64,000 nt of DNA from positions 1 to 64,000 of the IMG/VR virus record IMGVR_UViG_3300025132_007963; one strand, given 5' to 3'. The translations under genes and the position numbers were made by a program. This stretch comes from a virus. The notes under the pieces were generated by a model. That model saw only the letters and a list, made by a program, of their open reading frames with translations, had not been told where the DNA came from and did no database searches. This document shows positions 1 to 64,000 of this stretch, piece by piece. Positions within the stretch are counted from its first letter, which is position 1; every line of letters begins with the position of its first letter.

Positions 1-327
1 TTCTTGTTTGATTATGTTCGTTATGTTCTTTTCGACCGAAATTTTTTTTTGTTCTAGCTTTTCTTGCTTTTCGCTTAGTTTGACTTTAAGCATTGATCTA
101 AATGATTCAAAGTCATCCTTATTCCAACCACCTTCCGGAGGTTTTATGTTTTGTGGCTCAGAAGGTCGAGTTTCCTTACTACGCGGGTCTTCCGGCTCAG
201 ATCCTTCCGGTGGAACGTTCTTGTCAGGTTCAAGGCGCCCAGCGGGCGGCTTCGCGGCGTCAGGGTCTGTCATACGGACTTCTTTGATCAATGATATGAT
301 ATATTGTTTAAGCTCAGATTTATTCAT
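1..327 (-). CDS. Hypothetical late protein, 3'-truncated by window edge (MNKSELKQYIISLIKEV...)
   Basis: Hand-translated open frame from ATG at 327 to position 1, not in ORF track. SD AGGAG and TCTATTTA motif upstream. N-terminus resembles that of 527..931. Confidence 0.7.
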   Translation of the reverse strand, partial: MNKSELKQYIISLIKEVRMTDPDAAKPPAGRLEPDKNVPPEGSEPEDPRSKETRPSEPQNIKPPEGGWNKDDFESFRSMLKVKLSEKQEKLEQKKISVEKNITNIIKQE

Positions 328-526
328 GGTGGGTGTCTCCTACAAAGTAAATAGAAGTAAATTGTAGTATATGAAAATTATTTTTGGGGTTTTTTTGGTG
401 GATGGGAATAACAGGCAGCAATTGTTTTTCTGAGAATTGTACTCCATGACCGGTTCGCAATCTTTTCCGGCGATAGAGCGCCATCTAATATGCGATCCAG
501 GTCACCAGGTCCTAATCTCATGATGG

Positions 527-931
527 TTAGTTGCGGCCTAACTTTGTAGCGTAAAGTGAATCCTTGGCTAGCGATTTAAGTATACGCTCTAGGTTCCCGA
601 AAGCAACCTGGATTTCATACCGGTTGCTGTCATCTATCCCTAATGCTTCCATATCTAGATTTAAATCGCGGTCTAATTTATCCAATGTTTTTAGAGCGCC
701 TTTTAATCGGCTAGCTAATCGCGCAGCCATCTTAAGGTCTTTGGGATCTTCACCTTGATAAGCAACGTCTTGTCCGGACAAACGCGATGCAGCTTTGGCT
801 GCGCCCTTAGCTACTGTAGCTGTACCGGACTTTGCTAGGCCGGCTAGCTTTGCCCGTGCACGATCTAAAAAGCCCTCTTCGATTAGCGCTTCTAGGATCA
901 TATCTCTTAATTCTGATTCTTTTATTTTCAT
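527..931 (-). CDS. Hypothetical late/virion-type protein (MKIKESELRDMILE...)
   Basis: 134-aa ORF, SD GGGAG, ACTAATTA motif at 960-967 upstream. Confidence 0.75.
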   Translation of the reverse strand: MKIKESELRDMILEALIEEGFLDRARAKLAGLAKSGTATVAKGAAKAASRLSGQDVAYQGEDPKDLKMAARLASRLKGALKTLDKLDRDLNLDMEALGIDDSNRYEIQVAFGNLERILKSLAKDSLYATKLGRN

Positions 932-1040
932 AATTTTTGGGGTCTCCCTTTTCTACACTTAATTAGTACCCTGTCTAATCTTAAATCTCTAAAAATTTCA
1001 TCGGGATTAAACATGTACTTAGCGCACCCCGTAGGACCCT

Positions 1041-1108
1041 AATGATTACAGGGACTTACATTGCCGGCCCGGGGGGAGGGGGGGTACCTATAAGCCACTG
1101 AAATCATT
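1041..1108. repeat. 18-bp inverted repeat (IHF-like arms) flanking a G6-A-G7 tract
   Basis: AATGATTACAGGGACTTA (1041-1058) vs reverse complement of TAAGCCACTGAAATCATT (1091-1108): 15/18 identical, 32-bp spacer. Confidence 0.8.
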
Positions 1109-1337
1109 AAGGAAAAAAGAGTGCTTTTGTTAACGCTTCTCTAACTGTTTGATATTATAATCTTTTTAACCCTCGCGAACTTTCCACGCCCTCGACCGTC
1201 AATCCTTTGGCGTCGACGGGTCGCGATCGGAGGCGTTAAGATATGCACGCCGGGAATTGTTGAGTGGTTGCGGCGGGTTACGATAGCATGCGCCGTTAAA
1301 CTTCTTACGTTCCCTTTGAAGCGTTAATAAATAATCG

Positions 1338-1366
1338 TTGACAAATGCGTCGTGATAGTGTATAAA
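1338..1366 (+). promoter_or_regulatory. sigma70-type promoter on plus strand, antisense to early transcription
   Basis: TTGACA-17 bp-TATAAA; no plausible ORF downstream. Confidence 0.6.
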
Positions 1367-1461
1367 GTCCCAAGCGTTCATAGAGTAACAATCCTAACCA
1401 TTAAAGGTAATTTAAAACTAACAATGCTAATGTGTTAAAAGGTTAACGACCTGTTAAACTT

Positions 1462-1518
1462 CTAACGCTTCTTCGTCTTGCTCCAAGCCTTTGATATCTT
1501 TCGGGTTTTCCTTCTCAT
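1462..1518 (-). CDS. 18-aa basic micro-peptide MRRKTRKISKAWSKTKKR
   Basis: ATGA overlap with the stop of 1515..1700 (translational coupling). Confidence 0.35.
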   Translation of the reverse strand: MRRKTRKISKAWSKTKKR

Positions 1519-1700
1519 GAGTAGTCGCCCTTTCTTAAGTTAGTGTCAAAGTCTTGGCGACCAACTAAGTCATTGGAATCACACCACTTTTGACGACCGT
1601 TGGCCCATTGCACAAGGATCTCGCGGCCTCCCCTTCTACGCTCCAGAATGATTCCGTTCTTCTCTTCTGCAAGTGTCGTGCTTTTACTAACTACGAACAT
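1515..1700 (-). CDS. Small SH3/KOW-like early protein
   Basis: GIILE...ILVQWANG...W pattern shared with the mini-gene family. Confidence 0.55.
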   Translation of the reverse strand: MFVVSKSTTLAEEKNGIILERRRGGREILVQWANGRQKWCDSNDLVGRQDFDTNLRKGDYS

Positions 1701-1703
1701 TTA

Positions 1704-1895
1704 TTAACCCCTTATGTCCATCAATTCTTGAGCGCTCAAAACAATGGTCCGCGCTGGTAACCTTTTTAAGTTTAGTTTCTTTCTGATAAGGTGTCGCGCT
1801 TGTGTGCTTGTCACCTTCTGACTAGTAGAGATAACACCCGACCACAAAAATGACGGGCTGTTATCGCTTCCTAGTCTATAGTAAAAATGATTCAA
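1704..1895 (-). CDS. Hypothetical early protein
   Basis: 63-aa ORF in tightly packed operon. Confidence 0.55.
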   Translation of the reverse strand: MNHFYYRLGSDNSPSFLWSGVISTSQKVTSTQARHLIRKKLNLKRLPARTIVLSAQELMDIRG

Positions 1896-1913
1896 TTATA
1901 GTACCCTCACAAA

Positions 1914-2186
1914 TTACTTCCGCGCCAAGTCGGAATCATTGGTCGTGATAAACTCTTGAAGGGTTCCGGGCTCGATAAGCTCGGAAATGAGGCGCTCCCA
2001 CTGGTTGGCGTATAGGGTGAGAGGAAATCGGGAGTTTAGGCCGTAGACGCTCACGGCTCCCTTGTTTGAAACCTTAACCCGGAGCATCTTCTTCTGCTCG
2101 GCCTTGAGGCGCTTAAGCTCGTCTTGCATGCTCTCAAGCTCTGCGATACGGGCGGCTAGTTCTGTCTGTCGGTTCAATGCGCTCAT
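1914..2186 (-). CDS. Conserved hypothetical protein (KVSNKGAVSVYGLNSRFPLTLYANQWERL family)
   Basis: N-terminal coiled coil plus recognisable conserved motif; SD GGAG; first gene after promoter 2256-2284. Confidence 0.75.
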   Translation of the reverse strand: MSALNRQTELAARIAELESMQDELKRLKAEQKKMLRVKVSNKGAVSVYGLNSRFPLTLYANQWERLISELIEPGTLQEFITTNDSDLARK

Positions 2187-2255
2187 GTGATGTACTCCAA
2201 AATTGAGCGTTTAAGTAGCGGGGGCGCCTTATTGCTTCCCTCACTTTCTTTATAC

Positions 2256-2340
2256 ATTATAGGGGAAAGTGTCCCCGATTGCAAGAAAAAAAAGCACAAA
2301 AAGTGAAAAATCGTACTTTCTTAATGATCTCAAGGACTTA
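2256..2340 (-). promoter_or_regulatory. Early promoter cassette (38-bp class)
   Basis: TTGCAA(2279-84)-17-TATAAT(2256-61); motif AATGATCTCAAGGACTTA at 2323-2340. Confidence 0.85.
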
Positions 2341-2529
2341 GAGCGTGTCATAATCCTCGAGGGCCGTCTCTCTGAGTAGTTCCGTTGATTCGTCATCATA
2401 ACAGGCAAACCCGCGACCTTCCAACCACTCTATAAGCTCATCGCGATTCATGCTCTCAATTCGTCCGCGCTCGGTATAGATGAATCGTCCGGTGTGTGTT
2501 TCTGCGTATGGCATTTGATGCGCTCCCAT
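2338..2529 (-). CDS. Hypothetical acidic early protein
   Basis: 63-aa ORF; its TAA is the end of the IHF-like motif. Confidence 0.6.
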   Translation of the reverse strand: MGAHQMPYAETHTGRFIYTERGRIESMNRDELIEWLEGRGFACYDDESTELLRETALEDYDTL

Positions 2530-2569
2530 AAAATTATTAATTAATAGATTCTCGAATGATTACAAGGGT

Positions 2570-2842
2570 TTAGCCGTCAATGACGTCTGCGTGTTGCCTT
2601 GCGTAGCCTACATGTTTTGATGTGGTCATGGACTGGAAGCCATGGCGACCGCTGGCGCTATAGTCTCGTAATACCTTAACACCGCGTGCGGTTTTGGGGT
2701 CTTCTACGGTGTCACCGATTAACAGCGCGTAAGAGTACAAGCGCTGGCCGTCGGTCCAAAACTGGCCCCCGTGGTTGCTGGCGGCTTCATTGTGTCGCCA
2801 ATGCTCGGCAACGTTTCGGGTCTGGGTTTTCTTCAATCGCAT
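2570..2842 (-). CDS. Hypothetical early protein (LYSY motif); start corrected to MRLKKTQ
   Basis: SD AAAGGA before ATG 2842; longer track ORF runs through the promoter. Confidence 0.7.
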   Translation of the reverse strand: MRLKKTQTRNVAEHWRHNEAASNHGGQFWTDGQRLYSYALLIGDTVEDPKTARGVKVLRDYSASGRHGFQSMTTSKHVGYARQHADVIDG

Positions 2843-2875
2843 GGGGTGTCCTTTCGTTTCCTCGATTGTGTAAAC

Positions 2876-2960
2876 ATTATACGAAAACACCGGGGAAAAG
2901 TCAACAAAAAAAAGCAAAAAAAGTGAAAAAACGTAAAAAGTTAATGATTTCAAGGCGTTA
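2876..2960 (-). promoter_or_regulatory. Early promoter cassette (38-bp class)
   Basis: TTGACT(2899-2904)-17-TATAAT(2876-81); motif AATGATTTCAAGGCGTTA at 2943-2960. Confidence 0.85.
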
Positions 2961-3191
2961 GCCGTCAAAATCAACGTCGTGGATAGGGTTTCCCCATTGG
3001 CACACAAATTGATCGATTCGATCCTGGCTCAAAGCGTCGTGGTCATGGCGCCCTGCCTCGAAAAAAGGAATCAAGGACACGGGCACACCTAGAGATAGAG
3101 CGCTTCCAACTAGAGCGCCGGCACGGTGACACACACCAAGCTCCCATGCGTCGTCTTCATGCTCAACGTGAAATTTCATCCAATCGTTCAT
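2958..3191 (-). CDS. Hypothetical early protein
   Basis: 77-aa ORF, SD AAGGA, promoter upstream. Confidence 0.65.
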   Translation of the reverse strand: MNDWMKFHVEHEDDAWELGVCHRAGALVGSALSLGVPVSLIPFFEAGRHDHDALSQDRIDQFVCQWGNPIHDVDFDG

Positions 3192-3226
3192 GCTGTTTTA
3201 TCCTTTTCGTTCTTGGTTATGCATGC

Positions 3227-3255
3227 ATAATAGCATGCTTGGCCGTAGCCGTCAA
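3227..3255 (-). promoter_or_regulatory. sigma70 promoter without a clear upstream motif
   Basis: TTGACG-17-TATTAT with upstream A/T tracts. Confidence 0.7.
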
Positions 3256-3403
3256 GTACTTTTTAAAGAAAAAAGCAAAAAAAATTCGCGGCGAAAACCG
3301 CCGCAATATCCGGAGGCTCCCAACTTCCCCCGGCTGAACATAGCCTTAACGCTTACGCAACCACAAGCGGATCCGCTTTCTGGCCTATGCTCCCCACTAG
3401 ATG

Positions 3404-3634
3404 TTAACCGTTCAATGCCTCGCGAGCATTCACACCGGTTAAAACGTGCTTTGCTCCATCATTCATAATGATATGAGAACAAACAAGGCCCGGTCTCCGC
3501 TGCTCAAGCCCAATGGCCTTGATGTGATGCGGTGCAATGCCATGTTCAATCTCGAATGCGATCTGTCTGCTCAATTGCTGGCTCAATTGCAACATCTCTT
3601 TTTTCTTCTCTTGGATTGTCATTTTTCTCTGCAC
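3404..3634 (-). CDS. Hypothetical early protein
   Basis: 76-aa ORF downstream of promoter 3722-3750. Confidence 0.55.
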   Translation of the reverse strand: MQRKMTIQEKKKEMLQLSQQLSRQIAFEIEHGIAPHHIKAIGLEQRRPGLVCSHIIMNDGAKHVLTGVNAREALNG

Positions 3635-3721
3635 TTTCTTTTTTTTCCGTGGATGTTTTTTTGTTCATCCGGATTATCGTTGCTAGGTCCCACATATTTT
3701 TGTTTCCTTCATCGTGTATAT

Positions 3722-3806
3722 ACTATCGCACGATTTTTTGTTGGCGTCAAGAAAAAAAATGCTTTTTTTTAAAAAAAATGATTAATCCAATAAATTCCTA
3801 GACTTA
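3722..3806 (-). promoter_or_regulatory. Early promoter cassette (38-bp class, degenerate motif)
   Basis: TTGACG(3745-50)-17-GATAGT; AATAAATTCCTAGACTTA at 3789-3806. Confidence 0.6.
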
Positions 3807-3968
3807 GCGATTTTATAAATCATAACAAGCTCGATAACCTTAAGCGCAATATATAGACTACTAAACACCAGAAAGAAAAACATCATTTAAACAACCCCAC
3901 AATCTTATGACCAATACTCATGACACCCTCAACGCCGATGGCATCACCTAACAAAAAACAAAAAACAC

Positions 3969-4205
3969 CTACAAACAAGTATTGCATTGCACCGCCTTCA
4001 TATTATCCTTATGCACTAAGATGCGCTCGCCATTAGTAGTTAGCACTTTGAATACCTCACCAAAATTAATCAACTTGTATCCAGACTGGCCACGTTTTGC
4101 TAAGCCAAGTACAAGCCCGTAACGCCCATGAAAAAAGATTCGCTCAGCTGGTTTAGCGCTGGACCAATCCCAGATCTGAATCATATCACCTTTTTTTACT
4201 TGCAC
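3969..4205 (-). CDS. KOW/SH3-like mini-protein
   Basis: MQVKKGDMIQI...GLVL...VKV. Confidence 0.7.
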   Translation of the reverse strand: MQVKKGDMIQIWDWSSAKPAERIFFHGRYGLVLGLAKRGQSGYKLINFGEVFKVLTTNGERILVHKDNMKAVQCNTCL

Positions 4206-4404
4206 TGAGCACCTTATCTACTGCAAATATCGAAACCTTGCGACCCTCTGCAGTCATCCATGAGCATGCTGGTTTGCAGTCATGACGGAAATGCACAACC
4301 AGATTACGCACCGTTGATTCGGGGTGACCTGGATGCATCATCTCACGTGCTAACACAATACCCTCATAGCCGCCGCGAACCTCTATTAAATCACCGACTT
4401 TCAT
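4186..4404 (-). CDS. KOW/SH3-like mini-protein
   Basis: MKVGDLIEV...GIVL...VVHF. Confidence 0.7.
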   Translation of the reverse strand: MKVGDLIEVRGGYEGIVLAREMMHPGHPESTVRNLVVHFRHDCKPACSWMTAEGRKVSIFAVDKVLSASKKR

Positions 4405-4591
4405 TGATCACCTCTAAGTCATAATTCCAGACATTATGCCCTATTGTACCATCTTGCCATGAAATGTCAAACACTTTATTACTAGATGTGACACCGCATA
4501 GTGGATCAAACACTTCTCGGAGAATCACACCAAGCCTCTCTTCAGCTTTGCGGTTTGGATAGATATCCTTAATCATATCACCGATTTTCAT
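4391..4591 (-). CDS. KOW/SH3-like mini-protein
   Basis: MKIGDMIK...GVIL...ISW...LEVINESR. Confidence 0.7.
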   Translation of the reverse strand: MKIGDMIKDIYPNRKAEERLGVILREVFDPLCGVTSSNKVFDISWQDGTIGHNVWNYDLEVINESR

Positions 4592-4706
4592 ATGTCCCCT
4601 TATGCTTTATTTTTCGAGTATACTTTTTTTTGTCACGATGAGCTTTAACGCCACCACCATGACGTAACACCAGCGCAACGGCATATGGATTTCTGATCTG
4701 TTTCAT
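4578..4706 (-). CDS. 42-aa basic protein MKQIRNPYAVALVLRHGGGVKAHRDKKKYTRKIKHKGTYENR
   Basis: Hand-translated; SD AGGAG; first gene after promoter 4735-4763. Confidence 0.75.
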   Translation of the reverse strand: MKQIRNPYAVALVLRHGGGVKAHRDKKKYTRKIKHKGTYENR

Positions 4707-4734
4707 TTCCGTTGCTCCTCTCGACTACTTTTAA

Positions 4735-4819
4735 AGTATCGCACAAAAAAAATTTTCGCGCAAGAAAAAAATCGCGAAATCGACAAAAAAATGAAATCCC
4801 GAATAATATCAAGTACTTG
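4735..4819 (-). promoter_or_regulatory. Early promoter cassette (38-bp class)
   Basis: TTGCGC(4758-63)-17-GATACT; AATAATATCAAGTACTTG at 4802-4819 contains a perfect WATCAANNNNTTR. Confidence 0.75.
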
Positions 4820-5051
4820 CGTCTTGTGCATCTTTTATATGATTTTGCTCATAAACTGATGATAACACAAAGACAATCGATGCTTCTTCTAGTGATAAGT
4901 TTTCATCTTCTAGCTTTTGGTGTATCTTTTCCTCATCATCGACGTTTAAGATATACCATGCTAACCTTTTCAACTTAGGCTTGTTTTTATGATAGTCCTC
5001 TCTAGTCACTTGATAGTGTCTCTGCAAACTCATACACATAGGACATTGCAT
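4809..5051 (-). CDS. Hypothetical protein
   Basis: 80-aa ORF ending inside the IHF-like motif. Confidence 0.5.
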   Translation of the reverse strand: MQCPMCMSLQRHYQVTREDYHKNKPKLKRLAWYILNVDDEEKIHQKLEDENLSLEEASIVFVLSSVYEQNHIKDAQDAST

Positions 5052-5157
5052 ATATACTGGTTACAAATACTAAACCAATTGTAGCGCAACTAATATCGAT
5101 TAATTTATTTTTAACGTATCTCTTCATGTAATAATTATATTATGATTCTTTTTTTAT

Positions 5158-5421
5158 TTAATCGATCCGTCGCTTAAGTGGGTCATAACAAACGTGATCT
5201 TCAAAACAATCGCGAAGACGACGATAAACAATATCATCGGCATCTCTACAATAAGGCCTCTCATAATAGCCGGCTGGATCGCAGATTGTTAATGTAACAG
5301 TGCCGGTGGTAGTTTTATCACAGTAGTACTTTGTTTCTTTATATTCCATGTCCGTGGGGTCGCAAAAGCTAGCATCACAAGCAACCGATAAACACGCGAT
5401 GACAAAACAAATAATTTTCAT
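5158..5421 (-). CDS. Small Cys-rich putative lipoprotein (start corrected to MKIICFVIACLSVAC)
   Basis: Signal-peptide-like N-terminus with lipobox-like SVAC, multiple Cys. Confidence 0.6.
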   Translation of the reverse strand: MKIICFVIACLSVACDASFCDPTDMEYKETKYYCDKTTTGTVTLTICDPAGYYERPYCRDADDIVYRRLRDCFEDHVCYDPLKRRID

Positions 5422-5425
5422 GCTA

Positions 5426-5575
5426 TTATTCCTTAGTTTCCTCAAACTTATCTTTCTCAAGCTCAACAACATCAACATCAAACTGTGTGTTGGTGCGATA
5501 CATAGAATATTTTTGGCCCTTTGTAACCATACGACGCTTGAGTGATGGGCGCTCGAAACCACTATTCCATCTCAT
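5426..5575 (-). CDS. Hypothetical protein (start MRWNSG)
   Basis: SD AAGGAG before ATG 5575. Confidence 0.5.
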   Translation of the reverse strand: MRWNSGFERPSLKRRMVTKGQKYSMYRTNTQFDVDVVELEKDKFEETKE

Positions 5576-5641
5576 AATATAATACTCCTTTTGTTTAAGT
5601 GTCAGACATACTAACACAAAAAATGTTTTTTTAAAATAGAA

Positions 5642-5833
5642 TTATTTATTGTTGTAGAATTTTTCCCAGCTAGTCTCAAAAGTATAGTGCAATGCCGTCA
5701 TGATGACGACAAAGGTTGCAGTCATGACAAGAGATCTTTGTATCTCCCCTAGAAACATATATGTTATCCCTACGCCTACCGTCGTAGATAAAACACGCCA
5801 TGCTATAACCTTTCGCACTATATCTTTTTTCAT
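5642..5833 (-). CDS. DUF2061-like small membrane protein
   Basis: K..AWR....T...and HY.FE..W motifs, two TM helices. Confidence 0.7.
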   Translation of the reverse strand: MKKDIVRKVIAWRVLSTTVGVGITYMFLGEIQRSLVMTATFVVIMTALHYTFETSWEKFYNNK

Positions 5834-5836
5834 ATG

Positions 5837-6046
5837 CTAGGTATTCTCGCCCTTTGGTGATGGGAATCTGCTATGGTCACCCATACCATCATAATCAGTT
5901 ATATCATTTGCACGCTCAATTCTTTTTACATCGCTATATTTTGATGTCGTAAGAGATTTAAACGTACTCCTTAACATAAGTATGATACTAGATGTGCCAA
6001 ACACCATGGTAAATACTTTTACAAACTCTAGTAAATTACTTGACAT
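5837..6046 (-). CDS. Small membrane-anchored protein (DYDGMGDHSRF motif)
   Basis: N-terminal TM segment, SD AGGAG. Confidence 0.6.
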   Translation of the reverse strand: MSSNLLEFVKVFTMVFGTSSIILMLRSTFKSLTTSKYSDVKRIERANDITDYDGMGDHSRFPSPKGENT

Positions 6047-6048
6047 AT

Positions 6049-6219
6049 CTACTCCTTGTAATGATTAGCCAGACCCATCAAAGTAGGCGCCCAAAGACCG
6101 ATAAAAATACCAAACCTTTCTGCATGTGCTGGGTCGCCGTCGCCAGCTGTTACCCATGCTCCAATTGAACACGCAACCGATGCCAATGAGGCAAAGAAAC
6201 AAAACTTAGACAAATTCAT
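6049..6219 (-). CDS. 56-aa two-TM protein (ERFGIFIGLWAPTLMG)
   Basis: Hand-translated; SD AAGGA. Confidence 0.65.
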   Translation of the reverse strand: MNLSKFCFFASLASVACSIGAWVTAGDGDPAHAERFGIFIGLWAPTLMGLANHYKE

Positions 6220-6251
6220 ATTAACTTTCCTTTCTTAATAAAATATGATTG

Positions 6252-6324
6252 TGGGCCACCCCGGACTCGAACCGGGAACCAGCGGATTAAAAGTCCGATG
6301 CGCTGCCAATTGCGCCAGTAGCCC
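6252..6324 (-). tRNA. tRNA-Lys(UUU)
   Basis: Cloverleaf GGGCTAC/GTGGCCC, anticodon loop CTTTTAA, TTCGA T-loop; no encoded CCA. Confidence 0.95.
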
Positions 6325-6374
6325 CCATGGTGGCCTTTTATCGTGACGTGCCAAGGTCACTTTTTTATTTGTAC

Positions 6375-6461
6375 CTACTTCTTTGAAGGAGGGTTGTTAT
6401 CTCTACCACCACCACTAGGGTTACCAGTAGTGGATGGCCATCCACCGTTATTGTTACTCAT
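6375..6461 (-). CDS. 28-aa peptide MSNNNGGWPSTTGNPSGGGRDNNPPSKK
   Basis: Hand-translated; ATGA-coupled to upstream micro-ORF. Confidence 0.6.
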   Translation of the reverse strand: MSNNNGGWPSTTGNPSGGGRDNNPPSKK

Positions 6462-6553
6462 GGACTGTAATCCCAGTCTTCAAAATAACCAAAGTCTTCG
6501 TAATAATCTTCATCATCACTTCGACCGGGTACGCTACATACGAACTTATTCAT
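6458..6553 (-). CDS. 31-aa acidic/aromatic peptide MNKFVCSVPGRSDDEDYYEDFGYFEDWDYSP
   Basis: Hand-translated; SD GGAGG. Confidence 0.6.
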   Translation of the reverse strand: MNKFVCSVPGRSDDEDYYEDFGYFEDWDYSP

Positions 6554-6636
6554 ATTATAATCCTCCATGATTGTTAGAATAAGCGTGGTTTATTTAAAGA
6601 CAATTTCCACAAAATGTCTTGTCTATCTGCGAGTGA

Positions 6637-6825
6637 TCAGCTCCGGATAGGTTGACGAAACAGTGAGCAAATAGAACAAGGCTCTGCCCCAAACATATTT
6701 GCTATCAGTTCACCGCTTGCAAGAGCCGCTGGCTCCTGTAGGCATACGCGTTTTTCCACTTTTCTGACGGTTCCCCTTGCTATTTCGATTTGCTTACTAT
6801 AGCACAAAATCCCCTTGTGCGTCAA
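6637..6825 (-). CDS. Hypothetical protein
   Basis: 62-aa ORF in operon context. Confidence 0.4.
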   Translation of the reverse strand: MTHKGILCYSKQIEIARGTVRKVEKRVCLQEPAALASGELIANMFGAEPCSICSLFRQPIRS

Positions 6826-6833
6826 GTAATATT

Positions 6834-7028
6834 TTATTTAAATTCAATAATTTTTGCCTCCGTATTAAACTCTCCCCTAACGAGGAAAATCTCCGGATCA
6901 CCATCTGTAAATCTAGCCTTGACCACATGATTAATGTGTTGTGGCTGATATGTATCTGGCGCAGTCATGGTTTTGAACTCTACGACAATTCCAACTCTGC
7001 TTCCATGCTTTACCGTTTTTCCTACCAT
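6834..7028 (-). CDS. KOW/SH3-like mini-protein
   Basis: VGKTVKH...VGIVVE...VKARF. Confidence 0.6.
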   Translation of the reverse strand: MVGKTVKHGSRVGIVVEFKTMTAPDTYQPQHINHVVKARFTDGDPEIFLVRGEFNTEAKIIEFK

Positions 7029-7357
7029 GATATGTTCCTTTCTACATAAATATCATATTCGCAAGGATCGCCCTCACGTTGGACATCATCATCAGATTCG
7101 CCCACAATTACCATTCCAAACTCGCCGGTGTTGTCATTTAGCTGACTGAGAAAATTATTAAACAGCTCAATTTCTGGATAGCATTCATACCACTTGATGC
7201 TATCCCAGAATATCTTATTTGTATCTTTGTATTCGTTCACATCTGCATCTCTAAACAACTCCTTAAGATTTTCATTGCCAGAAAGCTCGACGTATGCCGC
7301 CAATGCTTCAAATACATTGTCATTCATACCAATACAGACTTGAGATCTATAACCCAT
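7022..7357 (-). CDS. Phage hypothetical protein (MGYRS... / VIVGE.DDD family)
   Basis: Recognisable termini typical of phage early proteins. Confidence 0.7.
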   Translation of the reverse strand: MGYRSQVCIGMNDNVFEALAAYVELSGNENLKELFRDADVNEYKDTNKIFWDSIKWYECYPEIELFNNFLSQLNDNTGEFGMVIVGESDDDVQREGDPCEYDIYVERNISW

Positions 7358-7535
7358 TACTTACACCCCTTACACACATAACCGCCCCACTCTGGCTTTC
7401 TTGCATTAGGGAAGTATTCATTGCAATACAGGCAATCGATGCCATAGATGGTTTCACCATTATAATAACCTGTTTCTCTATCAAACTGTAGTCTATTTGA
7501 CCTTTGAATAAATCTAATTCTAGCCTTACCTGCCA

Positions 7536-7736
7536 TTATCGACCTATACCCCGTGCCATACTGGTTGAACTAACATATTGATATGCACCTTTATTATAAG
7601 CTGGAGCTGTACACTTAGCCTTTCGAGCTGCTTCAATCCTAGCATTGGCAGCACCGCACTCCAAGCACGTCTTATAACCTAACGCTTTACGCTTTGGACT
7701 GTACTCTTCCCAACACTCAACACAAACGGCAACCAT
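7536..7736 (-). CDS. C4 zinc-finger protein, DksA/TraR-like finger
   Basis: CVEC-x11-GYKTCLEC plus C-terminal PAYNKGAYQY. Confidence 0.65.
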   Translation of the reverse strand: MVAVCVECWEEYSPKRKALGYKTCLECGAANARIEAARKAKCTAPAYNKGAYQYVSSTSMARGIGR

Positions 7737-7781
7737 TATCTATCCTTTCTTGACAGCGTGACGATATCAGTGACAATACGG

Positions 7782-7970
7782 TCACGTTCTTCCTTTGGAT
7801 ATGAAGACAGAATCGCTAACCTTTTGGCTTCTGGAAATTCTATTAGGTGCTCTGCTACCTTGCGTATATGTCTGGGGGTCCATTCCGATAGTCTGATATA
7901 GTTCTCCCTCATTTAAATTTCCTTCCAATGCATTTTTAATATATTGCGCGAAGCGTTGTCTCGGGTTCAT
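7782..7970 (-). CDS. Hypothetical early protein (start MNPRQRF)
   Basis: SD GAGGGA, directly after promoter 7994-8022. Confidence 0.6.
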   Translation of the reverse strand: MNPRQRFAQYIKNALEGNLNEGELYQTIGMDPQTYTQGSRAPNRISRSQKVSDSVFISKGRT

Positions 7971-7993
7971 GTTTTCCCTCACTTTCTTTATAC

Positions 7994-8067
7994 ATCATAC
8001 AAAATCTGGGCGATAAAATCAAGAAAAAAATGAAAAATCGTAAAAGTTCAATAATTTCGAGAGGTTA
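7994..8067 (-). promoter_or_regulatory. Early promoter cassette (27-bp class)
   Basis: TTGATT(8017-22)-17-TATGAT; AAAAATCGTAAAAG; AATAATTTCGAGAGGTTA at 8050-8067. Confidence 0.85.
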
Positions 8068-8236
8068 CGAGTTCTAAACTAATTTTGTTGTGCCATAAAA
8101 CTGAACTATATCGAGTGTTCCACTTAACACAAACATCGTTATTATCGCATTTAATAATGAGACCAAAGAATTTTTTATGTACACGATCAGATATATACTT
8201 GCTTTCCCTATATCTTACAATATCACCGACTTTCAC
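8048..8236 (-). CDS. KOW/SH3-like mini-protein
   Basis: (M)KVGDIVRY...GLII...VKW. Confidence 0.75.
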   Translation of the reverse strand: MKVGDIVRYRESKYISDRVHKKFFGLIIKCDNNDVCVKWNTRYSSVLWHNKISLELVTSRNY

Positions 8237-8378
8237 TGACTACCTCTGTATCATCCCTGTGAACTCGGTACTCTCCATCAGGGAAGAGAACATAAAACCC
8301 GAAAGGAATAATCCTAGTGATAATACCAAGGGTTAGCTGGGGTTGACTTACTTGTCTTACCAAATCACCGACGTTCAC
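8223..8378 (-). CDS. KOW/SH3-like mini-protein (start GTG 8378)
   Basis: (M)NVGDLVR...GII...EVVSESR. Confidence 0.7.
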   Translation of the reverse strand: MNVGDLVRQVSQPQLTLGIITRIIPFGFYVLFPDGEYRVHRDDTEVVSESR

Positions 8379-8541
8379 TGATAACCTCCAGTGAATCTGA
8401 ACAGTGGTTGAAATGTTCACCATTCATATCAAGCCAAGCAACTTGGCAATAGTCAATATCAACATACGTTCGGACCACAATGCCGATGGCGCGGTGCTCT
8501 TTTGGCATATCGTTGTGTGTTACCAAATCACCGACTTGCAC
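8365..8541 (-). CDS. KOW/SH3-like mini-protein (start GTG 8541)
   Basis: (M)QVGDLVT...GIVV...VAW...LEVISERR. Confidence 0.7.
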   Translation of the reverse strand: MQVGDLVTHNDMPKEHRAIGIVVRTYVDIDYCQVAWLDMNGEHFNHCSDSLEVISERR

Positions 8542-8737
8542 TGATAACCTCCAGGTCATGATCCCATTCAGCTATGGTAGTACCAAGCCCATTCCACTTT
8601 ACATAGAGGACGTTACAATGATACTTACCATTGTCACCGGCTGGGCCGGTGACAATCCCTATCGTGCGGTGACGTAGATCGCCCATGGTTCGTTCGCCTA
8701 TCCACTTCACCAGACTGCCCATCTTTAGATGTTCCAT
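8528..8737 (-). CDS. KOW/SH3-like mini-protein
   Basis: KMGSLVKW...GIVT...VKW...LEVISASR. Confidence 0.7.
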   Translation of the reverse strand: MEHLKMGSLVKWIGERTMGDLRHRTIGIVTGPAGDNGKYHCNVLYVKWNGLGTTIAEWDHDLEVISASR

Positions 8738-8790
8738 CTTCTTCCTTTTCTTTAAAGAATGTTAAACCGCGTAACAACGCTGTCCAAAAA

Positions 8791-9720
8791 TCAACCACTA
8801 CTTATGATTCTCCTGTACTCAAAGAGTGCCAGTTCTTTCTTTTTACATTCTAGCATCATATCGTAATTATGTCCATAGTTTTCTACAGGATTATATATAT
8901 AATCTGAGTGTGCTTGCGGCCTAATCTTGTTATCTCGCTGTTCCTCTGCTCTAGATTCTGATAAATGCACAACAGGTACAACATCTTCTGGCCAGGTAGA
9001 CATGGCTAGAGTTAACGCTTGTTCCTCAGTCTGGCCACCTGTACAGAAACGATGGTGATGATAATCAAATACAATTGGCACACCAGTCTCTTGATGAATG
9101 TAATCGTGAAGATGCTTTGTGGACCACATGCTTGCTTTATCATCATTTTCTAGTGTCAGTCTCTTTTGGCAATTCTTATCCAGCCTCTTAAATGCTTTAC
9201 ACCAACGCTTGGCGGTGCCTTCAAAGTCTCCACCGTATGTACCACCGACATGAATATTAATCTTATTATAGTGACTGGCGTTAATAAAACCCATCATATC
9301 AAATATCTCAGAATGAGAGTTTAGCTCTTTAACTGCTTTATCAATAACACTTTGCTTTGGCGAGCCAAGTACATTAAATGGCCCAGGATGGAATGTAAGC
9401 CTTTGCCCTGTTTGGTACGCATACTCGCCCGCAATATCAAGATTGTATATAATATCATTGTAGTCGGGTAACTCCGAAAATTTGTATTCAGACATCCACG
9501 GGAAAATATCCGAAGACATGCGATAAAAATCAATACCGTTTTGATTATTCCACTTCAATATCTTTAATAGGTCTTTCACGTTTTGCAATGAAATCTCGGA
9601 TGCATATGCAATACCTTTGGATGCGAACGTTCTCTTTATCATAGACCTGTTGGTTGTAATGCGCCTAGATTTAGGAACATCAGATAGTGTCATGTTGATA
9701 CATGCATAGCCAAGTTTCAT
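8791..9720 (-). CDS. uvsE: UV-damage endonuclease (UvsE/UvdE family)
   Basis: MKLGYACIN, FYRMSSDIFP, RLTFHPGPF, INIHVGG, LTLENDDK, FDYHHH, HSDY, MLECKKKE motifs. Confidence 0.93.
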   Translation of the reverse strand: MKLGYACINMTLSDVPKSRRITTNRSMIKRTFASKGIAYASEISLQNVKDLLKILKWNNQNGIDFYRMSSDIFPWMSEYKFSELPDYNDIIYNLDIAGEYAYQTGQRLTFHPGPFNVLGSPKQSVIDKAVKELNSHSEIFDMMGFINASHYNKINIHVGGTYGGDFEGTAKRWCKAFKRLDKNCQKRLTLENDDKASMWSTKHLHDYIHQETGVPIVFDYHHHRFCTGGQTEEQALTLAMSTWPEDVVPVVHLSESRAEEQRDNKIRPQAHSDYIYNPVENYGHNYDMMLECKKKELALFEYRRIISSG

Positions 9721-9854
9721 AATTAGTTTATCTTTCTACGTGTTTTGTGTAAAGAAAATACAAACCTATGCCAAATGAAAAACATAGGAACGCTGCAACA
9801 AAGACTTCGATGGCACACTTAATCTCTGCTAACTGAAAATTTAATACGGATGCT

Positions 9855-10184
9855 TCACCCATCTTGTGGCCATGGCCCTTTTATAATCTTACCAGAAGCA
9901 ATACCTTCTTCTAGGGTATCATCCTCTATCCTCTTGAGAACTTCCTTGTATTCATCAGTAATAGACCATACAACCTTTTCATCATCTTCCCCGTCGAACG
10001 AGCCTGCAACCTTGCCCTCGCATACACACGCCAGGAGAGCGCAATATGTTGTAGCTGCAGATGGATCATCTAACAGGCCCTTCTCATAAGCATTAACAAG
10101 ATCTTTTAAAATTTGTGACGCTTGTGAATCAACATTTTTTTCAATGTCTTCTCTATCTAGGCCCAATTCGTTGTCGAAAAACAT
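9855..10184 (-). CDS. Hypothetical acidic protein (start MFFDNEL)
   Basis: SD GGAGG before ATG 10184; promoter upstream. Confidence 0.7.
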   Translation of the reverse strand: MFFDNELGLDREDIEKNVDSQASQILKDLVNAYEKGLLDDPSAATTYCALLACVCEGKVAGSFDGEDDEKVVWSITDEYKEVLKRIEDDTLEEGIASGKIIKGPWPQDG

Positions 10185-10211
10185 ACTTGTAAAACCTCCA
10201 TTAGTTTTTAT

Positions 10212-10284
10212 ATTATTACATTGAAACCCAAAAAAGTCAATGAAAAAACACAAGATTTCAAAAATCAATAATTTCAAGAACTTA
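10212..10284 (-). promoter_or_regulatory. Early promoter cassette (26-bp gap)
   Basis: TTGACT(10235-40)-17-AATAAT with TG extension; AATAATTTCAAGAACTTA at 10267-10284. Confidence 0.8.
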
Positions 10285-10433
10285 CAGGCTTCTCTATATT
10301 ATCACAAAGCTCACTTATTGAGATCCAGATTGATTTTCTAGTTCCAAGTATTCTAACTAAGCACTTATCTTTCTTAACCATAAGAACTTTGCCATGGCCA
10401 CCTAAGTTTGGTAACCAGATCATGTTATCATTT

Positions 10434-10748
10434 TTATGTTTTATCTCCATGCAGCCTTCTTACGTTCTTTAAAAAATCTTTTGCTTTCTTTGGTACGTGA
10501 CCGGGTTTAACTCTCTCTATTATATCTAAACTTGGTTCGCAAAACTCACCGTTATCAGGCAAATATATTAATGGCTTACCAAAACCAACATCTACCCTAA
10601 CAACAATGCCCAAATTACCTTTTGCTTCATAATCAAAGACATCATAGCTCTCTGTAAACTTAACCATCTCTCCACGTACTAAAAATTCTTCTTGTTTAAT
10701 AGCTAGGTTTGACACTTTCGATAGTTTCCTTTTTGTAAAAGTCTCCAT
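10434..10748 (-). CDS. KOW/SH3-like protein
   Basis: RGEMVKF...LGIVVR; true start probably internal. Confidence 0.55.
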   Translation of the reverse strand: METFTKRKLSKVSNLAIKQEEFLVRGEMVKFTESYDVFDYEAKGNLGIVVRVDVGFGKPLIYLPDNGEFCEPSLDIIERVKPGHVPKKAKDFLKNVRRLHGDKT

Positions 10749-10912
10749 CTTCTACCATTCCACCAATTGATTTGCCCTATCTTATTTAAGACCAAGACAT
10801 CTCCCAAATGAGGATTAACTCTTAATACAACACCGTGGTCTAAAAGCTCCTCATCGAAAGTAGAATTTTGTATCAGATAACAGACAACTAAATCACCTTT
10901 CTCTATATGCAC
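10703..10912 (-). CDS. KOW/SH3-like mini-protein
   Basis: EKGDLVV...GVVLR. Confidence 0.65.
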   Translation of the reverse strand: MHIEKGDLVVCYLIQNSTFDEELLDHGVVLRVNPHLGDVLVLNKIGQINWWNGRRWRLLQKGNYRKCQT

Positions 10913-10933
10913 ATAACTAATTAGCTACCAGAG

Positions 10934-12121
10934 CTACTCAATAGCAATGATTCTCTCGTTGGTCGAGAAGTACGGACGGCTAGCATGTTCTGGTGTAGTC
11001 ATCCACATACGCTGACACTTACTAGCCTTTGGTTTTGGAGCGTACAGATCTGTTAGCACAATGTGGCCATCGAATTCGCGATCATTCACATAATCAGTCG
11101 GTGGATTAAAATCAGTACCACCACACATAACACGCTCCCAGCTGCGTCTTTCGCCCTTCTTCCAAGTGTAAACGAGACTTTCATCCACCTTGGTATCAAA
11201 AGGGATGACTGTGAATTCTGCCAGAGCTGAGAGCTTGTTTAGCTCAGCAAAAAACTTAGCTAGCATAACATCATCAACAGACCCAGACTGATCAATACTA
11301 ATTGCAACCTTAGCAACTCGATTAATCTTACGGCCAGGATGTACATATGCATAACGTCGATTAATTCTCTTGATTGAAGATGTCTTGTTGGACCTCTGAG
11401 ACGTCTTGATAAAGTAACGCAATACTTTTTTCCAGTCTACCTTTGTCTGTAGACTATCCATAATTTTACGTTTACACTCTGATGTAACACTGCCCCAGTT
11501 TCTATTCTTTGATGCTGTCTCGGCAGCAGACTTAACAATTTCCTTAAGTCGTTCCTTCGCTATCTCCTTTACCTGTGCATCAGTCTCACCCCAACCTGAG
11601 TGATCATCCAGTGGCTCCATACCGCTAGTAGGCTCTGAGCTATCATCCGGGTCACCATCACCAGAACCACCACTACTCTCAAAGTCTTCTGGCAGGTTTT
11701 CCATATACCATTCAGCAGACATGCCGGATGGTAAATCTTCAAATGGAGTGCCTTCTTTGCCTGGAATCAGGCCACCTTCTGGTAAATTGTTAAGGTGACT
11801 ATTGATTGCAAGATCTGTAGCGATATTCCATCGCTTAGTCATCTTGCCTTCTGGCATTCTCTCAGTCACATGCATGAAGATAATGTGGTAAAACTCATGC
11901 TTCAAAACATCTAGTCTCTCAAGGTCATTAAGACCGCCGAAGAACTCTGGATTATAGAACATCTCAAACTGAGCTGTATCAGGATTGACCCTAACACCGG
12001 CAGTAGGGATGCTCAATGAGACACGCTTATCGATACGACGCGAGATAGCTGCAAAGAAAGGCTCTTCCATTAAGAGCCTAGCGGTATGCATATTGAGATT
12101 GAAATCAGTATTAGCCTTCAT
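10934..12121 (-). CDS. Putative metallopeptidase plus VWA-like domain protein (DUF2201 type)
   Basis: HEFYH (HExxH), ATDLAINS, acidic linker, IDQSGS (DxSxS), GGTDF, LTD. Confidence 0.85.
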   Translation of the reverse strand: MKANTDFNLNMHTARLLMEEPFFAAISRRIDKRVSLSIPTAGVRVNPDTAQFEMFYNPEFFGGLNDLERLDVLKHEFYHIIFMHVTERMPEGKMTKRWNIATDLAINSHLNNLPEGGLIPGKEGTPFEDLPSGMSAEWYMENLPEDFESSGGSGDGDPDDSSEPTSGMEPLDDHSGWGETDAQVKEIAKERLKEIVKSAAETASKNRNWGSVTSECKRKIMDSLQTKVDWKKVLRYFIKTSQRSNKTSSIKRINRRYAYVHPGRKINRVAKVAISIDQSGSVDDVMLAKFFAELNKLSALAEFTVIPFDTKVDESLVYTWKKGERRSWERVMCGGTDFNPPTDYVNDREFDGHIVLTDLYAPKPKASKCQRMWMTTPEHASRPYFSTNERIIAIE

Positions 12122-13160
12122 TCTTTTCACCACCAAGAATTTCTACCAAAAAGTCTACAATACCTTCTGCGCCGTGCAGCTTGATTGTGTTCTTCATTTC
12201 ACCATTGCCAAGAACAGTCCACAGCTTCATTGCAACCTCAGATGGTAAAGAGGTAAAGTACTTTGCCAGGTTATCAATCTGCTCTTCAGGAAGTTCTTCC
12301 TGAAAAGAATCTGCAGCATCAAACTTCTCAATCAAAGCAGTGTGATCATTGATACCAAATGATTGAACTTTTGAAAAGTCACCCTTGATCAAGATATCCT
12401 CTGGCGTAACTTGCCTATCATAATTGGCAATAAAATCATTGAAGGCAACTGCAGCCTCTAAACCAACGAATGCAGCTGACAAATTAAACAACGTAGGGCT
12501 AGCCTCTTGCAATAGATCTGCGGACTGCAGACACGTGTTTAGGCGCTCCCATGACCGTCGAGAAGGGTAAACCTTGTTTGGTTCAAAGTCTTCATTGTGC
12601 TCAAGATGAGAACGATTATTGTTGATAAAATCCCACACTTCCTTACCAACATTATCCTTAGCCCATGACAACCAATCCTCGACCGATGGCTCAATATCAA
12701 ATACAGTCCAGCGATCAAGCTCGGCGGGATCCATCTCACCGACTTGATATTGCTCGCCATGTTCACCACCATTGACAGCAGCAAAGATTTGAGTGTCAGG
12801 ATGCAATACATGGCCATTGAGCTTGCGGCTATCTGTTAGCTCAAAGATACCCTGGCGAACCTCTAGCGTTGCACGGTCAATCTCATCAAGAAATAGAATG
12901 ACGGGGTTATCGCATGCATGCTTAAACCAATCTGGTGGGTTAAAGCGAGTGCTATTGCCCTCGATAACAGGAAGGCCAACCAAGTCACCCTCAGTCATCT
13001 GGGAAGCACGGCGCTCAATAACAGTCATGTTAACTATATCAGCGTACTGATACACAACCGTAGACTTACCGATACCGTGGCGCCCACGAAGCAAAACTGG
13101 TTTGCGGACATCAGTCACGAAACCGACAATATTTGTAAACGTCTTGAAGTCAACTGCCAT
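12111..13160 (-). CDS. MoxR/AAA_5-type AAA+ ATPase
   Basis: Walker A GRHGIGKS, Walker B LFLDEIDR, DPAELDRW, PSRRSWE. Confidence 0.88.
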   Translation of the reverse strand: MAVDFKTFTNIVGFVTDVRKPVLLRGRHGIGKSTVVYQYADIVNMTVIERRASQMTEGDLVGLPVIEGNSTRFNPPDWFKHACDNPVILFLDEIDRATLEVRQGIFELTDSRKLNGHVLHPDTQIFAAVNGGEHGEQYQVGEMDPAELDRWTVFDIEPSVEDWLSWAKDNVGKEVWDFINNNRSHLEHNEDFEPNKVYPSRRSWERLNTCLQSADLLQEASPTLFNLSAAFVGLEAAVAFNDFIANYDRQVTPEDILIKGDFSKVQSFGINDHTALIEKFDAADSFQEELPEEQIDNLAKYFTSLPSEVAMKLWTVLGNGEMKNTIKLHGAEGIVDFLVEILGGEKNEG

Positions 13161-13211
13161 GATGTTTCTCCTTTTTTGAATGGCTAAGTTTTTCGTTCAA
13201 CATCTAAAGTA

Positions 13212-13285
13212 AGTATCCCATAGACCGGGACAAAAATCAATAACTTTTTTAAAAATCGTAAAAGCTCAATAATTTCAATCACTTA
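13212..13285 (-). promoter_or_regulatory. Early promoter cassette (27-bp class)
   Basis: TTGATT(13235-40)-17-GATACT; AAAAATCGTAAAAG; AATAATTTCAATCACTTA at 13268-13285. Confidence 0.85.
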
Positions 13286-13845
13286 GATCGTCTTAATTGA
13301 ACCAGCTTTTCAAATGCTTTCTTTTGAAGGGCAGGTATGCTTGTGGTGGACATAATCATTGCTAACTCTTCATTAACATTGGGGTGTTCTAATAGTCTTT
13401 GACACCAGTACTCAGGGCGCTGCCAACTGTTTGTATAGACTTCTCTAGGCCTATAGTAAGATAAGTATATATCTTTTAGTGTCTCGACTGGGGTATTTGG
13501 GACGCCATGAAGCGCCTGGTGATAGGATCCAGCAATAAAAGTTTGACCAACCCTCCATGGGATACGAAAAGAGTGTGTTGTCTGTTCCCATAGCTTAGAG
13601 ATAGTCTCTGGTTGATCGTTTAGATTGCAATACTGTATCATAAGCCATTTAATACTATTCGCCTTACTGTTGGTTAATATATCTATAGCAGATGGTTTCA
13701 ACTCAGGGTTCATGGCCAAGTACTTACGACACAATAGATACTTATGACTAGCTATAGCACATTGCGTCTCTTCATCGATAAATCGATTTTGAGCTAATCC
13801 GTTAAGTTCCTTGTTTGTCATTCTAGGGACAAATTTTGCAAACAT
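13279..13845 (-). CDS. Helical-repeat (LRV/HEAT-like) hypothetical protein
   Basis: LAxNP and LLEHPN repeats. Confidence 0.55.
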   Translation of the reverse strand: MFAKFVPRMTNKELNGLAQNRFIDEETQCAIASHKYLLCRKYLAMNPELKPSAIDILTNSKANSIKWLMIQYCNLNDQPETISKLWEQTTHSFRIPWRVGQTFIAGSYHQALHGVPNTPVETLKDIYLSYYRPREVYTNSWQRPEYWCQRLLEHPNVNEELAMIMSTTSIPALQKKAFEKLVQLRRSK

Positions 13846-13848
13846 GAT

Positions 13849-14064
13849 TTAATTATCCAGTTTTTTGATTTCACCCTCAATGGTGCGAATATAACTAACA
13901 ACCGCAATCATTGCATCGGAAGATAGTATACCTTCATAATTCTCCAAGTGACAAGAATCAATATGAGATTTAAGAATAGCCAAAACCTTATTCAGTCTAA
14001 CTGTTTTTTTTGCTGGTGACCGTAAATCCATACCGGGATATAATTCAAATGGATCGAGTTTCAT
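13849..14064 (-). CDS. Hypothetical early protein
   Basis: 71 aa, SD AAGGAG, after promoter. Confidence 0.65.
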   Translation of the reverse strand: MKLDPFELYPGMDLRSPAKKTVRLNKVLAILKSHIDSCHLENYEGILSSDAMIAVVSYIRTIEGEIKKLDN

Positions 14065-14090
14065 GTTTACTCCTTTTCTGATCTTTTAAA

Positions 14091-14164
14091 ATCATAGCGT
14101 AGAAACTTAAATTTGTCAAACGTTTTTTTAAAAAACGTAAAAATACAATAATTTCAATAACTTA
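14091..14164 (-). promoter_or_regulatory. Early promoter cassette (27-bp class)
   Basis: TTGACA(14114-19)-17-TATGAT; AATAATTTCAATAACTTA at 14147-14164. Confidence 0.88.
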
Positions 14165-14167
14165 AGT

Positions 14168-14350
14168 TTATCTCCCATAAAGAGAATCGACACGTTTTTT
14201 TCTATCTTCCTTCCTCTTTAAAGAAGATACTTCTTTTTTATTTTGCTCGACTAATGAGACAAACCTTGCAACCGAGTAGACCATTAAGATCATTATGAAT
14301 GCATCTAATAAGTTAATTTTAATACCTTCCGTTTGATTTCCACCAGTCAA
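14168..14350 (-). CDS. Small membrane protein
   Basis: One TM segment and a basic tail. Confidence 0.5.
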   Translation of the reverse strand: MTGGNQTEGIKINLLDAFIMILMVYSVARFVSLVEQNKKEVSSLKRKEDRKKRVDSLYGR

Positions 14351-14410
14351 TTAACATTTGGCCTACCCATAAGCCAACTGCAATCGTAATCACACTACCT
14401 AAAAACTCCA

Positions 14411-14635
14411 TTATTTATCTCCTTTGCTCACCATTTTTAGCCACTTTGCCCTAACCACCGAAGGTGTATTATTTTTATTAAACAATACCACACATGAGTA
14501 CTCATCCTTGTGCAAGTTTCTATCTGGAGGTTGATCTACATAGGGATTTACTTCTAAAATAACCGCCAACTCTCCGCAGTTAGGGCTCATTCTATACACG
14601 CATTCTGCTAGGTCACCCTTGCTAAATTCAGTCAT
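14411..14635 (-). CDS. KOW/SH3-like mini-protein (start MTEFSKGDL)
   Basis: KGDLAEC...AVILEV...VVLF. Confidence 0.65.
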   Translation of the reverse strand: MTEFSKGDLAECVYRMSPNCGELAVILEVNPYVDQPPDRNLHKDEYSCVVLFNKNNTPSVVRAKWLKMVSKGDK

Positions 14636-14942
14636 CTTCTTGCTGCTGCCTTTGTCGCTCAAAGTACTTCTTCTTAGAAAAGAATTTTAAATCTGATCTT
14701 AGAAAGTATTTATCCCACCTACGACGACCGGGAGGACCGTTTTTCTCTCCCTCTGGACCAAGCCATTTAACAACATATCCAGTTCGCTTGTGATCCTTGT
14801 AGTAATGGCCATCGCTATAGTACACATCTTTCACTCTTGTTATCATGCCCACCATGTTATCTACATCATGACCACAATGAAACCATATAAAGTTTCTTTT
14901 AAATGCAACACTGGACAAGGTTACTAAATCTCCAGCTTTCAT
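14628..14942 (-). CDS. KOW/SH3-like protein (start MKAGDLV)
   Basis: KAGDLVT...GMIT...VVKW. Confidence 0.7.
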   Translation of the reverse strand: MKAGDLVTLSSVAFKRNFIWFHCGHDVDNMVGMITRVKDVYYSDGHYYKDHKRTGYVVKWLGPEGEKNGPPGRRRWDKYFLRSDLKFFSKKKYFERQRQQQEDD

Positions 14943-14964
14943 CTCTTTCTTTTTTCTTGCCATT

Positions 14965-15675
14965 TTATTTTATCTTCTTTGCTCTTTTAAGGTCTCGCTC
15001 CTCTGCGTAAATAGGCTTTGGATATCCGACTGGTAATATTTTGTATGTCCTGCAGCCTTTTGCACACGTTATCGGCATTTTTGCATTGTCCTCAATAACA
15101 ATCGCATATTGCTCTCTCATGCTGTTTTTAAAGTAAGTATTATTTAGTTTAACTAAACTCATCAATCGATTGATTCTAATCTGTACTTTATCTCCTTTCT
15201 TGAAACGTGGCTCCCTCGTTAGTTCATCAATGATACGTTCTGAATACTTATTCTCACACAGGCTTTGGTATTCCTCGCACGTTAGGTTTTCGTCTGCGTC
15301 AACCTTTGTTCTGGTATTTTTGAAATAAGCACCGTGATCAATCTTAGAGTAAAACTCTGATGCAATCTTAGCGTTTTTCTTTCTCTCTTCACTGTAATCC
15401 CAACTTAAATTGGCATGGTAGCTATTTTGTGAATACTTCTTATTCATTGATAAAAGGTATTGTGACTGAGAGTGTGTGAGAGATTTTACTTTCCCGTATG
15501 CTTGCATGCTTTTAAGAATTTTCATAATATCATCGTGGCTCTTGTTATAGAAAGGGCATGGCAATGATGCACCCATCCATGTTTTAACCTTTTTTATGAC
15601 ATACTCTATTTTATCATCGCTAGACGAGTGATAAAAATATCTTTCATTCTCAAATAACTCAGAACTCATTGACAA
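14965..15675 (-). CDS. Hypothetical protein with C-terminal KOW/SH3-like domain
   Basis: C-terminal RFKKGDKVQI...AIVIE...YKIL. Confidence 0.65.
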   Translation of the reverse strand: MSMSSELFENERYFYHSSSDDKIEYVIKKVKTWMGASLPCPFYNKSHDDIMKILKSMQAYGKVKSLTHSQSQYLLSMNKKYSQNSYHANLSWDYSEERKKNAKIASEFYSKIDHGAYFKNTRTKVDADENLTCEEYQSLCENKYSERIIDELTREPRFKKGDKVQIRINRLMSLVKLNNTYFKNSMREQYAIVIEDNAKMPITCAKGCRTYKILPVGYPKPIYAEERDLKRAKKIK

Positions 15676-15875
15676 TCACCTTCACTTACTACTTCAAACT
15701 CACGTGGACTGTGTAGTTCGGGCTTGCGACCTGGATAGACCACTTTTATTAACCTTCCTGTACCTAAAATGCCGCCTGAACATGCATTTGTGCTTAAACA
15801 AATTGCTACGGCCCTTTTCTGCTGGTGTAGCTGCAGCATACCCCATCGTTTTACAACCAAGTCACCGACTTTCAC
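15666..15875 (-). CDS. KOW/SH3-like mini-protein (start GTG 15875)
   Basis: (M)KVGDLVV...EVVSE. Confidence 0.7.
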   Translation of the reverse strand: MKVGDLVVKRWGMLQLHQQKRAVAICLSTNACSGGILGTGRLIKVVYPGRKPELHSPREFEVVSEGDCQ

Positions 15876-16062
15876 TGATAACCTCCAAGTTTTCTCTAAG
15901 GGACCAAAATGTTCCATACTCGCCATAGTTTACCTTATATGTTTCTAGGCTTGGCTCATCTTCAGGGGCACATGCTACAACGATACCAATGATACCATCA
16001 ACATATGCAACGTTGTAGCGGTTCTTTTTCTTAACAAGAGTTCCAACTTTTATGCTTTTCAT
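15862..16062 (-). CDS. KOW/SH3-like mini-protein
   Basis: KVGTLVK...GIVV...LEVISESR. Confidence 0.7.
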   Translation of the reverse strand: MKSIKVGTLVKKKNRYNVAYVDGIIGIVVACAPEDEPSLETYKVNYGEYGTFWSLRENLEVISESR

Positions 16063-16272
16063 TTAGGAGTTCATTTTCTTTAGTGCTGATACAACCATTG
16101 ATACTGGTTTGGATGCATCAGTGAACAATACTTGACATAATTGATCGGTGTCCTCAAAACATTTAGGTCCAATATTGTATAATAGACCAGGCTTATTACC
16201 ATAAACAACGAGGTCACCAACTTTAATATTTTCCATTTGTTTATCCATTACAATCGTTATCCTCGGTGTCAC
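16063..16272 (-). CDS. KOW/SH3-like mini-protein
   Basis: IKVGDLVV...GLL...VLF. Confidence 0.65.
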   Translation of the reverse strand: MTPRITIVMDKQMENIKVGDLVVYGNKPGLLYNIGPKCFEDTDQLCQVLFTDASKPVSMVVSALKKMNS

Positions 16273-16520
16273 AGTAAGTTTTGCTTAATCCAGTTAAAGA
16301 CTTCATTGGAAACGACAAGTCTATCATTTTCGTCATCCATACATCGATGCTCATTGGCCTCCAGAACCTTTCTGATACCAACAAATACCCTTTCATCCCT
16401 GTATGTTGGATCGTCAATAATAGAAGTATTGTGAGGTGTGAAGCCTCTAATTTCGGAGTGTACTGTATTTTGCACCCACTCTATACCTCTCTCCGTTACT
16501 TCGTTCTTTTCTTCAGTCAC
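16269..16520 (-). CDS. Hypothetical early protein
   Basis: 83 aa, SD AGGAG, after promoter. Confidence 0.65.
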   Translation of the reverse strand: MTEEKNEVTERGIEWVQNTVHSEIRGFTPHNTSIIDDPTYRDERVFVGIRKVLEANEHRCMDDENDRLVVSNEVFNWIKQNLL

Positions 16521-16561
16521 AAAAAACTCCTTTCTTTATGTTTCCTCGATGTGACTTATAT

Positions 16562-16635
16562 ATAATACAAAATCTCATGATCAAAATCAAGAAAAAAATA
16601 AAAAATCGTAAAAGTTTAATAATTTCAAGGGTTTA
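16562..16635 (-). promoter_or_regulatory. Early promoter cassette (27-bp class)
   Basis: TTGATT(16585-90)-17-TATTAT; AAAAATCGTAAAAG; AATAATTTCAAGGGTTTA at 16618-16635. Confidence 0.85.
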
Positions 16636-16810
16636 CAACTTCTGAAATAACAGACCACATAGTTTCCGTCAGTTCGCATGCGGAGCCCAAAGATAAGTCA
16701 TACCTCTGATCTCCTAAGACCAAAGTAATATCATTATCGCTCTCGTATATTTGTACAAGAATCATATCTCCGGATGTAGTTGTTATATATAGCTCTTCAG
16801 TTTCTTTCAT
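16625..16810 (-). CDS. Hypothetical acidic protein (start MKETEEL)
   Basis: SD AGGAG; ends inside the motif. Confidence 0.55.
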   Translation of the reverse strand: MKETEELYITTTSGDMILVQIYESDNDITLVLGDQRYDLSLGSACELTETMWSVISEVVNP

Positions 16811-16811
16811 C

Positions 16812-16997
16812 TTATCTCCTACAGTGTTCGTAAAGTATCTTATAAACCCTTGCATTTTCTTTTTCTAAAAGAGATGCATATTTATGCAATAATTTAACTT
16901 CATGAAGTATTGCACCCCTCTCTACCTTTTGACCCGCAGCAAAGCCGCAAACAAATATGACAACACTCAATATTATAATTGTAAGTTTATCTCTCAT
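16812..16997 (-). CDS. Small membrane-anchored coiled-coil protein
   Basis: N-terminal TM helix. Confidence 0.55.
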   Translation of the reverse strand: MRDKLTIIILSVVIFVCGFAAGQKVERGAILHEVKLLHKYASLLEKENARVYKILYEHCRR

Positions 16998-17007
16998 AAA
17001 TTTTTAG

Positions 17008-17090
17008 TAGGGATAGAGGGAATCGAACCCACAAGACCTATGGTCGGGAGATTTTAAGTCTCCTGCGTTTACCTATTTCGCCATATCCCC
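17008..17090 (-). tRNA. tRNA-Leu(UAA)
   Basis: GGGGATA/TATCCCT acceptor, GGAGA-CTTAAAA-TCTCC anticodon arm, long variable arm; no CCA. Confidence 0.95.
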
Positions 17091-17626
17091 ACAATTTTAT
17101 TGTAGTGCTCATAACAAAGTGGTTCATATTCTTCACTACCACCAACTTCAATCTGCCTCTGACTCTCTGACTTTCTTCTCGTATAGAACGCATCGGCCCC
17201 ACACTCACAGCAAACAGCAGGGCAAATCTCAATTTGCGTTGCATAAGGCAACAAATCTCTTATCTCTGGCAAGGGCTTTGGCTCAGAGGACAACTGCAAA
17301 CTAGAAACTAAAATTGTTTTTCCAGAAGCAAATAGCTTAAGCAAGGCCTTGGCAGCATATTCGATCATAAATACCTCATCAACTGCAATTACATCTGCAT
17401 CGCCGGCGTACTCTAAGATGTCTAAACCATTGTGAACAAGAGTGCAATCGTGGGTTTGTCCAGAATGAGTGACGACAGTTTTAGAGGAGTATCTATTATC
17501 AATTTTAGGCTTAAATAATTTTACTTTTTTATTTTGATACTTGTATCTTTCTAATGCCGCTAATAATTTTGTAGTTTTTCCACCAAACATTGGGCCAGTG
17601 AAGATTTTAAGCTCTGAGTTTTTCAA
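17069..17626 (-). CDS. tdk: Thymidine kinase
   Basis: GPMFGGKTT, IAVDE, CxxC, IEVGG...YEPLC..H. Confidence 0.93.
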   Translation of the reverse strand: MKNSELKIFTGPMFGGKTTKLLAALERYKYQNKKVKLFKPKIDNRYSSKTVVTHSGQTHDCTLVHNGLDILEYAGDADVIAVDEVFMIEYAAKALLKLFASGKTILVSSLQLSSEPKPLPEIRDLLPYATQIEICPAVCCECGADAFYTRRKSESQRQIEVGGSEEYEPLCYEHYNKIVGIWRNR

Positions 17627-17784
17627 TTTTTGTTCTTTTCAATTCCGTTAGTTTCTTTAATTATTGCATCAACAAGGTGTTTTGTCAACTTTTTTCTATC
17701 CTCCTCTATCAAAAAGGGGGCATAATTTTTCAAAACTCTTTCTACTGTAAATTTTAATTTTAATCTCAAATTAAACTCCTCCAA

Positions 17785-18249
17785 TCATGGTAATTTTGTC
17801 TTTTTTCCTTTTGGTTTTATCTTAAAATTTGGCTTATAAGAAGTCTTTTTTTGGGGCGTGCTAAAATTAAAAGAAAATAAACCATTATTCATATAATAAT
17901 CATCATCGTAGAAATCCCCGTCGTCATCAAAAATTGTTTTTTCTTCGCCAATAAAAGAATAATATTCGTCATGTATCTCTATCAATGATATTGCTTCAGA
18001 GAGCATATAGCTGGGGTCGCCAGATTGATAAACTCTTAATTTATATCCATCAGTGAATGTAAGTGTAGGATCTGAATTTTTAAATTTATCATCCATCACA
18101 AACTCCATGGCTGTTTTTGTTTTTTGTATTGTTCGCGCTCCTGATCTTCTTTTTTCTATGTCATAGAATTTAAATTTGCCATCTTCATCACACTCTTTAA
18201 AGATTCTCTCTCCCTCTGAAATAAAAGAGATTTTTTGAATTGTTTTCAT
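17785..18249 (-). CDS. Hypothetical protein
   Basis: 154-aa ORF with SD GGAG. Confidence 0.6.
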   Translation of the reverse strand: MKTIQKISFISEGERIFKECDEDGKFKFYDIEKRRSGARTIQKTKTAMEFVMDDKFKNSDPTLTFTDGYKLRVYQSGDPSYMLSEAISLIEIHDEYYSFIGEEKTIFDDDGDFYDDDYYMNNGLFSFNFSTPQKKTSYKPNFKIKPKGKKTKLP

Positions 18250-18276
18250 TGCAAGCTCTCCAAAAATTATGTTGTT

Positions 18277-18495
18277 TCAACTAAATTTAACTATCTCTCT
18301 CTCAGAAACCCACCAATGATCATCTAGCGATTGAAAATAAACTTGATGAGTAAGTCCAGATGGCCATGGATTTTTATCAACTTTTACCAATAAACCTATT
18401 GAACCCTCTTCTAAATAGACAATTGGACTAAATGCAGTTGTAACATTTGTACTAGCGATTGATTGACAAACCTTTACCAAGTCTCCAATCTTCAA
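18277..18495 (-). CDS. KOW/SH3-like mini-protein
   Basis: KIGDLVKV...GLLV...VYF. Confidence 0.7.
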   Translation of the reverse strand: MKIGDLVKVCQSIASTNVTTAFSPIVYLEEGSIGLLVKVDKNPWPSGLTHQVYFQSLDDHWWVSEREIVKFS

Positions 18496-18680
18496 TTTAG
18501 TTTCACCAAATCCTTAAACTCTACTTTCTTTACATCGCTAGTATTATTAAATTTAAGAAACCATCGGACGGATGCTCTTCCCACTAGCGTGTGAATTTTT
18601 GTAATTATACCAATCATTTGATTGTGCGGTATATCCACATGCACCACAAGGTCTCCCAACTTAAAATTATCCTCTAACAT
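18492..18680 (-). CDS. KOW/SH3-like mini-protein
   Basis: KLGDLVVH...GIIT...VRW. Confidence 0.7.
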   Translation of the reverse strand: MLEDNFKLGDLVVHVDIPHNQMIGIITKIHTLVGRASVRWFLKFNNTSDVKKVEFKDLVKLN

Positions 18681-18687
18681 TTAAAAG

Positions 18688-18761
18688 CGCCCTCGGCACG
18701 ATTCGAACGTGCGACCTGCGGTTTAGAAGACCGATGCTCTATCCAGCTGAGCTACGAGGGC
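18688..18761 (-). tRNA. tRNA-Arg(UCU)
   Basis: GCCCTCG/CGAGGGC acceptor, anticodon loop CTTCTAA, TTCGA T-loop; no CCA. Confidence 0.95.
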
Positions 18762-18814
18762 TTATTTTTAAATTATGGCACAAACCTTATAAAAATGCAA
18801 GAGAATACTTAGGT

Positions 18815-19108
18815 TTAAACTAACAATATTCTCCTAACCCATCGGTGATATATCCAGCCGCGAGTATCTGAAACTCTGTCTCTCGGTATCCATTTTTTCT
18901 CAAAAAACTTTTCGTATCTGGTTCCTGGTATCATATGCACTAAGATTTTTCTGTCCTCTATTAGAACGTCCAAATCATTGTCTATCTTTAGTACTATGCC
19001 CATCCATTCTTTACCGTATAGCACGTGATTAATAAGCTCACCTATTTTCAGTAGGGACGTCTCCTTTGCCCAGGGATAAGTTACTTTTTTGCTTTTGTAT
19101 ATCTCCAT
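18815..19108 (-). CDS. KOW/SH3-like protein
   Basis: KIGELIN...GIVLK...VHM. Confidence 0.55.
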   Translation of the reverse strand: MEIYKSKKVTYPWAKETSLLKIGELINHVLYGKEWMGIVLKIDNDLDVLIEDRKILVHMIPGTRYEKFFEKKWIPRDRVSDTRGWIYHRWVRRILLV

Positions 19109-19313
19109 GGGCTATCTCCGCTACTATACCTAAAGTAACTAGGCATGCTGCCCACACAATCGCAACCCACATGAGAAATTTATTATTCATTTTTTATAAT
19201 TTTTTGACAATTTGCATCTTTCTTCTTTGTTTTGCTTTCTTCAAAAGTATTTTTTGCTAAAAATATAAACAGCGTTATCAGCCCAGCAAGCGCATATAGT
19301 CTTAGATTTTCCC

Positions 19314-19916
19314 TCACTCGATACACTCGTATGATGTAACGGAAACCATTGTAGAAAGAAGATACTTATAGCGAGATGCTAAATCGCCTCGATGACGAGA
19401 TTCAGCATCTTTTAATAAGAGCTGTAATTTTTTAAATGAAAGTTCAGAATTGATATAAAACTCAACGGCATTGAATATAGCTTGCACCGCTGCTGAGACT
19501 ATTGATGGCTTCGAGCTTCTAAAGGATACTGATCTTTTTGAGCAATTAGAAAAGCTAATCTCCACCTCTATATTTGCATCGCTACCAGATTTATCTGCAC
19601 CTGTAAAGTCAGGCTTTACTTTAAAATTTTCAAAAACTATATTTTTTAAAGATGGATATTCTTCTTGGTATTTGTTTATCATACAATTGTAAACTGCATC
19701 GATAACACCTACTCCTCTGCACTCCAGGTTGTGTGTTGTGCTCTGTTCTTTTATAGCCTCTTTGAATTTGCAATAAACGCTTGTTGTTCCGCTAATAAAA
19801 TCCTCATTGAAGGTAACATTATCAATTGAAAACAATAATTGCTCTTCATTTAATATTTCTTTTATTACTTTTTTTGGCTTGAGCCTCTTAACTTCTTCAG
19901 TAGTTTTTAGAGACAT
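19314..19916 (-). CDS. Stand-alone LeuA (2-isopropylmalate synthase) regulatory-domain-like protein
   Basis: GVGVIDA (cf. G.GPVDA), F.V...GSDA..EV, SIVSAAVQA (cf. DI..AS..A). Confidence 0.6.
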   Translation of the reverse strand: MSLKTTEEVKRLKPKKVIKEILNEEQLLFSIDNVTFNEDFISGTTSVYCKFKEAIKEQSTTHNLECRGVGVIDAVYNCMINKYQEEYPSLKNIVFENFKVKPDFTGADKSGSDANIEVEISFSNCSKRSVSFRSSKPSIVSAAVQAIFNAVEFYINSELSFKKLQLLLKDAESRHRGDLASRYKYLLSTMVSVTSYECIE

Positions 19917-19922
19917 ATGATA

Positions 19923-22322
19923 TTATTCTATCCTTTCTAGTGATGTTGAAACTTTAAAAATTCTTTGCACGTTTCTAATTCTCTTAATAGATCTTAAAAT
20001 TTTGGCCTTCGCATCCTCTGGGTTTGAAAATGTCCCCGGATAACTTGGGATAAACTTTACGCTTAAGCCTGCAATGTAGGTTTGCTCTGCAACCTTTCTA
20101 TTAGAGATAGCGACGTTAACAATAGTAACCGTAGGCAATGCGCGTACTTCTGCCAAAATATCGTCAAGGCCTCGTTTCGCGTCTCCTACATCTATAGTAT
20201 ACCCCAGCATGCAATAAAATTTATATATTCCTCGTTGTCTTGGTCTATTTTTTTCCTCCGAGAGTAGGGTAAAGTATTTTTCTATCTCGTTATCAACACT
20301 CTCGCCTAATCCTGTTTGCTTGCTAAACTCTTCTCGGTTTATCAATTCTGTAGCGGTTTCTTTAACGGCTTTGGCAAACATATCTTCATTGTCTTGAATA
20401 AACTTTGCTATGCTGGCTATACCTTGAATGTTCTCGGCGCTTGGCTTTAAGGTCTGCCCTGAAATTTCTCTTCTAACAGGGTTGAGAATGTTAACATTAA
20501 CAAAGAAAGCTAATGCGTGTTCTCCAAGAGCACTTGTTTTTATCTTGATTGCTTTAACAAGCAATTTATATCTAGGAATTGACTTTCTTATAAATGCTTT
20601 AGACGGCAACTCAGGAAGCTCAGGGATTGGCAAGTCTTGTTGCTTTGCTAACTCATCAGCTATTTCTGTAGATACTTCTTCAAGATTACGAAGAGTTCTT
20701 CCAGTATAAGAATTGTTCATACCAGTGACAGCTGCTTTTATATAGTCATCTGATAATTTATCCGGAGCAGTCTCTATCCCGTCTGATATATCTATCAAGA
20801 CATAATCATCTCTATCTGGTAACTTATCAGGACCTATTATCTTTCCGTTATAAACAACGAACTTCTTTTTTAAGACTGCGAATATACCTTCGTGATCATT
20901 ATTGGCAATGGCATAGCCTCCAAGGTCAGATAACAAATGCTCTTCTTTATCTCTAATCTTTTGCTGAGTATCAGAAACAGCAGTGTGCTTCATATACCCC
21001 TCTTTCCTTAAATGGTCTGCTAATACTGACTCTATTTCTATAGCTCGCTCTCTGCTGATACCTAGATTGTAGAGCCAATTATCAAAGCCGTTTGGATTAG
21101 GTTCGTACTCTCTTGATTCTATTCTTAATAAGATACCATCTGATTGAACGTCAACTTCTTCGACGCCATAGTAACTGGCTTCTTGGTCTAAGACTTCTCT
21201 GATATCGTCCATAAACTGTTGCGAATCAGAGCCCCAACTATCTGGCATCTCTTCTTCACCTAATTGGTCATCGTCTATTCTAAAGAAATAATCGCCACCA
21301 AACGAAAGATAGTCACCACCACTGCCGTCGTCCATCACCTCATAGTAAGCGCTAAAACTATCTGGCGGTCTGTTATTCTGTGTCCACTCTTTTAGAATAT
21401 TTTCAGCTTTTATTTCAAAATTGCTTTCTGGTGGTTCTTCTTCTATTATATCTCTTCCATTTTGGATTATATCTGAGTATGCTTCTGCTGCGTCGGGCTG
21501 GTCGATACCTGCTTCAATCATTGCAGTGTATAAGATATCTGGATCGTGTCTATCATCTGATGCGTCGTATGCTTCTTCTACGTCGTATTCAGTATCAATT
21601 GCCGAGGAGTTGCCACCACGCGCAAACACAAGCGCTATTTTATGATAAACATGGTCTTCAGGTAGTTTGTCAATCCTAACCATAACAAAAGCTCTGCCCT
21701 CTTCAGTATATTGTTGGAAGTAGTTTTTTGCTCGCGTTGCTGATATGCACCACCTTGTGTTCCTTCCGAAATAGCAAGATGCCTCTGTGGTATTCGGTCT
21801 AACTGCGAAGACGCCATGATCTTCGTAAACAAAAGTAGAGCCAGCTTTAGCTGCAGCTTTTTCTTTCTCCCTCTTTTCCCGTTCCGTATCTTGCTTTTCA
21901 TATTTGTCAATAATCTCTCGCGCTTTTTTCATATCAAGTCTATAAATATCTTTTTCTTCCATCCTAGCACCGTGTCTTTCCAATGTACGCTGAAAACCGA
22001 AAATAACATTTAATACTTCTTCTGCCTGTGTTATGTTGTTATTATCCGGACTAGGATCTTGAGCATTAACAGGTCCCAGAGTAGCAGCCCTAACAGGACC
22101 CTCTGGGTATATCTTTTCCCACGCTTGCATTGCCCAAAGTAAATACTTAGATACACCCTTTGGACCTAGATTAGTCTCAAGGGTCTGACGGAACAAATCT
22201 AGCCAGCCCAACTCTGTGAGTTGAGGGTATTGTTTCTTTATATCTTTTACTCTTGCTTCTACTAATAATGATAAGTCATCGTACTTGTTTAGATAATCAA
22301 TCCACTTTCTCTGAAATTTCAT
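19923..22322 (-). CDS. Large multidomain hypothetical late protein (start MKFQRKW)
   Basis: ~800 aa; ASCYFG..TRWCIS motif; ACTATTTA upstream at 22345-52. Confidence 0.75.
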   Translation of the reverse strand: MKFQRKWIDYLNKYDDLSLLVEARVKDIKKQYPQLTELGWLDLFRQTLETNLGPKGVSKYLLWAMQAWEKIYPEGPVRAATLGPVNAQDPSPDNNNITQAEEVLNVIFGFQRTLERHGARMEEKDIYRLDMKKAREIIDKYEKQDTEREKREKEKAAAKAGSTFVYEDHGVFAVRPNTTEASCYFGRNTRWCISATRAKNYFQQYTEEGRAFVMVRIDKLPEDHVYHKIALVFARGGNSSAIDTEYDVEEAYDASDDRHDPDILYTAMIEAGIDQPDAAEAYSDIIQNGRDIIEEEPPESNFEIKAENILKEWTQNNRPPDSFSAYYEVMDDGSGGDYLSFGGDYFFRIDDDQLGEEEMPDSWGSDSQQFMDDIREVLDQEASYYGVEEVDVQSDGILLRIESREYEPNPNGFDNWLYNLGISRERAIEIESVLADHLRKEGYMKHTAVSDTQQKIRDKEEHLLSDLGGYAIANNDHEGIFAVLKKKFVVYNGKIIGPDKLPDRDDYVLIDISDGIETAPDKLSDDYIKAAVTGMNNSYTGRTLRNLEEVSTEIADELAKQQDLPIPELPELPSKAFIRKSIPRYKLLVKAIKIKTSALGEHALAFFVNVNILNPVRREISGQTLKPSAENIQGIASIAKFIQDNEDMFAKAVKETATELINREEFSKQTGLGESVDNEIEKYFTLLSEEKNRPRQRGIYKFYCMLGYTIDVGDAKRGLDDILAEVRALPTVTIVNVAISNRKVAEQTYIAGLSVKFIPSYPGTFSNPEDAKAKILRSIKRIRNVQRIFKVSTSLERIE

Positions 22323-22389
22323 AGATAATGACACCTTTTTATAGTAAATAGTAAAGGGGATAGCAAAGTTTCCTTTACTTTTTTAAGAT

Positions 22390-22758
22390 TTATTGACTTT
22401 CTATGGTTAATCCATTTTGACTTAATTGATTTTTTATATCTTTGATTATAAGAAGTGTTTTACCTAACACAACTACATGCTGTCGGTTAACTTTAAAAGC
22501 TAATTTTTCCGGAGACTTTGCATCTGGAGGGACTACGAAAGTTCTATCTAAATAATCTTTTAGTGTTATGTTAGTTGCATACAACTCACAGAACAAAGAG
22601 AACACTTCATCCCCAAAGTTTATTATCCCTTTGAAATAATCTGAAAAGAAACTTTTGATTCTAGATAGATCTCTTTCTGCATTTTCTCTAAAGCTGTCTA
22701 CTTCATCTGGCCTAAGATATATATAATTTGGATTTTCATCGTTTTGATCTGACGACAT
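22390..22758 (-). CDS. Hypothetical protein
   Basis: 122-aa ORF. Confidence 0.6.
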   Translation of the reverse strand: MSSDQNDENPNYIYLRPDEVDSFRENAERDLSRIKSFFSDYFKGIINFGDEVFSLFCELYATNITLKDYLDRTFVVPPDAKSPEKLAFKVNRQHVVVLGKTLLIIKDIKNQLSQNGLTIESQ

Positions 22759-23131
22759 TTTGCCCCTTTCCCCAGAAAAGTTTATTAGTTCTTTTGTCTG
22801 TTATCAGTAAAGCTGATACATACTTTTCACCGCCTCTTTCAACGATGTTCGCTTTATAGAGATCCAAACGACCATACTTTGGAGTGTGTATTCTCCTGGC
22901 ATATTTTTTTCTAGGTGGGGGTTGGTTTAAAGTTTTGATACATGCATCAATAATTTGTTCTTCCTCTTCTAAATTCATGTTAGTCGCTTGGTCAAAATCA
23001 ACATTTATATGCACCCCAACAACCCACTTCTTAGATCCGAATTCTGGAATATCCCAAAAATTTGAATTATGATACCTACCATATCTGCTCTGGGTCTCGT
23101 CAGCAGTTGGCTCTGTCGTATATCTTGGCAT
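22736..23131 (-). CDS. Hypothetical protein (start MPRYTTE)
   Basis: ORF in operon. Confidence 0.6.
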   Translation of the reverse strand: MPRYTTEPTADETQSRYGRYHNSNFWDIPEFGSKKWVVGVHINVDFDQATNMNLEEEEQIIDACIKTLNQPPPRKKYARRIHTPKYGRLDLYKANIVERGGEKYVSALLITDKRTNKLFWGKGQNVVRSKR

Positions 23132-23157
23132 TGGCTTTAGGTCACATGAAAGTCTCA

Positions 23158-23415
23158 TCATTTGTTCACCTTGATTATATTTGATAAGTCACTAAAGCCG
23201 CCTATCAAACTACATTGACCTGTATTCTTATCATTTCTAATAATTATGGGTACAGTAGGGTGATCATAAAATTGTTTTGTATAGTTCAAAAATTGATTAT
23301 CATCGCTTAAATTAAAAAAGACGTACTCTTTGTTTAGAGAATCTAAAGCCTCAGTTGCTAGAGAACAATATGGGCAAGTGCGTGTCCCATAAATAAAGTA
23401 TCTTTCATTAGCCAT
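23158..23415 (-). CDS. grx: Glutaredoxin
   Basis: CPYC active site, TVP, IGGFSDL. Confidence 0.9.
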   Translation of the reverse strand: MANERYFIYGTRTCPYCSLATEALDSLNKEYVFFNLSDDNQFLNYTKQFYDHPTVPIIIRNDKNTGQCSLIGGFSDLSNIIKVNK

Positions 23416-23707
23416 GCAATAAGCCCCTGTCTTTTTTCTGCAAAAGGGTAATTTCCTCTTGTAACTCTGAAGCGTTGCCGACCACAACTATATCAAGGCC
23501 GGCGTTACCTTTATTTAAAGATATCGTACAAAAGCTACTATTAGCCAAGACACCATCTATCTTTCCTTCATACAAACTACTTTGATTTGGCCTAATACAG
23601 ATTATGTGTTTCGGATTTATTAAAACATCTCTAGTTTTAAAATTCATTTTTGCTTGGGATGTTTTAGAAAAATTAGTTTCTCTAAAAATCTCTTTAACTT
23701 TTAACAT
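23408..23707 (-). CDS. Hypothetical protein, weak FlbD-like pattern (INPKHI)
   Basis: Start MLKVKE with SD GAGGAG. Confidence 0.5.
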   Translation of the reverse strand: MLKVKEIFRETNFSKTSQAKMNFKTRDVLINPKHIICIRPNQSSLYEGKIDGVLANSSFCTISLNKGNAGLDIVVVGNASELQEEITLLQKKDRGLLHG

Positions 23708-23919
23708 GCTGTCTCCTCTACTAAATAAGTTTTTCTTCTTAAGACATAACAATCACTACCCTCATATAATATTTTGTAATAGCTTTCATTAAGATCTTTA
23801 TCCGGAAGCATTAAGAACACGCTTGGCTTCTCAAGCATATGAAAACCACTCCAGCTCCCTTGGTCTTCCCCATATAAAACCTGACACTCTGTGGGCACAT
23901 AAACTAGCTTATTTGGCAT
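23701..23919 (-). CDS. Hypothetical protein
   Basis: 72-aa ORF overlapping its neighbours. Confidence 0.5.
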   Translation of the reverse strand: MPNKLVYVPTECQVLYGEDQGSWSGFHMLEKPSVFLMLPDKDLNESYYKILYEGSDCYVLRRKTYLVEETAC

Positions 23920-24211
23920 CTAATGGAGCCTCCTGTGGGGGATCCTGGCCCTCATCTGAGCTAGTGATTGCTCTAAGGTATCCTGAAGCGATTGCTGAAC
24001 AATCTTCTAAAATTATGTCTGATTCCATCATGTGAAACCTGACATCTTCCATCCTCTTGAGGGCTTTCTCCATGGATCGATCTTTAATTTCTTTAAGATT
24101 AGAACATATGCTTAGTGCTGTCTCTAAGTTTTTTTCCGCTCTCAAGATTAATTGATCCATTTCCGCTGGGACGTTTTCTAAGTCCGTAGTGTATGATATC
24201 TTTACTTTCAT
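23909..24211 (-). CDS. Coiled-coil hypothetical protein (MKVKISYT...)
   Basis: ORF coupled to upstream gene. Confidence 0.6.
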   Translation of the reverse strand: MKVKISYTTDLENVPAEMDQLILRAEKNLETALSICSNLKEIKDRSMEKALKRMEDVRFHMMESDIILEDCSAIASGYLRAITSSDEGQDPPQEAPLDAK

Positions 24212-24636
24212 TAAAACCACTCCATATAAGATATTAAAGCATTCTGTCTATGTTTATTCCATCTGTCCTCATCTATTTTTATGGAAAAACACTCTGCTAA
24301 TTTTTTACCGTATTCCCACGCCAACACTTCTTCTCTAATGATATCAGCTCTATGGTTTTTATTGCCTCTAGCCTCTCTGCTATCTTTTATCATGTATGGG
24401 AACTGTGCGCGAAATGAATTATAATCACTTTCATCACATCTTAATATAACATGCCCAGCTTCGTGCAGGAGGGTATGTAAGCGAGAAATATAATTTTGTC
24501 TGGAATTTATTTCTATTCTTTTAGAATCGTAGTAGAAAGCATCGGAATAATCGACGTCATAATGGACCTCGACGCCATACTGTTGCAACACAAAACTTTC
24601 TACAATTTTAAGCTGCTCTTCAATTAACTTCTTCAA
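24211..24636 (-). CDS. Zn-metallopeptidase-like protein (ImmA/IrrE-like)
   Basis: LLHEAGH (HExxH) plus downstream EEVLAW. Confidence 0.65.
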   Translation of the reverse strand: MKKLIEEQLKIVESFVLQQYGVEVHYDVDYSDAFYYDSKRIEINSRQNYISRLHTLLHEAGHVILRCDESDYNSFRAQFPYMIKDSREARGNKNHRADIIREEVLAWEYGKKLAECFSIKIDEDRWNKHRQNALISYMEWF

Positions 24637-24680
24637 TTTAACTCCACTTTCTTATACTGTAACAGAAAAAATGCGCTAAG

Positions 24681-24965
24681 TCAAGTTATAAATTTTATAA
24701 TCATGGCACCCATCAGGCCCAGGGTAGATGTAAAAAGCGTCCATATCAACTTCGAAGATAAAGCTTTCCAAGCTTCAAGTGCTCTGATCCTTGCGTAAAG
24801 GCCTTCATCCGGATTATATACAGCCTCTTTTATTTTGGCTACATCATCTGCTATTTCTTCTTGTTTAATTTTTAATTGTTCAAATTCAATATCAACAACA
24901 GTTAATAATTTATCAACTTTAACTTCCAACTTATTTATCATTTGACCATCAGACATATAATACAC
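24681..24965 (-). CDS. Coiled-coil protein with C-terminal TM helix (holin/XhlA-like topology)
   Basis: RIRALE followed by a hydrophobic C-terminus; CCTATTTA upstream. Confidence 0.55.
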   Translation of the reverse strand: MYYMSDGQMINKLEVKVDKLLTVVDIEFEQLKIKQEEIADDVAKIKEAVYNPDEGLYARIRALEAWKALSSKLIWTLFTSTLGLMGAMIIKFIT

Positions 24966-25009
24966 CTCTTATTTATGGAAGGACGCTAAGCTAAATAGGC
25001 CAAACAATC

Positions 25010-26593
25010 CTAATCGGCTTCAATTATTGCGTGATCTGTTGTAATTAAAATGCCTGCAACTGATGCTGCATTTTGTAACGCGCACCTTGTAACCTTCGCA
25101 GGATCAATTATACCTAATTCAAAAAGGTCGACCAATTCACCAGAATTAAAATTGATTCCGGATTTCAAATCCGATGTACTAGACAGCTTTGCAACGATCT
25201 CTTCAAAATCATAGCCTGAATTTCTAGACATCATCCTTATGGGAGAGGCTAAAGCCTCTTTGATAATCAAAAGTCCTAACTCTTGCTCTTTGTTTTCCAG
25301 TGTATCTGGCGGTAGAGATAAGTCTTGAGATATACGAAACAGTATGGTTCCACCACCCGGGACAATGCCCTCCATCTGTGCTGACCTTACTGCCTCTAAT
25401 GCGTCTTCTATTCTGTGTTTCTTTTCAAGCATTTCAACTTGAGTAGCAGCACCAACTTTGATAATAGCAACCCCTGACGCGAGCCTTGTAATCCTCTCTT
25501 GAATAATCTCGCACTCACGTAACGATTCTGTGATCTCTATTTCATTTTTAAGTGTTCCAATTCTATCATCTAATAATACAGGATCTGCGTCTCCGCCAAC
25601 AATGGTGGTTGAATTTTTAGAAATCTCAATGCTCTTTGCGGATCCAAAGTCATTTAGCTTAACCTCCTTTACATCGTCGCCAAGTTCTCTCTTGAAGAAC
25701 CTGGAGCCAGTTGCAATAGCCAAATCGTTCATGATGTTTCTTCGTTCCTCGCCGTACCTTGGTGCTTTGATAGCCACAACCTTCATCGAGCCTCTAACTG
25801 TATTCATGATTAAGGCAGCTAACGCTTGGCCTTCAATATCATCTGCCACAATAACAAAAGGTCTACTTTCTCTAGCTGCAATTTCCAAAGCAGGTAGAAT
25901 TTGCTCTACTCTCTCTAGTTTGTTATCTGTGATGAGAAACAAAGGTCGGTCATGACGGGCAACATTTCTTCTTTGATCCGTGACAAAAGCTGCGGCTGCA
26001 TAACCAGAATCAAACCTAAATCCTTCAACAAGCTCTAGAGTTGTGTCAACCGATCTAGCCTCCTCGATGGTAATTGAGCCATCTTTACCGACTTTATCCA
26101 CTGCCATGGCAATGATATCGCCAATGCCCCCATCATTATTAGCAGATATTGAAGCAACATGAGCAACATCCTCTGCACTAGAAACTGGCCTTGCTGCGTC
26201 TTCAATACGGTTGCAAACTTCTTTAACAGTTTTATCAATGCCTCTTTTAATCTCAACTGGACTTATACCGTCTTCGATATGTTTGAGTGCTTCATTGTAG
26301 ATAGCTCTTGTAAGAACAGTAGAAGTTGTTGTGCCGTCACCAGCATCGACATTTGTCTTAGCTGATGCCTGTTTAACTAATTGTGCTCCAGCGTTCATAA
26401 CCGGATCTTTAAGATCTACAAATTTTGCAACAGTCACGCCATCTTTTGTAATGATAGGCATAGCATTCTTTTGCTGCAGGATGACATTTCGACCTCTTGG
26501 GCCAAGCGTCGATGCTACGTTATCTGCTAAGATATTTACACCCTCTGTGATTTTTTCACGCAGAGTGTCTTTGGAAGAAAAATGTTTGGACAT
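25010..26593 (-). CDS. groEL: Chaperonin GroEL (Cpn60)
   Basis: TLGPRGRNV, ITKDGVTVAK, GDGTTT, GIVPGGG, GIIDPAKV; no GGM tail. Confidence 0.97.
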   Translation of the reverse strand: MSKHFSSKDTLREKITEGVNILADNVASTLGPRGRNVILQQKNAMPIITKDGVTVAKFVDLKDPVMNAGAQLVKQASAKTNVDAGDGTTTSTVLTRAIYNEALKHIEDGISPVEIKRGIDKTVKEVCNRIEDAARPVSSAEDVAHVASISANNDGGIGDIIAMAVDKVGKDGSITIEEARSVDTTLELVEGFRFDSGYAAAAFVTDQRRNVARHDRPLFLITDNKLERVEQILPALEIAARESRPFVIVADDIEGQALAALIMNTVRGSMKVVAIKAPRYGEERRNIMNDLAIATGSRFFKRELGDDVKEVKLNDFGSAKSIEISKNSTTIVGGDADPVLLDDRIGTLKNEIEITESLRECEIIQERITRLASGVAIIKVGAATQVEMLEKKHRIEDALEAVRSAQMEGIVPGGGTILFRISQDLSLPPDTLENKEQELGLLIIKEALASPIRMMSRNSGYDFEEIVAKLSSTSDLKSGINFNSGELVDLFELGIIDPAKVTRCALQNAASVAGILITTDHAIIEAD

Positions 26594-26624
26594 TAAATAC
26601 TCACTTTCGTTTTATACATTATAT

Positions 26625-26653
26625 ATTATAAGCACAGACTTTATAAATGTCAA
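26625..26653 (-). promoter_or_regulatory. Perfect sigma70 promoter for groEL
   Basis: TTGACA-17-TATAAT. Confidence 0.85.
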
Positions 26654-26657
26654 GGAT

Positions 26658-28160
26658 TTATTTATCAATATCTATGGCTGCGTTTTCAGTTGCAGTCTTA
26701 AGTTTGTCGACATCGGCTGACGCCTTCAACATGTAGGTTTTTCTATCTTCGTCGCCACCAGTCATATAAAGACTAAGATTATCGCTGAAATTTTCCAGAG
26801 CTTGATATATAGGCGCGATTGTTGATTCTAAAAGAGTTGCATACCTCTCCCAAGATGCTTTAAGAGTTTCCTCTCCCAGTGACAGTTCTGCAATTGTCTG
26901 AAACCCTCTTATGCTCTCAGCCTGATCTCTTGTAAATTCAAACTGTTGTTTCTCCGTGTATCCTGGTGTTTTCATTAAGGAGGCAAACACCGGTTCTGAA
27001 TTACCAGTATCCTTAAAAACATTAATAGCTCTTTCTAGCTGTTGTACGATGGCATAGGATCCAAAAATAACTGAAGCTTTTGTTTGTTCAAACTTTTCTT
27101 CTGTGTATTTTATTTCAAATGGCCCATACTTTTGTAAGGTATCTGTGTCCATATTTATAAGAGAGCTTACGAACTTAGACATACTGCTTGGCGCAAGTCT
27201 GAGTTGGGCCTCATTTAATTCTTGTCCTTTTTTATCACTGAACGTGAATATATGCGCGGACGGTTGTGATGGCACTATTCCACTTAAACCTCTTTTCTTT
27301 AAAGTTTGAGGGTTGGCCGTCTTTATTAGTTTTATGGCCATGCCGGCATCAACTAATTGTTTTAGTTTTTGCTGTAGTTTAGATGCACTTTCCATATCAT
27401 CCTCTGCGAATTTTTCAGGATCTTTAATTGTTACTTGCTTAAGAAGAGGCTTAACAAATACATCCAAAAAGTTTTCCAGTGTTATCCTAAATTCTCCAAA
27501 TTCTAATGCTTCAGTTGATCCACCCTCGCCCCTCTTTCTTCTAGCATCCAAATAGACAATGTGATCTCTACTCTTAAAATGCTCTACCATGTTTTTAAAT
27601 GAACCCTTAACGCCAGTTGTCTGACCCAACAGTTTAAGAGAGTATTCTACGCCACCTAAAACAACATCGGTTATTGGTTTGCCTGCGACGTCTTTCTCCT
27701 CAGAACCTGTAATTTGTTCAGCATCAAGGCCCATTAGGCCTGCGAGAAAACCTTCGAATATAAATCCGCCTGCAGATTCAGTGAAGTCATCAAGTATCGT
27801 ACTTAAGACCTCTAAGATAACAAGAGTTGATAGGACTTCTCTCACATTGGTGAGTTGCAATTCACCACTTACCACACCCGTAAGAAACTGTAACTTTTCT
27901 GGTAATGTATCGCCAGGTATGTTTCTACTGTATCTTTCAATAATTTGTCTATCTTTTGACCCAGGGACACCCCAAGCCTCAGTAATTCTAAGTTTAGGTA
28001 TTGGTATCCTAACTTCTTGTTCAACACCCCTTGCACTTTCTTGCTCTTCTTGAATCAAAGGCAAGTCACCCAATAGATTTTCTATTAATGATATAAAGTC
28101 TTCAGCGTTACCTTTTTTCTTACCATAAATTTCAAATAACTGTTTATCTAAATCTGACAT
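26658..28160 (-). CDS. Late hypothetical protein with PD-(D/E)xK-like motif
   Basis: GFIFEGFLAG...ITDV...YSLK; ACTATTTA upstream at 28179-86. Confidence 0.7.
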   Translation of the reverse strand: MSDLDKQLFEIYGKKKGNAEDFISLIENLLGDLPLIQEEQESARGVEQEVRIPIPKLRITEAWGVPGSKDRQIIERYSRNIPGDTLPEKLQFLTGVVSGELQLTNVREVLSTLVILEVLSTILDDFTESAGGFIFEGFLAGLMGLDAEQITGSEEKDVAGKPITDVVLGGVEYSLKLLGQTTGVKGSFKNMVEHFKSRDHIVYLDARRKRGEGGSTEALEFGEFRITLENFLDVFVKPLLKQVTIKDPEKFAEDDMESASKLQQKLKQLVDAGMAIKLIKTANPQTLKKRGLSGIVPSQPSAHIFTFSDKKGQELNEAQLRLAPSSMSKFVSSLINMDTDTLQKYGPFEIKYTEEKFEQTKASVIFGSYAIVQQLERAINVFKDTGNSEPVFASLMKTPGYTEKQQFEFTRDQAESIRGFQTIAELSLGEETLKASWERYATLLESTIAPIYQALENFSDNLSLYMTGGDEDRKTYMLKASADVDKLKTATENAAIDIDK

Positions 28161-28187
28161 TACTAACACCTCTCCTAGTAAATAGTT

Positions 28188-28835
28188 TTAAACTATCTCA
28201 TCAGCAATGCCAAATTTAACAGCCTCTTCTGCTGATAAATAAACATCCACTTGTTTTCTTAACATCTTTTTTATTTGCTTTTGAGACATTGCAGTCTCAT
28301 TTGCTAGGCACTTGACATATCTATCTTGAACCCATCGTATCTCAGCTATTTCGTTTTCCATGTTTGTTAGCGAACCATGATACCCACCGATGACACTATG
28401 TATCATAACCCTACAATTTGCACCAATCTTTCTTTTACCCTTGGTACCAGCTGCCAATAGTGGTACACCTGCAGACATGACCTTCCCTAGCGCTATAGTT
28501 TCTATATCGCAATTTTCTCTAACAACTCTCATGGTGTCGTAAATGCTGAACATATCAGCTGCAGATCCACCATGAGATGATATAACCATCTTTATCGGTT
28601 TAGTAATTTCTATTAATTCACTCTCTGGGTCTTCTGGGTTTTTATATTCTAGACCCTTTGCTGTATCTGAAAAATACATCAGAAGACTGACAATATCTGA
28701 ACTTATCTTTTCTTCGATATCCCCATACAAGGATATCCTTCTAAAGTCATCATCTTTACGGCCAGAATCAATATTGTTTATTATAACAATTCTATCATCC
28801 TTTTCTTCTTCTTGTTTATTATTTTCTTCTTCCAT
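28188..28835 (-). CDS. clpP: ClpP-family serine protease (S14)
   Basis: ISSHGGS, GKVMSAG (Ser), MIHS (His), YLSAEEAVKFGIADEI. Confidence 0.9.
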   Translation of the reverse strand: MEEENNKQEEEKDDRIVIINNIDSGRKDDDFRRISLYGDIEEKISSDIVSLLMYFSDTAKGLEYKNPEDPESELIEITKPIKMVISSHGGSAADMFSIYDTMRVVRENCDIETIALGKVMSAGVPLLAAGTKGKRKIGANCRVMIHSVIGGYHGSLTNMENEIAEIRWVQDRYVKCLANETAMSQKQIKKMLRKQVDVYLSAEEAVKFGIADEIV

Positions 28836-29103
28836 TAATTACCTTTTTTTTTCCGTTTCTAGCCAACTCACAGACTTCAAACGATAGAGTTTTTGCAAAT
28901 TTTAACCATGAGCTTTTACTTTCAAACTTCTTTTTAAGTAAAATAATTGTCTTTCCACTATTTGGATCATACCCTGCACCGGAATGGGACCAATCTTTTG
29001 CTTCTTTTGTTAACTTATTGATCTCGGATTTACCTTTTGCTTTAGCTTGCATGGTATAAATACCAGTTTCTTTATCACACCACGCAACAACTTCTATAGT
29101 CAT
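28819..29103 (-). CDS. Hypothetical basic protein
   Basis: 94-aa ORF. Confidence 0.6.
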   Translation of the reverse strand: MTIEVVAWCDKETGIYTMQAKAKGKSEINKLTKEAKDWSHSGAGYDPNSGKTIILLKKKFESKSSWLKFAKTLSFEVCELARNGKKKVINGRRK

Positions 29104-29492
29104 TTACCTTTTCCTCCTTTGGATTTTTTCAGCTTTAGTTGTGCTATCCTCTGCCTAGCCTGGTACCAGTTAGTATAAGAAAAAAACCTATGATAACGCT
29201 TTGGCAAAGAAAACAGCATTTTAATAACTATGACATTACGCCATTCTGATAATGCTCTTCTGTCATTTTTTATTATTTTTTCGACTTCATCTTTAAAGCC
29301 TTCCGCGCCTAGTAAATTTAACCTTTTGATCTCAATAGCCTTTTCAATATCATTGTTAATTGCATCTAACAATAAAAGGATTGAATCAGTAGTTTCATCA
29401 AAAAGTCTTTTTGAATGACCTAAAGCTAATAGGTAAGAGAAAATTCCGTAGGCCATGGCCCCGGAGAAAAACCACAATGCATTTTCAAACAT
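29100..29492 (-). CDS. Membrane-anchored hypothetical protein
   Basis: N-terminal TM helix; promoter TTGACT-17-TAGAAT at 29499-29527. Confidence 0.6.
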   Translation of the reverse strand: MFENALWFFSGAMAYGIFSYLLALGHSKRLFDETTDSILLLLDAINNDIEKAIEIKRLNLLGAEGFKDEVEKIIKNDRRALSEWRNVIVIKMLFSLPKRYHRFFSYTNWYQARQRIAQLKLKKSKGGKGK

Positions 29493-29535
29493 AATACAAT
29501 TCTAAAATAGATTGACTAAAAAGTCAAGAGATATT

Positions 29536-30210
29536 TTACTTCTCTGATTTTTTAGCCATAGCTTCACGAACAAGTCTCTTGGTAACCTTTGCAGCGATAG
29601 CCTCAACGATTTCATCGATCTGCTCTTCTTCAAGATCAACTTCCATCATATCTTCTTCCTCTGGCTCTTCAGCGTCCATTGGATCACCTGGCTCATCGCC
29701 CATAAGATCATCTGCAGGACCATCATCATCAGGACCGCTGGCATCTAGAATAGTTTGAAGGACTTCTACTGCCTTTCTGAGTGCGTCGACCTCAGAATCA
29801 GAGACGGTAACTTCTGCTTCGGCGCCGGCATCATCGTCCATGTCCATGCCCATGTCATCCATAGGCTCATCATCCATAGGCTCATCATCCATAGGCTCAT
29901 CATCGCGAGCGGCATCATGCGTGCCTTCTTCGACTTCATCATCTCGACCGCCTTTGTACATGCCCTCTTCAACCTCGTCATCGCGAGCGGGTTTATGCAT
30001 GCCCTCTTCAACCTCTTCGTCCTTTTTAGCGTACATGCCTTCATCAACATCTTCTTTGTCAGCGTGCTCGCCCTCTTTCATTTCTTTAGGGTCTTCTTCC
30101 TCTTCAATCTGATGAGGAAACATTTCATTTATGGCTCCGATGTTGGCAAGAGCCTGAAATCTACGTATGGTAGCTTCCTTCAAAAGCTTCTTTTTATCTT
30201 TGTTCTGCAT
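29536..30210 (-). CDS. Highly acidic repeat protein (scaffold-like late protein)
   Basis: LLKEATIRRFQALANI N-terminus; about five EEG(M/T)(H/Y) repeats; (DDEPM)x3; ACTATTTA at 30267-74. Confidence 0.7.
   Translation of the reverse strand: MQNKDKKKLLKEATIRRFQALANIGAINEMFPHQIEEEEDPKEMKEGEHADKEDVDEGMYAKKDEEVEEGMHKPARDDEVEEGMYKGGRDDEVEEGTHDAARDDEPMDDEPMDDEPMDDMGMDMDDDAGAEAEVTVSDSEVDALRKAVEVLQTILDASGPDDDGPADDLMGDEPGDPMDAEEPEEEDMMEVDLEEEQIDEIVEAIAAKVTKRLVREAMAKKSEK
29866..29905. repeat. 15-bp tandem repeat (encodes DDEPM x3)
   Basis: TCATCATCCATAGGC units repeated. Confidence 0.7.
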
Positions 30211-30293
30211 TGTGGTTCTCCTAGCTTAGAATAATAGATATATGTGTAGTATTAATCCTACAGTAATAAATAGTACCTATTTTTCTTTAAAGT

Positions 30294-30533
30294 TTAAAAT
30301 AATTTTGATATTTTCTTTAACGCTGCTTGTTCGATCTGCCTAATCCTTACAAAGCTTAAGTCTAGTCTTTTGGCAACTTCGTGCAGTGTTAAAGGCAAGT
30401 CATCATTTTTCTCTATAGATATTAGACAACAGTTGTAGTCTTCTTCGTAATCAATCCATTTTCTACAGCTTGTTTTACAGCACATAGTTCGCTTCTTTAT
30501 ACATGTTTTTGAACACTCTGGCAAGTAACTCAT
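30294..30533 (-). CDS. sigma70 region-4-like HTH mini-protein with Cys-rich N-terminus
   Basis: LTLHEVAKRLDLSFVRIRQIEQAALKKI matches the region 4.2 pattern. Confidence 0.75.
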   Translation of the reverse strand: MSYLPECSKTCIKKRTMCCKTSCRKWIDYEEDYNCCLISIEKNDDLPLTLHEVAKRLDLSFVRIRQIEQAALKKISKLF

Positions 30534-30871
30534 TAATCTTTATATTCCTTTGCAATTATATCAAATATGTTTTCTCTTTCCTCATCCGTAAAGGCAAAGG
30601 ATTTTTTAATCTCTTCGCCTTTGTCAATTAATTTCTTTGAATCTTTAATTCTTGTTTTACCTTGCTTTGCAATTTCAAATTTTAAATCAGTTATAAATTC
30701 AATAATTCTCATATCGCCCGCAATATAACCAGAAACTAGACCCTGAAAGAACTGAGACTGTGTTAGTCCATCATGTCTCAGTCTTATTCTTAGATCAGCA
30801 TGACGCTTATCAGTATCATGAAATACAATTTTCTTTCCCTCAGATCCATAATCATATGTTTTATCTGACAT
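30533..30871 (-). CDS. Putative ribbon-helix-helix DNA-binding protein (start MSDKTYD)
   Basis: KIVFHDT strand followed by helix-turn-helix-like segment. Confidence 0.45.
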   Translation of the reverse strand: MSDKTYDYGSEGKKIVFHDTDKRHADLRIRLRHDGLTQSQFFQGLVSGYIAGDMRIIEFITDLKFEIAKQGKTRIKDSKKLIDKGEEIKKSFAFTDEERENIFDIIAKEYKD

Positions 30872-31880
30872 TAAGAATGTGTGTCCTGCTTTCAGTCTGG
30901 CCTGCACCAGTTTGTACAATAAAATTAGCTTTACTTCGCAATTCACTTATATTTTTAGCGCCACTATAGGATAAGCCACTACGGATATTCTGCGCTAATT
31001 CCGTCAATATATCGTCTACAGATCCCTTGTATGGTATGGTGGTAGAGATGCCCTCTAGAGAGCTTGTACTGCCCCTCCAGGCGGTCTGTGCCTCTTTACT
31101 AGCCATACCCCTATAGACCTTATACTTCTTGCTGTCAGAGGCCTCAAATACCTGTCCTGGTGCTTCATCTGTGCCGGCCAACATAGAGCCTAGCATCACA
31201 AAGTCTGCGCCTGCTGCTAGTGATTTAACAACATCTCCAGCACTTTTGATACCACCATCTGCAATAATAGGTGTATCGATATCAACATGACTACACGCCA
31301 ATACAGATTGAAACGTCGGGACGCCATGGCCAGTCTGAATACGTGTTGAACAAATAGAACCGCCACCTATACCAACTCTTACAGCATCTGCGCCCCATTG
31401 AGATAAATCATAGTATCCTTCTGGCGTCGCGACGTTACCGGCGATGATGCATATATCACCAAACCTATCTTTAAGTGATTTAAGAGCCCTTTCCATTAAG
31501 GAATGGTGACCATGGGCTATGTCAACACAAACCACAGACACCCCAGCTGATATGCTTTCCGATGCTCTTTCGATATAATCTCCGGACACTCCCACTGCTA
31601 CGCCAATTTTACGTGACCCATCTGTTAGCAATGCCTCATTTACTTTCATTACCTGCTGATGAATAGTATTGTAGCGATGGATAATACCCAAACCACCATG
31701 TTCTGACATGGACTTTGCCATGGACGCCTCTGTTACTGTATCCATTGGGCTGGAGACAATCGGTAATTTAAAATTTATATCTTTGATATTATTACCAATA
31801 TCAATCTCGGTCCTAGATTCAATATCGCTTTTCAGCGGAGACAACAGTACATCATCAAAACTATAGCATTGCTTAAACAT
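30861..31880 (-). CDS. guaB: IMP dehydrogenase / GMP reductase family (CBS-less)
   Basis: [48 protein letters not shown]. Confidence 0.9.
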
Positions 31881-32133
31881 TTGTATCCTCCATTTCCTTA
31901 ATAAGATTGACTGCTTTACCCCAGCAGTCTGGGCAGTAAAGGCGAACTATACCTTCTTTTTTACGGACTACAACATTCCATGTAGTCACCATCTCTTTGT
32001 CTTTCTTGTCGAAAGGCTTCACACACGCACTGCACTCTACTGGAAGTCTATCAAACATAGACATCTTTTCTTGTAGTTCTTTTTCTGCAGCTTTTTGCTT
32101 TTTTCTACGAAGTTTTCTACCAGCAGATGACAC
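31873..32133 (-). CDS. Zn-ribbon hypothetical protein
   Basis: CSAC...CPDC. Confidence 0.65.
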   Translation of the reverse strand: MSSAGRKLRRKKQKAAEKELQEKMSMFDRLPVECSACVKPFDKKDKEMVTTWNVVVRKKEGIVRLYCPDCWGKAVNLIKEMEDTNV

Positions 32134-32603
32134 TAAAAGTCCCCCGTGCTTCCGAACCCGCCGGTGCCTCTCTGTGTATTCTCGCCATACACATTGTCCT
32201 CATGGATCTCCTCAACCTCGCAGGCATTGATTGGCACCAAAACAGCCTGGGCCAGCTTTTGACCTGGCTCAATAACTGCAATGTCTTCACCAATATTATT
32301 TAAATTTACGAAGACCTCTCCGTCATAGCCGCTGTCAACTACGCAAGCACCGACAACCAGTCGCTTCTTTGTTGCAACACCAGACTTATTTTTGATTTCA
32401 AGCATAAAGCCAGGAGGCACACCTACCTTTAGCCCTGTTGGAATAAGGGCACCATGATGTGGGCCAATCCTAATTTGCTCGCAACCATCAAATGACTTAC
32501 TGCGCTCGTTTGGACAATAAAACAAGTCCATACCAGCATCAGTTGGATACGCCCTCACTGGAAGCTTCGCTCCCTCTCTCATTTTAAACACCTTTAGTCT
32601 CAT
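32133..32603 (-). CDS. dut: Trimeric dUTPase
   Basis: AGMDL, KSG, VDSGYDGE, AQ, RGTGGFGSTG. Confidence 0.95.
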   Translation of the reverse strand: MRLKVFKMREGAKLPVRAYPTDAGMDLFYCPNERSKSFDGCEQIRIGPHHGALIPTGLKVGVPPGFMLEIKNKSGVATKKRLVVGACVVDSGYDGEVFVNLNNIGEDIAVIEPGQKLAQAVLVPINACEVEEIHEDNVYGENTQRGTGGFGSTGDF

Positions 32604-32956
32604 TATTTTCCCCTTTTTAATTTTTTTAGTTTGTCAAAATCTAAGCCCATTACTCTCATAAGTTCTTGATATCGAGTTTTAAATTTTAAACCATGTGGGT
32701 GATTCTTTATTAAACTCGTATCAGTTTGTGGACTAAGAGCCCATTTTATTTGCTGAATCACTGCTTTTAACTTATCGTCGATAAACGATGATGGTAGATT
32801 ACGATGTGCAATGTAAGGCAAAAGGAAACACCTAGCTATGGTTTCATACTCTTTCTGTCTAAGATTGTAATGGTTTATATTATTAGTCTTATAAAAGTAA
32901 GTTATCTCTTGTGCCAGGGATTGTCTTTCTACAAAATTCCATTGTATCCTTTTCAC
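32603..32956 (-). CDS. Hypothetical protein
   Basis: 117-aa ORF. Confidence 0.55.
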   Translation of the reverse strand: MKRIQWNFVERQSLAQEITYFYKTNNINHYNLRQKEYETIARCFLLPYIAHRNLPSSFIDDKLKAVIQQIKWALSPQTDTSLIKNHPHGLKFKTRYQELMRVMGLDFDKLKKLKRGK

Positions 32957-32964
32957 GTTTCTCC

Positions 32965-34053
32965 TTAATAGTTATTAGTTGCAACAAAGTGATTTGCATT
33001 TGAATCTTTATGTGTCATTCTATCTCTATACTGAATAGAATACCGATAATTATAATCTGCCACAATATAATCATCATACAGTTCTTCAGTCAACTCATCT
33101 CTATTGATGATGATCATTACTTTGGATTTAGTGTTCCGGAACCATTCAGCTAACTCTCGATGGTCCTGTTCGCGGAACTGGCCAGCTGGGTGGTAATCTG
33201 TGAACTGCCTAGTATATGGTGGATCGAGAAAAACAAAATCGTCTTTTGTTGCATTTTGTACACTGTACTTCCAATCACCATGTGTAATAATGCTATTATT
33301 TAATATGGCCTGGATGTCAGAAACAGACTGATCAATACCCTTGAAAGATTTATACCAACCATAAGGCACATTAAACTTGCCTTCATTAGAAAATCTAAGC
33401 ATACCAGAAAAGGATAGTTGTCTCATTAAATAAAAACTGACTGCCTTGTCAAAGTCGCTGGTAAAGTCCGTATCTCTATAGTAATAGAAGTATCTATCTG
33501 CGATATCGTTTATCTCTTTATTAACTTGATCCTTTAAGTCTTTTACAATGATTTTTTGATCATTAATCTCGTTACACCTCGAAGACAGCTTAGATATAGC
33601 ATCGTTCAAAGTATCTTCTTTGCAACTTGCAATCAGTGTTTCTTCGCTATCCTTTTTAATACCCTGCAAAATCTTTAGTGCAGCCTTAACGGTCGAATGA
33701 TTAGAGGAGTGAAGCTTAGACAACTTTAACTGCTGCTTAGTTAGTCGCTGTTCCGCTTTAGCATCTCTTTTGACACTTGCCATCTCTTTGTTATAGTTTG
33801 CACTCAGTCTATTAATTTCTTTAACAAGTCTAATGGTATCGTTCTTCATCACATGATAGAAGCTAATGACATCCTCATAATTATCATTAACTACATTGGT
33901 GTGATGAGCCAAATGTAACCATATAGCGCCGGCACCAACAAAAGGTTCATAGAAAGTATTAAAACTCTTTGGCTTTAGTTTTTCAACTGTTGGTATTTCT
34001 TTTCTTTTGCCACCACTATACTTAAAGAAGGGCTTTAAAGGTTTAATACTCAC
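32965..34053 (-). CDS. D12/Dam-family N6-adenine DNA methyltransferase with coiled-coil insertion
   Basis: KYSGGK, EPFVGAG, RFSNEGKFNVPYG, FLDPPY. Confidence 0.9.
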   Translation of the reverse strand: MSIKPLKPFFKYSGGKRKEIPTVEKLKPKSFNTFYEPFVGAGAIWLHLAHHTNVVNDNYEDVISFYHVMKNDTIRLVKEINRLSANYNKEMASVKRDAKAEQRLTKQQLKLSKLHSSNHSTVKAALKILQGIKKDSEETLIASCKEDTLNDAISKLSSRCNEINDQKIIVKDLKDQVNKEINDIADRYFYYYRDTDFTSDFDKAVSFYLMRQLSFSGMLRFSNEGKFNVPYGWYKSFKGIDQSVSDIQAILNNSIITHGDWKYSVQNATKDDFVFLDPPYTRQFTDYHPAGQFREQDHRELAEWFRNTKSKVMIIINRDELTEELYDDYIVADYNYRYSIQYRDRMTHKDSNANHFVATNNY

Positions 34054-34667
34054 TAATTGTTCTCCATTAATTTTTTCCCAAAGCGTAGAAATATATCATA
34101 ATATTCTTTTCTCTCTATGTCAACACCTAAAAGATCAAAAAGGTCTCTTGGGAACATAACATTTACTTTAGAGTTTTTTGCAACCTGTAGTTTACTTTTA
34201 TGCGGGCAATCTTCTTCATCATAAACAGCCCAGTTAAATAAGCTAGCCTCAACTTGATAATCTGGATATTGACTCTTGCACCACTTTTCAATATGATTAA
34301 TTTTATTTAATGTTGCTGGTAATTTCTCGGTATCTAGATCGATATTTCCTTTTAGTTCAGAATAGTATATCTTCTTTTTAATGTCACTCTTGAAGAGAAA
34401 ATCAACATCCTTCTTCTTGCCTCCCTTTCCAATGCCGGCAATAAGACCACTGGGCATATTGCTAAAACCACTGGCACGGTCGACAAACAACATGAAAAAC
34501 TTTTCAGCAAATCTTCCCATTTTAATACACGTTGATTGCTTTGAGGGTTGGTTTCTCCATAACAACCACTTAACACTTCCAATTGATGTTTGTGTCACTC
34601 CATTGGCAACCATACTTTCTAACAAATTGTTTGCTTCCTGTTCAATGCTGCTGTCATATTGAATCAT
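34053..34667 (-). CDS. PD-(D/E)xK nuclease, putative type II restriction endonuclease
   Basis: G...E, KDVDFLF, YSELK motifs; coupled to the MTase. Confidence 0.6.
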   Translation of the reverse strand: MIQYDSSIEQEANNLLESMVANGVTQTSIGSVKWLLWRNQPSKQSTCIKMGRFAEKFFMLFVDRASGFSNMPSGLIAGIGKGGKKKDVDFLFKSDIKKKIYYSELKGNIDLDTEKLPATLNKINHIEKWCKSQYPDYQVEASLFNWAVYDEEDCPHKSKLQVAKNSKVNVMFPRDLFDLLGVDIERKEYYDIFLRFGKKLMENN

Positions 34668-34692
34668 TTTTTTCCTTTCTTTTTATGTTCTT

Positions 34693-34735
34693 AATATAAC
34701 AAAGCGGGAATGCTTTGTCAAGACATTCCCGCTTT
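34693..34735 (-). terminator. 12-bp hairpin after dnaE overlapping the next promoter
   Basis: AAAGCGGGAATG/CATTCCCGCTTT stem; TTGACA in the loop; TATATT 17 bp downstream. Confidence 0.7.
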
Positions 34736-34789
34736 AAAAATCAAAATAAAATTGCTTTTGCGATTTGTAAAGCTTTTTTTGAACTTTTT

Positions 34790-37700
34790 TTAGCCCAATA
34801 ATTTGAAGCCTGACGCGACCCTTCGACTGCTGAAACCCCACTGGGGAGAGTAGTCCAGCTTCGCCATGTAGGGTCTATTCAAGTGAATGACATCTTTGCC
34901 TGGCCTGACACCCCAACACTTAATCGTATTGATCTCGCTATTACTATCAATCACCCTGACAATGTAATAATCCTTGTTATTCTTTGTCTTCTTCTTGATG
35001 ATCTCGCGAGGGATAAACCAAGTCACTTGAAGCTGTTGATCAAACTCGCTAATAGGCGGTATATACAGCTCCTCAAGCCTTCTTAGGGTATTCTCATCCA
35101 TAACTAAGCTCATTGGAAACACGCCCGTTAAATCGACCAAATATTGAATTTTTTCTTCCTCTGTAAAGTCACCTTCAGGGCGATAAGTCTCAATATTCTC
35201 AACAAGATTCTTTTCCTTTCTTGGTCGATCAAGAGCCACCGCAGCATGAAAATGCTTAAGACCATCAAATCGATCATCCATTAGACAATTAAGTGTCTGG
35301 CTCCTGACGAGGGCATCGAGCGCTTTCTTATTGAGTTTGCTGTAAATAATTTCCTCATGAAATAAGAATTCTTCAATGGCATGGAAAGGTCGATGCAGCT
35401 TTATTTGTTCAATCGCCTTATCACCTAAGCCCTTGATAGATGTAAGTGGTTGAATTAGAGTTTTTCCATCATCAGATATCTCCCACACGGTGCCTGAAGT
35501 ATTGATATTTAAAGGTTCGATGTTAAAACCATAGCTCTTTGCAATATTAATTGCTCTCTCCTTGCGAGTATCAGGCTCCTTATCAAGGAAAGCAGCCATC
35601 CACTCAGCCGGATAATAGTTCAAGAGCCAGGCACACTGATAGGACAGGACACAATAAGAAACCGCATGAGATTTATTAAAGCCATATCCAGAAAAATATT
35701 CAAACTTTTCCCACAGCTCTTTGGCTTCGTGCTTTTTCATACCCTTCTCTAGACACCCAGCTTCAAACTTACACCATATCTTATCTTTTTGTTCTTGTAC
35801 CTCTCCAGTGCCCTTCTTTGTCAAGAGCTTTCGAAGTTTGTTGCCGTCATCCAGTGACAAGTCCTTACCCAACTTGTGTGCCAACATGGCGATCTGTTCT
35901 TGAAAAATAAGAAAGCCGTGAGTTTCTTGAGTTACTTCTCTGATTGTTTCGTTAGCATAGTCGACATCCATTGGATTGTGTTTGGCACTAACGTATATCT
36001 TATCCACTCCAGCGGAGAGAGGGCCAGGGCGGTATATACTAGTAATAGCAGCCAGATCAATGATATTATCTGGTTTAGCTCTTTTACAAAAGCTTTGAGC
36101 GCCTGCTTCTGTGAACTGAAAGATCCCTGCCCATTTTCCATTCTGAAATATATTCTCCCACACTTCTTTATTATCTAATTCCAAAACGTCTGGATGTAAG
36201 TTTTCATCGTAATACTTCTTAACATCCTCGAACGATGGCTCTTCAATATCGTGATGCCTTCGCAGCACATGCTTGATTGCATCCTCAAGCATACGTAGTG
36301 AGGCAAGACCAAGAATATCAAACTTAATAAAACCCATCGGCTCTAGATGTCGAACATTCTGTCCTTCTGACCATGGAGTTTGCCTAACACCACCGCTGTT
36401 AATTAATGGCATCCACTCATCCAAGTTCTCACCAACCACAACACCGCCAGCATGACGAGATGCTGACCTCGTTTGACCGTAGAGAGCATTAACGTGAGTT
36501 TTAATATCTGGATACTTTTGAAGGAAAGCCTTGAGGCTTTCTGAATATTTCATTAACTCTTCAAAGGTTGGACTATAAACACCAGCTGTAATTCCATGAT
36601 CCTTCTTAGCTAAGGGTGTTGCTTCATAGATCATTTTACCTGTTACATTGTTAACCTCTGTAAAAGGAATTTGATAAAACTTTGATATATCCTTTATCAG
36701 GGATCGCAGCTGCAGTGTATTCCAGTTTGTAATTGGGACGACCATGTTATCACCCCACTCATCAATTAGTTGTTCCTTCAAGGTCATGGGATCCGCAACG
36801 TCATAATCAATATCAGGATATCCGGAACCACCCTTTGTAAGAAACCTTTCAAACTGAAGGCCATACTTGATGGGATCAACTTGCGTTATACCTAGAGCAT
36901 ACGCCACTAATGACCCTGCAGCTGATCCTCGACCAGGACCAACAAGCTGTCGCTTAAGAGCTTTATCTGATATTGCTTTCATCGTTAGAAAGTATTTACT
37001 AAATCCACGAGAATCAATGATGCTGACCTCTCTTTCTAAACGTTTGACATACTCTTTATTGTTCGCGAAGCCCAATCTACGAGCACCCTCAATCGACAGT
37101 TTTGCCAGGGCAAGTCGGGGAGTTGTATCGGGCGGCACAACAAAATCAGGCAAGCGGACAGTGTTATCAGGCCAAAACTTTTCAATTCTTTCGCTGGCGA
37201 TTTGATGCGTCCTTTTAATAGATTCTAAAATCAAGTCATCATCATATTCAAAGTCAGTCATCTTCGAATACTTCTTATATGCCTCCCACATTTGATCGCC
37301 ATTCTTAGGGTATAACTCATAACCAACCTCTTCAACGTCAACGGGCAGCTCCTCTGACATCCACTCTGGGCGCTTGCCTAGCCAGCCTAGTCGCTTGTAC
37401 AGCTCCCTATCCTTCCAGGCGTCAGGACTGTAGTAGTGACTATCAGCAGTGGAAATTAGCTCTACACCAAACTCTCTATGCATCTCGATGATGTATTGAT
37501 TAAGTTCATTTTGCTCTGGGACGTTGTTCCATTGCAACTCACCATACCAACGATCACCGAAAATCTGCATCATCTTTGTGGTAACTTGCCTCATGGAGTT
37601 CAGAATGGCGTCTCTACCTTGGTCTCTGTTCTCCCAATAACAACCGGCATATACTCCCCCCAAGCATGCACTAGCCGCAATGATGCCTTCGTTGTGTTTA

Positions 37701-38245
37701 CGCAGCATGGCATAATCAACTCTTGGAAATCTATAAAAGTTTTCTTTCTTGTAACTTGAAGAAATCAATTTAAATATATTCTTGAGCCCTGTTGGGTTTT
37801 GAGCCAATAGTATTAAATGCCTTCTTCTATTTAGAAGATTTTTGATTTGCTTCTTTGATGCCTCATCTTCAACGGTTGCACCAGACTGAGCGCTCTCGCT
37901 TTTCTTCTTAGATTTCTCTTGCTTTTTTACATTATCGTACTCCTCTCTCCAATTTGCAATGGATGGTATAAAGTAAGCCTCAACACCATAAATTGGCTTA
38001 AAGTCCTTACCTTCTTTGTGCATCTTCTTAGCATGTAACACCTGGTGGGCTAGACCATTTGCATTGCCGTGATCAGTAAGAGCTAAAGCATCCATACCAT
38101 TTTTGAAAGCAAAATCCATGTGTTCTTCGGGGTACCCCAAAGCATCAAAGATACTTCCTGCAACTGAATGTGCATGAAGGCCCACAAAAGGGATCTCGGA
38201 AACGGTTCTATCTTTAAAGGTCTTCAATGATCCCCTCCAATTCAT
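34790..38245 (-). CDS. dnaE: DNA polymerase III alpha subunit
   Basis: PHP (LHAHS, LTDHG), GPGRGSAAGSL, PDIDYD, HAGG, KFDILGL, FNKSHA. Confidence 0.96.
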   Translation of the reverse strand: MNWRGSLKTFKDRTVSEIPFVGLHAHSVAGSIFDALGYPEEHMDFAFKNGMDALALTDHGNANGLAHQVLHAKKMHKEGKDFKPIYGVEAYFIPSIANWREEYDNVKKQEKSKKKSESAQSGATVEDEASKKQIKNLLNRRRHLILLAQNPTGLKNIFKLISSSYKKENFYRFPRVDYAMLRKHNEGIIAASACLGGVYAGCYWENRDQGRDAILNSMRQVTTKMMQIFGDRWYGELQWNNVPEQNELNQYIIEMHREFGVELISTADSHYYSPDAWKDRELYKRLGWLGKRPEWMSEELPVDVEEVGYELYPKNGDQMWEAYKKYSKMTDFEYDDDLILESIKRTHQIASERIEKFWPDNTVRLPDFVVPPDTTPRLALAKLSIEGARRLGFANNKEYVKRLEREVSIIDSRGFSKYFLTMKAISDKALKRQLVGPGRGSAAGSLVAYALGITQVDPIKYGLQFERFLTKGGSGYPDIDYDVADPMTLKEQLIDEWGDNMVVPITNWNTLQLRSLIKDISKFYQIPFTEVNNVTGKMIYEATPLAKKDHGITAGVYSPTFEELMKYSESLKAFLQKYPDIKTHVNALYGQTRSASRHAGGVVVGENLDEWMPLINSGGVRQTPWSEGQNVRHLEPMGFIKFDILGLASLRMLEDAIKHVLRRHHDIEEPSFEDVKKYYDENLHPDVLELDNKEVWENIFQNGKWAGIFQFTEAGAQSFCKRAKPDNIIDLAAITSIYRPGPLSAGVDKIYVSAKHNPMDVDYANETIREVTQETHGFLIFQEQIAMLAHKLGKDLSLDDGNKLRKLLTKKGTGEVQEQKDKIWCKFEAGCLEKGMKKHEAKELWEKFEYFSGYGFNKSHAVSYCVLSYQCAWLLNYYPAEWMAAFLDKEPDTRKERAINIAKSYGFNIEPLNINTSGTVWEISDDGKTLIQPLTSIKGLGDKAIEQIKLHRPFHAIEEFLFHEEIIYSKLNKKALDALVRSQTLNCLMDDRFDGLKHFHAAVALDRPRKEKNLVENIETYRPEGDFTEEEKIQYLVDLTGVFPMSLVMDENTLRRLEELYIPPISEFDQQLQVTWFIPREIIKKKTKNNKDYYIVRVIDSNSEINTIKCWGVRPGKDVIHLNRPYMAKLDYSPQWGFSSRRVASGFKLLG

Positions 38246-38420
38246 CCTTGAATTGATTCACGGAAGTCTTAACCTCTGATAATGTGTCTGTTAAAGTTTC
38301 AAACAATAGTCTATCAAGAAATATCTCTTGTTCCTTTGTTAAGCTCATAAAGTTAATTGGAAATCCAACATCCTCTTTGACTGAGCTTGGTAAGTTATTG
38401 TATATTTTATGCATTCTCAT
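38214..38420 (-). CDS. Hypothetical protein
   Basis: 68-aa ORF coupled on both sides. Confidence 0.6.
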   Translation of the reverse strand: MRMHKIYNNLPSSVKEDVGFPINFMSLTKEQEIFLDRLLFETLTDTLSEVKTSVNQFKDELEGIIEDL

Positions 38421-39295
38421 TTTGCCACCCCCAAGTATTCATTTTTTTTAAACATCTTATCACTCGGTCTCATTATTTGCACCCTTTCTTTTGAAGAAAT
38501 ATATTCTGCATAGCTTTCCCAAGAATCAATTTTGAAATACCAATTTAGGTTTGCCACATTCGATTTATCCACTATAGCATTTTTAAATATTTTGTCAAGA
38601 CTAAAATGCCTAGAGGACCATCTTTCAGAAATCGTCAAACTTTTGTCACCGCCAGTACAAGAATTCTTAACATAGTTAACATAAGACTTATATTCATTTC
38701 CATCCATTGAAAAACCTAAATATTCTCCATCCTTAACGGTCAAATTGTTGTGAGATAGAAAAAACGGTTTATTTGTAGATATTTCTTTTCTGTGTTTTTT
38801 TACAATCTCTGGTGGATAAACACCATATGGGAAAGATACATAGTACCTGTTTGGTATCATCCACTTACTAATTTTATAGCTAATAATATACGCTGTTAAG
38901 GCACCATGCATTATTGACCAACCATAACTATCTCTACGATCACGGTCGCGAGGATGGATTGGGGTGTAAAAAATTGGTATTTGACGACGATGTTCGCTGG
39001 GGTATTTAACAAATTTACTCTTTTCTAAGTGATACGGATCTTCAATGTAATCGCCCATCCTGTGCTTTATTAAGGGTTGCATATCATCATTGCAAACAAT
39101 CCATATCGTTTCACAGCCTGCATATGCACACTCAACTACAGATCTTTCTATAGCTAAATAATTTTTTGCAATTGGCTGCAGACAATCATGCCAAGGAAAC
39201 TGAAAATCTAATTCTTGACCTGCTACGGGAATAATACCTGCAAGGTGAAAGTTTCTTGTACTTTGTGGGGTTTCATTTACCATATTTTGCAACAA
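38417..39295 (-). CDS. Divergent sugar-phosphate nucleotidyltransferase-like protein (GT-A fold)
   Basis: GIIPVAG, LQPI, AGCETIWIV, IDSWESY. Confidence 0.65.
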   Translation of the reverse strand: MLQNMVNETPQSTRNFHLAGIIPVAGQELDFQFPWHDCLQPIAKNYLAIERSVVECAYAGCETIWIVCNDDMQPLIKHRMGDYIEDPYHLEKSKFVKYPSEHRRQIPIFYTPIHPRDRDRRDSYGWSIMHGALTAYIISYKISKWMIPNRYYVSFPYGVYPPEIVKKHRKEISTNKPFFLSHNNLTVKDGEYLGFSMDGNEYKSYVNYVKNSCTGGDKSLTISERWSSRHFSLDKIFKNAIVDKSNVANLNWYFKIDSWESYAEYISSKERVQIMRPSDKMFKKNEYLGVAK

Positions 39296-40061
39296 TTTCG
39301 CCAGCTGACATGTTAATAAATTTAATACTTTTAGAATTCTTGTAGTATACTTTACTGATAGACCTAACCTCTCTGAAATTTGCCTCGATCTTTATTGGAA
39401 AACGTTTTTGTTTCCCGTTACCATCAAAGCCGGATTTGGATCCCAATATTCCTTTTTCCCTCATTAATGATTCTATTTTGAACCTTGCCACTGTATCAGA
39501 GTAATCAAAATTATTTAATTGTTCATCATCCATGTATGAGATTGATACGAGGTCTTTTAGACCTCTATCACCATCAATTCTTACGGAATTGTAAAAATAT
39601 ACATCTTTTACGAAGTCATCCTCCGTATTGATTACCTCTACATCATGAGAAGCTCCAGATCGCACATTAAACCAGTCCAATACCATATACTTGGGTTCTT
39701 CTTTCTTTAGGATTATATTGTCACAAATCACTTTGTCATTGTCAAATATATAACACTTTTTGAAACTAATAATTACTTTATCAGTTTGTTTCAAAAAAAG
39801 CGATATTTTCTTTTCTTCAATTCTCAGCGATGTTGCATTTTTGCTAAATGGCGCGAGGCCTTTCATGCTAAGCTCAAAAAGCAACAAAGACCAAATCTCA
39901 TTTTTTTTTCGGCCAAAAAAATTTGGCAATTCGAAGTTTACGACTTCAAAAGGATACGGAGAATTTGTAGAGGTTACTACTATTGGATATTCATTCAAGT
40001 ATGAATACAGCACCGCTTCAATGCTGTGCCCAACAACAATGTTGTCGTAATGAAGCTCCAT
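39273..40061 (-). CDS. Rossmann/FAD-oxidoreductase-like protein (degenerate)
   Basis: N-terminal DNIVVGHSIEAVLYS resembles D.IVIG.G..G. Confidence 0.45.
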   Translation of the reverse strand: MELHYDNIVVGHSIEAVLYSYLNEYPIVVTSTNSPYPFEVVNFELPNFFGRKKNEIWSLLLFELSMKGLAPFSKNATSLRIEEKKISLFLKQTDKVIISFKKCYIFDNDKVICDNIILKKEEPKYMVLDWFNVRSGASHDVEVINTEDDFVKDVYFYNSVRIDGDRGLKDLVSISYMDDEQLNNFDYSDTVARFKIESLMREKGILGSKSGFDGNGKQKRFPIKIEANFREVRSISKVYYKNSKSIKFINMSAGEIVAKYGK

Positions 40062-42317
40062 TTAAAAAATACAAATTTGTAATTCAAAATTATATTTTGC
40101 TGACACCGTTTGGTAAAACCGTAGTTGGTTTTCTAAGCGCATGGCTTGTTCATCGGGGGCGCCTAGACATGCTTCGTCAATTATAGACATCAGGTTTTCA
40201 TACATTTGGTTTTGATTCCATGTCAATTCAAACTCCCTACCTCCGGTTTGATTTGCCCAGTGTGCCCAATTACCACTATTGTACGACGTTATAAAAGTAT
40301 AAAGTTTAAATCTTGTTATTCCAGTTAAAGTATTAGTTATTACTTCTGGTTCAATTTCAGGACGCATCCATGATTGGTCTGGCTCATCAGTGAACACAAT
40401 TACTATCTTGTCTACATTTTCTCTCCAGTTTATTTTAAACTCATCCTTGCTAGGTGTTGAAGCTGTATTGCAGCACCAATCAGAATTATCAATATCGAAA
40501 TCATCACTCGAAGAAATATTTTTAATAGAAAGATACAGAGCATCTCTAAGCATTTCAGTGCTTGTGTCCATTCTATCTGAATTTAAACCAACGAAAGCTG
40601 CTAAAAAATCCTCAAAGGGTGCAATGTCTGAAATTAGATATAATCTCTCTCTTTCTAGGTCGTCTGATCTAGGGCCAACAACCAAACCCCACTGGAGCTT
40701 ACCCTCGTCTTGAAATTGAGATGCAAACCTATTTAAAGCTGAGCGAACAGCTGCTATTTCATCGTCCATAGAACCGGACCAATCAATAATAAATAAGATA
40801 TCTGTATCTTTAATTTCTTCACCGTAGTCTGTAACACCATCGCAATCATTGTCTGCCCCATCGCATACCTCTTGAGATGGAACAATCTCATCCTTACAGA
40901 AGTCTCTCTGAAACCTGTCCCACCTGTCCATGTTGCCCCATTGGCCCTGGTTGCAGATCATGTTTCCAGTCTTACAAACTCCAACATCTAAAGTTTCAGT
41001 CGGGCCGGTGTAACAAGCAACTAGTAATTCTTCATCAACAGTTTGATCACAATCTTCATCAAAATTATTACAGATTTCATTCTGCACCGTCATACCTGTA
41101 TATGGATCACATTCTTGATTTGCTAACGTAGGCAATTGAGCGCAAAGTGCAAGACATTCAGACATAGTTAAATTAGTGCATTCAGGTGGGTCATTACACT
41201 CGCAAGTTTTAAAACCCTGACCGCATCTTAGTGGTGGCTCAGAACAAGGTATTAAAACCCCCACGTCTTGCACCGTACATTCACAATTTAGGCCCTCATC
41301 AATAAGCCCATCACAATCTTGATCTAGGCCGTCGCATGGGGCGACCTCCTCTGCTGGTTGAGGAACTGTACAGGATATCCAGTTGCCAAAAGAGCAGGTC
41401 TCTAAGCCAACACCACAAGCTGTTTCGCACTCTCTAACCAGCTCTTCATCAATTTGACCATCGCAGTCATCATCGATGCCATTACATTCATCTGCTGGAA
41501 CTGCCCCACACTTATCACATTCATTTCGCTGACCTTCGTCTATTCTTGTGTCGCAGTCATTATCCTCATAGTCACAAACTTCTTCGCCAGGATGCGGAGC
41601 GTCACAGTCAATTATTTGAGCGTCGACACAGAAACCCCAGCCCATACCGCATTCATTTTCACAAAGAAACCTTCCCTCGTCTATTCTATCATCACAGTCG
41701 TTGTCTTCGCCATCGCAGGCCTCATCTCGACAAGGTTGGCAAGGGCCATGAATTAAGTTTCCTTTATTACAGACAACTCTCTGCATCCCAAAGCGACCAT
41801 CTGCCAATTCGCAATCAAACCATTGAGTTTGATTAATCTCTGTATTAGGCGGACACTCAAAGGCTAGTTCACATTGTTCTCTACGGATAATTTGGGGTGG
41901 AGGACAGTCTTCGTCTAGACCAAAATCACAGGGCTGGTATGCGGCATCACAAACAGAGACGGTTACTCTTGAACGATGAATCTGATTGTCTGGGCGTGGC
42001 GGGCAGTACCACTGCTGTTGTTCACAACACTGTGGGTTGCAGCGACAATATAACTCAAAATCTGCTGGATTTTCATCACCCTCGCATTCGCTAACAAAGC
42101 CAACTTCGGAGACCGGGGGCAAAGTTGCGCCGCCCTGATCAAAAGGAGTAAAAACATCAATTGGCACCGTGCCGCCCGTAATCTCCGAGGTTTGGCCACC
42201 AACAGCAGAGGTTACTAACGTTGGTTCTGGTTCTGGCTTTGATTTAGCGTATTCGCTTTCTGGTGTTTTATCATTACAAGAGAATAAAAAAATTAATAAA
42301 AATAATACATGCCTCAT
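40062..42317 (-). CDS. Lipoprotein with six myxobacterial-type C(D/N)xxDxDCD (MopE-like) repeats and a VWA domain
   Basis: Lipobox LFSC; repeats; DILFIIDWSGSM, VFTDE. Confidence 0.8.
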   Translation of the reverse strand: MRHVLFLLIFLFSCNDKTPESEYAKSKPEPEPTLVTSAVGGQTSEITGGTVPIDVFTPFDQGGATLPPVSEVGFVSECEGDENPADFELYCRCNPQCCEQQQWYCPPRPDNQIHRSRVTVSVCDAAYQPCDFGLDEDCPPPQIIRREQCELAFECPPNTEINQTQWFDCELADGRFGMQRVVCNKGNLIHGPCQPCRDEACDGEDNDCDDRIDEGRFLCENECGMGWGFCVDAQIIDCDAPHPGEEVCDYEDNDCDTRIDEGQRNECDKCGAVPADECNGIDDDCDGQIDEELVRECETACGVGLETCSFGNWISCTVPQPAEEVAPCDGLDQDCDGLIDEGLNCECTVQDVGVLIPCSEPPLRCGQGFKTCECNDPPECTNLTMSECLALCAQLPTLANQECDPYTGMTVQNEICNNFDEDCDQTVDEELLVACYTGPTETLDVGVCKTGNMICNQGQWGNMDRWDRFQRDFCKDEIVPSQEVCDGADNDCDGVTDYGEEIKDTDILFIIDWSGSMDDEIAAVRSALNRFASQFQDEGKLQWGLVVGPRSDDLERERLYLISDIAPFEDFLAAFVGLNSDRMDTSTEMLRDALYLSIKNISSSDDFDIDNSDWCCNTASTPSKDEFKINWRENVDKIVIVFTDEPDQSWMRPEIEPEVITNTLTGITRFKLYTFITSYNSGNWAHWANQTGGREFELTWNQNQMYENLMSIIDEACLGAPDEQAMRLENQLRFYQTVSAKYNFELQICIF

Positions 42318-42319
42318 GA

Positions 42320-43027
42320 TTACTCCATGTGAGCTTTTTTGTATGCTTGTACAGAGTTAGGAAAATGTTTACTAGCAATAGAGAGACAAGCCTCTGCAAC
42401 CCTTTGTATCTCCCATTGTGCGCCACCATGAGATCTTAAAGATACGAATTTCAATAGATTATGCAAATTAACAGTTCCATAATATTCTGTATATAAGTTT
42501 TGAGGCAATATACCTCTAGCTTGCTCTCGGCATATGCCCGACTTAATCATAGATTCATACAGAGATAATGATATTGCATGGTGGTTTTTGACCATGTTGC
42601 TGGTAGGTCCATTCATTTCAAAAGAGTGGTCCTTACCTGTACAATTAACTATCGGATCAACTAAACTATCAGTGCTAGCTTGTCTATTCGATTGGTGTTG
42701 TCCTCTGAACATTTCGGGTTCATAGAATTTCATATCGACTGAAGTATACCTTCTGCTAATCTCGTTATAGGCCCAGGTTCTATGTCGATGATGTTGAGAT
42801 CTTATAAACAAAGGAACGACAAAACGCATAGTAATTGCACAGTGCTCAAAAGGACTGGTGTGATTATGAGACATGAGATAGTTAATTAGTTTAGTATCTT
42901 TTTCATCTAGTTCCTGTTTCTGTGCGCCAAAACTTACACGTGCAGCATTAACCACAGATAAATCACTACCCATGTGAGAGATATACTCCACGGAACCAAC
43001 TTTATCATCGTATAAATAAATCTTCAT
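42320..43027 (-). CDS. thyX: Flavin-dependent thymidylate synthase
   Basis: HTSPFEH, RHRTWAYNEISRRY, EQARGILP, HAQ-like GAQWEI. Confidence 0.95.
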   Translation of the reverse strand: MKIYLYDDKVGSVEYISHMGSDLSVVNAARVSFGAQKQELDEKDTKLINYLMSHNHTSPFEHCAITMRFVVPLFIRSQHHRHRTWAYNEISRRYTSVDMKFYEPEMFRGQHQSNRQASTDSLVDPIVNCTGKDHSFEMNGPTSNMVKNHHAISLSLYESMIKSGICREQARGILPQNLYTEYYGTVNLHNLLKFVSLRSHGGAQWEIQRVAEACLSIASKHFPNSVQAYKKAHME

Positions 43028-43345
43028 TTAACCGTTGTTCTCTAAAATACCTAAAACGTGATTTTCTAAAACTAGAAAAAAAGTTTTATCACCATGTTTA
43101 ACTTCCTCAATCATCGCTCGATGAACTATGATGTCGGAACTTTTGCCAGTGAAGGCTAACTTAAGTTCTCTAAATGTCTTATTACAGTCATCAGCAATAT
43201 CCACAACAGTCGCTGGGATATACTTTTCTTCAACTGGTCGGTAATCCTCTGGTAGGAGAACCTGGCTATCTTCCTCTTTTCGAAAGTGTGGTACAACCAA
43301 TATGTGTCGGTTCGTTGGTTTAAGATTATTAAATCTAGACATCAA
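43028..43345 (-). CDS. groES: GroES-like co-chaperonin (Cpn10)
   Basis: LKPTNRHILV...ATVVDI...EEVK...LVLENHVLGIL. Confidence 0.7.
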   Translation of the reverse strand: MMSRFNNLKPTNRHILVVPHFRKEEDSQVLLPEDYRPVEEKYIPATVVDIADDCNKTFRELKLAFTGKSSDIIVHRAMIEEVKHGDKTFFLVLENHVLGILENNG

Positions 43346-43601
43346 TACCTCCTACACCTCGTTTGACTTGGTTAAAATAATCAGTTAGTTGCTCAATATC
43401 CGTATCAGATTTCATTAATCTGTATGCCCTAATAGCCAATCTCATTTCCTCTTTTGAAAGCCATGAATTTTCATTGTAGCTTTCCCTAAGATCTCTCTTT
43501 TGCTCCTTGAAAGGCTCAATTGCCTCTTCTAGGGCGACAAAAGATTTAATAAAATTTAAGATGTGTTGCTCCTTGGTTAGCAACTGATCGTCTTCTTGCA
43601 T
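43335..43601 (-). CDS. dsDNA-binding protein, GapR/DUF2312/T4 DsbA-like
   Basis: Coiled coil LEEAIEPFKEQKRDL...IRAYRLMK; promoter TTGACT-17-TACTAT at 43630-58. Confidence 0.5.
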   Translation of the reverse strand: MQEDDQLLTKEQHILNFIKSFVALEEAIEPFKEQKRDLRESYNENSWLSKEEMRLAIRAYRLMKSDTDIEQLTDYFNQVKRGVGGIDV

Positions 43602-43659
43602 TATAACTCCTTTTTTGTTTTGTTTTTATATAGTAAAATATTTTTTTTGAAAAGTCAAG

Positions 43660-43863
43660 CTATTTTTTAATGCCAAACTTAAATCTATACCAGGCTCTTT
43701 CATGCAAATAATAAAGCACTGTTTTTGTTACGATTTCTAGAGCACCCAGAGATGCACCAAGAGCCACATCACCCGTGAGCAGCCAACCTAGGCACATTGT
43801 GTCTATGGTGCCAACCACTCTCCAAGTAAAAGCTTTTGCAATATGTCTTTCGTGTCTTACCAT
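43660..43863 (-). CDS. DUF2061 small membrane protein
   Basis: KAFTWRVVGTIDT, KTVLYYLHERAW. Confidence 0.85.
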   Translation of the reverse strand: MVRHERHIAKAFTWRVVGTIDTMCLGWLLTGDVALGASLGALEIVTKTVLYYLHERAWYRFKFGIKK

Positions 43864-43871
43864 TTAAAATC

Positions 43872-45734
43872 CTATACAAATTTTACTTCACAAGCACCAC
43901 CGGCACAGGCCAGCTCACCAGTTAAATCAGTGTTATCTTCTTCTTCGTTAACCATGGTTAAATCGATGTCACTCAAAAGATCAAACATGGCATCATATTT
44001 TTCTTTCGAGCAGTCTTCAAAAGGCGCTTGGACATAGCTCCCTCCATCGTAAGGCAATACCGATAAGCCATTGTAGCAACCTCTATTATCCCACATCCAT
44101 TCGCCTACGTCAAGCCATTCTGCATCTTTTATAGAAATTGTTGCAGAAACATTATGGGTATTTTGTCCCTTACTATGACCTGGCTTAACCCAATTATCCG
44201 TAATGTGTTTAACGCGTTTCAATAATTGCAGTGCGGATTCTGTTCTCAGCATTGCTCCAGCTGGGGCTTTTTGTGGCACGGATATCACAGCGGTGTCATG
44301 TGGTCTGAAGTATTCATCTTCTATTAAGTCTGGGCAGTTGTTTTTTAAATAACTGTAGATAGCTTCATTTTTTCCAACTCTTAAGCGTCGAATATAATAT
44401 TCAGAATGCCAAGCATGAATTCCAGAACTTGTCCCCAAAGTTAGTGAAGTTGTCCCGGCTGGCTTAACACATGTAGTTCTTGATGCTTTGTTTATACCTA
44501 ACATTTTTGCAACTCTTTCATTTTCAAGCTTAACTTGTTTTGCTGCAGCTTTCATATCAAGTTCTGTAACCAACCCAGAAGCAATGCCTGTCATTGATAC
44601 ACCAACAAGTGCATCTTTTTCTGTTGTTCTTCTCCAGATATCTCTTAGATAGTGAAAGTCAGTATAGCTAGCTTGTAAAGTACCAATGAAAGCTGCACAA
44701 CGAACACGATCTTCCAAATCTTCTTGACCCTCTACGTTAGAAACGTTAACCTCAGTAAGATTGCAAAATTGAAATGGCCGCAAAGCAATTTCGCAACATG
44801 GATTTGTACCCCAATCCTTATCGTTTGAAAAGTAAAAACCTGGCTCGCCGGCACCAGATGCTTTTACGCGATCCCATAAGCTCATAAAATATTCTTTGTT
44901 AATTTTATGTCTCAATAAGACAACAGAGTTATTTGCCCTGCCTCTTTGAGGATTTTTCTCGTACCAAGTACCCGATTTTGCAGAAATCATTTCTTGGTCA
45001 GACGCTGAAAATAGTGATATTAGAGCGGCTCGGCGGATACCTCCTGCTAAAACTGCATCTGCAATGTGACAAACAATATCATGTACCTCGATGGGTGATA
45101 GCTTGTCACCGTTGTCCTTCTCAGAAAGCATGCCTTCAAGTTTTACCAAGCATTCGCGAAGTGGTTGTGGCCCAGGAGCTTTACCGCCAGAAGTTATCAA
45201 CCTAGCACCCTTTGGTCTGATGTCTGAGTAGTCAAAGCGCAGTCTTGACCCACCATAAAAGTAAGTTCTCATCAACGCTTTCACTGCGTCGGCCCAGCCC
45301 TCAATTGAATCATTTACAAGAAATCTTCTAGTTCTTTTTGGGTTTGGCTTAAGTATTTCAGGCAACTTTTCAACATGATGTTTTTGCACACTATAGCCAA
45401 CTCCAGTTCCGCCAAGCAATAAGAACATCGCCTCTGAGAATGATCGCCAATCATCAATTGGCATGTACGCACAATTAAAAATTCTATTTGGAGCTACTTC
45501 TATCGGTTTACCGCCAAACTGCATTGATCTCATTGAAGGTAACACTTTCTTTTCTAAAACGAATTTATAATTTTTCCTAATTTGAAGCTCTAACTCTGGA
45601 AACTTCTTGATATGCATCGCCATATTACGATTTACTAATTCTTCCCAGTTTTCCCTTCTATTTTCGTCCTCTAAAAATCTAGCGTATTTCATGTGAACAG
45701 TTATATCTGACAGTATTTTACTTGATAGCTCCAT
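43872..45734 (-). CDS. nrdJ: Class II (B12-dependent) ribonucleotide reductase
   Basis: PSMRSMQF, GGIRRAALI, TNPCCEI, FCNLTE, KPAGT, C-terminal CAGGAC. Confidence 0.93.
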   Translation of the reverse strand: MELSSKILSDITVHMKYARFLEDENRRENWEELVNRNMAMHIKKFPELELQIRKNYKFVLEKKVLPSMRSMQFGGKPIEVAPNRIFNCAYMPIDDWRSFSEAMFLLLGGTGVGYSVQKHHVEKLPEILKPNPKRTRRFLVNDSIEGWADAVKALMRTYFYGGSRLRFDYSDIRPKGARLITSGGKAPGPQPLRECLVKLEGMLSEKDNGDKLSPIEVHDIVCHIADAVLAGGIRRAALISLFSASDQEMISAKSGTWYEKNPQRGRANNSVVLLRHKINKEYFMSLWDRVKASGAGEPGFYFSNDKDWGTNPCCEIALRPFQFCNLTEVNVSNVEGQEDLEDRVRCAAFIGTLQASYTDFHYLRDIWRRTTEKDALVGVSMTGIASGLVTELDMKAAAKQVKLENERVAKMLGINKASRTTCVKPAGTTSLTLGTSSGIHAWHSEYYIRRLRVGKNEAIYSYLKNNCPDLIEDEYFRPHDTAVISVPQKAPAGAMLRTESALQLLKRVKHITDNWVKPGHSKGQNTHNVSATISIKDAEWLDVGEWMWDNRGCYNGLSVLPYDGGSYVQAPFEDCSKEKYDAMFDLLSDIDLTMVNEEEDNTDLTGELACAGGACEVKFV

Positions 45735-47106
45735 TGTTGTTCTCCTTCTTGTATGATTTATATTTTTCTTTCAAAGTCTGTAATTGTTCTTTAGCACTCT
45801 TCTCTACTATGTCCTCTACAGTGTCGCCGGTTGGTGGCAGCACTTTAATCTTAACACAACTAGTGTCCATGAAAATTGGATAGACTAATCCATCCGGCCC
45901 ATTGCGGTTTTTTGCAATGAACACACGACCACCATTCGTATTTTTATCTTTTACGGTTCGCGATACAGAAAAGATAAAGTCCGCAACGAAACATTTATTA
46001 AATGCTTCAGATATAGACTCCATTGTAATTACTTCGGCATTCAATCCAGATCGATTTGTTTGAGATGCAGTCCAAAGTGGACACTCATTTATCTGTGCAA
46101 TTCCTCGTAACTCCTCATAAATAGTCTCTAGTTGATGTCTTTTCTCCTCTTTTCTAGAAGAAAATGGTTTTATTAGATCTCCATAATCTACAATGATTAA
46201 GTCGGGTACAAAATCTCTTGTTTTCATTTTTTCTAAATGCGTTTTAATTGTCTGAATAGATGCGGATCTGGTTGGATATTCTTTTACAATAAGCCTACCT
46301 TTAACATCCTGCAGTTCTTCATATATCTTCTCTTTGAATACAGTAAGATTTTTTAATTCAACGCCTGTAATGGCACTGTCATACCTGCTAGCAACAACAG
46401 TATCTGCTAATTCTAGTGTATAATGTATAACATTCTTTCCCGCTAACAAGGCATGAGCCCCTAGGTGAACTAATACCATAGACTTTCCAGCACCGGTGGG
46501 AGCTATCACCACACCAAGTTCACCTTTTCCTAGGCCACCTTTGTTGATGTCATCTATTTGTTGCCAACCGGTTGTTACTGGGTTGCGTTCCTTAATTTGA
46601 AATCTTCTTTCAAAATCTTTAATATAATCGTAGCCAAAATTATTATCCGTACCCAACTTTATTGCATCATTAATAATCTTGCTAACTTCATCAAAAGAAG
46701 ATCTTTTAATCAAATCAACCGACTTAATTAAAGCTTCTTTTAGTTTTTGTTTTTTGCAAAAGTCAAGGGCAGTGTTCTTTATATATTCTGAACCCTCTGG
46801 TTCTAGTCGACTTGCAAGAACTCTAGCATAATAATCTCTTATTCTAATTTGAATAGATTCATTTTCATTCTGAAACTCTGTTCTGATAATAGATTTCATT
46901 ATTTTCTCTGTTGGGTGTACACCATACCTGTCGCGATAGTTTATAATCTTCTTGATAAAAACTCTTAAATACTTTAATTCCAAGAAGTTAATGTCTAATA
47001 CTTCAAACATTTGATCAGCGAATGGCCGATCAGTTAAAATTAATTGACAGAGATCCTCTTGAAAAGATTTTCCAAACTTAGAAAAATCTTCTCTATCTTG
47101 TTCCAT
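45718..47106 (-). CDS. dnaB: Replicative DnaB-like helicase (T4 gp41-like)
   Basis: APTGAGKS, YTLE, IIVDYGD, TASQTNR, KNRNG. Confidence 0.92.
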   Translation of the reverse strand: MEQDREDFSKFGKSFQEDLCQLILTDRPFADQMFEVLDINFLELKYLRVFIKKIINYRDRYGVHPTEKIMKSIIRTEFQNENESIQIRIRDYYARVLASRLEPEGSEYIKNTALDFCKKQKLKEALIKSVDLIKRSSFDEVSKIINDAIKLGTDNNFGYDYIKDFERRFQIKERNPVTTGWQQIDDINKGGLGKGELGVVIAPTGAGKSMVLVHLGAHALLAGKNVIHYTLELADTVVASRYDSAITGVELKNLTVFKEKIYEELQDVKGRLIVKEYPTRSASIQTIKTHLEKMKTRDFVPDLIIVDYGDLIKPFSSRKEEKRHQLETIYEELRGIAQINECPLWTASQTNRSGLNAEVITMESISEAFNKCFVADFIFSVSRTVKDKNTNGGRVFIAKNRNGPDGLVYPIFMDTSCVKIKVLPPTGDTVEDIVEKSAKEQLQTLKEKYKSYKKENNNGAIK

Positions 47107-47146
47107 GGTTTACCACCTTACATTTAATTTAGAATAACACGTGTGC

Positions 47147-48124
47147 TTAGAAAACAGAAGTAAAAAATTTAGATACCATCTTATTAAAGCACTCATTAAG
47201 ATCATTTAAGGTGACCTCACCAGCACCATCTTTAATCATCAGGGCCTTTAGCCCTGTTTTATTGAACTCCGGAACATGGTTTTCCATGGTTGTTTCAATC
47301 AGGGTCTTTCTTTGTACTGATATACAAGGAGAATAAAGCTGCATAATTTTATAGTTTTCTTTAATCAATTCTCTTTGTTCGATAACCTTGTCATAAATTT
47401 TTAACTTGCCTTTGTTCTCTTCTGAGTGAGAAATCAAATCCTCCAAGAAACATTCTTTTTCTTCAACAAGAAAGGGGAATCTTTTGGATGCAGTCTGTAA
47501 TCCTACTCCTGGAACACCTGGTAGGTTATCGCTTTTGTCACCGGCCATTGCCCGGGCTATTGCAAAGTTTGTTGGATGTATACCAAACTTATCAATCACA
47601 ATTTTCTCAGTTAATATTTCATCTTGTGTGGGTCTGTATAGGATAGTCTTCTTGTTTAAGAGTTGAATAAAGTCCTTATCACTAGACACGATCACTTTTT
47701 GCCAATCTGAAAAACTGGTTAAATTACAGACATACGATATCACATCATCTGCTTCAACTTGAGGCTCCATGAATTGTATAATAGGAGTTTGGTTTAGGTA
47801 ATCTATTACTCTTAATTGCTGCCAAATCTTATTTTCTGCTTCTTCATCTTCAGACAAGTGTCTGATATCCCTGTTAAGCCTCAGTGGTTTTCGACCTGCT
47901 TTGTAATCTTTATTAATTGCACGTCTTTTGTTTGATCCACCCTCACCATCCCAGACAACCACAATCATGTCTGGCTTAATGTTTCTTGTCAGTTTATTAA
48001 GAATCTTCAAAAAACCTTTACAACCACCAATTGGTTGGCCATTTTGGGATAGGCTTGGATCAACTATATATGATCTTAAAAACTGGTTGTGAGCATCAAC
48101 AACCATTAATCTATTATTTGACAT
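47147..48124 (-). CDS. 5'-3' exonuclease / flap endonuclease (PolA N-terminal or T4 RNase H-like)
   Basis: VVDAHN, VVWDG, YKAGR, EADD, SSDKD, GDKSDNLPGV. Confidence 0.92.
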   Translation of the reverse strand: MSNNRLMVVDAHNQFLRSYIVDPSLSQNGQPIGGCKGFLKILNKLTRNIKPDMIVVVWDGEGGSNKRRAINKDYKAGRKPLRLNRDIRHLSEDEEAENKIWQQLRVIDYLNQTPIIQFMEPQVEADDVISYVCNLTSFSDWQKVIVSSDKDFIQLLNKKTILYRPTQDEILTEKIVIDKFGIHPTNFAIARAMAGDKSDNLPGVPGVGLQTASKRFPFLVEEKECFLEDLISHSEENKGKLKIYDKVIEQRELIKENYKIMQLYSPCISVQRKTLIETTMENHVPEFNKTGLKALMIKDGAGEVTLNDLNECFNKMVSKFFTSVF

Positions 48125-48145
48125 CTTTTTCCTTTCATAAAAAAA

Positions 48146-48185
48146 GCGCTTTAAGTATTATAACCTAAAGCGCATTAGAGGTCAA
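48146..48185 (-). terminator. recA terminator hairpin overlapping the next promoter
   Basis: GCGCTTTA/TAAAGCGC stem plus T7; TATAAT in the loop; TTGACC 17 bp upstream. Confidence 0.75.
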
Positions 48186-48200
48186 GAGTTTAGTTAGAAA

Positions 48201-49325
48201 CTAATCTTCTTCTGGTTTTTCAGATTCATAAAAATCTTCTGCTTTACCTTCACGATTTTTGAATTTTTTAATTACATCATCGTCAATAATAGACAGAACA
48301 CTTTCTCTGAAGTTTTCATTTTTGAGTTTTTGTGTCCAACCCTTTCTCTGAAATCTTTCTTCTGTGCCGTCATTCAAAACCAGGGTAAACCAAGCACCAG
48401 ACTGTTTAAGTCTTTCGGATATTTGAATTGCTTCAAACCAACTCTCTTCATCTTGAATACCAACAGTATCTGTGTTACCCCAAAGAATTTTGAAATTGCA
48501 ATGTCGACCAGCTGTTCCAAACCTAGACTTCTCTAGTTTTGCCTTAACTTCTGATCCTACCCTAAAGCCATTATCGTCCGTGACATAAGATGCCTTGGAC
48601 TTTCTACCAGTTAGCCATACTCGCAAAGAATATGCGTAATGCATGGCCTTGCCACCAGGAGTAACCCATGGCGTAACCATGGCTTCAGCTGGGGTTCTGG
48701 TAATGTTTGTCTTAAGCTGATTTAAGACAACAAATGTTGCTTGCTTGTTAGCAATGGGAACAGTTAGTTTTGACATGCCCTTTGATAAAATTCTTGGCTT
48801 AACTGCCATTGAAGATTGCGGATTGAAATCCCCTTCAATATCAGATATTGATGGTGTTAAGGCTAAAGAATCCCAGATAAACAGCCATTTGTTATCTGTG
48901 CTTAATAATTCTTCAATTGTTTCAAGCACAAACTCAACACTCTCAGCTTGTAGATAAATTAATTTACTTAAATCACAACCTGACTTTTGCAAAAAATCAG
49001 AATCAATAGCTGATTCGCTATCAAAATAAGCAACATCCATACCCATTTTTTGAGCATTAGCTGCTATTTGTGCCGCCATAAAAGATTTACCTGTAGCCTC
49101 AAGTCCTGCAATTTCTGTTACCTTTCCAACCGGTACACCGGCTAGCTTACCTTTGCATATAATGGAATCCAACCAGCGTGAACCAGTTGAAATCCATTCT
49201 TTTACATCGGTAGGGTTTTCTTCTTCTAGGCTGTGGGCAATTTCTCTGCCTGTTTTCTTATTAATCAGCTTTCGAATATCACCCAGCGATAATTTTCCGG
49301 TTCTTATTTTACTTACTTTTGCCAT
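48201..49325 (-). CDS. recA: RecA/UvsX recombinase
   Basis: EIAGLEATGKS, FDSESA, IWDS, LNQ, PGGKAMHY. Confidence 0.93.
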   Translation of the reverse strand: MAKVSKIRTGKLSLGDIRKLINKKTGREIAHSLEEENPTDVKEWISTGSRWLDSIICKGKLAGVPVGKVTEIAGLEATGKSFMAAQIAANAQKMGMDVAYFDSESAIDSDFLQKSGCDLSKLIYLQAESVEFVLETIEELLSTDNKWLFIWDSLALTPSISDIEGDFNPQSSMAVKPRILSKGMSKLTVPIANKQATFVVLNQLKTNITRTPAEAMVTPWVTPGGKAMHYAYSLRVWLTGRKSKASYVTDDNGFRVGSEVKAKLEKSRFGTAGRHCNFKILWGNTDTVGIQDEESWFEAIQISERLKQSGAWFTLVLNDGTEERFQRKGWTQKLKNENFRESVLSIIDDDVIKKFKNREGKAEDFYESEKPEED

Positions 49326-49327
49326 GC

Positions 49328-49771
49328 TTACTCACTAATGTTCATAACTTCAATTTCAAAATTTAAGCTTTTACCAGCCATAGGGTGGTTCAAGTCTAGC
49401 TCAACATTTGAATCTGAAAAAGAATTGATAGTGGCAATAAATGGTCGACCCTCCATGTCCCTGCCCTGAATTACCTCACCGATTTGAAAATTAAAATCCG
49501 GTGGGAATGCATTTTGCGGCACTGTTTGCACAAGTTCTGGATTTAGATCTCCATAAGCCTGCTCCGGGGAGAGTTTAATATTTTTAACCTCACCCAACTT
49601 CATTCCAACAACTGCTGAGTCGAAACCAGAAATCATTTGTCCTGATCCAACCTCAAAAGTAATCGCCTCGTTACGTTCCCGGGAGCTATCAAACTGTGTA
49701 CCGTCATCCAGTGTCCCAACATAGTGAACATCAACTGTCCTTCCGCTCAATACTTTTCTCAACTTACCCAT
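49328..49771 (-). CDS. FKBP-type peptidyl-prolyl isomerase (SlyD-like; start MGKLRK)
   Basis: VHYVGTLDDGTQFDSS, AYG, DLNHPMAGKSLNFEIEV. Confidence 0.92.
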   Translation of the reverse strand: MGKLRKVLSGRTVDVHYVGTLDDGTQFDSSRERNEAITFEVGSGQMISGFDSAVVGMKLGEVKNIKLSPEQAYGDLNPELVQTVPQNAFPPDFNFQIGEVIQGRDMEGRPFIATINSFSDSNVELDLNHPMAGKSLNFEIEVMNISE

Positions 49772-49797
49772 TATATTCTCTCCTTTATAAAAAATTA

Positions 49798-49821
49798 GAG
49801 GCACCTGTAACCCCGTGCCTC
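49798..49821 (-). terminator. Hairpin downstream of ssb
   Basis: GAGGCAC-10-GTGCCTC followed by TAATTTTT. Confidence 0.55.
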
Positions 49822-49837
49822 CCTGCGGTGTAAAAAA

Positions 49838-50599
49838 CTATGAACCTAAAAGGTCATTGAAAGCGGCCTCAACAGCGTCGTTTGACGCACCCGACGTTGC
49901 ATCGGTTGATCCCCCGTATTGCTCAACTTCTGACTGAGAAGTCTCAGCGTCTAGGAACGCATCAAGCATTGCCTGTGCTTCTTCTGGTGACTTTCTTTCA
50001 AACAATTCTTCAAAGTTGGGAATTGTTTCCAGAAGCTCAGCACATCGATCTTCGCCACCAACATTATCATCGCAAAGTACTGTCTTGCGTGGTCGGGGAC
50101 GAATATCGGTTCTAGGGAACCTTTCACCAGCTGGCTTACCATACATAACCTTGAGGTCATTACCCATGTCTGGGTCGGTAATGTCGCCGTAGTCCGGATC
50201 TAAGACAATGTTAAGGAGCTTCTCATAAGCCATCTTACCATAACCCCAAACTCTAATACCTTGATTTTCTTCACCTCTTACAAGAACAGGTGAAAAGAAC
50301 CTTTGTTTGGCGAACATGTCTTTAGCCATCCTCTTACTTTCTTCTGTACCCTCATTCCATAGTTTGTTACCAAAATCACAAACTGGACAACTGTCTCCAA
50401 AATTTCTCTTGGGACACAAGAAACCACCCGGCGCTACATTATAATGAAACCACTTCTCCTTAAAGGGATCACCATCAGCAGTTGGAACAATTCTTACATT
50501 ATTCTCGCCATCTTGGGGTTTCCAAAAATCTGTTTTTGAACTATCCTTGCCGGATAGTGTATTCAATTTTGATCGCATTCGATCTAGATCTAGAGCCAT
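49838..50599 (-). CDS. ssDNA-binding protein, T4 gp32-like (start MALDLDR)
   Basis: FWKP, CP...CPVC Zn site, WGYGK, DITDP..GND, acidic tail ending FNDLL. Confidence 0.88.
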   Translation of the reverse strand: MALDLDRMRSKLNTLSGKDSSKTDFWKPQDGENNVRIVPTADGDPFKEKWFHYNVAPGGFLCPKRNFGDSCPVCDFGNKLWNEGTEESKRMAKDMFAKQRFFSPVLVRGEENQGIRVWGYGKMAYEKLLNIVLDPDYGDITDPDMGNDLKVMYGKPAGERFPRTDIRPRPRKTVLCDDNVGGEDRCAELLETIPNFEELFERKSPEEAQAMLDAFLDAETSQSEVEQYGGSTDATSGASNDAVEAAFNDLLGS

Positions 50600-50696
50600 A
50601 ATAAACCTCCTTATTTTGTTTTTTTGCTCATTGGCTATAGCAGGTCGGCAAATTTCCCGACCAACTTTATACACTATAACATATCTGAAATTTAAA

Positions 50697-51545
50697 TCAA
50701 GTCTTTTTTGAAGAATTTTGAATTTTTGTTGAATGAGCTAAAATATAACCACAATCTTCATCATAGTCTGTTGAATAAATACCATAACTAACTTTTGTGT
50801 CGCTTAAAGTCTTTTTCTTAACTTGATCAACTATTTTTTTATGCAAACCTTTTTCATTCCTCAATTTTTTTTCAGGTATGCCATAATAATACCGGGCATC
50901 TCGAATAAAGTCAAGAGGAAAAAATAATTTTTCTTGACCAGTTTTTGAATTTAAAATCCCAAAGGTTGAAATTTTTGCAAATTCTACTGGATCTGAAAAG
51001 GTATCTGAAACAGACTGGATATGATTGTAAACATTTATCATATGAAATGCTGAGACTATCGTTTCATTTATTCTTGGATAATAATCAAAAACAGAAGCAT
51101 CTTCAACCAGGCTACTTAAGCTGTCGTTTGAAGCAAGAAATATTCTATTAAAGACATTTGATCTTGCATATTCCTGGAAAATATTGAATGCGATTTTTTC
51201 TTGCAAAAATTTAGTTTCGCTTAACAATTCAACTTCTGGCTTTACATACAATATATTAATTTTACAATTTTTGTTTAGTTTTTCTAGAATGACCAAAGAG
51301 GCACCTGAAGTGATACTAGCTCCAGAGACGATAAACAAAATCCCTCCTTTTATATTCTTTAAAAAGTTAGCTATTTTTAAATCCTTGGTTTCATATTCTT
51401 CGGGATTAGAAAACTTTGGGATTTGTAAACAATCCTTATCTTTCTGAATTTCAGAATCTATTTTATATACTCTATATTGTGAGTATGCTTTAAATTTATC
51501 TGCTATTCGACATCCCACGCCACCTAACCCAATTACCGTTTCCAT
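50697..51545 (-). CDS. Divergent tubulin/FtsZ-family protein (PhuZ-like)
   Basis: VIGLGGVGCRIA; SGASITSGAS at the signature-loop position; LASND. Confidence 0.7.
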   Translation of the reverse strand: METVIGLGGVGCRIADKFKAYSQYRVYKIDSEIQKDKDCLQIPKFSNPEEYETKDLKIANFLKNIKGGILFIVSGASITSGASLVILEKLNKNCKINILYVKPEVELLSETKFLQEKIAFNIFQEYARSNVFNRIFLASNDSLSSLVEDASVFDYYPRINETIVSAFHMINVYNHIQSVSDTFSDPVEFAKISTFGILNSKTGQEKLFFPLDFIRDARYYYGIPEKKLRNEKGLHKKIVDQVKKKTLSDTKVSYGIYSTDYDEDCGYILAHSTKIQNSSKKT

Positions 51546-52732
51546 GTAAAGTCCTTCATCTGTCCAAAATTATTTCCAACTTGCACGTTTGTTTTGAATT
51601 TACCAAACCTTGTATTTTCAAACAACGTTGCTATCTCATATATCTTATTAAAGTCCTGTCTCGCAAAATCTATAGTAATTGAATCGTGCATTAAAAATGC
51701 AACCTTGCTCTGCCAACCCTGCAACATTTTAAAAACTTTGTATGCTTGCTCTAAGAATATATCACTTGAAGTCGATTGCAAAATATAATTTACACTGTGA
51801 AATTCATCAGACAATATCTCTCTATGAAATGGTGTTGAGACTTTTTCACCATCCCAGAATTTCTCTCTCAGCGCGTCTCTATTATAAAATTTATCAATCA
51901 TGTGATCTTTTGAATTTGGATTGTAAAGCCATGCAAAAATTCTTTTCTTTGCCTCGGGCCTTGTTATAGATCCATTAAATATATTTTTAATATTCCAGTC
52001 ATGGATGTCAATGTCTGGTTGAGATTGATCGTTTAAAGCTAAAAATGTTCTTATCTCTGCTGCATTAAAATCTAGCTCCAAATAAACATCATTGGTGGGT
52101 TCTATATATTTTCTTAGATCTTTATCCAAAGTTAGTATTGGAAAAGATCTCTTTTGAGAACTTAATCTCCCTGTCTTTGTGCTGAACATTCTATATCTTA
52201 TAAAGTTATCAAACTTGTTTTTATTTTTTAGAAAGTTTCTAGCTTTTGGAGCAAAAGAATCTTTCTTGAGAGCTTTGTAATTAATTTTGATTTCTTGAGA
52301 TTTTATATCTTCAATCATTTTTGTAATCTTAAGCAGATGATCATAGTTTAGAGGCTTTTCGTGTGTATTAAAGACATGCTTGGTGATAGTGTTCTTTAAT
52401 TCAAGATATGTTTTCAGGTTATTGTGAGGTATCAAGTCAAAAATACAGTTTTCTTTCAAATCAACTTTTGCAATTTTGAGAGATTTAATAAATGCTTTGA
52501 TGTTATTTAATGTTTCAATATTATCTTGCTTTAAGCTTTCTGGGCACGCTTCGAATATTTCTTCACTTTGAGCATAAAGTTGTGCATATTCTATGGTTTC
52601 ATATTCTTTAAGTGGCTTAGAGTATTTCCACGTTTTAGAAAATTCATCTAAACTATATTCATGGAACTGTAAGTTTCCATTACAATAAACACCAACACAT
52701 TCTTGTTTGTCGTCAATACTCTGAAAATACAT
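51533..52732 (-). CDS. Family A DNA polymerase catalytic-domain protein (short)
   Basis: TGRLSS, motif A LDFNAAEIR, motif B RPEAK..IF..LY, motif C HDS. Confidence 0.8.
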   Translation of the reverse strand: MYFQSIDDKQECVGVYCNGNLQFHEYSLDEFSKTWKYSKPLKEYETIEYAQLYAQSEEIFEACPESLKQDNIETLNNIKAFIKSLKIAKVDLKENCIFDLIPHNNLKTYLELKNTITKHVFNTHEKPLNYDHLLKITKMIEDIKSQEIKINYKALKKDSFAPKARNFLKNKNKFDNFIRYRMFSTKTGRLSSQKRSFPILTLDKDLRKYIEPTNDVYLELDFNAAEIRTFLALNDQSQPDIDIHDWNIKNIFNGSITRPEAKKRIFAWLYNPNSKDHMIDKFYNRDALREKFWDGEKVSTPFHREILSDEFHSVNYILQSTSSDIFLEQAYKVFKMLQGWQSKVAFLMHDSITIDFARQDFNKIYEIATLFENTRFGKFKTNVQVGNNFGQMKDFTWKR

Positions 52733-52741
52733 TATACCTCT

Positions 52742-54160
52742 TTAGTATCCACCACCACCGCCACCTGAGCTGCCACCACCGCCAGAGGACATACCACCGC
52801 CGCCATATGACATAGAGGAAACAGAGGGGGAAGCGGGAGCAGCGGTAGTAAGAGAGCCCTGTAAATTTGCACCTGTAGAGCCAAGTATCTCACTCGCCAT
52901 TGCTAATCCGGCGCCGGGTCCGCCGGCTTCTAGGCCGTAAAGATCCGCTGCGGCCTCTGAAATAGAGGTTCCCAAAGATCCGCCTTCGGGGTCAAAATTA
53001 ATATTAAAATTTAGTTTTTTTAATAAATTTATATCGTAATTCATAACAAACAAGTTTACATAAAAATATAAATACGCTGTGGTTTTATAGTTCTTTAAAA
53101 GGTTTACTTTCTTTTTCAGATCGCGGATTTTATCTTTTGTAACTTTTGCTCCAATCTCTTTTAAGCGAATTTGTAAATAAATATCTAACAAGTTTAACTC
53201 ACTTATTTTAGAATTTAATTCATCTTTTGTCAATACTTTTCTGATGGAAGATTTCTTTTTTATAGTTTCACATATTTTCGTTTTTTGTCTGATTGGAAAA
53301 TTAGTCATAAAAGTAAAATATATATCATAGATAAAAGATCGCAGATACTCCCTATCAGCGAGATATGTTGGGTAGCAATAATCTGAAAAATAGTTATTTG
53401 GTTCAGTTAGGCCATACAACTTCATGTACTCTTTGAGTTGGGGTGAATTTAAATTTGCAACCAAAGTCCAAGGTGCGTTTTTGTTTATCATAAATCCAAA
53501 CTTATTAGCGATATTAACTAAAGAGTTAAAATTTTCAGATTCAACTATTGTGTTTTTAATTTCATCATCGCCATGATCGGCTTCTAGTAATTCTATAGAT
53601 AAGCCGCTTACTCTTCCCGGACAAAGAGGGGATGCTGTAAAGCCTGTCAAAGTTAATGGAAAATCACCGGCATGATTATTTACAAAAGTATTAAATTTTT
53701 TAAGTATATCATCTAATCCTGAAATTGCATCACTGTTTGGAGCCAAATAAGTATTGATAAAATAATCTCTCATTTGTTCTGAGTGTCTATCATAATAATC
53801 GAACATACTTTCCCAAGCTCTTTTTGGAACAAGGTCGGTAACATCACCTGTTATGGGTAAAATTCTTTCTTTTGCGGCCTGATGATTATAAAATCTAACC
53901 ATGTCCTGAAAAGCATCAACCACAAAATCAACAGCGAACATGTTTTGACCTTCGTTAAAGTAACCTAATCCAGATCTAGGTAATACAAAAACTGGATTTC
54001 CTAGTAAATCAACTCTACCATATAGTGGCTTTTTATACCAAAAATCTATTATTCTTTTTTTATCTCTAACCCTTTCAACAGAATTTATCTTATATTCTTC
54101 TCGGGAATAGAAAGCGTGCTTTCCATTGATATTATTTTTTGCTGGTTCGTAGAAAGCCAT
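52742..54160 (-). CDS. Hypothetical protein at end of baseplate module, Gly-rich tail
   Basis: 472-aa ORF, synteny. Confidence 0.6.
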   Translation of the reverse strand: MAFYEPAKNNINGKHAFYSREEYKINSVERVRDKKRIIDFWYKKPLYGRVDLLGNPVFVLPRSGLGYFNEGQNMFAVDFVVDAFQDMVRFYNHQAAKERILPITGDVTDLVPKRAWESMFDYYDRHSEQMRDYFINTYLAPNSDAISGLDDILKKFNTFVNNHAGDFPLTLTGFTASPLCPGRVSGLSIELLEADHGDDEIKNTIVESENFNSLVNIANKFGFMINKNAPWTLVANLNSPQLKEYMKLYGLTEPNNYFSDYCYPTYLADREYLRSFIYDIYFTFMTNFPIRQKTKICETIKKKSSIRKVLTKDELNSKISELNLLDIYLQIRLKEIGAKVTKDKIRDLKKKVNLLKNYKTTAYLYFYVNLFVMNYDINLLKKLNFNINFDPEGGSLGTSISEAAADLYGLEAGGPGAGLAMASEILGSTGANLQGSLTTAAPASPSVSSMSYGGGGMSSGGGGSSGGGGGGY

Positions 54161-54163
54161 GGC

Positions 54164-56530
54164 TTATGATTCCTTCTGTGGCGCTGCGTCGACACTCTCA
54201 ATACCTTCTCCACCCACGTTGGGTGATCTTCTTTTCTTTTTCTTGTTCTTTCGCACTGATGGTGAAGTTTGCCATAAACCACGAACTGTGGTTTCAAAAC
54301 CTGCTGGTGATACTGTAGAACTCATACCCTGAGTTAGATAGTAACCACCCAATCCTAGCTTCGAAGCTATAGCAGTTCCTCCACGTCCTGGCATTGTTGG
54401 CACCAAGTAGAAATACGTACCAGGTCTAAAGTAATTATTTCCTATCAAAGTTAAATCTACGTTATATGGTTCCCATGCTCTAGAAAAAGCATCTCCACTC
54501 TCTTTTACAATTCTAGATGCAACAAGATTAGGATCATTCATTTTGTTAAAAGATGCATTTTTTAATAGACCTCTATCCTGACCTAGCCGAAGATGTACAA
54601 TTCCTAAGTCTTTATCTTTGTTTAGCTTTCCATCAAAATCTGGACTAGGATCATTATTACTGGAGATTACTATGTAATTGAATTCTGTTTTTGCTAAATC
54701 ACCTGAAGCGTTTCTACTTCGAAGTTTGCCATCTATCGCTGAAACGCTTTTTATCCTACCAGTGGGTATCTTGTTACCACCCACCATGCTCAAAAACGAA
54801 ACTCTATTTGATGCGCCTTTAGATATCATGTCTAGTCCGTCAAAGCACTCTTTTCCAAAAGCGGGAGTTATCAATTCGGTCATCATTCTAGTTAAAAACC
54901 TACTAAATGTTATTTTGGTTGCAATTCTCTTAACAAAGTTTTCATGAAACCAGGCCGAGAATCTGCTCACGGATATTGGAATATCCGCCAAGCTGACAAT
55001 CTCTTCTTTTCCAGTTTGAAAATTTTCATAAATCATGGTGCCCAGTATAATTTTAATTTTATACTTTTTCAATTGATAGTCCAAAGCACCTAAAACCCCC
55101 TCCATTAAATCCCCTAAGAAGATAAAGGGTATATGGGTTTTTCCGCTTTCAGATGACGGTCTATCTACTCCTGTTTTTAAAGACCCTCCAGAACTCTTAC
55201 TTAATCCAAGAGCACCAAGAAGTGCCGCTGGACGTATGGGTGGCGCTTGTGGCAAAATACTTGGTTTTGATTTTCCTCCAGAAGGCGGTTTTTTTGATTT
55301 TGTTTTGTAGCTTCCATACGTTTCAAAATAATCCTCTAAATCATCCTGAGAAACAGCCAGATTATAAATTCTATCTAGTTTTTCTATGCTATTGAGAATT
55401 CTTTGATACCTCTCTGTCGTTCTGGACTTTATAAAAGAACTCCTATACAATCTAGCTGCTTTTTGTTTTGCCTGATCTGGATCAGATGCTAGTATATCTG
55501 AAATTTTTTCATCAGCTCCTGGAAATTCTTCGCCTAATGCAATTTGTAATTCAGAAAGACTGCCGTCAATTTCTGATATTCTATACGCGCTATCAGCATC
55601 TTCGTAAAAAGCGATATCGCTTACTTCTTGAGATTCGCCAAAAATAGTTGAAAAAGATTTTGGCTTGGTGGCCTGTTGTATGTCTTTTGCTTTTTGAAAA
55701 GCTAAATCTCCAGCAATTTCAGCACCTGTAACTAATCCTTTGTCGTCATCAACGTCTTGTCTTGCCTCTTTTTCAGAACCAGGGCCTGTTAAGTTTATTT
55801 TTTCTAAAGCACTATCTATTGCACCTATATAGGATAAGGTTAGTTTAAAACTTCCATCCTGATTAAATGAAAAATTATGCTTTGTTAATGTCATGACAAG
55901 AGTTAAGGTGTCGCTTTCAATCGCCCTTCTCAGCGCAGGGCTTATTATACCTGTCATATTAGACGATGGGACACTCCAGCCCACAATCACTTTTGTTTCT
56001 GACGCTATTCCTTTCACTGGAGAGCGTAACAATAACCGCTCATAATGTGGGTCTTCAAAAACTCTAAGGCTATCACCAAAAAGAGTTAAATCTGCTCCGA
56101 TTGTTTTACCGGCTGTAAAAGCATCTGTCCCTAGAAAATCAAAATCAAATTTTTTAATGCCAATGTTCCTACCTCTAGAGCCGGGATCTTCAAGTATTGA
56201 TTTCAAATTCATAAAACCACCTTGAAATTTATATTCTTTTTGTGTTCTCTCTCCCTTCTTGTCGACATCTATTGAGAAAACTCTTATCTTTGGCACAAGG
56301 GCAGCTATCTGTGCACTTGTAAGTTCTGTTAACTTGTCAAAATCTTTAAACTTCAACAAACGGTTAACTGTTTGACTGTTAGATATACCACCCAAAGCTG
56401 TAAATTTCTGATATTTAGTTTTTTGATTTTGTTTAACTAAATCTGGTAGTCTTGCTACAAGATAGCATTGCTCTCTAAAAGCGTGTCTAGACTGTAGTAA
56501 TTCATTTTCTTTTTTTTCTTTATTAGACAT
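54164..56530 (-). CDS. Putative baseplate hub / tail protein
   Basis: C-terminal LTLIGNNYFRPG...GGYY...GFETTVRG typical of hub proteins; synteny. Confidence 0.6.
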   Translation of the reverse strand: MSNKEKKENELLQSRHAFREQCYLVARLPDLVKQNQKTKYQKFTALGGISNSQTVNRLLKFKDFDKLTELTSAQIAALVPKIRVFSIDVDKKGERTQKEYKFQGGFMNLKSILEDPGSRGRNIGIKKFDFDFLGTDAFTAGKTIGADLTLFGDSLRVFEDPHYERLLLRSPVKGIASETKVIVGWSVPSSNMTGIISPALRRAIESDTLTLVMTLTKHNFSFNQDGSFKLTLSYIGAIDSALEKINLTGPGSEKEARQDVDDDKGLVTGAEIAGDLAFQKAKDIQQATKPKSFSTIFGESQEVSDIAFYEDADSAYRISEIDGSLSELQIALGEEFPGADEKISDILASDPDQAKQKAARLYRSSFIKSRTTERYQRILNSIEKLDRIYNLAVSQDDLEDYFETYGSYKTKSKKPPSGGKSKPSILPQAPPIRPAALLGALGLSKSSGGSLKTGVDRPSSESGKTHIPFIFLGDLMEGVLGALDYQLKKYKIKIILGTMIYENFQTGKEEIVSLADIPISVSRFSAWFHENFVKRIATKITFSRFLTRMMTELITPAFGKECFDGLDMISKGASNRVSFLSMVGGNKIPTGRIKSVSAIDGKLRSRNASGDLAKTEFNYIVISSNNDPSPDFDGKLNKDKDLGIVHLRLGQDRGLLKNASFNKMNDPNLVASRIVKESGDAFSRAWEPYNVDLTLIGNNYFRPGTYFYLVPTMPGRGGTAIASKLGLGGYYLTQGMSSTVSPAGFETTVRGLWQTSPSVRKNKKKKRRSPNVGGEGIESVDAAPQKES

Positions 56531-56532
56531 TT

Positions 56533-56874
56533 TTACAACTCATAAAATGATATAATCTTTTCAAGAGGGAGAGGAACATAAATCATATCTCCAATCTCAA
56601 GGTGACCATCAGTGGGGGTCTTATTAAACCATGCAATAACCCACCATAATTCAGCATCACCGTAAAAATCGTGAGCTATTTTAAAAAATTTATCGCCTAA
56701 TTGCCACCTGACGGGCTCCAAAGTAAGTTGTGATATTTCCTCTGGCGTCGGGTGTCTAAACTCCGCTGTCTCGTACATTACAATTTCACTTACGTTTCTA
56801 TTCTTAAACAAAGTCTTTTTGTATCTTCCAAGACTGTTGCGTAGTTTTCTTCTTCTTAAATATCTATCAGACAT
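56533..56874 (-). CDS. LysM/gp53-like baseplate protein
   Basis: GDKFFKIAHDFYGDAELWWVIAWFN. Confidence 0.75.
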   Translation of the reverse strand: MSDRYLRRRKLRNSLGRYKKTLFKNRNVSEIVMYETAEFRHPTPEEISQLTLEPVRWQLGDKFFKIAHDFYGDAELWWVIAWFNKTPTDGHLEIGDMIYVPLPLEKIISFYEL

Positions 56875-56883
56875 AATTTATAT

Positions 56884-57717
56884 TTACCCGTCCATGAATG
56901 GCCTAAGTGCAATGATTGCCTGGGCATTACCTATGTTTCTATTTGTTTTAGATTTAGTTTTTCTGCCCTCCCTTTTAAACAAGCCCTGTTTGCAAGTCGA
57001 GTGTGGACCAGTTAATTTGTGCTGTCCATATGGAAATTTATCATTTTTTGCCATCCACGCATTACTACTCTCCTTCCAGCCTAATTCATGTGTGTGCAAA
57101 ACTGTGATTTGACAACTCACTGAATATTCTTTTGGTAAAAGGGTGCCTGGGCTTGGGCAAAAGAAGCCTTGATCTAAGTTTGGAGTTAGCGTAAACCCGT
57201 TTATCGCTCCCAGCAAGCCAGAATCAATAGCTGCAGGGCTGGGTGATCCAGCACTATTAGCATCTAATATTAAATTTGTAAATTTAACTCTCATAAGAGG
57301 CGATGCATTCATTGTTGGAGAACCAGCATTATTTTCTTTCTGTCTATCTTTATATGTTGGATAAAGCATGCTGGAGAGGTGTTCAAATTTGTGTAGATTT
57401 TTCTCTGCTTCGTGCTCGTCTGTAGATACCACAGTCCAACCAAGAGAAATTTTTCGTTGAGTGTTTTGGAAAGTCATTATTGGATCCATTCTACCATAAA
57501 CGCTTTCCTCGCTCCAGTTTGAAGTGAAAGAATCTGCAAATTCTGTGATAAAGGCGGCAAAATCAACACATTTGCCGGTTGCAACGTGAACAAAATCTAT
57601 CATCCAGAGTTGAGAATTAACAAAGAGGTTTTCAGCTGCGTCGACGTAGCCTGTTTTCTTGTTATCTCCGCCGTGACCAACTTCGTTTAGTGAACTGTTC
57701 GCGTTTTCTGATGCCAT
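56884..57717 (-). CDS. Tail tube initiator / baseplate protein
   Basis: FITEFADSF..NW...VYGRMDP...TQRKISL. Confidence 0.65.
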   Translation of the reverse strand: MASENANSSLNEVGHGGDNKKTGYVDAAENLFVNSQLWMIDFVHVATGKCVDFAAFITEFADSFTSNWSEESVYGRMDPIMTFQNTQRKISLGWTVVSTDEHEAEKNLHKFEHLSSMLYPTYKDRQKENNAGSPTMNASPLMRVKFTNLILDANSAGSPSPAAIDSGLLGAINGFTLTPNLDQGFFCPSPGTLLPKEYSVSCQITVLHTHELGWKESSNAWMAKNDKFPYGQHKLTGPHSTCKQGLFKREGRKTKSKTNRNIGNAQAIIALRPFMDG

Positions 57718-57729
57718 TTTCTATTTCTC

Positions 57730-60690
57730 CTAAAAAGCATACGTGTCATTTATAGCCCGGGCTATCTCTCGACCGTTTATTTCAACAACTGTATCTCCAC
57801 TAGCATTCTTATTAACTAGCTCCGCCAATAATTCTACCATCTTTCCTAGTTTTTTATCTATTAAGCCACCTTCTTTTGCTCCAACTACTTGATCAGATGA
57901 GTTTGGCTTAATCACGGTAAAATCATCTGCTGTTATAGTTGTAGCTTTCACTTTCCCCATTCTTACCCCATATTCTCGGCGGGCTTTCGCCATTATGGAT
58001 GCTTTTCGAGGACCACTTGGCACTTTTCCAGTTGCTTCATACATGGCTCTTATCTTATCTTGCGCTGCTTTGTCTTCAGGTGAGCCCTTAAAATCCATGC
58101 CCACAGTGCCGTCAAATATGGTCCTGGTCGCAGGAGGTGATGGAGGCGTTATTGTCTGCTCTGCTACAGCAGGGGCCGCAGGTGCAGCAGGAGCCGCAGG
58201 TGCAGCAGGAACTGGAGCGGAAGCGGGTGGTGCTATTGTTTTCTTTACTGGCGCTGGAGGCTTTATAGCTTTTATCGTTTTTTTAACTGGAGCAGGAGCA
58301 GGAGCGGGTGCAGGAGCGGGTGCTGGTGCCGGTGCTGCTATTGTAGCTGGAGCTGCAGGTGGCGGTGCTGGAGCTGCTATTGTAGCTGGAGCTGGTGCTG
58401 GAGGTCCAACGGGAACACCCGCAGGGATAGGGTTCAATTGTACGGGACCTCTACCGCCCGCAAGAGAATCTTTTATCATGGAGAAGGTGTTTTTTAATCC
58501 TGATCCAATGTCATCAGTCAATCGATCAACATCTTCACCAATGATGGTGCCAGCATCATTCCATATCTCTGCAAGGTTGTTGAGGGTGCCGGTTGTGACC
58601 GCTTTCTGGTCTTCTTTGGCTTTTTCTACATCTTCTGGATTGTCAAAAAGACTTATACCTGTAAAGTCCTTTATAAAGTTATTAATTCCCTCTAACTTAT
58701 CGTAAAAGAATTGTACAGACGTTTCACCAATTTTAAAACTCGCAACAAAAAGGCCGACAGCAGCACTTAATTTTGTAAAGAGTGGCAACATAGGCGCTAG
58801 CGCAGATGTGATGGATCCAACAATACTCACGGCGCCTGTAAACAGTTTTGTAATGCCGGCCCACAAAAATTTAACTGAGGTGATTGGCTTCATTAGCGCA
58901 AAAGTTGCCGCTGTCAAAGAGGCAATACCTGCTCCAGCTGTTGTTATAGCTGCTGTAATTGTGCCAAAAGTATCATCCATAAAATCATACAAGTCTCTAA
59001 AGAAGCCTATAACAGCTGCAACGCCTCTACTTAACGTAAACATTGTCCCTATGATATCTGTTGCTATAGCCTTTATCTCTATCATTGCGCTTTGTGAATC
59101 ACCACCAAAGGCAGCTTTCATTGCCCGGGCAGCGATATCCTGCAATGCACGGGAGAACTGTTCCATAACACTTAGGTTACTCATTATCTGTTTATTTAAA
59201 TCTTGTTGCGTTTTTGCTGGGTCGTCTGCAGCTGCTTGGGCCATGGCTTCCTCAATACTACCAGCGGAAGTATTCATAATTTTGCCAAGTTGCTCAACAT
59301 CCATACCAATTGCACTTGCAATGCCTCTTCTTTGAAACTTGTCCATTTGATCAAACGTTAAGCCTTGAGCATCTAGTGTTGACTTTAACATTTCTAATCT
59401 TTCAGATTCTGTGGCTCCTAACAATTCCGTTGCATTTAAGAATGGCCCTCCTAACAAAGCATTTAGTTTACCAGCTGCAGTGGCAGATCCCTCAAAGCTA
59501 TCAAACTGTTCTCCTAGTGTAGAAGTTAGCTTACCAACGTCCATATCTAGCACCTTAGAAGCCGCTGCAAGGCGTTTAAACTCTACAACCATACCTCGAC
59601 CTAGGGATGCTAATTGCGTCCTTGCATTCGCGAATTCTCCGATGAATTCTGCTGGTGGTCGACCCATGTCCTGTGCCAGAGTTACTAGTTCGCGAGAGAC
59701 CTCTTCTGCTTGCTGTGGAAGCATTCCTAAACTACTTATTAAAAATCCCTGAGAAGTTGCAGCGTCCCGTGTACTGACCCCTAGTTGTTCAAACAGGGCG
59801 TTAGCCGAGACCAGAGTATTCCTATCTGCATCTGCTAAATCAGAAAAACCCTTGAAAGAGCCCTGTAAGGCAACAATTGATGATTCTAAGTTTTCAGAAC
59901 TTGCTATCAATGTTGTGAAGCCTGTTGAAAGATCAGCAGCCATAAAGCCCATATTTTCAAGACCAGTAGATTGAAACAATGCCGAGTTTAATTTATCTAC
60001 TCTAAAAGCAGTTTCGACAATTTGTGTTGTGAGTGCGCCAAAAAGGGACAAAGGGTTCAGGAGTGTTCTTGTCATCCCCTTTCCAAAGCCCATTGCTATT
60101 TTACTTAATCCCTCAAGGGCATCACCATTCTTCATTAAGCCCGTTAACATGCCTGAAAAGCCTTGGGACGATACGCCAAAAGCTCCAGCTAAATTATCTG
60201 CTAAACCCTTGCCATAATCGGCAGAAGATTCTAAAAGCTGATTTGCCTCCGTCAGAAGCTTGACTGTCTTTTGTAGTTGCTTGTTGTTTTTTTCAGTGCC
60301 TTGGATAAAGCTTGTTAAAAATTCAAAACGTTGTCGTTCTGCCTCAGTTATAACTTCACCAGTAGCCCGTCTTTGCAAAAGGACATCTAGCTCTTGCCTA
60401 GCTATCGATACTCTTCTTTCGCCTAGCCTTAAATCCTCTAACTTTGTTTGCAATTGCCTGTTTTCATCATCGACCATGGACTTGGCAAGTTCCGCTCTCT
60501 GTTCTTCAATTTGAAGTAATCTATTGGTTCGATTTTCTATCTCTGCGATGCCGTCTGTTGTGGTGGGGCTAGCTGCAACGGCGGCGGCTGCTTCGGATAA
60601 TAGGCGAGCTAGTTCTCTTAAGTCTGCATCACTAGCAGAGCCGGCTCTAAGGCTTCTTAAAAGTTCTTCTATTCTTCTTGCATCAGCCAT
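57730..60690 (-). CDS. Tape measure protein
   Basis: 986 aa, helical Ala/Gly/Leu-rich, TM-like segment, position. Confidence 0.8.
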   Translation of the reverse strand: MADARRIEELLRSLRAGSASDADLRELARLLSEAAAAVAASPTTTDGIAEIENRTNRLLQIEEQRAELAKSMVDDENRQLQTKLEDLRLGERRVSIARQELDVLLQRRATGEVITEAERQRFEFLTSFIQGTEKNNKQLQKTVKLLTEANQLLESSADYGKGLADNLAGAFGVSSQGFSGMLTGLMKNGDALEGLSKIAMGFGKGMTRTLLNPLSLFGALTTQIVETAFRVDKLNSALFQSTGLENMGFMAADLSTGFTTLIASSENLESSIVALQGSFKGFSDLADADRNTLVSANALFEQLGVSTRDAATSQGFLISSLGMLPQQAEEVSRELVTLAQDMGRPPAEFIGEFANARTQLASLGRGMVVEFKRLAAASKVLDMDVGKLTSTLGEQFDSFEGSATAAGKLNALLGGPFLNATELLGATESERLEMLKSTLDAQGLTFDQMDKFQRRGIASAIGMDVEQLGKIMNTSAGSIEEAMAQAAADDPAKTQQDLNKQIMSNLSVMEQFSRALQDIAARAMKAAFGGDSQSAMIEIKAIATDIIGTMFTLSRGVAAVIGFFRDLYDFMDDTFGTITAAITTAGAGIASLTAATFALMKPITSVKFLWAGITKLFTGAVSIVGSITSALAPMLPLFTKLSAAVGLFVASFKIGETSVQFFYDKLEGINNFIKDFTGISLFDNPEDVEKAKEDQKAVTTGTLNNLAEIWNDAGTIIGEDVDRLTDDIGSGLKNTFSMIKDSLAGGRGPVQLNPIPAGVPVGPPAPAPATIAAPAPPPAAPATIAAPAPAPAPAPAPAPAPVKKTIKAIKPPAPVKKTIAPPASAPVPAAPAAPAAPAAPAVAEQTITPPSPPATRTIFDGTVGMDFKGSPEDKAAQDKIRAMYEATGKVPSGPRKASIMAKARREYGVRMGKVKATTITADDFTVIKPNSSDQVVGAKEGGLIDKKLGKMVELLAELVNKNASGDTVVEINGREIARAINDTYAF

Positions 60691-60705
60691 TCAGAATGTC
60701 AACTC

Positions 60706-61020
60706 CTATTTGAATGGCCAGATCATTCCAGTATCTTTTTCAAATTTACTGACCGCCTGGTCCAGGACGTGCTTGCTTCTATATGTAGCGGCATTATTTA
60801 AGCCGTTGTTGTTGAAAGAGGTTATATATCTTTTTTCAGCTGATAAAGCGCGCATAAAACTATCAAATTGCGATTTGGTGCCTTTAACTCTAACCGGTAA
60901 ATAACTACCCCTAAATAAAGCATTTAATAATAACTTTATTCCGGTGCCCATGGCTGTTAAATAGCTTTCATTTAAAGATTGAGTTAAATCGATAACAATT
61001 TCTTGTTCTTGATCAGACAA
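60706..61020 (-). CDS. Conserved hypothetical protein (ends GxxWPFK)
   Basis: ACTATTTA upstream at 61050-57. Confidence 0.7.
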   Translation of the reverse strand: MSDQEQEIVIDLTQSLNESYLTAMGTGIKLLLNALFRGSYLPVRVKGTKSQFDSFMRALSAEKRYITSFNNNGLNNAATYRSKHVLDQAVSKFEKDTGMIWPFK

Positions 61021-61103
61021 AGTTTGGTCTCCAAATACAATACTCTACGTAAATAGTCTCTACAAAGCAAAATAGGGCTGCGAAAACACAACCCTATTTA
61101 AGT

Positions 61104-61301
61104 TCATTTTTTGCGATTTGCTTTTTCCATTGCTTGTCGCTCATCATCAAATTGTTTTACTAGTCTCCTAAGAAACCATCTTCTTATCTGGATGGGCAAA
61201 TTATAGGCCTCGTAAAAGCCCCATCCACCATGCTGTTTAAGTAAGAAAAACTCCTCATAAACAGTCTGAATATACGAGTTATCCAGGCCAAAAAAACTCA
61301 C
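61104..61301 (-). CDS. Tail-assembly chaperone C-terminal segment (possible frameshift extension)
   Basis: Overlaps upstream ORF in the +1 frame across a T7 tract. Confidence 0.65.
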   Translation of the reverse strand: MSFFGLDNSYIQTVYEEFFLLKQHGGWGFYEAYNLPIQIRRWFLRRLVKQFDDERQAMEKANRKK

Positions 61302-62142
61302 CCGTTATAGGCACCTCCATTTCCGTTGTGTATCCACAATGTGGGCACTCCACGGCTTGGGACAGCTCCAAATTAGGAACTGCATCTTGGTATGCTAGTC
61401 TAAGAAATCTAGAATCTAGCGCGGGCATGTTATCTACAAATTCAGATATTTGGGATCGATCATCAACTCCATTGATACTAACAATCATCCTCTTAAACAT
61501 ATCAGTCAACTGAGAGCTTGGCAAATTATTTTTAACTTTCATCAATCTAGCTTTTGCCATTTGGTTTTCATCTCTACCATTTAAAGGTCGAAACTCAACC
61601 ATAAAACCTGTCTTTGGTAATTCGATTTGCAAGCTACCATTTTCTGTGATATTAAAAGAACCTTCTTCTGTTTCGTTCTTATAATACTGCTCATAGTCAC
61701 CTAGGTCAAATTCATTATCATGAGTTTCACCACAAGATGGACAAGTTACATTAACTTCATAAGCTCTGCCATAGCCTGTAACTCTGGCAGCGACTAGAAG
61801 TGCATTTCTGTCACCGATCAATAAATCAGTTGGATTGATCGTTTTGTCGAGGATAATGTTTTCTAGCATTCTATCGATTGCAACCCCTTTCTTCAACAAC
61901 GAAGGAGAAGTAAGAATATCTTCATCCTTAGCTGTCATAAACTTAATCTCAATTGATTCTCTACCACTCAAAGTGCTATTCTTGGGATAGAACATACCTT
62001 TTGATGGAAGATCCACGATTTCAGTGGGCATTGAGAAGTTTAGAAGAGAAGACTGTCCTGGCCCCTGAGTGGGGCCTGGGACGGGATTTTGCTCGGGAAT
62101 GGCAGAAACGTTTTTTCGACGCGTATCGTTTCTATTAGCCAA
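61279..62142 (-). CDS. T4 gp26-like baseplate hub / tail assembly chaperone
   Basis: VDLPSKG.FYP, MTAKDEDIL, two CPxC pairs, FFWP end. Confidence 0.75.
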   Translation of the reverse strand: MANRNDTRRKNVSAIPEQNPVPGPTQGPGQSSLLNFSMPTEIVDLPSKGMFYPKNSTLSGRESIEIKFMTAKDEDILTSPSLLKKGVAIDRMLENIILDKTINPTDLLIGDRNALLVAARVTGYGRAYEVNVTCPSCGETHDNEFDLGDYEQYYKNETEEGSFNITENGSLQIELPKTGFMVEFRPLNGRDENQMAKARLMKVKNNLPSSQLTDMFKRMIVSINGVDDRSQISEFVDNMPALDSRFLRLAYQDAVPNLELSQAVECPHCGYTTEMEVPITGEFFWPG

Positions 62143-62226
62143 TTTTTAAACCTCACTTTCTTAAAATAAACTTAAACAAAACAACAATAACACGTTTCCG
62201 CATTAAATTAAAATTAACTTCTACCC

Positions 62227-62826
62227 TTATTCGTTCCGATTGCCGCGAAGGTCAAAGGTTCTATCAGCAGTTATATCAACTCGACCAGGTGCACCGCCGA
62301 CTCCAGTCAAAGCTGCCCAATCATACCTAAAGGTTACTTCTAGGTTATTAATCTCTTCACTCTCATAATCCAACTCATCAAAGCTAATACTTTTTATCCA
62401 TGGATTATAAAGCTTCCATTCCTCTAGGGGTTTACCATCAGCATCAATTTGCTGAATATAAATTGCGCCGCCCACTGCTTCAACTGCACGTTGTTTCGAG
62501 ATGGTTAACACGTTGCCAAGCGAGCGCTCATCGGTCAAAAAATTATGAGGAGAGACATATCCAGAATCTTTTAAAAGCTTCATCATGGTGGCTGAAGCGT
62601 CAGGATTTACAGGATCGGCCAAGGTCATGGTGATTTCATTCCACTCAACTCTACCTGGGTAGTAAAACTTATAATTAACAAAGGTGTGTTCTGCTTCCGT
62701 AATAGAAATCGCAGGCTTAGTAACCTTCTTCAATATCCACTGTGGAATGCCTCTAAAACTTAAAAGCCACCTAAACTTTCTCTTTGGTTCTACACTAAAG
62801 TCTGACCAAAATCCTTCTAAAGCCAT
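62227..62826 (-). CDS. Tail tube protein (gp19-like)
   Basis: EPKRKFRW, YPGRVEWN, ELDYESE...VTFRYDW; ACTATTTA at 62862-69. Confidence 0.85.
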   Translation of the reverse strand: MALEGFWSDFSVEPKRKFRWLLSFRGIPQWILKKVTKPAISITEAEHTFVNYKFYYPGRVEWNEITMTLADPVNPDASATMMKLLKDSGYVSPHNFLTDERSLGNVLTISKQRAVEAVGGAIYIQQIDADGKPLEEWKLYNPWIKSISFDELDYESEEINNLEVTFRYDWAALTGVGGAPGRVDITADRTFDLRGNRNE

Positions 62827-62892
62827 TATCAAGATCCTCCTAAATAAGCTACGTACAATATTAAATAGTTAATACGTAGCTTTTATTATATT

Positions 62893-64000
62893 TTAATCCT
62901 CAAAAGATGCGCCAGTATTCGTGATTACAAAATCAATTGCAATAAATTCAATTGCTCTTGCTGGTTTCAGGAATATCTTTGCATACATAATATTTCTATC
63001 AACTAAATCAGGCGTTGTGGTGGTTTCATCCAATTTTACTTTAAAATCAGTTAAACCAAGTCTTGCCTTAACGCTATCTAGGAACGGCTCGACCTGTCCA
63101 CGGAACCTATTCCAAGTCGCCTGAACATTCTGATCAAACAACAATCTAGAAGCAATTCTAGATATTTCTTTCTTAACGAAAATCATAAGTCTTCTAACAT
63201 TGATACGATCAAGTGCTGAGCGTGTCTGTTGTAGTGTCTTCTGACCAAAGATCACGATACCCTCTGCAGGGAAAGTCGCGATTGGGTTGATGTTTTGCTC
63301 ATACAAATCATCTCTCTCTTTTGACGTTAGTCTTTGAGAAACACCAACAACTGGTAGGCCGGCAGAACCCTCACTCAAGCCACCTCTGGTAAAACCAGCT
63401 GGTGCGAACCAAAGCTCGGAGTTTCTTTCGACTGATCCAAAAGTTCCGATTGCGACAACAGATGGCGGCACCCAAACTTGGGCATCGTTAACTGAGTCGT
63501 AAATCTTAACCCATGGAAAATAAGCACAACCATAACTGTTATTAAGATTTCTAGCCTTTATAGCAGTGACCGCTTCGGCAACAGAGTTGTTAGCAATTCT
63601 AGTCTTAAAATTACTAGTTGTTTCTGATGACGGTTGATAGCCGCCCTTTTCAATATCAATAACACCTAGAGCATCTGCTCTGCTTTCACAAACTTCAAGC
63701 ACTCTGTTGGTGACAAGCGGCTGACGAACACCAGGAACAGAAAGCATATTTATTTCCACTGCCTCTGGATCTGATAGCGAATCTATACCTCTCTTGATTG
63801 AGTGAGCTGCATAGTTTGACTTAAATTTTGGTGAAGTGCCAAATACTTGATCGCCAAACGGGTCTTTTTGCTTAATGTTAATACCATCAAACCCACCAAA
63901 AAGTGGTGCGGTAAAACTAGCAAATCCAGTTTCTAAAAGATCCGAGAAAGAGTTTCTTTCTGCTGTGTAAGACCTACCAACTCTTCTTGATCCCGATGCG
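62893..64000 (-). CDS. Tail sheath protein (gp18-like), 5'-truncated by window edge
   Basis: WFAPAGFTRG, INPIATFP, FGQKTL, RINVRRL, LKPARAIEFI; frame stays open upstream of 63759 (IKRGIDSLSDPEAVE). Confidence 0.93.
   Translation of the reverse strand, partial: ASGSRRVGRSYTAERNSFSDLLETGFASFTAPLFGGFDGINIKQKDPFGDQVFGTSPKFKSNYAAHSIKRGIDSLSDPEAVEINMLSVPGVRQPLVTNRVLEVCESRADALGVIDIEKGGYQPSSETTSNFKTRIANNSVAEAVTAIKARNLNNSYGCAYFPWVKIYDSVNDAQVWVPPSVVAIGTFGSVERNSELWFAPAGFTRGGLSEGSAGLPVVGVSQRLTSKERDDLYEQNINPIATFPAEGIVIFGQKTLQQTRSALDRINVRRLMIFVKKEISRIASRLLFDQNVQATWNRFRGQVEPFLDSVKARLGLTDFKVKLDETTTTPDLVDRNIMYAKIFLKPARAIEFIAIDFVITNTGASFED

Follow-up and report, generated by a model that had tools for sequence, protein, structure and literature searches.

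Introduction

Among the described elements that come closest to the locus reported here are the replication origins of phage T4. [quoted passage not shown] A second point of comparison is human CSB 2, in which G6AG7 is the commonest variant (PMC5027508) and whose mechanism requires just two G-runs on the non-template strand (PMC5027508; PMC3488243; PMC4176368).

The locus resembles the T4 origins in several respects. As with oriE and oriF/oriG, it is a short (~100-250 bp) non-coding module beside a promoter-like word in a T4-type phage. Like oriE, it carries evenly spaced direct repeats of about one helical turn in many members of its family, the window not among them. Like all three, it sits at what would be a transcription boundary, and the A/T-richer stretch downstream of it may be compared with the oriF/oriG unwinding element. 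It differs from them in number and conservation: T4 origins are several per genome and share no motifs, whereas the module is single-copy and conserved, and a T4-type origin would not normally be expected to retain 110 nt throughout so diverse a family. Moreover, paired C/G homopolymer runs like those of the module have been described for no T4 origin, and no MotA-type middle promoter was identified at the module.

Results

The phage and its family

The window, by which we mean the whole stretch of 64,000 nucleotides that was analysed, is the first 64 kb of a 192,821-nt IMG/VR viral contig. The minus strand, hereafter the gene strand, carries 123 of the 130 ORFs of at least 150 aa in this contig, and because nearly all genes share one strand, the GC skew is negative and of one sign across the entire contig, without an inflection. 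The gene content includes a large DNA polymerase, a ribonucleotide reductase, GroEL, a CobS/CobT-like pair and a large terminase of T4 gp17 type. The best relatives of this terminase (Terminase_6N match at 88,989-89,597) are T4-type large terminases of myophages, the nearest from cultured phages being those of Flavobacterium phage immuto (43.6%) and Microcystis phage Mel-JY01 (44.6%). With the CobT-like protein as the query, 168 IMG/VR relatives were retrieved, many of them contigs of 185-194 kb. BLAST of the first 6 kb, and of one relative's element, against cultured phages gave no match, which makes the family an uncultured one; its members are uncultured ~190-kb marine T4-like phages of the lytic T4 type.

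CheckV scored four of the five relatives queried as 100% complete, and since several relatives of similar size are rated complete, its figure of 71% for the present contig is too low. The relatives' genes on the left of the module have their syntenic counterparts at 177-192 kb of this contig, and the open frame that runs off its left end (window 1-327, minus strand) continues in frame into the one at its right end (192,468-192,821). Because the ends are syntenic and their frames join, the contig is, to judge from its termini, an essentially complete circular map whose assembly break falls ~1 kb from the module. The gene at the right end encodes an HExxH-containing, metallopeptidase-like protein and lies 3-5 kb downstream of the module in relatives.

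The G6-A-G7 tract and its inverted arms

A sequence-only reading of the window had drawn attention to two 18-mers, at 1041-1058 and 1091-1108, that face each other across a GC-rich core. Both are present together with the core and are complementary at 15 of 18 positions; a repeat search gives arms of 22 nt each, 82% complementary (18/22) and 32 nt apart (Table 1). The G6 and G7 of the core are the sole paired G/C runs of at least 6 in the whole 192,821-nt contig. It had also been proposed that the arm motif is common to the early cassettes and inverted here, and this is borne out: allowing up to three mismatches, the window holds four copies (1041+, 1091-, 2323+ and 2555+) against 0.10 expected, and the copy at 1091 is the only inverted one. 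Those at 2323 and 2555 each cover the stop codon of a small gene and are closely followed by a strong sigma70-type promoter.

We also observed that arm-motif copies at 2323-2340, 2555-2572 and ~2935-2952 overlap TAA stop codons of small genes. Read on the gene strand, these three could fold into small hairpins that have a NAAUCAUU-type loop in common but differ in their stems (CUU/AAG, CUUG/CGAG), each just upstream of an A-tract and a sigma70 promoter.

Table 1. Features at and around the module, in window coordinates.
Feature	Position	Strand	Remarks
Last small gene upstream	1199..1381	-	60 aa, no family match
Inverted-repeat arm, gene-strand upstream side	1091-1112		Slot of the TGACA repeats in other clades
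GGTACC next to the tract	1083-1088	+ (as read)	
G6-A-G7 homopolymer core	1071-1084	+	G6 at 1071-1076, G7 at 1078-1084; gene strand reads C7-T-C6
Family-conserved core module	983..1089	-	Sole nhmmer match in the 192.8-kb genome, E 7e-20
Box 2	1053..1066	-	Window version CGGCAATGTAAGTC of the nearly invariant CCGGAATGTATGTC; eight positions at least 90% conserved
Inverted-repeat arm over box 2 and spacer	1037-1058		Same orientation as the copies at 2323 and 2555
Spacer, box 2 to box 3			Length fixed at 30-31 nt, sequence variable
Box 3, GCTAAGTAC	1015..1023	-	Only exact copy in the genome
Box 4 (CGATACCGC-type)	999..1014	-	Window version weaker than family GTTTTCGATACCGC; alignments A2 and A3
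Box 5	985..997	-	A/T tract plus -35-like word, TAGAGA here and TTGAGA in most relatives
Late-type promoter word CTAATTA	960..966	-	35 nt before the ATG at 931
Downstream gene	527..931	-	134 aa, no family match; N-terminus of MK..S.L....I.E type

The concern that the G-run is a homopolymer artefact of assembly can be dismissed, the independent evidence being its conservation in other viral contigs. The tract is also unchanged in contigs of two public runs, both of which may be the source samples and so do not count as independent support. An exact search with the 18-mer made of G6AG7 and TACC found 13 other viral contigs, most of which share further words of the window at fixed distances. In two contigs (L011 and L013) the 18-mer stands in an unrelated context: ACTGG, another G7 run and CCCACTCACCC come after it, and it lies ahead of a gene of the same strand. 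These contigs may hold a distinct element that has the tract in common with the module. The assembly of a related run from another study, with a strain that differs from the window by a few per cent, is interrupted between 1059, where a 6.2-kb contig stops, and 1386, where the next starts; the break could reflect either divergence or poor assembly of the homopolymer.

An ordered module shared across the family

On the gene strand, the tract heads a non-coding, single-copy module of about 110 bases, built of ordered blocks at 983-1089. The family consensus runs, in gene-strand order, G-run and loop, C-runs, CCGGAATGTATGTC, spacer, GCTAAGTAC, GTTTTCGATACCGC, A/T tract and TTGAGAT. The G-run with its short loop precedes the C-runs in ~70% of members. 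The C-runs number two or more and are split by T or TA, so that the paired runs are typically laid out as G-run, short loop, C-run, TA, C-run. At least two C-runs of at least 5 are found in 42 of 47 members, and when the anchor used for searching excluded the tract, 17 of 17 true family matches still had C-runs directly upstream; on these two counts we regard the C-runs as intrinsic to the module. Most relatives have G6-TA-G6 or other variants rather than G6-A-G7, and many have a GGGGTACCCC-type palindrome inside the module. Indels in the C-runs disrupt every reading frame among family members. Averaged over the family, AT content peaks at 73-77% between +70 and +90 from the box-2 anchor, within an A/T block of 67-77% over ~50 nt.

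A position-weight promoter scan of the family gave a consistent signal at box 5 only, where the -35-like word and the A-tract are conserved and the -10 is variable; it found no conserved antisense promoter, and no box of the module matches the sigma70 -10 hexamer. A sigma70 promoter at box 2 or box 3 was rejected by inspection, the hexamers there being without the key -11A/-7T pattern. Also rejected was a sigma32-type arrangement (CTTGACA, 10-14 nt, C-run), which only some members of the TGACA clade fit and whose -10 word differs.

The module occurs once per genome, in one constant orientation, in 50+ related IMG/VR contigs. An nhmmer profile made from 41-47 module copies gave 53 matches in family loci, one of them in the window's genome. 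When a covariance model (R1, sequence only) was run on five complete relatives, four had a single copy each; in one complete relative the module was found only across the contig ends, and in one with terminal repeats it lies 5.9 kb inside. Using the CobT-like gene as an unbiased marker, we found the module always downstream of it and in the same orientation, 0.4-9.9 kb away, while module positions within contigs vary widely. The genes on its two sides differ between relatives. The module is a fixed point amid gene turnover, kept while the genes on both sides are exchanged. PHROGs and Pfam searches with nine neighbouring small proteins returned nothing usable, and a search for related loci with the 134-aa neighbour found nothing.

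We found no description of the module, no Rfam family for it and no match in cultured phages. A copy in host chromosomes was considered and rejected: a genome scan gave three matches, of which one is a chance match and two belong to the family and stand on short MAG contigs (L120 and L121). These two carry complete modules and are labelled Vicinamibacteraceae and Neomarinimicrobiota MED589; most likely they are phage contigs binned into bacterial MAGs, which makes them weak host evidence.

Folding of the module

Folded as gene-strand RNA, 1030-1120 of the window gives a single long hairpin of -31.2 kcal/mol (z -4.76, equalled by 0 of 200 shuffles), whereas the same stretch folded as plus-strand DNA has a z of -1.25, the RNA hairpin gaining from G-U pairs. 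Such a fold would be expected of a structured non-coding RNA or riboswitch-like leader made from the gene strand, and several relatives have short hairpins in the spacer, with differing stems. We nevertheless consider an RNA of this kind very unlikely. RNAalifold on 41 family sequences returned 0 consensus pairs, the mean fold z of the family is weak on either strand (-0.3 to -0.7), a search of 850-1250 against Rfam 15 at E<=10 gave two chance lncRNA matches only, and neither a promoter nor a terminator frames the module. A tRNA, tmRNA or T-loop relic was likewise discarded, as ARAGORN and Rfam find nothing at the site; at the Rfam 15 gathering score, only tRNAs pass in the window. Because consensus pairs and Rfam matches are lacking and the folds are weak, the module probably acts as a DNA sequence and not as a folded RNA.

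Clade-specific words in the flanking slots

Across the family, the complementarity between the box-2 side and the upstream side is at best 6.26, against 5.90 in control DNA. On this comparison a family-wide inverted repeat across the C tract was rejected, and arms are confined to the window and two closer relatives. In those two relatives, ACTTACAT / ATGTAAGT arms bracket the C tract, and one of them folds into a nested hairpin like that of the window. Judged by these alignments, the arms are the lineage-specific part of the locus, belonging to this phage and its near relatives, and not its conserved part. The arm-tract-arm arrangement proposed from the window thus holds in relatives for one half only: the tract and module are conserved in 50+ contigs, the arms in near relatives alone.

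In this phage the slots hold inverted AATGATT-type arms. Many relatives have TGACA direct repeats there, with a period of 11-13 nt: as many as six on the upstream side and two within the spacer, in some cases in inverted orientation. The window's own clade lacks these repeats; the upstream arm of the window aligns where the proximal TGACA repeat stands in the others. Contigs such as L066, L051, L061, L060, L092 and L093 have up to six TGACA words upstream of the C tract, at alternating distances of 11 and 12-13 nt. In some contigs the arrays are inverted to TGTCA; their phasing and core are of Pho-box type, and they also recall the iterons of T4 oriE. The core of the E. coli Pho-box is CTGTCAT (PMC4415409). 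Another clade, among the closer relatives of the window (L096, L097 and L099), has copies of the palindrome TACATGTA (CTACATGTAG) gathered about the module.

Lambdoid ori and immunity regions and the hexamer arrays of P1 pac are iteron or operator regions whose binding words vary between clades. The module is like them in that a constant core is flanked by words that differ by clade; it is unlike them in that it comes without an identified cognate binding protein and belongs to phages of the lytic T4 type. The clade-dependent words of the slots point to matching DNA-binding proteins still to be found.

A boundary in promoter density and base composition

We compared the two sides of the module in the 39 relatives that have 3 kb on either side of it. 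From its upstream to its downstream side, the density of strong sigma70-like promoters drops from 3.0 to 1.26 per 3 kb (Wilcoxon p 6e-6, n=39) and GC content from 45.3% to 40.0%. In relatives, small, tightly packed genes of early type go on downstream of the module, and the boundary is therefore one of promoter architecture and not strictly of early against late genes. The sequence-only reading had placed the site at an early/late junction. What stands of this is the step in promoters and GC, with early promoters upstream and CTAATTA downstream; the strict division into early and late does not. In the window, the N-termini of genes downstream of the module resemble head-loading tags noted at other places in the genome.

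No 7-mers of this genome are more enriched in the 80 nt ahead of gene starts than the CTAWTTA words, which many genes have at a distance of 27-45 nt and without a -35, as in T4-style late promoters; this makes CTAWTTA, on sequence grounds, a candidate late-promoter consensus of the phage family. Sites of this word (often ACTATTTA) were noted at 960-966, 22,351, 24,998, 30,273, 61,056 and 62,868 (first base, gene strand). On the plus strand, inside the gene at 1199-1381, lies TTGACA, 17 nt and TATAAA (1338-1366), directed away from the module; the promoter consensus scan omits this site, the last base of which is A.

These data bear on the possibility, in our estimate somewhat unlikely, that early transcripts from the promoter-dense cassettes run into the module and that it serves there, where the early region ends, as a transcription barrier or as a regulatory region, with the C tract as a putative Rho-loading (rut-like) site. 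The boxes and clade-specific repeats would then bind regulators that time the passage or restart of polymerase into the co-oriented downstream genes. Rho-dependent terminators of the lambda tR1 type have C-rich rut sites, and the likeness lies in a C-rich, G-poor sense RNA at the end of an early region without an intrinsic terminator. In the family, it is always the RNA-sense strand that carries the C-runs, with almost no G over 20-35 nt, and in many relatives a G-run/C-run hairpin immediately precedes the C tract. Within 200 nt of the module there is hardly a canonical intrinsic terminator (3 of 47 relatives have one upstream, the window element none), so that nothing else would stop early transcripts. 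The drop in sigma70-like promoters, the strong sense-RNA hairpin of the window, and the resemblance of box 5 to an A-tract with a -35 word, next to which a late-type promoter word follows in the window, all favour a barrier as well. Unlike a rut site, however, the module has a C tract of only 13-35 nt followed by sequence-specific boxes, and a rut site needs no ~100 nt of such boxes in order. Late-type promoter words, and hence early/late transitions, occur at many places in the genome, whereas the module is single-copy. Furthermore, no box fits the sigma70 -10 hexamer, and there is no conserved terminator hairpin with a U-run.

Genome ends, IHF and G-structures

The sequence-only reading had offered the site as a candidate terminus, pac site or origin. 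Of these, an origin stays in contention (see Discussion); at a terminus, cos or pac site, terminase would cut and the arms would bend the DNA. The module is indeed single-copy, many relatives have the GGGGTACCCC-type palindrome, and repeated words stand on both sides, as at P1 pac; in addition, the window's contig ends ~1 kb away, and the contigs of one related run break at the module. The large terminase, however, is of the T4 gp17 type, which means headful packaging, and the map is circular. The module is internal in complete contigs, including one with terminal repeats, and its contig positions vary widely. We therefore take a terminus or pac site to be extremely improbable.

The reading of the arms as IHF sites fares no better. 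Like the IHF sites of lambda cos and of origins, the arms are AT-rich 18-mers with an ATCAT core beside a special site. Unlike them, neither arm matches WATCARNNNNTTR, and the arms are not conserved across the family. In the window, WATCARNNNNTTR has 15 matches against 11.25 expected, which is chance level. The exact IHF-consensus match closest to the arms, TATCAAACAGTTA at 1142-1154 (-), precedes the C tract by ~58 nt in the direction of the gene strand.

The suggestion of a G-quadruplex also loses ground. A canonical intramolecular motif is present in 9 of 47 members only; the canonical form (four runs of at least 3 G, loops of 1-7 nt) is absent in the window, where the fourth run, at 1051-1053, lies 17 nt off and a 17-nt loop would be needed. 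Modification of DNA with 7-deazaguanine would forbid G-tetrads; of the genes for it, TGT/DpdA was not found and QueC gave a sub-threshold match only.

A priming switch resembling CSB II was weighed separately. In such a switch, the G-runs would be non-template for an antisense transcript, and an RNA:DNA hybrid quadruplex or R-loop formed by them would halt the polymerase, so that a primer is left behind. Its appeal is that G6AG7 is also the commonest human CSB 2 variant and that two long runs are conserved in 42 of 47 members. The module and human CSB II have in common two long G-runs split by one base, variable run lengths, and a place in a non-coding control region near promoters. In mitochondria, however, the G-runs are non-template, whereas for essentially all genes of this phage the template strand is the one that carries them, and the family shows no antisense promoter at a constant position. 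Most relatives, moreover, have G6-TA-G6 or other variants, which is not the mitochondrial layout of a single A, and there is no homology between the two elements. A switch of this kind seems quite improbable. Put more broadly, the paired homopolymer runs might be a DNA structural switch (a hybrid quadruplex, an H-DNA-type triplex or a slipped hairpin) that marks the single place at which early replication is primed or gated, which we hold to be improbable. If it were true, bacterial viruses would possess, in this module, their equivalent of mitochondrial CSB II, and clade-specific proteins would dock on the exchangeable slots beside it.

Discussion

The module is most likely a control site that works at the level of DNA, either a start of replication or a transcription barrier, and not a genome end. 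Among the specific functions, we prefer, tentatively and at somewhat less than an even chance, an origin-type cis module of the T4 oriE or oriF/oriG kind, placed at the downstream end of the early cassette region. The preference rests by analogy on the layout, which combines conserved boxes and a GC clamp with clade-specific repeats, an A/T stretch and a promoter-like word.

On the origin reading, a clade-specific protein and conserved factors would dock on the module, the A/T stretch would open, and a transcript or primase would start the leading strand. The site of opening or loading would be fixed by the paired G/C runs, serving either as a clamp or as a structure that extrudes (a G-run/C-run hairpin, a triplex or a G-structure). 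The inverted arms would be this lineage's version of exchangeable binding slots.

In favour of an origin we count a single copy that is near-universal in the family, fixed spacing without a conserved fold, evenly spaced direct repeats in many relatives, repeated words that depend on the clade, a GC-rich core followed by an A/T-richer block, C-runs intrinsic to the module, and the boundary in promoter density and GC. Against it, the one-signed GC skew gives no support, the A/T stretch is modest, the TGACA repeats are missing from the window's clade, and no initiator gene is linked to the module. A purely transcriptional role would fit the boundary data equally well. The transcription barrier is a close rival. 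Both readings could hold at once, since T4 origins are promoters in their own right and stand at transcription boundaries.

T4-like phages are among the most abundant marine viruses. To our knowledge, their origins and early/late control points are essentially unmapped outside T4. The module offers a precise handle on them: ~110 bases, single-copy, easily recognised and present in at least 50 contigs of a family without a cultured member. It is kept more faithfully than the genes around it and is usable as a metagenome marker of the family, including for contigs misbinned into bacterial MAGs. In function, it is a candidate origin or control cassette of T4-type phages.

Follow-up and report, generated by a model that had tools for sequence, protein, structure and literature searches.

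The early region of this uncultured marine T4-type phage carries a discrete, conserved DNA element of defined orientation, which accompanies early sigma70-type promoters at set distances. In the window (the whole stretch of 64,000 nucleotides analysed here), the sense-strand motif TAAGTNCTTGAAATYATT lies upstream of nine minus-strand sigma70-type promoters between 2.3 and 16.6 kb, every one of which has a 17-bp spacer; the gaps between the motif and the -35 box are, along the window, 38, 38, 38, 38, 27, 26, 27, 27 and 27 bp, confirming the nine promoter-linked copies, spacers and gaps of the original prediction. We propose, with a probability of roughly 0.55 and judging from sequence features, that the motif is a bending site for a host protein of the IHF type, redeployed here as a portable module upstream of promoters.

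All nine cassettes are on the minus strand. The first with the 38-bp gap (2256..2340) consists of the 18-mer TAAGTCCTTGAGATCATT at 2323-2340, a T-tract spacer, the -35 box TTGCAA at 2279-2284 and, beyond the 17-bp spacer, the -10 box TATAAT at 2256-2261. It is 82% identical over 60 nt (family D1) to the second (2876..2960), which contains TAACGCCTTGAAATCATT at 2943-2960, TTGACT at 2899-2904 and TATAAT at 2876-2881; in the closest relative, L083, the promoter orthologous to this second cassette is without the 18-mer and the first T-tract module, an indel of about 36 bp. The third (3722..3806; TAAGTCTAGGAATTTATT at 3789-3806, TTGACG at 3745-3750, GATAGT at 3722-3727) is a weak copy, which we consider real because L083 keeps this same variant, at about 19630. 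In the fourth (4735..4819), CAAGTACTTGATATTATT at 4802-4819 matches the IHF consensus perfectly and precedes a weak core promoter (TTGCGC at 4758-4763 and GATACT at 4735-4740; 7/12).

The shorter gap of 26 or 27 bp characterizes the other five. The cassette at 7994..8067 (TAACCTCTCGAAATTATT at 8050-8067, TTGATT at 8017-8022, TATGAT at 7994-7999) is 87% identical over 68 nt (family D2) to the one at 16562..16635 (TAAACCCTTGAAATTATT at 16618-16635, TTGATT at 16585-16590, TATTAT at 16562-16567), both with a gap of 27 bp. The single 26-bp gap is found at 10212..10284 (TAAGTTCTTGAAATTATT at 10267-10284, TTGACT at 10235-10240, AATAAT at 10212-10217), while 27 bp recur at 13212..13285, before the AAA_5/DUF2201 gene pair (TAAGTGATTGAAATTATT at 13268-13285, with a weak 8/12 core of TTGATT at 13235-13240 and GATACT at 13212-13217), and at 14091..14164 (TAAGTTATTGAAATTATT at 14147-14164, TTGACA at 14114-14119, TATGAT at 14091-14096). 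Parts of the cassettes are repeated exactly, AAAAATCGTAAAAG at 8033, 13251 and 16601 and AAAAAACGTAAAAA at 2927 and 14131. The 20-nt identity described previously at 2238 and 7976 is likewise exact, with CCCTCACTTTCTTTATACAT at both positions; on the sense strand this conserved start-site and leader block, ATGTATAAAGAAAGTGAGGG, lies directly after the -10 box of the first cassette (2238..2257, minus strand) and again at 7976..7995 (minus strand), where its GAGGG is the ribosome-binding site of the gene starting near 7964, and it also follows motif-bearing promoters of L083 and of another relative, L089.

The exact pattern AATRATWTCAA-N4-TTR matches the plus strand six times (2943, 4802, 10267, 13268, 14147 and 16618) against 0.05 expected, a number attained in none of 100 shuffles, and the copies at 2323, 2555 and 8050 join this set when one mismatch is allowed. 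The copy at 2555..2572 (TAAACCCTTGTAATCATT, minus strand) is an orphan, as no promoter follows it in the 40-nt gene junction where it lies, and shares its upstream gene end with the cassette at 2943 (family D14). A tail-to-tail pair that the original prediction had missed, also unconnected to a promoter, is found at 1041..1108 (1041-1058 on the minus and 1091-1108 on the plus strand), flanking a 32-bp poly-G/C core; the poly-C core and the motif are kept in the relatives G003 (L090) and G005 (L089). Searches of the whole 192,821-bp record with the cassette profile and the family weight matrix retrieved no further copy, and the motif is therefore confined to the early region and missing from the middle-region promoters, as had been claimed for those promoters. 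The motif is not a coding element.

In 44 related marine phage loci, the motif is present at 45 of 351 such plus-strand promoters, against none of 56 opposite-strand promoter-like sites and none of the shuffled controls. The family logo, S-TAAGT-N-CYB-GARATYATT-RA, carries about 23 bits, has a sharp 5' edge and extends the 18-mer to 21 bp with conserved flanks. The gaps to the -35 box fall into three modes that average 15.2, 26.7 and 38.0 bp (classes 15, 27 and 38) and are filled by one, two and three A/T tracts respectively, a composition that would suit UP elements, which are A/T-rich tracts located between -40 and -60 and bound by the alpha-CTD, and the step of 11.4 bp between classes corresponds to the addition of one A/T-tract module. 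The spacer sequences differ, being A tracts in the relatives and T tracts in the window phage. The two gap classes of the window are also paralogous cassette subfamilies, but the spacing is not only inherited, because the gap at the promoter before the AAA_5 gene varies between 14 and 27 bp across orthologues, the motif being missing in some relatives; other gaps (12, 17, 18, 21 and 54 bp) were also observed. The one-turn phasing proposed originally must therefore be qualified: the distances are indeed discrete and about one turn apart, but the step, which equals one A/T-tract module, slightly exceeds a helical turn, so that the 15-bp and 38-bp classes would differ in phase by about 60 degrees. 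Nothing observed here spoke for the temporal tiers that the original prediction considered possible. The T4 "uber" early promoters, with their UP/-35/TGn/-10 arrangement (PMC2988021), are similar in using host sigma70, A/T-rich upstream tracts and extra conserved upstream information. In contrast, the extra information here is a discrete site centred at -60 to -83, which indels can separate from the promoter, and most motif-bearing promoters have no TGn.

The distances also bear on the idea that the motif acts in read-through transcripts as an RNA-level element that closes the upstream cistron, where it might direct processing, terminate transcription without a hairpin or signal antitermination in the manner of boxA. 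Indeed, the promoter-linked copies are all co-oriented with transcription and start at or near the upstream stop codon, one copy in L206 lies directly 3' of a tRNA gene, and there is what we take to be a loose resemblance to the Gram-positive rRNA boxA. Nevertheless, the distance to the stop codon is variable (-14 to +35), whereas that to the -35 box is discrete. Neither a structure signal (mean z -0.35; upstream-arm complementarity 5.76 versus 5.72 in the control), nor compensatory changes in the arms of inverted pairs, nor a match to an Rfam family was found, and array copies occur in both orientations, while other copies lie in iteron regions that do not look transcribed. An RNA-level role thus appears very improbable.

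As a DNA site, the motif resembles IHF sites of the lambda H' type in being asymmetric, with one arm matching the consensus WATCARNNNNTTR and an A/T tract about one turn further, on the 5' side of WATCAR. Mismatches to this consensus number 1, 1, 3, 0, 2, 1, 1, 1 and 1 in the nine window copies (zero or one in seven of nine), and one (10 copies), two (19), three (9) or four (1) in the relatives, where random 13-mers compared with the close variant WATCAANNNNTTR have at most three mismatches in 5% and at most two in under 1% of trials. Of the consensus positions that IHF reads (A2, T3, C4, A5, R6, T11, T12 and R13), T3, C4, T11, T12 and R13 are conserved across copies. Positions +23 to +25, the place of the H' A-tract (consensus and A-tract position from PMC8421141), are 77-86% A/T in 97 independent contexts, compared with a background of about 60%, and the window copies have TAAAAG at a distance of 10 bp from TCAA, the same as in lambda H' (geometry from PMC8421141). 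Moreover, IHF sites that are functional in Desulfovibrio match just 67-78% of the consensus (PMC3897727).

In contrast to IHF sites, the motif has a fixed T at consensus position 2, where IHF prefers A (98% of the broad set, 95 of 97 copies), and its information content is much above that usual for IHF. The blocks TAAGT and ATYATT are conserved more than E. coli IHF, with its indirect readout, would be expected to require, and an array copy in L113, TAAGTATGCGGAATCATT, read by eye, keeps both blocks yet has four mismatches to the consensus. The frequency of A at A5, the first A of CAR, is 92% in the broad set and only 47% in the window's clade. The IHF-like reading of the original prediction is therefore partly supported, by the likeness to the consensus and by the A/T tract at an H'-like distance, and weakened by the fixed T and the additional conserved blocks.

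The element is not private to the window phage, as it is also present in origin-like regions of many unrelated phages. At least 118 unrelated IMG/VR viral contigs contain the motif, often within repeat arrays resembling iterons, against 49 for the reversed control, and the narrow form is found in 55 against 3; these motif-bearing contigs span 21-67% GC and include no protein family common to more than 10 loci. In Rhizobium phage RHph_N65, two copies are located inside a GGCGGAGAT iteron array adjoining a helicase/primase gene, Rhizobium phage Palo also carries the motif, and Myxococcus phage Mx1 presents two tandem copies in a repeat-flanked intergenic region. Flanks with three or more repeated 8-mers accompany 40% of motif sites and 12.5% of control sites, and copies abut tRNA genes in L206, L167 and L276. 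The motif is also seen far from any promoter. The motif is thus tied to early sigma70-type promoters, as proposed earlier, but it does not define a private regulon, the site being common to many unrelated phages.

Iteron arrays, tRNA/att-like sites and promoters are all IHF-type contexts. IHF has roles at the lambda pL and Mu Pe promoters. The origins of pSC101, R6K and P1 contain IHF sites (PMC4980987), and the motif resembles these IHF-assisted promoters and origins in its occurrence upstream of strong phage early promoters, in iteron arrays and at tRNA/att-like sites. Unlike in those systems, it is a repeated portable module at three set distances from many promoters of one phage. A BLAST search of 50,697 records found no enterobacterial phage with the motif, which makes canonical IHF an odd candidate as its reader.

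A phage-encoded HU/IHF protein, which the original prediction had entertained, is unlikely: no PF00216 match was found in the phage record or in any of five relatives, of which three have a completeness rating of 100%. The 42 early ORFs also contain no recognisable DNA-binding domain and, together, these observations point to a host-supplied factor. Mis-binned MAG contigs did not indicate any single host group.

The factor could instead be a dedicated sequence-specific regulator other than IHF, either a monomeric two-domain activator at class-I-like positions in the style of MarA/SoxS or a factor made by the phage that, once infection has begun, silences or boosts the early promoters in the style of phi29 p4, the binder being host-encoded, virion-carried or made early. 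A bipartite, asymmetric site of about 23 bits, with conserved bases that IHF does not need, would suit such a protein, and both blocks lie on one side of the helix since their centres are 11 bp apart. Class I activator positions include those of CRP at -61.5, -71.5 and -82.5 and the class I marboxes of MarA/SoxS/Rob. The computed motif centres (about -59.5, -71 and -82.5) are near these, and the motif resembles class I sites in being restricted to discrete positions spaced by one turn, in its dependence on orientation and in lying upstream of the alpha-CTD contact regions; no sequence similarity is visible by eye, however, and the step of 11.4 bp differs from the 10-11 bp of class I sites. Such a regulator is also consistent with the motif-bearing window promoters having weaker cores and mostly no TGn, unlike the motif-less neighbours at 17688, 4470, 3255 and 6825, which have TTGAC and an extended -10, and with the lack of motif enrichment in bacterial genomes. 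On the other hand, an immediate-early promoter cannot need a protein that is still to be made, and the absence of a shared protein family on the motif-bearing contigs and of DNA-binding domains among the early proteins speaks against such a regulator. The wide GC range, the iteron arrays and the tRNA adjacency are also hard to fit with a promoter-specific regulator, which we thus regard as a possible but unlikely reader.

The resemblance of the cassettes to mobile promoter units must also be considered. The PeSL cassettes of RB49/phi1, PST/T4 and nt-1/KVP40 (PMC2839356, PMC4122927) are likewise repeated in the plastic early region of T4-type phages and have the same order of parts, with A/T-rich DNA upstream of a near-consensus sigma70 promoter (N17) that is followed by a Shine-Dalgarno sequence and a start codon. 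They accompany the gain, loss and shuffling of genes among close relatives, which may also apply here, judging from one genome pair, the window phage and L083. The motif could accordingly be mainly a recombination junction of such cassettes, kept because it promotes the modular shuffling of small early genes, with little or no role in transcription. Compared with L083, the early region is indeed a mosaic of blocks at 67-97% nucleotide identity, interrupted by gaps and including a UvdE block that has moved, and in this single genome pair two block edges fall at the 18-mer (8058 and 2965). The presence or absence of the motif at orthologous promoters, the paralogous cassette subfamilies and an overall layout shared with PeSL cassettes (PMC4122927) agree with this scenario. 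In contrast to PeSL, the upstream module is a non-palindromic 21-bp motif resembling a protein site, and the defining stem-loop is absent, a stable adjoining hairpin being present in only 2 of 51 copies. Recombination also leaves unexplained the three discrete gaps with unrelated spacers, the fixed orientation, the sharp 21-bp conservation inside otherwise diverged cassettes and the copies in iteron arrays of unrelated phages, and we consider it improbable as the main role of the motif.

Our preferred reading therefore remains a host IHF-type bending site. The binder would be a host-supplied, sequence-specific architectural protein that bends DNA, with an IHF-type heterodimer from a non-enteric host as the most likely candidate. 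In the IHF orientation, it is the A/T-rich arm (TAAAAG) that faces the promoter, and the consensus-matching half faces the other way. With H'-like geometry and a start site placed 7 nt beyond the -10 box, the bend would be centred near -55, -67 or -78, and the room between the bound protein and the -35 box would accommodate no, one or two additional A/T tracts resembling UP elements. Such a bend may wrap the upstream DNA back onto RNA polymerase or position the alpha C-terminal domains, and may thereby boost or tune early transcription. Many phages would use this site where iterons abound in origin-like DNA and next to tRNA/att-like positions, and the present phage clade would have fused it, in a single fixed orientation, to sigma70-type early promoter cassettes.

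The source record (192,821 bp, 37% GC, linear), whose first 64 kb make up the window, belongs to a phage whose T4-type Gp23 capsid protein, encoded in the window, has its closest isolate relatives in Flavobacterium phage immuto, Microcystis phage Mel-JY01 and Rhodothermus phage RM378 (43-49% identity; the nearest Flavobacterium, Microcystis and Rhodothermus capsids together span 43-53%). The window also encodes GroEL, a DnaE-type polymerase and a ribonucleotide reductase. DNA searches with this phage retrieved no matches among isolate phages, and mis-binned MAG contigs are spread over several phyla and indicate no single host group. From 2 to 64 kb the genes lie on the minus strand, and the 1-20 kb region, which has three tRNA genes and densely packed small ORFs without a known function, looks like the usual early or plastic region of T4-type phages. 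The T4-type late-promoter word TATAAATA is not enriched in the whole record (12 and 9 copies versus 13.8 expected per strand) and, therefore, late promoters provide no independent timing marker; the sole match to sigma-70 region 2 in the record is a faint one near 142 kb.

The original prediction placed an 18-mer upstream of nine minus-strand promoters in this region, named here by the start of their 18-mer (c2323, c2943, c3789, c4802, c8050, c10267, c13268, c14147 and c16618). Its exact pattern has six matches against 0.05 expected, and allowing one mismatch adds three copies. The proposed layout was recovered in every copy, with TAAGTNCTTGAAATYATT on the sense (minus) strand followed by T-rich DNA, the -35 box, exactly 17 bp and the -10 box. 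The gaps between motif and -35 box are those claimed (38, 38, 38 and 38 bp, then 27, 26, 27, 27 and 27 bp), and the 20-nt leader repeat and the AAAAATCGTAAAAG strings likewise agree. The motif had been reported as missing from the middle-region promoters examined, and the remaining 175 kb of the record indeed contain no further copy by core regex, cassette profile or family weight matrix. The spacing classes match paralogous cassette subfamilies (c2323/c2943, c8050/c16618 and c13268/c14147); the window alone cannot tell selection on spacing from recent duplication. In the window, the cores of the motif-bearing promoters are weaker than those of neighbours that lack the motif but have TTGAC and TGn, which, in these small numbers, fits a need for an upstream helper.

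A start-site or leader block, (A/G)TATAAAGAAAGTGAGGGAA, lies directly 3' of the -10 box; three phages share this conserved block, and the window has it twice (2238-2257 and 7976-7995; ~16360 in L083, the closest relative, and ~715 in L089, another related locus). The copy at 7976 is the source of a ribosome-binding site, and that at 2238 is the head of a ~70-nt leader. Behind c2323, positions 1914-2186 (minus strand) encode a 90-aa protein with an N-terminal coiled coil and the motif KVSxKGAxSVYGLxRFPVTLYxxQW. It has no Pfam match, belongs to virus-only clusters of unknown function and has homologs near the motif in four other loci (L206, L172, L109 and L125); it is a candidate DNA-binding protein. 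A second repeat family of ~39 nt, unrelated to the promoter motif and sharing a ATCACCGACTTTCACTGATAACCTC core, is found at small-gene junctions (4379-4417, 8211-8249, 8353-8391, 8516-8554 and 15850-15888).

The copies outside promoters are an orphan at 2555 and a tail-to-tail pair at 1041-1108, which flanks a 32-bp poly-G/C core. The ~400 bp beside this pair (1041-1500 with the pair included) have few convincing ORFs and repeated GTTAA(C), CGTCAA and GTTGAC words, and may correspond to a replication origin or a region boundary. The order is matched in L089 (small gene, terminator, CGTCAA-type repeats, inverted copy, poly-C core and degenerate copy), and the poly-C core and motif are also present in the related locus L090. 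At 1130-1158 on the plus strand, 21 bp after the plus-strand copy at 1091, TTAACG-N17-TGnTATTAT forms a promoter-like site directed against the genes of the minus strand, which would be a decayed cassette or else an antisense promoter.

Compared with L083, the early region is a mosaic in which two block edges fall at the motif. A UvdE UV-endonuclease block (window 8791-9720, L083 7042-7962) lies on opposite sides of the AAA_5/DUF2201 pair, showing that this region was rearranged between the two phages. Using the AAA_5 gene behind c13268, we collected 44 related marine loci, which contain 351 distinct TTGAC-N16-18-TAnnnT promoters on the gene strand versus 56 on the other strand. The motif is present at 45 of the 351 and at none of the opposite-strand or shuffled controls. 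The family logo, S-TAAGT-N-C-Y-B-GARATYATT-R-A, holds ~23 bits, with no conservation 5' of it. The gaps cluster at 14-17, 26-28 and 38 bp (means 15.2, 26.7 and 38.0; exceptional gaps of 12, 17, 18, 21 and 54 bp), giving a step of 11.4 bp and a best-fitting period of 11.5-12 bp. The spacers, composed of one, two or three A/T-tract modules, are unrelated in sequence, with T tracts in the window phage and A tracts in most relatives. The difference between classes had been interpreted as one helical turn; a discrete step of ~11 bp is retained, although it is better named one A/T-tract module (11.4 bp), and this step puts the outer class ~60 degrees out of phase. At the single orthologous AAA_5 promoter, the gap ranges from 14 to 27 bp depending on the phage and some phages have no motif, while the c2943 ortholog in L083 is missing the 18-mer and one tract. 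Therefore, the motif behaves as an add-on that can be separated from the promoter but is kept at discrete classes of distance from it.

Protein-coding conservation does not explain the motif, as upstream ORFs stop in or near it at many different registers (-14, -5, -1, 1, 2, 5, 9, 18, 21, 32 and 35). A hairpin, terminator or bulged stem in RNA was also rejected: eight window copies gave inconsistent folds, 51 family copies folded no better than shuffles (mean z -0.35 to -0.39), complementarity of the upstream arm to the motif was at control level, and the arms of inverted pairs carry no compensatory changes. Above the curated Rfam thresholds only tRNAs were recovered, the remainder being weak, sub-threshold matches. 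The known PeSL cassettes of T4-type phages (PMC2839356, PMC4122927) have a layout otherwise like that of the window cassettes, but the PeSL stem-loop is ruled out as the identity of the motif because of the missing RNA structure signal. Compared by eye only, neither a second promoter or a sigma32, sigma28 or sigma54 site, nor FNR, Fur, Fis, Lrp, CRP, the DnaA box or the MotA box fits.

The motif extends beyond this clade. An early pattern scan of viral contigs with GAAATTATT-N4-TTTTACG gave only single hits at chance level; the 20-mer pattern is found in at least 118 IMG/VR contigs (exact scan) versus 49 for the backwards pattern (complete scan), and the narrow form TAAGT.CTTGAAATCATTGA occurs 55 times versus 3 for its control. 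Among the matches listed, the unconstrained positions are non-random (T at position 9 in 92%, A at position 12 in 98%, C at position 15 in 80%) and the contigs span 21-67% GC; no protein family is common to more than 10 of the 118 motif loci listed. Among these matches the motif stands, for example, at promoters with the gap classes given above, in tandem, in inverted pairs separated by a constant 14-15 bp, in dense arrays and, once, 1 nt after a tRNA gene. The densest example discussed here, L113 (IMGVR_UViG_3300027917_000019, 1100-2900), packs 22 copies into ~1.7 kb of non-coding sequence, many of them inverted pairs with 14-15 bp gaps and arms extending to AAATTCCCTAATGAT / ATCATTAGGGAATTT, and is MITE-like or origin-like; another contig, L169, has two tandem runs of at least four copies each. 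At 40% of the sites, versus 12.5% of control sites, the flanks contain at least three repeated 8-mers. In isolates, the GGCGGAGAT iteron array directly after the helicase/primase gene of Rhizobium phage RHph_N65 includes two copies, and in Myxococcus phage Mx1 a tandem pair lies in an intergenic region flanked by repeats, the motif being limited to that single locus in each genome; it is also present in Rhizobium phage Palo. In another phage group (L104, L184, L205 and L211), the motif lies 16-17 bp upstream of a TTGACA in a GGGGGG/CCCCCC hairpin loop, which places the -35 box inside a stem-loop.

A repeated element of host chromosomes was also considered and discarded, as no enrichment was seen: the exact degenerate pattern gave two single hits in 401 Gammaproteobacteria, and one mismatch gave 7 in 101 Bacteroidota and 9 in 121 Alphaproteobacteria, all in single or double copies. 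In the sampled bacterial genomes the motif is thus rare; one alphaproteobacterial copy abuts a tRNA gene, and one locus has two copies in tandem.

An oriented site of 21 bp shared by unrelated phages, in iteron arrays, beside tRNAs and at promoters, is what would be expected for a host architectural protein. The original prediction also allowed for an IHF-like protein made by the phage, which was not borne out: neither this record nor any of five relatives, of which three are rated complete, has an HU/IHF gene, and a phage regulator in the early region was rejected, with no DNA-binding family in 42 early ORFs (Pfam and PHROGs) or 20 others (Pfam only). Therefore, the factor reading the motif is most likely supplied by the host.

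IHF acts at lambda att, lambda pL and Mu Pe. With its presence at origins (PMC4980987), it is the known protein with exactly the trio of iteron origins, att/tRNA sites and promoters. Seven of the nine window copies are at 0-1 mismatch from its consensus WATCARNNNNTTR (PMC8421141), the A/T tract is positioned as the A-tract of lambda H', and IHF sites that function in Desulfovibrio agree with just 67-78% of the consensus (PMC3897727). The proposed IHF likeness thus holds for consensus, A/T tract and contexts, but not for the T fixed at consensus position 2, nor for TAAGT and ATYATT, conserved beyond the known needs of IHF; the CAR triplet is loose in the window's clade, and one array copy, read by eye, retains both blocks despite four consensus mismatches. 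The motif was not found in enterobacterial phages (BLAST, 50,697 records). A doubtful alternative is that an unrecognised, widely conserved sequence-specific architectural factor other than canonical IHF, from the host or carried in the virion, reads the motif, which would then be a pan-phage docking site serving unrelated phages in the assembly of origins, att-like sites and portable promoter enhancers. Another sequence-specific factor as the binder seems unlikely. From the sequence comparisons, we favour, with a probability of about 0.55, a site for an IHF-type bending protein from a non-enteric host.

For such a protein, we take the bend centre, from the structure of the H' complex, to lie one base 5' of W, with the -35 box numbered -35 to -30. 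The centre would then fall at about -55, -67 and -78 for the 15-, 27- and 38-bp classes. In the first, the A/T arm of the site would adjoin the -35 box; the second would have space for one extra A/T tract that the RNA polymerase alpha subunit could bind; and the third would have space for two, equivalent to a full UP-like element.

IHF sites upstream of phage early promoters are already known, as is the richness of T4 early promoters in UP sequence (PMC2988021). Our literature searches with the motif strings retrieved nothing relevant, and we found no published description of the extended motif, its modular use at three distances or its spread across uncultured, Rhizobium and Myxococcus phages.

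If the binder is confirmed, these promoters would constitute a natural series, with one site placed near -55, -67 or -78 and accompanied by zero, one or two extra A/T tracts, on which the cooperation of UP-like tracts with an upstream bend at strong phage promoters could be tested. The cultivable carriers RHph_N65, Palo and Mx1 allow direct binding tests, and the consistent way in which the motif deviates from the IHF consensus of E. coli could point to either a non-enteric IHF specificity or a new factor. The 21-bp motif is a practical marker of early promoters in the marine far-T4 clade and of candidate replication origins in many uncultured phages.

Follow-up and report, generated by a model that had tools for sequence, protein, structure and literature searches.

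Overlapping coding junctions as likely crossover sites in arrays of SH3-like mini-genes of an uncultured marine phage

Results

Arrays and junctions in the window

The window, a 64,000-nucleotide stretch of IMG/VR virus record IMGVR_UViG_3300025132_007963, contains minus-strand arrays of mini-genes (A, B and C), whose consecutive members are joined by a short repeated junction (Table 1). The source is a giant marine phage, uncultured and at least about 190 kb in size, that carries a DnaE-type polymerase and has no close cultured relative; the arrays lie in its early region.

A first-pass annotation had reported five copies of a 24-nucleotide minus-strand consensus at these junctions, and our search recovered them at exactly the same coordinates, with zero to two mismatches each. 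They are the sole copies across the whole 192,821-bp viral record, and 100 dinucleotide shuffles yielded none, which matches the chance expectation. The 24-mer forms the core of a ~32-nt junction that covers roughly −12 to +19, counted from the downstream start codon. Its coding content, read from the sequence, comprises the upstream tail, a Shine-Dalgarno (SD) and the downstream start, as annotated. The upstream frame has the general form ...LEVISESR-TGA (E-V-I/V-S/N-E-S/R-R-stop at the window junctions), while the downstream gene opens M/V-K/Q/N-V-G-D. The downstream start lies 11 nt before the upstream stop, creating a 14-nt out-of-frame overlap, and a GGAGGT SD is embedded in the upstream LEV codons, 6 nt before the start. 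Two further degenerate copies, noted near 4201 and 15676, are present in altered form.

The repeat is wholly coding, and none of the promoter-like sites between positions 3500 and 17000 falls inside a junction. No conserved hairpin or inverted repeat was found in the junction, the five copies giving fold z-scores of +0.64, −0.19, −1.55, +0.84 and +0.92. Cassette interiors are unrelated in DNA, in agreement with the annotation: blastn returned no interior pair at E<0.09, and their global identity averages 0.54, compared with 0.52 for shuffled controls.

Table 1. Junctions, cassette genes and recombinase gene in the window
Feature	Position	Strand	Description
Junction A1/A2	4391..4414	-	2 mismatches; ...EVINESR-TGA over ATG-KVGD; ATG start at 4404
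Junction B1/B2	8528..8551	-	1 mismatch; GTG start at 8541
Junction B2/B3	8365..8388	-	1 mismatch; GTG start at 8378
Junction B3/B4	8223..8246	-	2 mismatches; GTG start at 8236
Junction C1/C2	15862..15885	-	perfect consensus; GTG start at 15875
Degenerate junction A2/A3	4186..4205	-	20-nt overlap (two extra codons); ...SASKKR-TGA over GTG-QVKKGD
Relic junction, end of C2	~15666..15690	-	4-nt deletion; starts no family gene; next gene via ATGA overlap
Cassette A1	4391..4591	-	66 aa; missing from ~97%-identical relative
Cassette A2	4186..4404	-	72 aa
Cassette A3	3969..4205	-	78 aa; final gene of array A
Cassette B1	8528..8737	-	69 aa; first gene of array B, immediately behind UvdE-like gene
Cassette B2	8365..8541	-	58 aa; GTG start
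Cassette B3	8223..8378	-	51 aa; GTG start
Cassette B4	8048..8236	-	62 aa; final gene of array B; tail LELVTSRNY; no SD codons
Cassette C0	16063..16248	-	start uncertain (16248, 16236 or 16272); non-canonical TAA-ATG link to C1
Cassette C1	15862..16062	-	66 aa; modelled five-strand SH3-like barrel, pLDDT 82
Cassette C2	15666..15875	-	69 aa; GTG start; final family gene in array C
RecA-family recombinase gene	48201..49325	-	PF00154, 124 bits

Distribution across IMG/VR

The junction motif is present in at least 119 stretches of IMG/VR contigs. The start-minus-stop distance is −11 in 559 of the 921 consecutive family gene pairs in the fetched loci (−1 in 46), and 559/921 pairs place the end of GGAGG 6 nt before the start and the stop 11 nt after it, the SD/start geometry of coupled overlapping genes. 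Across 508 unique junctions, conservation forms an island from −12 to +19 and is at background level outside it. The 1259 genes represent 902 cassette types, and 27 of the 37 recurrent types have more than one type of downstream neighbour. One unrelated gene, for a membrane protein, is bounded on both sides by the junction, as foreign cargo.

Cassette proteins

Cassette proteins are ~60-aa paralogues with ~20–40% protein identity and form a so far unnamed family whose predicted fold is a five-strand SH3-like barrel. The AlphaFold model of C1 places strands at residues 9–12, 25–31, 41–45, 51–55 and 59–63, giving the five antiparallel strands within ~60 aa that characterize SH3-like small β-barrels. 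Structural matches reach TM 0.6–0.7 to many SH3-like, Tudor and YorP chains, with no Foldseek match at E≤0.001 (best, 0.02). The KOW label assigned by the annotation finds no specific support: a Pfam scan of the ten window proteins at E≤1 gave no family match, neither to KOW (PF00467) nor to YorP (PF09629), and the fold predicted is that of SH3-like barrels in general, with Spt5 KOW chains appearing only at Foldseek ranks 26–35 (E 0.08–0.09), after YorP, PetP, Tudor and SH3 domains. PHROG gave no match for the cassette proteins, and cultured phages gave no sequence match to the family. YorP of the Bacillus SPbeta prophage (PDB 2heq) shows a fold-level likeness only (E 0.022; atlas feature score 0.90); the closest named neighbours in the protein-atlas search are the YorP and DUF4314 clusters. 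The five-strand, ~60-residue barrel is common to the cassette proteins, YorP, PetP, Tudor domains and Spt5 KOW domains, and the TM range of 0.6–0.7 covers the PetP and Spt5 KOW structures as well. Among 151 orthologous cassette pairs, dN/dS has a median of 0.12, indicating that the cassettes are real genes.

Coding constraints at the junction

Overlapping coding, together with start, stop and SD, accounts for most of the junction identity. Common variants preserve both frames, including GTN at −5, GAT/GAC at +14, Leu and Val codon variants, and CGG/AGG at +8, both Arg (C418/A67/G18/T5). When the overlap is lost, GGT falls from 99.7% to 55% and GTC from 73% to 38% of genes at that codon (108/288). 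GTG starts make up 65% with overlap versus 17% at non-overlapped array heads, and the ESR tail occurs in 296/471 overlapped versus 26/226 non-overlapped genes. This upstream tail is a by-product of KVGD coding in the downstream gene.

Synonymous conservation beyond dual coding and SD, which the annotation had raised, is found at one synonymous site, −2, where it exceeds the coding prediction. The synonymous site at −5 is near-free (0.17 bit). At −2, ATC, ATA and ATT occur 304, 72 and 22 times, against interior usage of 32/25/42%; 167/508 junctions (first locus set, about a third) were retrieved with C fixed at this position, and T is still depleted after their exclusion. Since the preference is missing upstream of first-in-array genes, something beyond coding, SD, start and stop acts at −2.

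This preference bears on a further reading: the junction would be a universal adaptor under selection, comparable to an integron that lacks its integrase, and would be maintained at the DNA level because cassette-exchanging lineages are favoured, with the arrays forming a population-wide combinatorial library of small binders. The diversity of cassette types, the pervasive neighbour changes and the membrane-protein cargo fitted with the junction are in keeping with it, as is the residual preference of non-overlapped starts for GTC (38% versus 21% of interior Val) and GGT (55% versus 30% of interior Gly). However, −5, the second free site, carries almost no constraint, codon choice loosens markedly where the overlap is absent, the residual bias can be a memory of a recent internal position, and sequence cannot demonstrate second-order selection for evolvability. 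We regard such an adaptor as a tentative and rather unlikely explanation. We interpret the recombination role as following from the coding constraints rather than as a proven selected function.

Cassette shuffling between relatives

Array order is far from invariant among relatives: near-identical contigs differ by whole-cassette indels and swaps, and the crossover intervals of these events fall within the junction motif, bearing out the annotation on both points. The comparisons are between metagenome assemblies throughout and do not give the direction, insertion or deletion, of an event. Loci L013 and L015 (99.5–100% identical) differ by one cassette, with the crossover located within a shared 20 nt, ATGAAAGTCGGTGATTTGGT, from the start codon onward. 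L124 and L149 differ by four cassettes, and diagnostic bases on either side confine the crossover to the GTCGGTGA core. A single cassette, bounded by a 40-nt repeat, distinguishes L127 from L128. Between L128 and L129 (flanks 98.9% identical), cassette a1 is swapped while a0 and a2 are 99–100% identical, and a 91% counterpart of the swapped a1 lies at another array position. In the window itself, a ~97%-identical relative lacks A1, joining 4398 to 4586 with the loss of 187 nt, or one period; the contigs carrying the deletion (Logan, k=31) derive from two runs of two other studies, and only ATGAAA and TCGGTGAT (6+8 nt) are common at the join.

When each internal end of ≥95% HSPs near family genes is counted once, 61 of 62 fall within +17..+27 or −20..+1 of a family start codon, where 25% would be expected under the null. 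Because HSP ends necessarily extend into the motif common to all cassettes, this histogram alone cannot separate motif crossover from intact-gene selection; the SNP-delimited events, few in number (3–4), are the stronger evidence.

The same events weigh on a passive paralogue array, in which the repeat is simply the conserved N- and C-terminal coding ends, growth proceeds by duplication and in-place divergence, and the motif is uninvolved in rearrangement. Dual coding with SD does explain most of the identity, and the proteins are homologous, but precise multi-cassette indels cross over within the motif, a lone interior is replaced by an unrelated one between near-identical neighbours with its match elsewhere in the array, and neighbours of the same cassette type differ. 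Barring assembly artefacts, these crossovers, swaps and neighbour changes already contradict a passive array, which we consider improbable. Recent tandem duplicates, also expected of it, are rare (identical copies were collapsed before comparison), and the accordion-like amplification proposed by the annotation is not seen; the array pattern is one of cassettes that diverged long ago and have been shuffled.

Shuffling could be mimicked if assemblers jumped from one strain or array to another at the repeat; the data are all assemblies, and Logan k=31 contigs visibly break at junctions. This explanation is very unlikely, in that exact identity between junction copies is usually only 8–25 nt, under assembler k-mers, both frames and the 14-nt overlap are intact in every variant, and variant cassettes are under purifying selection. 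The sequences shared at the A1-deletion join are too short for a k=31 mis-join, and this join recurs across studies.

Sharply defined cassette borders and strong conservation of a short site would also be compatible with a site-specific recombination site, attC-like or similar, for an unrecognised recombinase. The junction has no inverted repeat and no consistently stable fold, and the 193-kb record (71% complete) contains no integrase or resolvase of the tyrosine or serine type and no PF00589 match. Moreover, crossover intervals vary among the L013/L015, L124/L149 and A1-deletion events, and HSP ends are scattered over ~45 nt, making such a site extremely unlikely. Erf and RecT were likewise not found in the record (71% complete); the RecA-family protein is a candidate enzyme for the cassette exchanges.

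Discussion

We conclude that the dual-coding junction of SH3-like mini-gene arrays is, with high probability, the crossover site for cassette gain, loss, replacement and relocation. Three overlapping functions fix its sequence: the upstream last β-strand (LEVIS), whose codons double as the GGAGGT SD; the start codon; and the downstream first β-strand (M/V-KVGDLV), which in the other frame generates the upstream ESR tail and TGA stop. Translation of each gene is most likely coupled to that of the preceding gene. Because ~20–35 nt are common to both cassette ends and the interiors are dissimilar, the junction is the only available homology, and hence the place of crossover by homologous or microhomology recombination, which the phage's RecA-family enzyme or template switching may perform. 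The corresponding outcome is observed among the relatives: throughout the phage population, whole cassettes are gained, lost, replaced and relocated precisely and in frame. Of the short-homology recombination without integrase first proposed for this locus, the junction as crossover place stands, alongside a RecA-family gene and no integrase or resolvase found in the 71%-complete record; the idea that identity is kept for recombination is unsupported.

Natural variants narrow the crossover intervals to 8–20 nt, and the system shows that recombination substrates can arise and be maintained incidentally, through overlapping coding. It suggests a simple design rule for swappable, translationally coupled gene cassettes, and brings to light a very large family, as yet unnamed, of tiny SH3-like proteins in marine phages that are abundant and uncultured. 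If the adaptor reading, which we hold only speculatively, were true, the junction would be a recombinase-free, translation-level counterpart of integrons serving an ocean-wide library of SH3-like binders for early host takeover or counter-defence. Any small gene gaining an MKVGD start and a LEVIS-ESR end could then be plugged in, expressed and exchanged among co-infecting phages, and the combinatorial library, with >900 types sampled, would be far from saturation.

Comparison with known systems

Coupled overlapping genes are known from ATGA/TAATG-type overlaps and termination-reinitiation. The junction resembles them in having the SD within the upstream gene, a start near the upstream stop and tolerated GTG starts, and differs in its fixed 14-nt overlap, conserved residues in both frames and family-wide repetition as a module. 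Like integrons (attC with IntI), the arrays consist of small promoterless cassettes with a conserved bounding site and upstream expression signals and vary among relatives; unlike integrons, they show no integrase (record 71% complete), attC-like hairpin or fixed crossover point, and their cassettes overlap in coding.

It has long been debated, and is still unsettled, whether the mosaic genomes of phages are produced by homologous exchange at short conserved linkers or by random illegitimate recombination with subsequent selection. The linker model of modular phage evolution, reportedly due to Susskind and Botstein in 1978 and Botstein in 1980, proposes short conserved sequences at module borders as the places where modules with no other relationship undergo homologous exchange. 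Such boundary sequences are said to have been described for lambdoid phages by Clark et al. in 2001; lambdoid linkers are sparse and debated. In contrast, the junctions described here number in the hundreds, share one motif in identical register and have an evident reason for conservation (two frames plus ribosome signals), making an unusually clean case.

The closest parallel is the promoter-early stem-loop (PeSL) of T4-type phages, a short, conserved expression signal repeated between small non-essential early genes in hyperplastic regions. Differences between close relatives, both indels and replacements, map to this signal, and homologous recombination is proposed to bring in each gene together with the signals for its expression (Arbiol et al. 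2010, PMC2839356; Comeau et al. 2014, PMC4122927). The junction, too, is where indels and replacements separate close relatives. PeSL is an intergenic, ~100-bp transcriptional unit comprising a sigma70 promoter and a terminator stem-loop (PMC2839356; PMC4122927), whereas the junction occupies ~32 nt inside two overlapping frames, has no sigma70-like promoter or stable stem-loop, and supplies SD, start and stop as a translational unit. Its conservation arises from dual coding, the genes that it flanks belong mostly to one family rather than to the unrelated ORFans of PeSL, and the phage is not T4-like. The junction cassettes are a translational counterpart of the T4-type PeSL shuffling cassettes.

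Junction copies and cassette genes

The 24-nt consensus is present on the minus strand at all five coordinates claimed for it by the first-pass annotation, with zero to two mismatches each. None of 100 shuffled controls contains a match, and the whole 192,821-bp record holds no copies beyond these five. The upstream minus-strand frame reads GAG GTN ATC AGT GAA AGT CGG TGA (E-V-I-S-E-S-R-stop), and the embedded GTG starts the downstream gene, which continues as M/V-K-V-G-D, so the proposed dual coding around a Shine-Dalgarno (SD) sequence holds. At 4404 the start is ATG instead of GTG, which changes the upstream Ser to Asn. The overlap between the two genes is 14 nt, and the start codon lies 6 nt from the end of GGAGG. 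The degenerate copies claimed near 4201 and 15676 are likewise present.

Positions of junction copies, cassette arrays and selected genes in the window
Feature	Position	Strand	Remark
Junction copy	4391	minus	2 mismatches
Junction copy	8223	minus	2 mismatches
Junction copy	8365	minus	1 mismatch
Junction copy	8528	minus	1 mismatch
Junction copy	15862	minus	0 mismatches
Degenerate copy	4186-4205	minus	20-nt overlap
Degenerate copy	about 15666-15690	minus	relic, frame broken
Array A	3969-4591	minus	
Array B	8048-8737	minus	
Array C	15666-16272	minus	
More distant family members	18277-19108		weak scores with family HMM
Small ORFs	10274-10912		similar KGD/AGD N-terminal motifs
Small ORFs	14411-14963		similar KGD/AGD N-terminal motifs
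236-aa protein	14965-15675		family-like domain at C-terminal end
UvdE-like UV-damage endonuclease	8791-9720		
GroEL	25010-26593		
DnaE-type polymerase	34790-38245		1151 aa
RecA-family protein	48201-49325		

The ten genes in arrays A, B and C are mutually homologous (15-32% identity) and follow the pattern KVGDLV ... GIV ... V.W..G ... LEVIS; as DNA, their interiors show no detectable similarity, as had been proposed. Pfam and PHROGs gave no match for any of the ten, tblastn with cassette C1 as query found none in cultured phages, and literature searches yielded no description of the family or the junction. Marine metagenomes contain 570 unnamed relatives at E<=0.001. An AlphaFold model (65 sequences, pLDDT 82) predicts a small barrel of five strands, with Foldseek matches to YorP, PetP, Tudor, SH3 and, lower down, Spt5 KOW domains (E 0.02-0.1, TM about 0.6-0.7), so the modeled fold is SH3-like. 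The KOW identity initially assigned to these genes is not specifically supported: no profile matches, and KOW is one option among several SH3-like folds. Orthologous cassettes across contigs display a median dN/dS of 0.12 and a pooled pN/pS of 0.20, and this purifying selection establishes them as real genes.

Beyond the arrays, the small genes of the three tabulated stretches overlap mostly in ATGA-type fashion. Together with the C-terminal part of the 236-aa protein, they are possibly distant relatives of the barrel family.

The phage and its setting

The record is an IMG/VR viral contig with 37% G+C and an estimated completeness of 71%. In addition to the tabulated genes, the window encodes a ribonucleotide reductase, a DnaB-like helicase, a MoxR-like ATPase and three tRNAs. 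Best matches to cultured phages reach at most about 30% identity, and megablast with 3900-16300 found nothing among cultured phages; judged from sequence, the phage is not T4-like and is without a cultured relative. The window stretch occurs in sequencing runs of metagenomes and viromes from marine or seawater sources. A genome-collection scan located the junction only in marine MAG bins whose taxonomy is inconsistent (L205-L214), labeled Halobacteriovorax, Legionellales, Flavobacteriales, Peribacter, Rubritalea and others. These are probably phage contigs mis-binned into bacterial MAGs, and the labels therefore give no host clue.

Distribution and array order among relatives

At least 119 stretches of IMG/VR contigs match the degenerate 24-mer exactly, and many of these contigs are 185-312 kb long; by our estimate, chance would give its 64 variants fewer than one match. 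Across about 1.2 Mb of fetched loci, the family HMM recovered about 1040 genes in which profile position 1 is a start codon (558 ATG, 471 GTG). The canonical overlap (start-minus-stop -11) joins 559 of 921 consecutive same-strand family pairs, and a start-minus-stop of -1 joins 46.

The UvdE-like gene, a handy anchor for the phage group, retrieves more than 596 related IMG/VR loci, of which 80 were kept (54-82% amino acid identity). Beside it lie between 0 and at least 18 family genes in a single run. Among the available relatives, the closest (UvdE identity 74-82%) contain homologues of the window cassettes in different combinations; locus L125 has a C2-like gene followed by a B4-like gene. 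The 1259 family genes form 902 types at >=70% identity, 702 of them singletons, and of the 37 recurrent types that have a canonical neighbor downstream, 27 have more than one neighbor type. Array order thus varies, and the invariance named in the first-pass annotation as evidence against cassette swapping is not observed.

Sequence constraints on the junction

In 508 unique canonical junctions, conservation climbs steeply at -12 relative to the downstream start codon, stays high through +19 and falls to background beyond. Junction variation is as predicted from two overlapping frames plus ribosome signals. Position -5, synonymous upstream and preceding the downstream ORF, is free (0.17 bit). 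At +8, C (418) and A (67), either of which yields Arg upstream and Val downstream, are common, with 18 G and 5 T. Variation is likewise free at +14 (GAT/GAC) and in the Leu and Val codons after it. Overlapped genes use GGT for Gly at codon 4 in 99.7% of cases versus 55% of genes that are not overlapped, GTC at codon 3 in 73% versus 38%, and a GTG start in 65% versus 17%. The ESR tail ends 296 of 471 overlapped genes versus 26 of 226 in which no recognized family start overlaps the stop; tails of the latter are diverse, and GGAGG is often lost from their LEV codons. ESR-stop is therefore a by-product of KVGD in the other frame, and LEVIS and KVGDLV are structural strands.

Position -2, the wobble base of the Ile/Val codon before the start, follows C>A>>T (304 ATC, 72 ATA and 22 ATT); interior Ile codons are 32, 25 and 42% ATC, ATA and ATT. 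About a third of the junctions (167 of 508; the first locus set) were retrieved with C fixed at -2, and T is still depleted there after these are dropped. Coding and generic SD constraints do not account for the preference at this position, which corresponds in the window to 4406 and 8543, for example. Extended anti-SD pairing (GGAGGUGAUC) is weakened as the cause of C at this position by 242 first-in-array genes, which have no C/A preference at -2 upstream.

Crossovers at the junction

In metagenome assemblies, the source of all comparative evidence on shuffling, pairs of contigs from separate samples match at 99-100% identity over kilobases yet differ by entire cassettes. Related loci L013 and L015 differ by one cassette (176 nt), with the crossover within a common 20 nt, ATGAAAGTCGGTGATTTGGT; L124 and L149 differ by four (694 nt), with the crossover narrowed to the GTCGGTGA core by diagnostic bases on both sides; and a 40-nt repeat bounds the one cassette by which L127 and L128 differ. 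The flanks of L128 and L129 are 98.9% identical over 9.5 kb, and their arrays are mosaics in which a1 is swapped for an unrelated cassette, a0 and a2 are still 99-100% identical, and counterparts of a1, a16 and a17 (89-93% identical) lie elsewhere in the array. Cassette gain, loss, replacement and relocation are precise and in register, and the crossover intervals lie within the motif.

Across all loci fetched, HSPs of >=95% identity have 62 unique internal ends close to family genes. Of these, 61 lie at +17 to +27 (right ends) or -20 to +1 (left ends) relative to a family start codon, against 25% under a uniform null; these represent about 13 distinct contig pairs, and the distribution is partly forced since the motif is common to all cassettes. 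The first-pass annotation had proposed checking whether crossovers map to the 24-mer; in the contig pairs above, the crossover intervals lie inside the junction. In two runs of other studies, contigs about 97% identical to the window join 4398 directly to 4586. Cassette A1 is missing from them, and the 187 nt lost equal one period exactly. The ends have only ATGAAA and TCGGTGAT in common, which is too short for a k=31 mis-assembly. Apparent joins between junction copies (e.g., 4414 to 15856 and 8246 to 8356) were set aside because their sides span only 21-34 nt and derive from other cassettes with the same motif; gaps in the contig coverage of B2/B3 were likewise left out of the evidence.

Two further differences were noted. 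Beside the L127/L128 indel (L127:10589-10650 and L128:10764-10825), the ~40 nt opening the next cassette differ at about 12 positions and the remainder is 98.7% identical, which may be the trace of a short conversion tract or of another crossover within the cassette. L061:7220-7520 and L096:2925-3005 (99.6-99.95% identical) differ by a segment of ~215 nt that includes a tRNA gene's 3' end and is bounded by a short TTTACATT repeat. This indel is unrelated to the junction, and the repeat may represent a second kind of cassette boundary in these phages, promoter-like in character.

Foreign cargo

Two recognized family genes are joined by 179 of 197 unique pattern matches; the other 18 mostly pair a family gene with a downstream gene that opens MKVGD and diverges thereafter. 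One array gene of a relative, L037:1464-1664 (minus strand), is unrelated to the SH3-like family; its product is a small membrane protein with 30% identity (E 2e-10) to that of the window ORF 5642-5833. The gene starts VKVGD, ends ESR-stop and overlaps the next MKVGD gene; its window homologue has neither junction start nor junction end. A gene carrying both junction ends shows that an unrelated gene can acquire the junction.

Mechanism and comparison with known systems

No conserved hairpin, promoter or terminator was found within the motif. The record (71% complete) yielded no integrase, as the first-pass annotation had supposed, and no resolvase, Erf or RecT; a RecA-family gene is present. 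Exchange would proceed by homologous or microhomology recombination, or by template switching, between junction copies within one genome or among co-infecting relatives. The embedded SD and a start codon 11 nt before the stop would provide translational coupling, and GTG-rich starts within arrays versus ATG at heads fit either coupling or merely coding constraint. In example relatives, array ends tend to meet predicted sigma70-like promoter starts, so that each array looks like one early polycistronic unit. TTGACx-17-TATAxT promoter-like sequences directly follow the last array genes in L047 (near 10607), L026 (near 5323 and 10265) and L061 (minus strand, near 4158).

Of the accordion-like assembly in the original proposal, amplification in the poxvirus style is rejected: only 4 within-array pairs reach >=80% identity (identical copies collapsed beforehand), and recent tandem duplicates appear rare. 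The dynamics are those of shuffling an old, very diverse pool rather than amplification.

The junction embodies the classical 'linker' concept from models of modular phage evolution. Its arrays resemble integron arrays in outline only and fail integron-defining tests. Among described systems, the closest is the promoter-early stem-loop (PeSL) of T4-type phages, an intergenic module of roughly 100 bp with a promoter and a stem-loop, at which recombination shuffles ORFans (PMC2839356, PMC4122927). Excised cassette mini-circles have been shown for PeSLs. Like PeSL, the junction is a site where recombination shuffles cassettes; unlike PeSL, it is shorter, wholly coding, translational rather than transcriptional, and found in an unrelated phage lineage.
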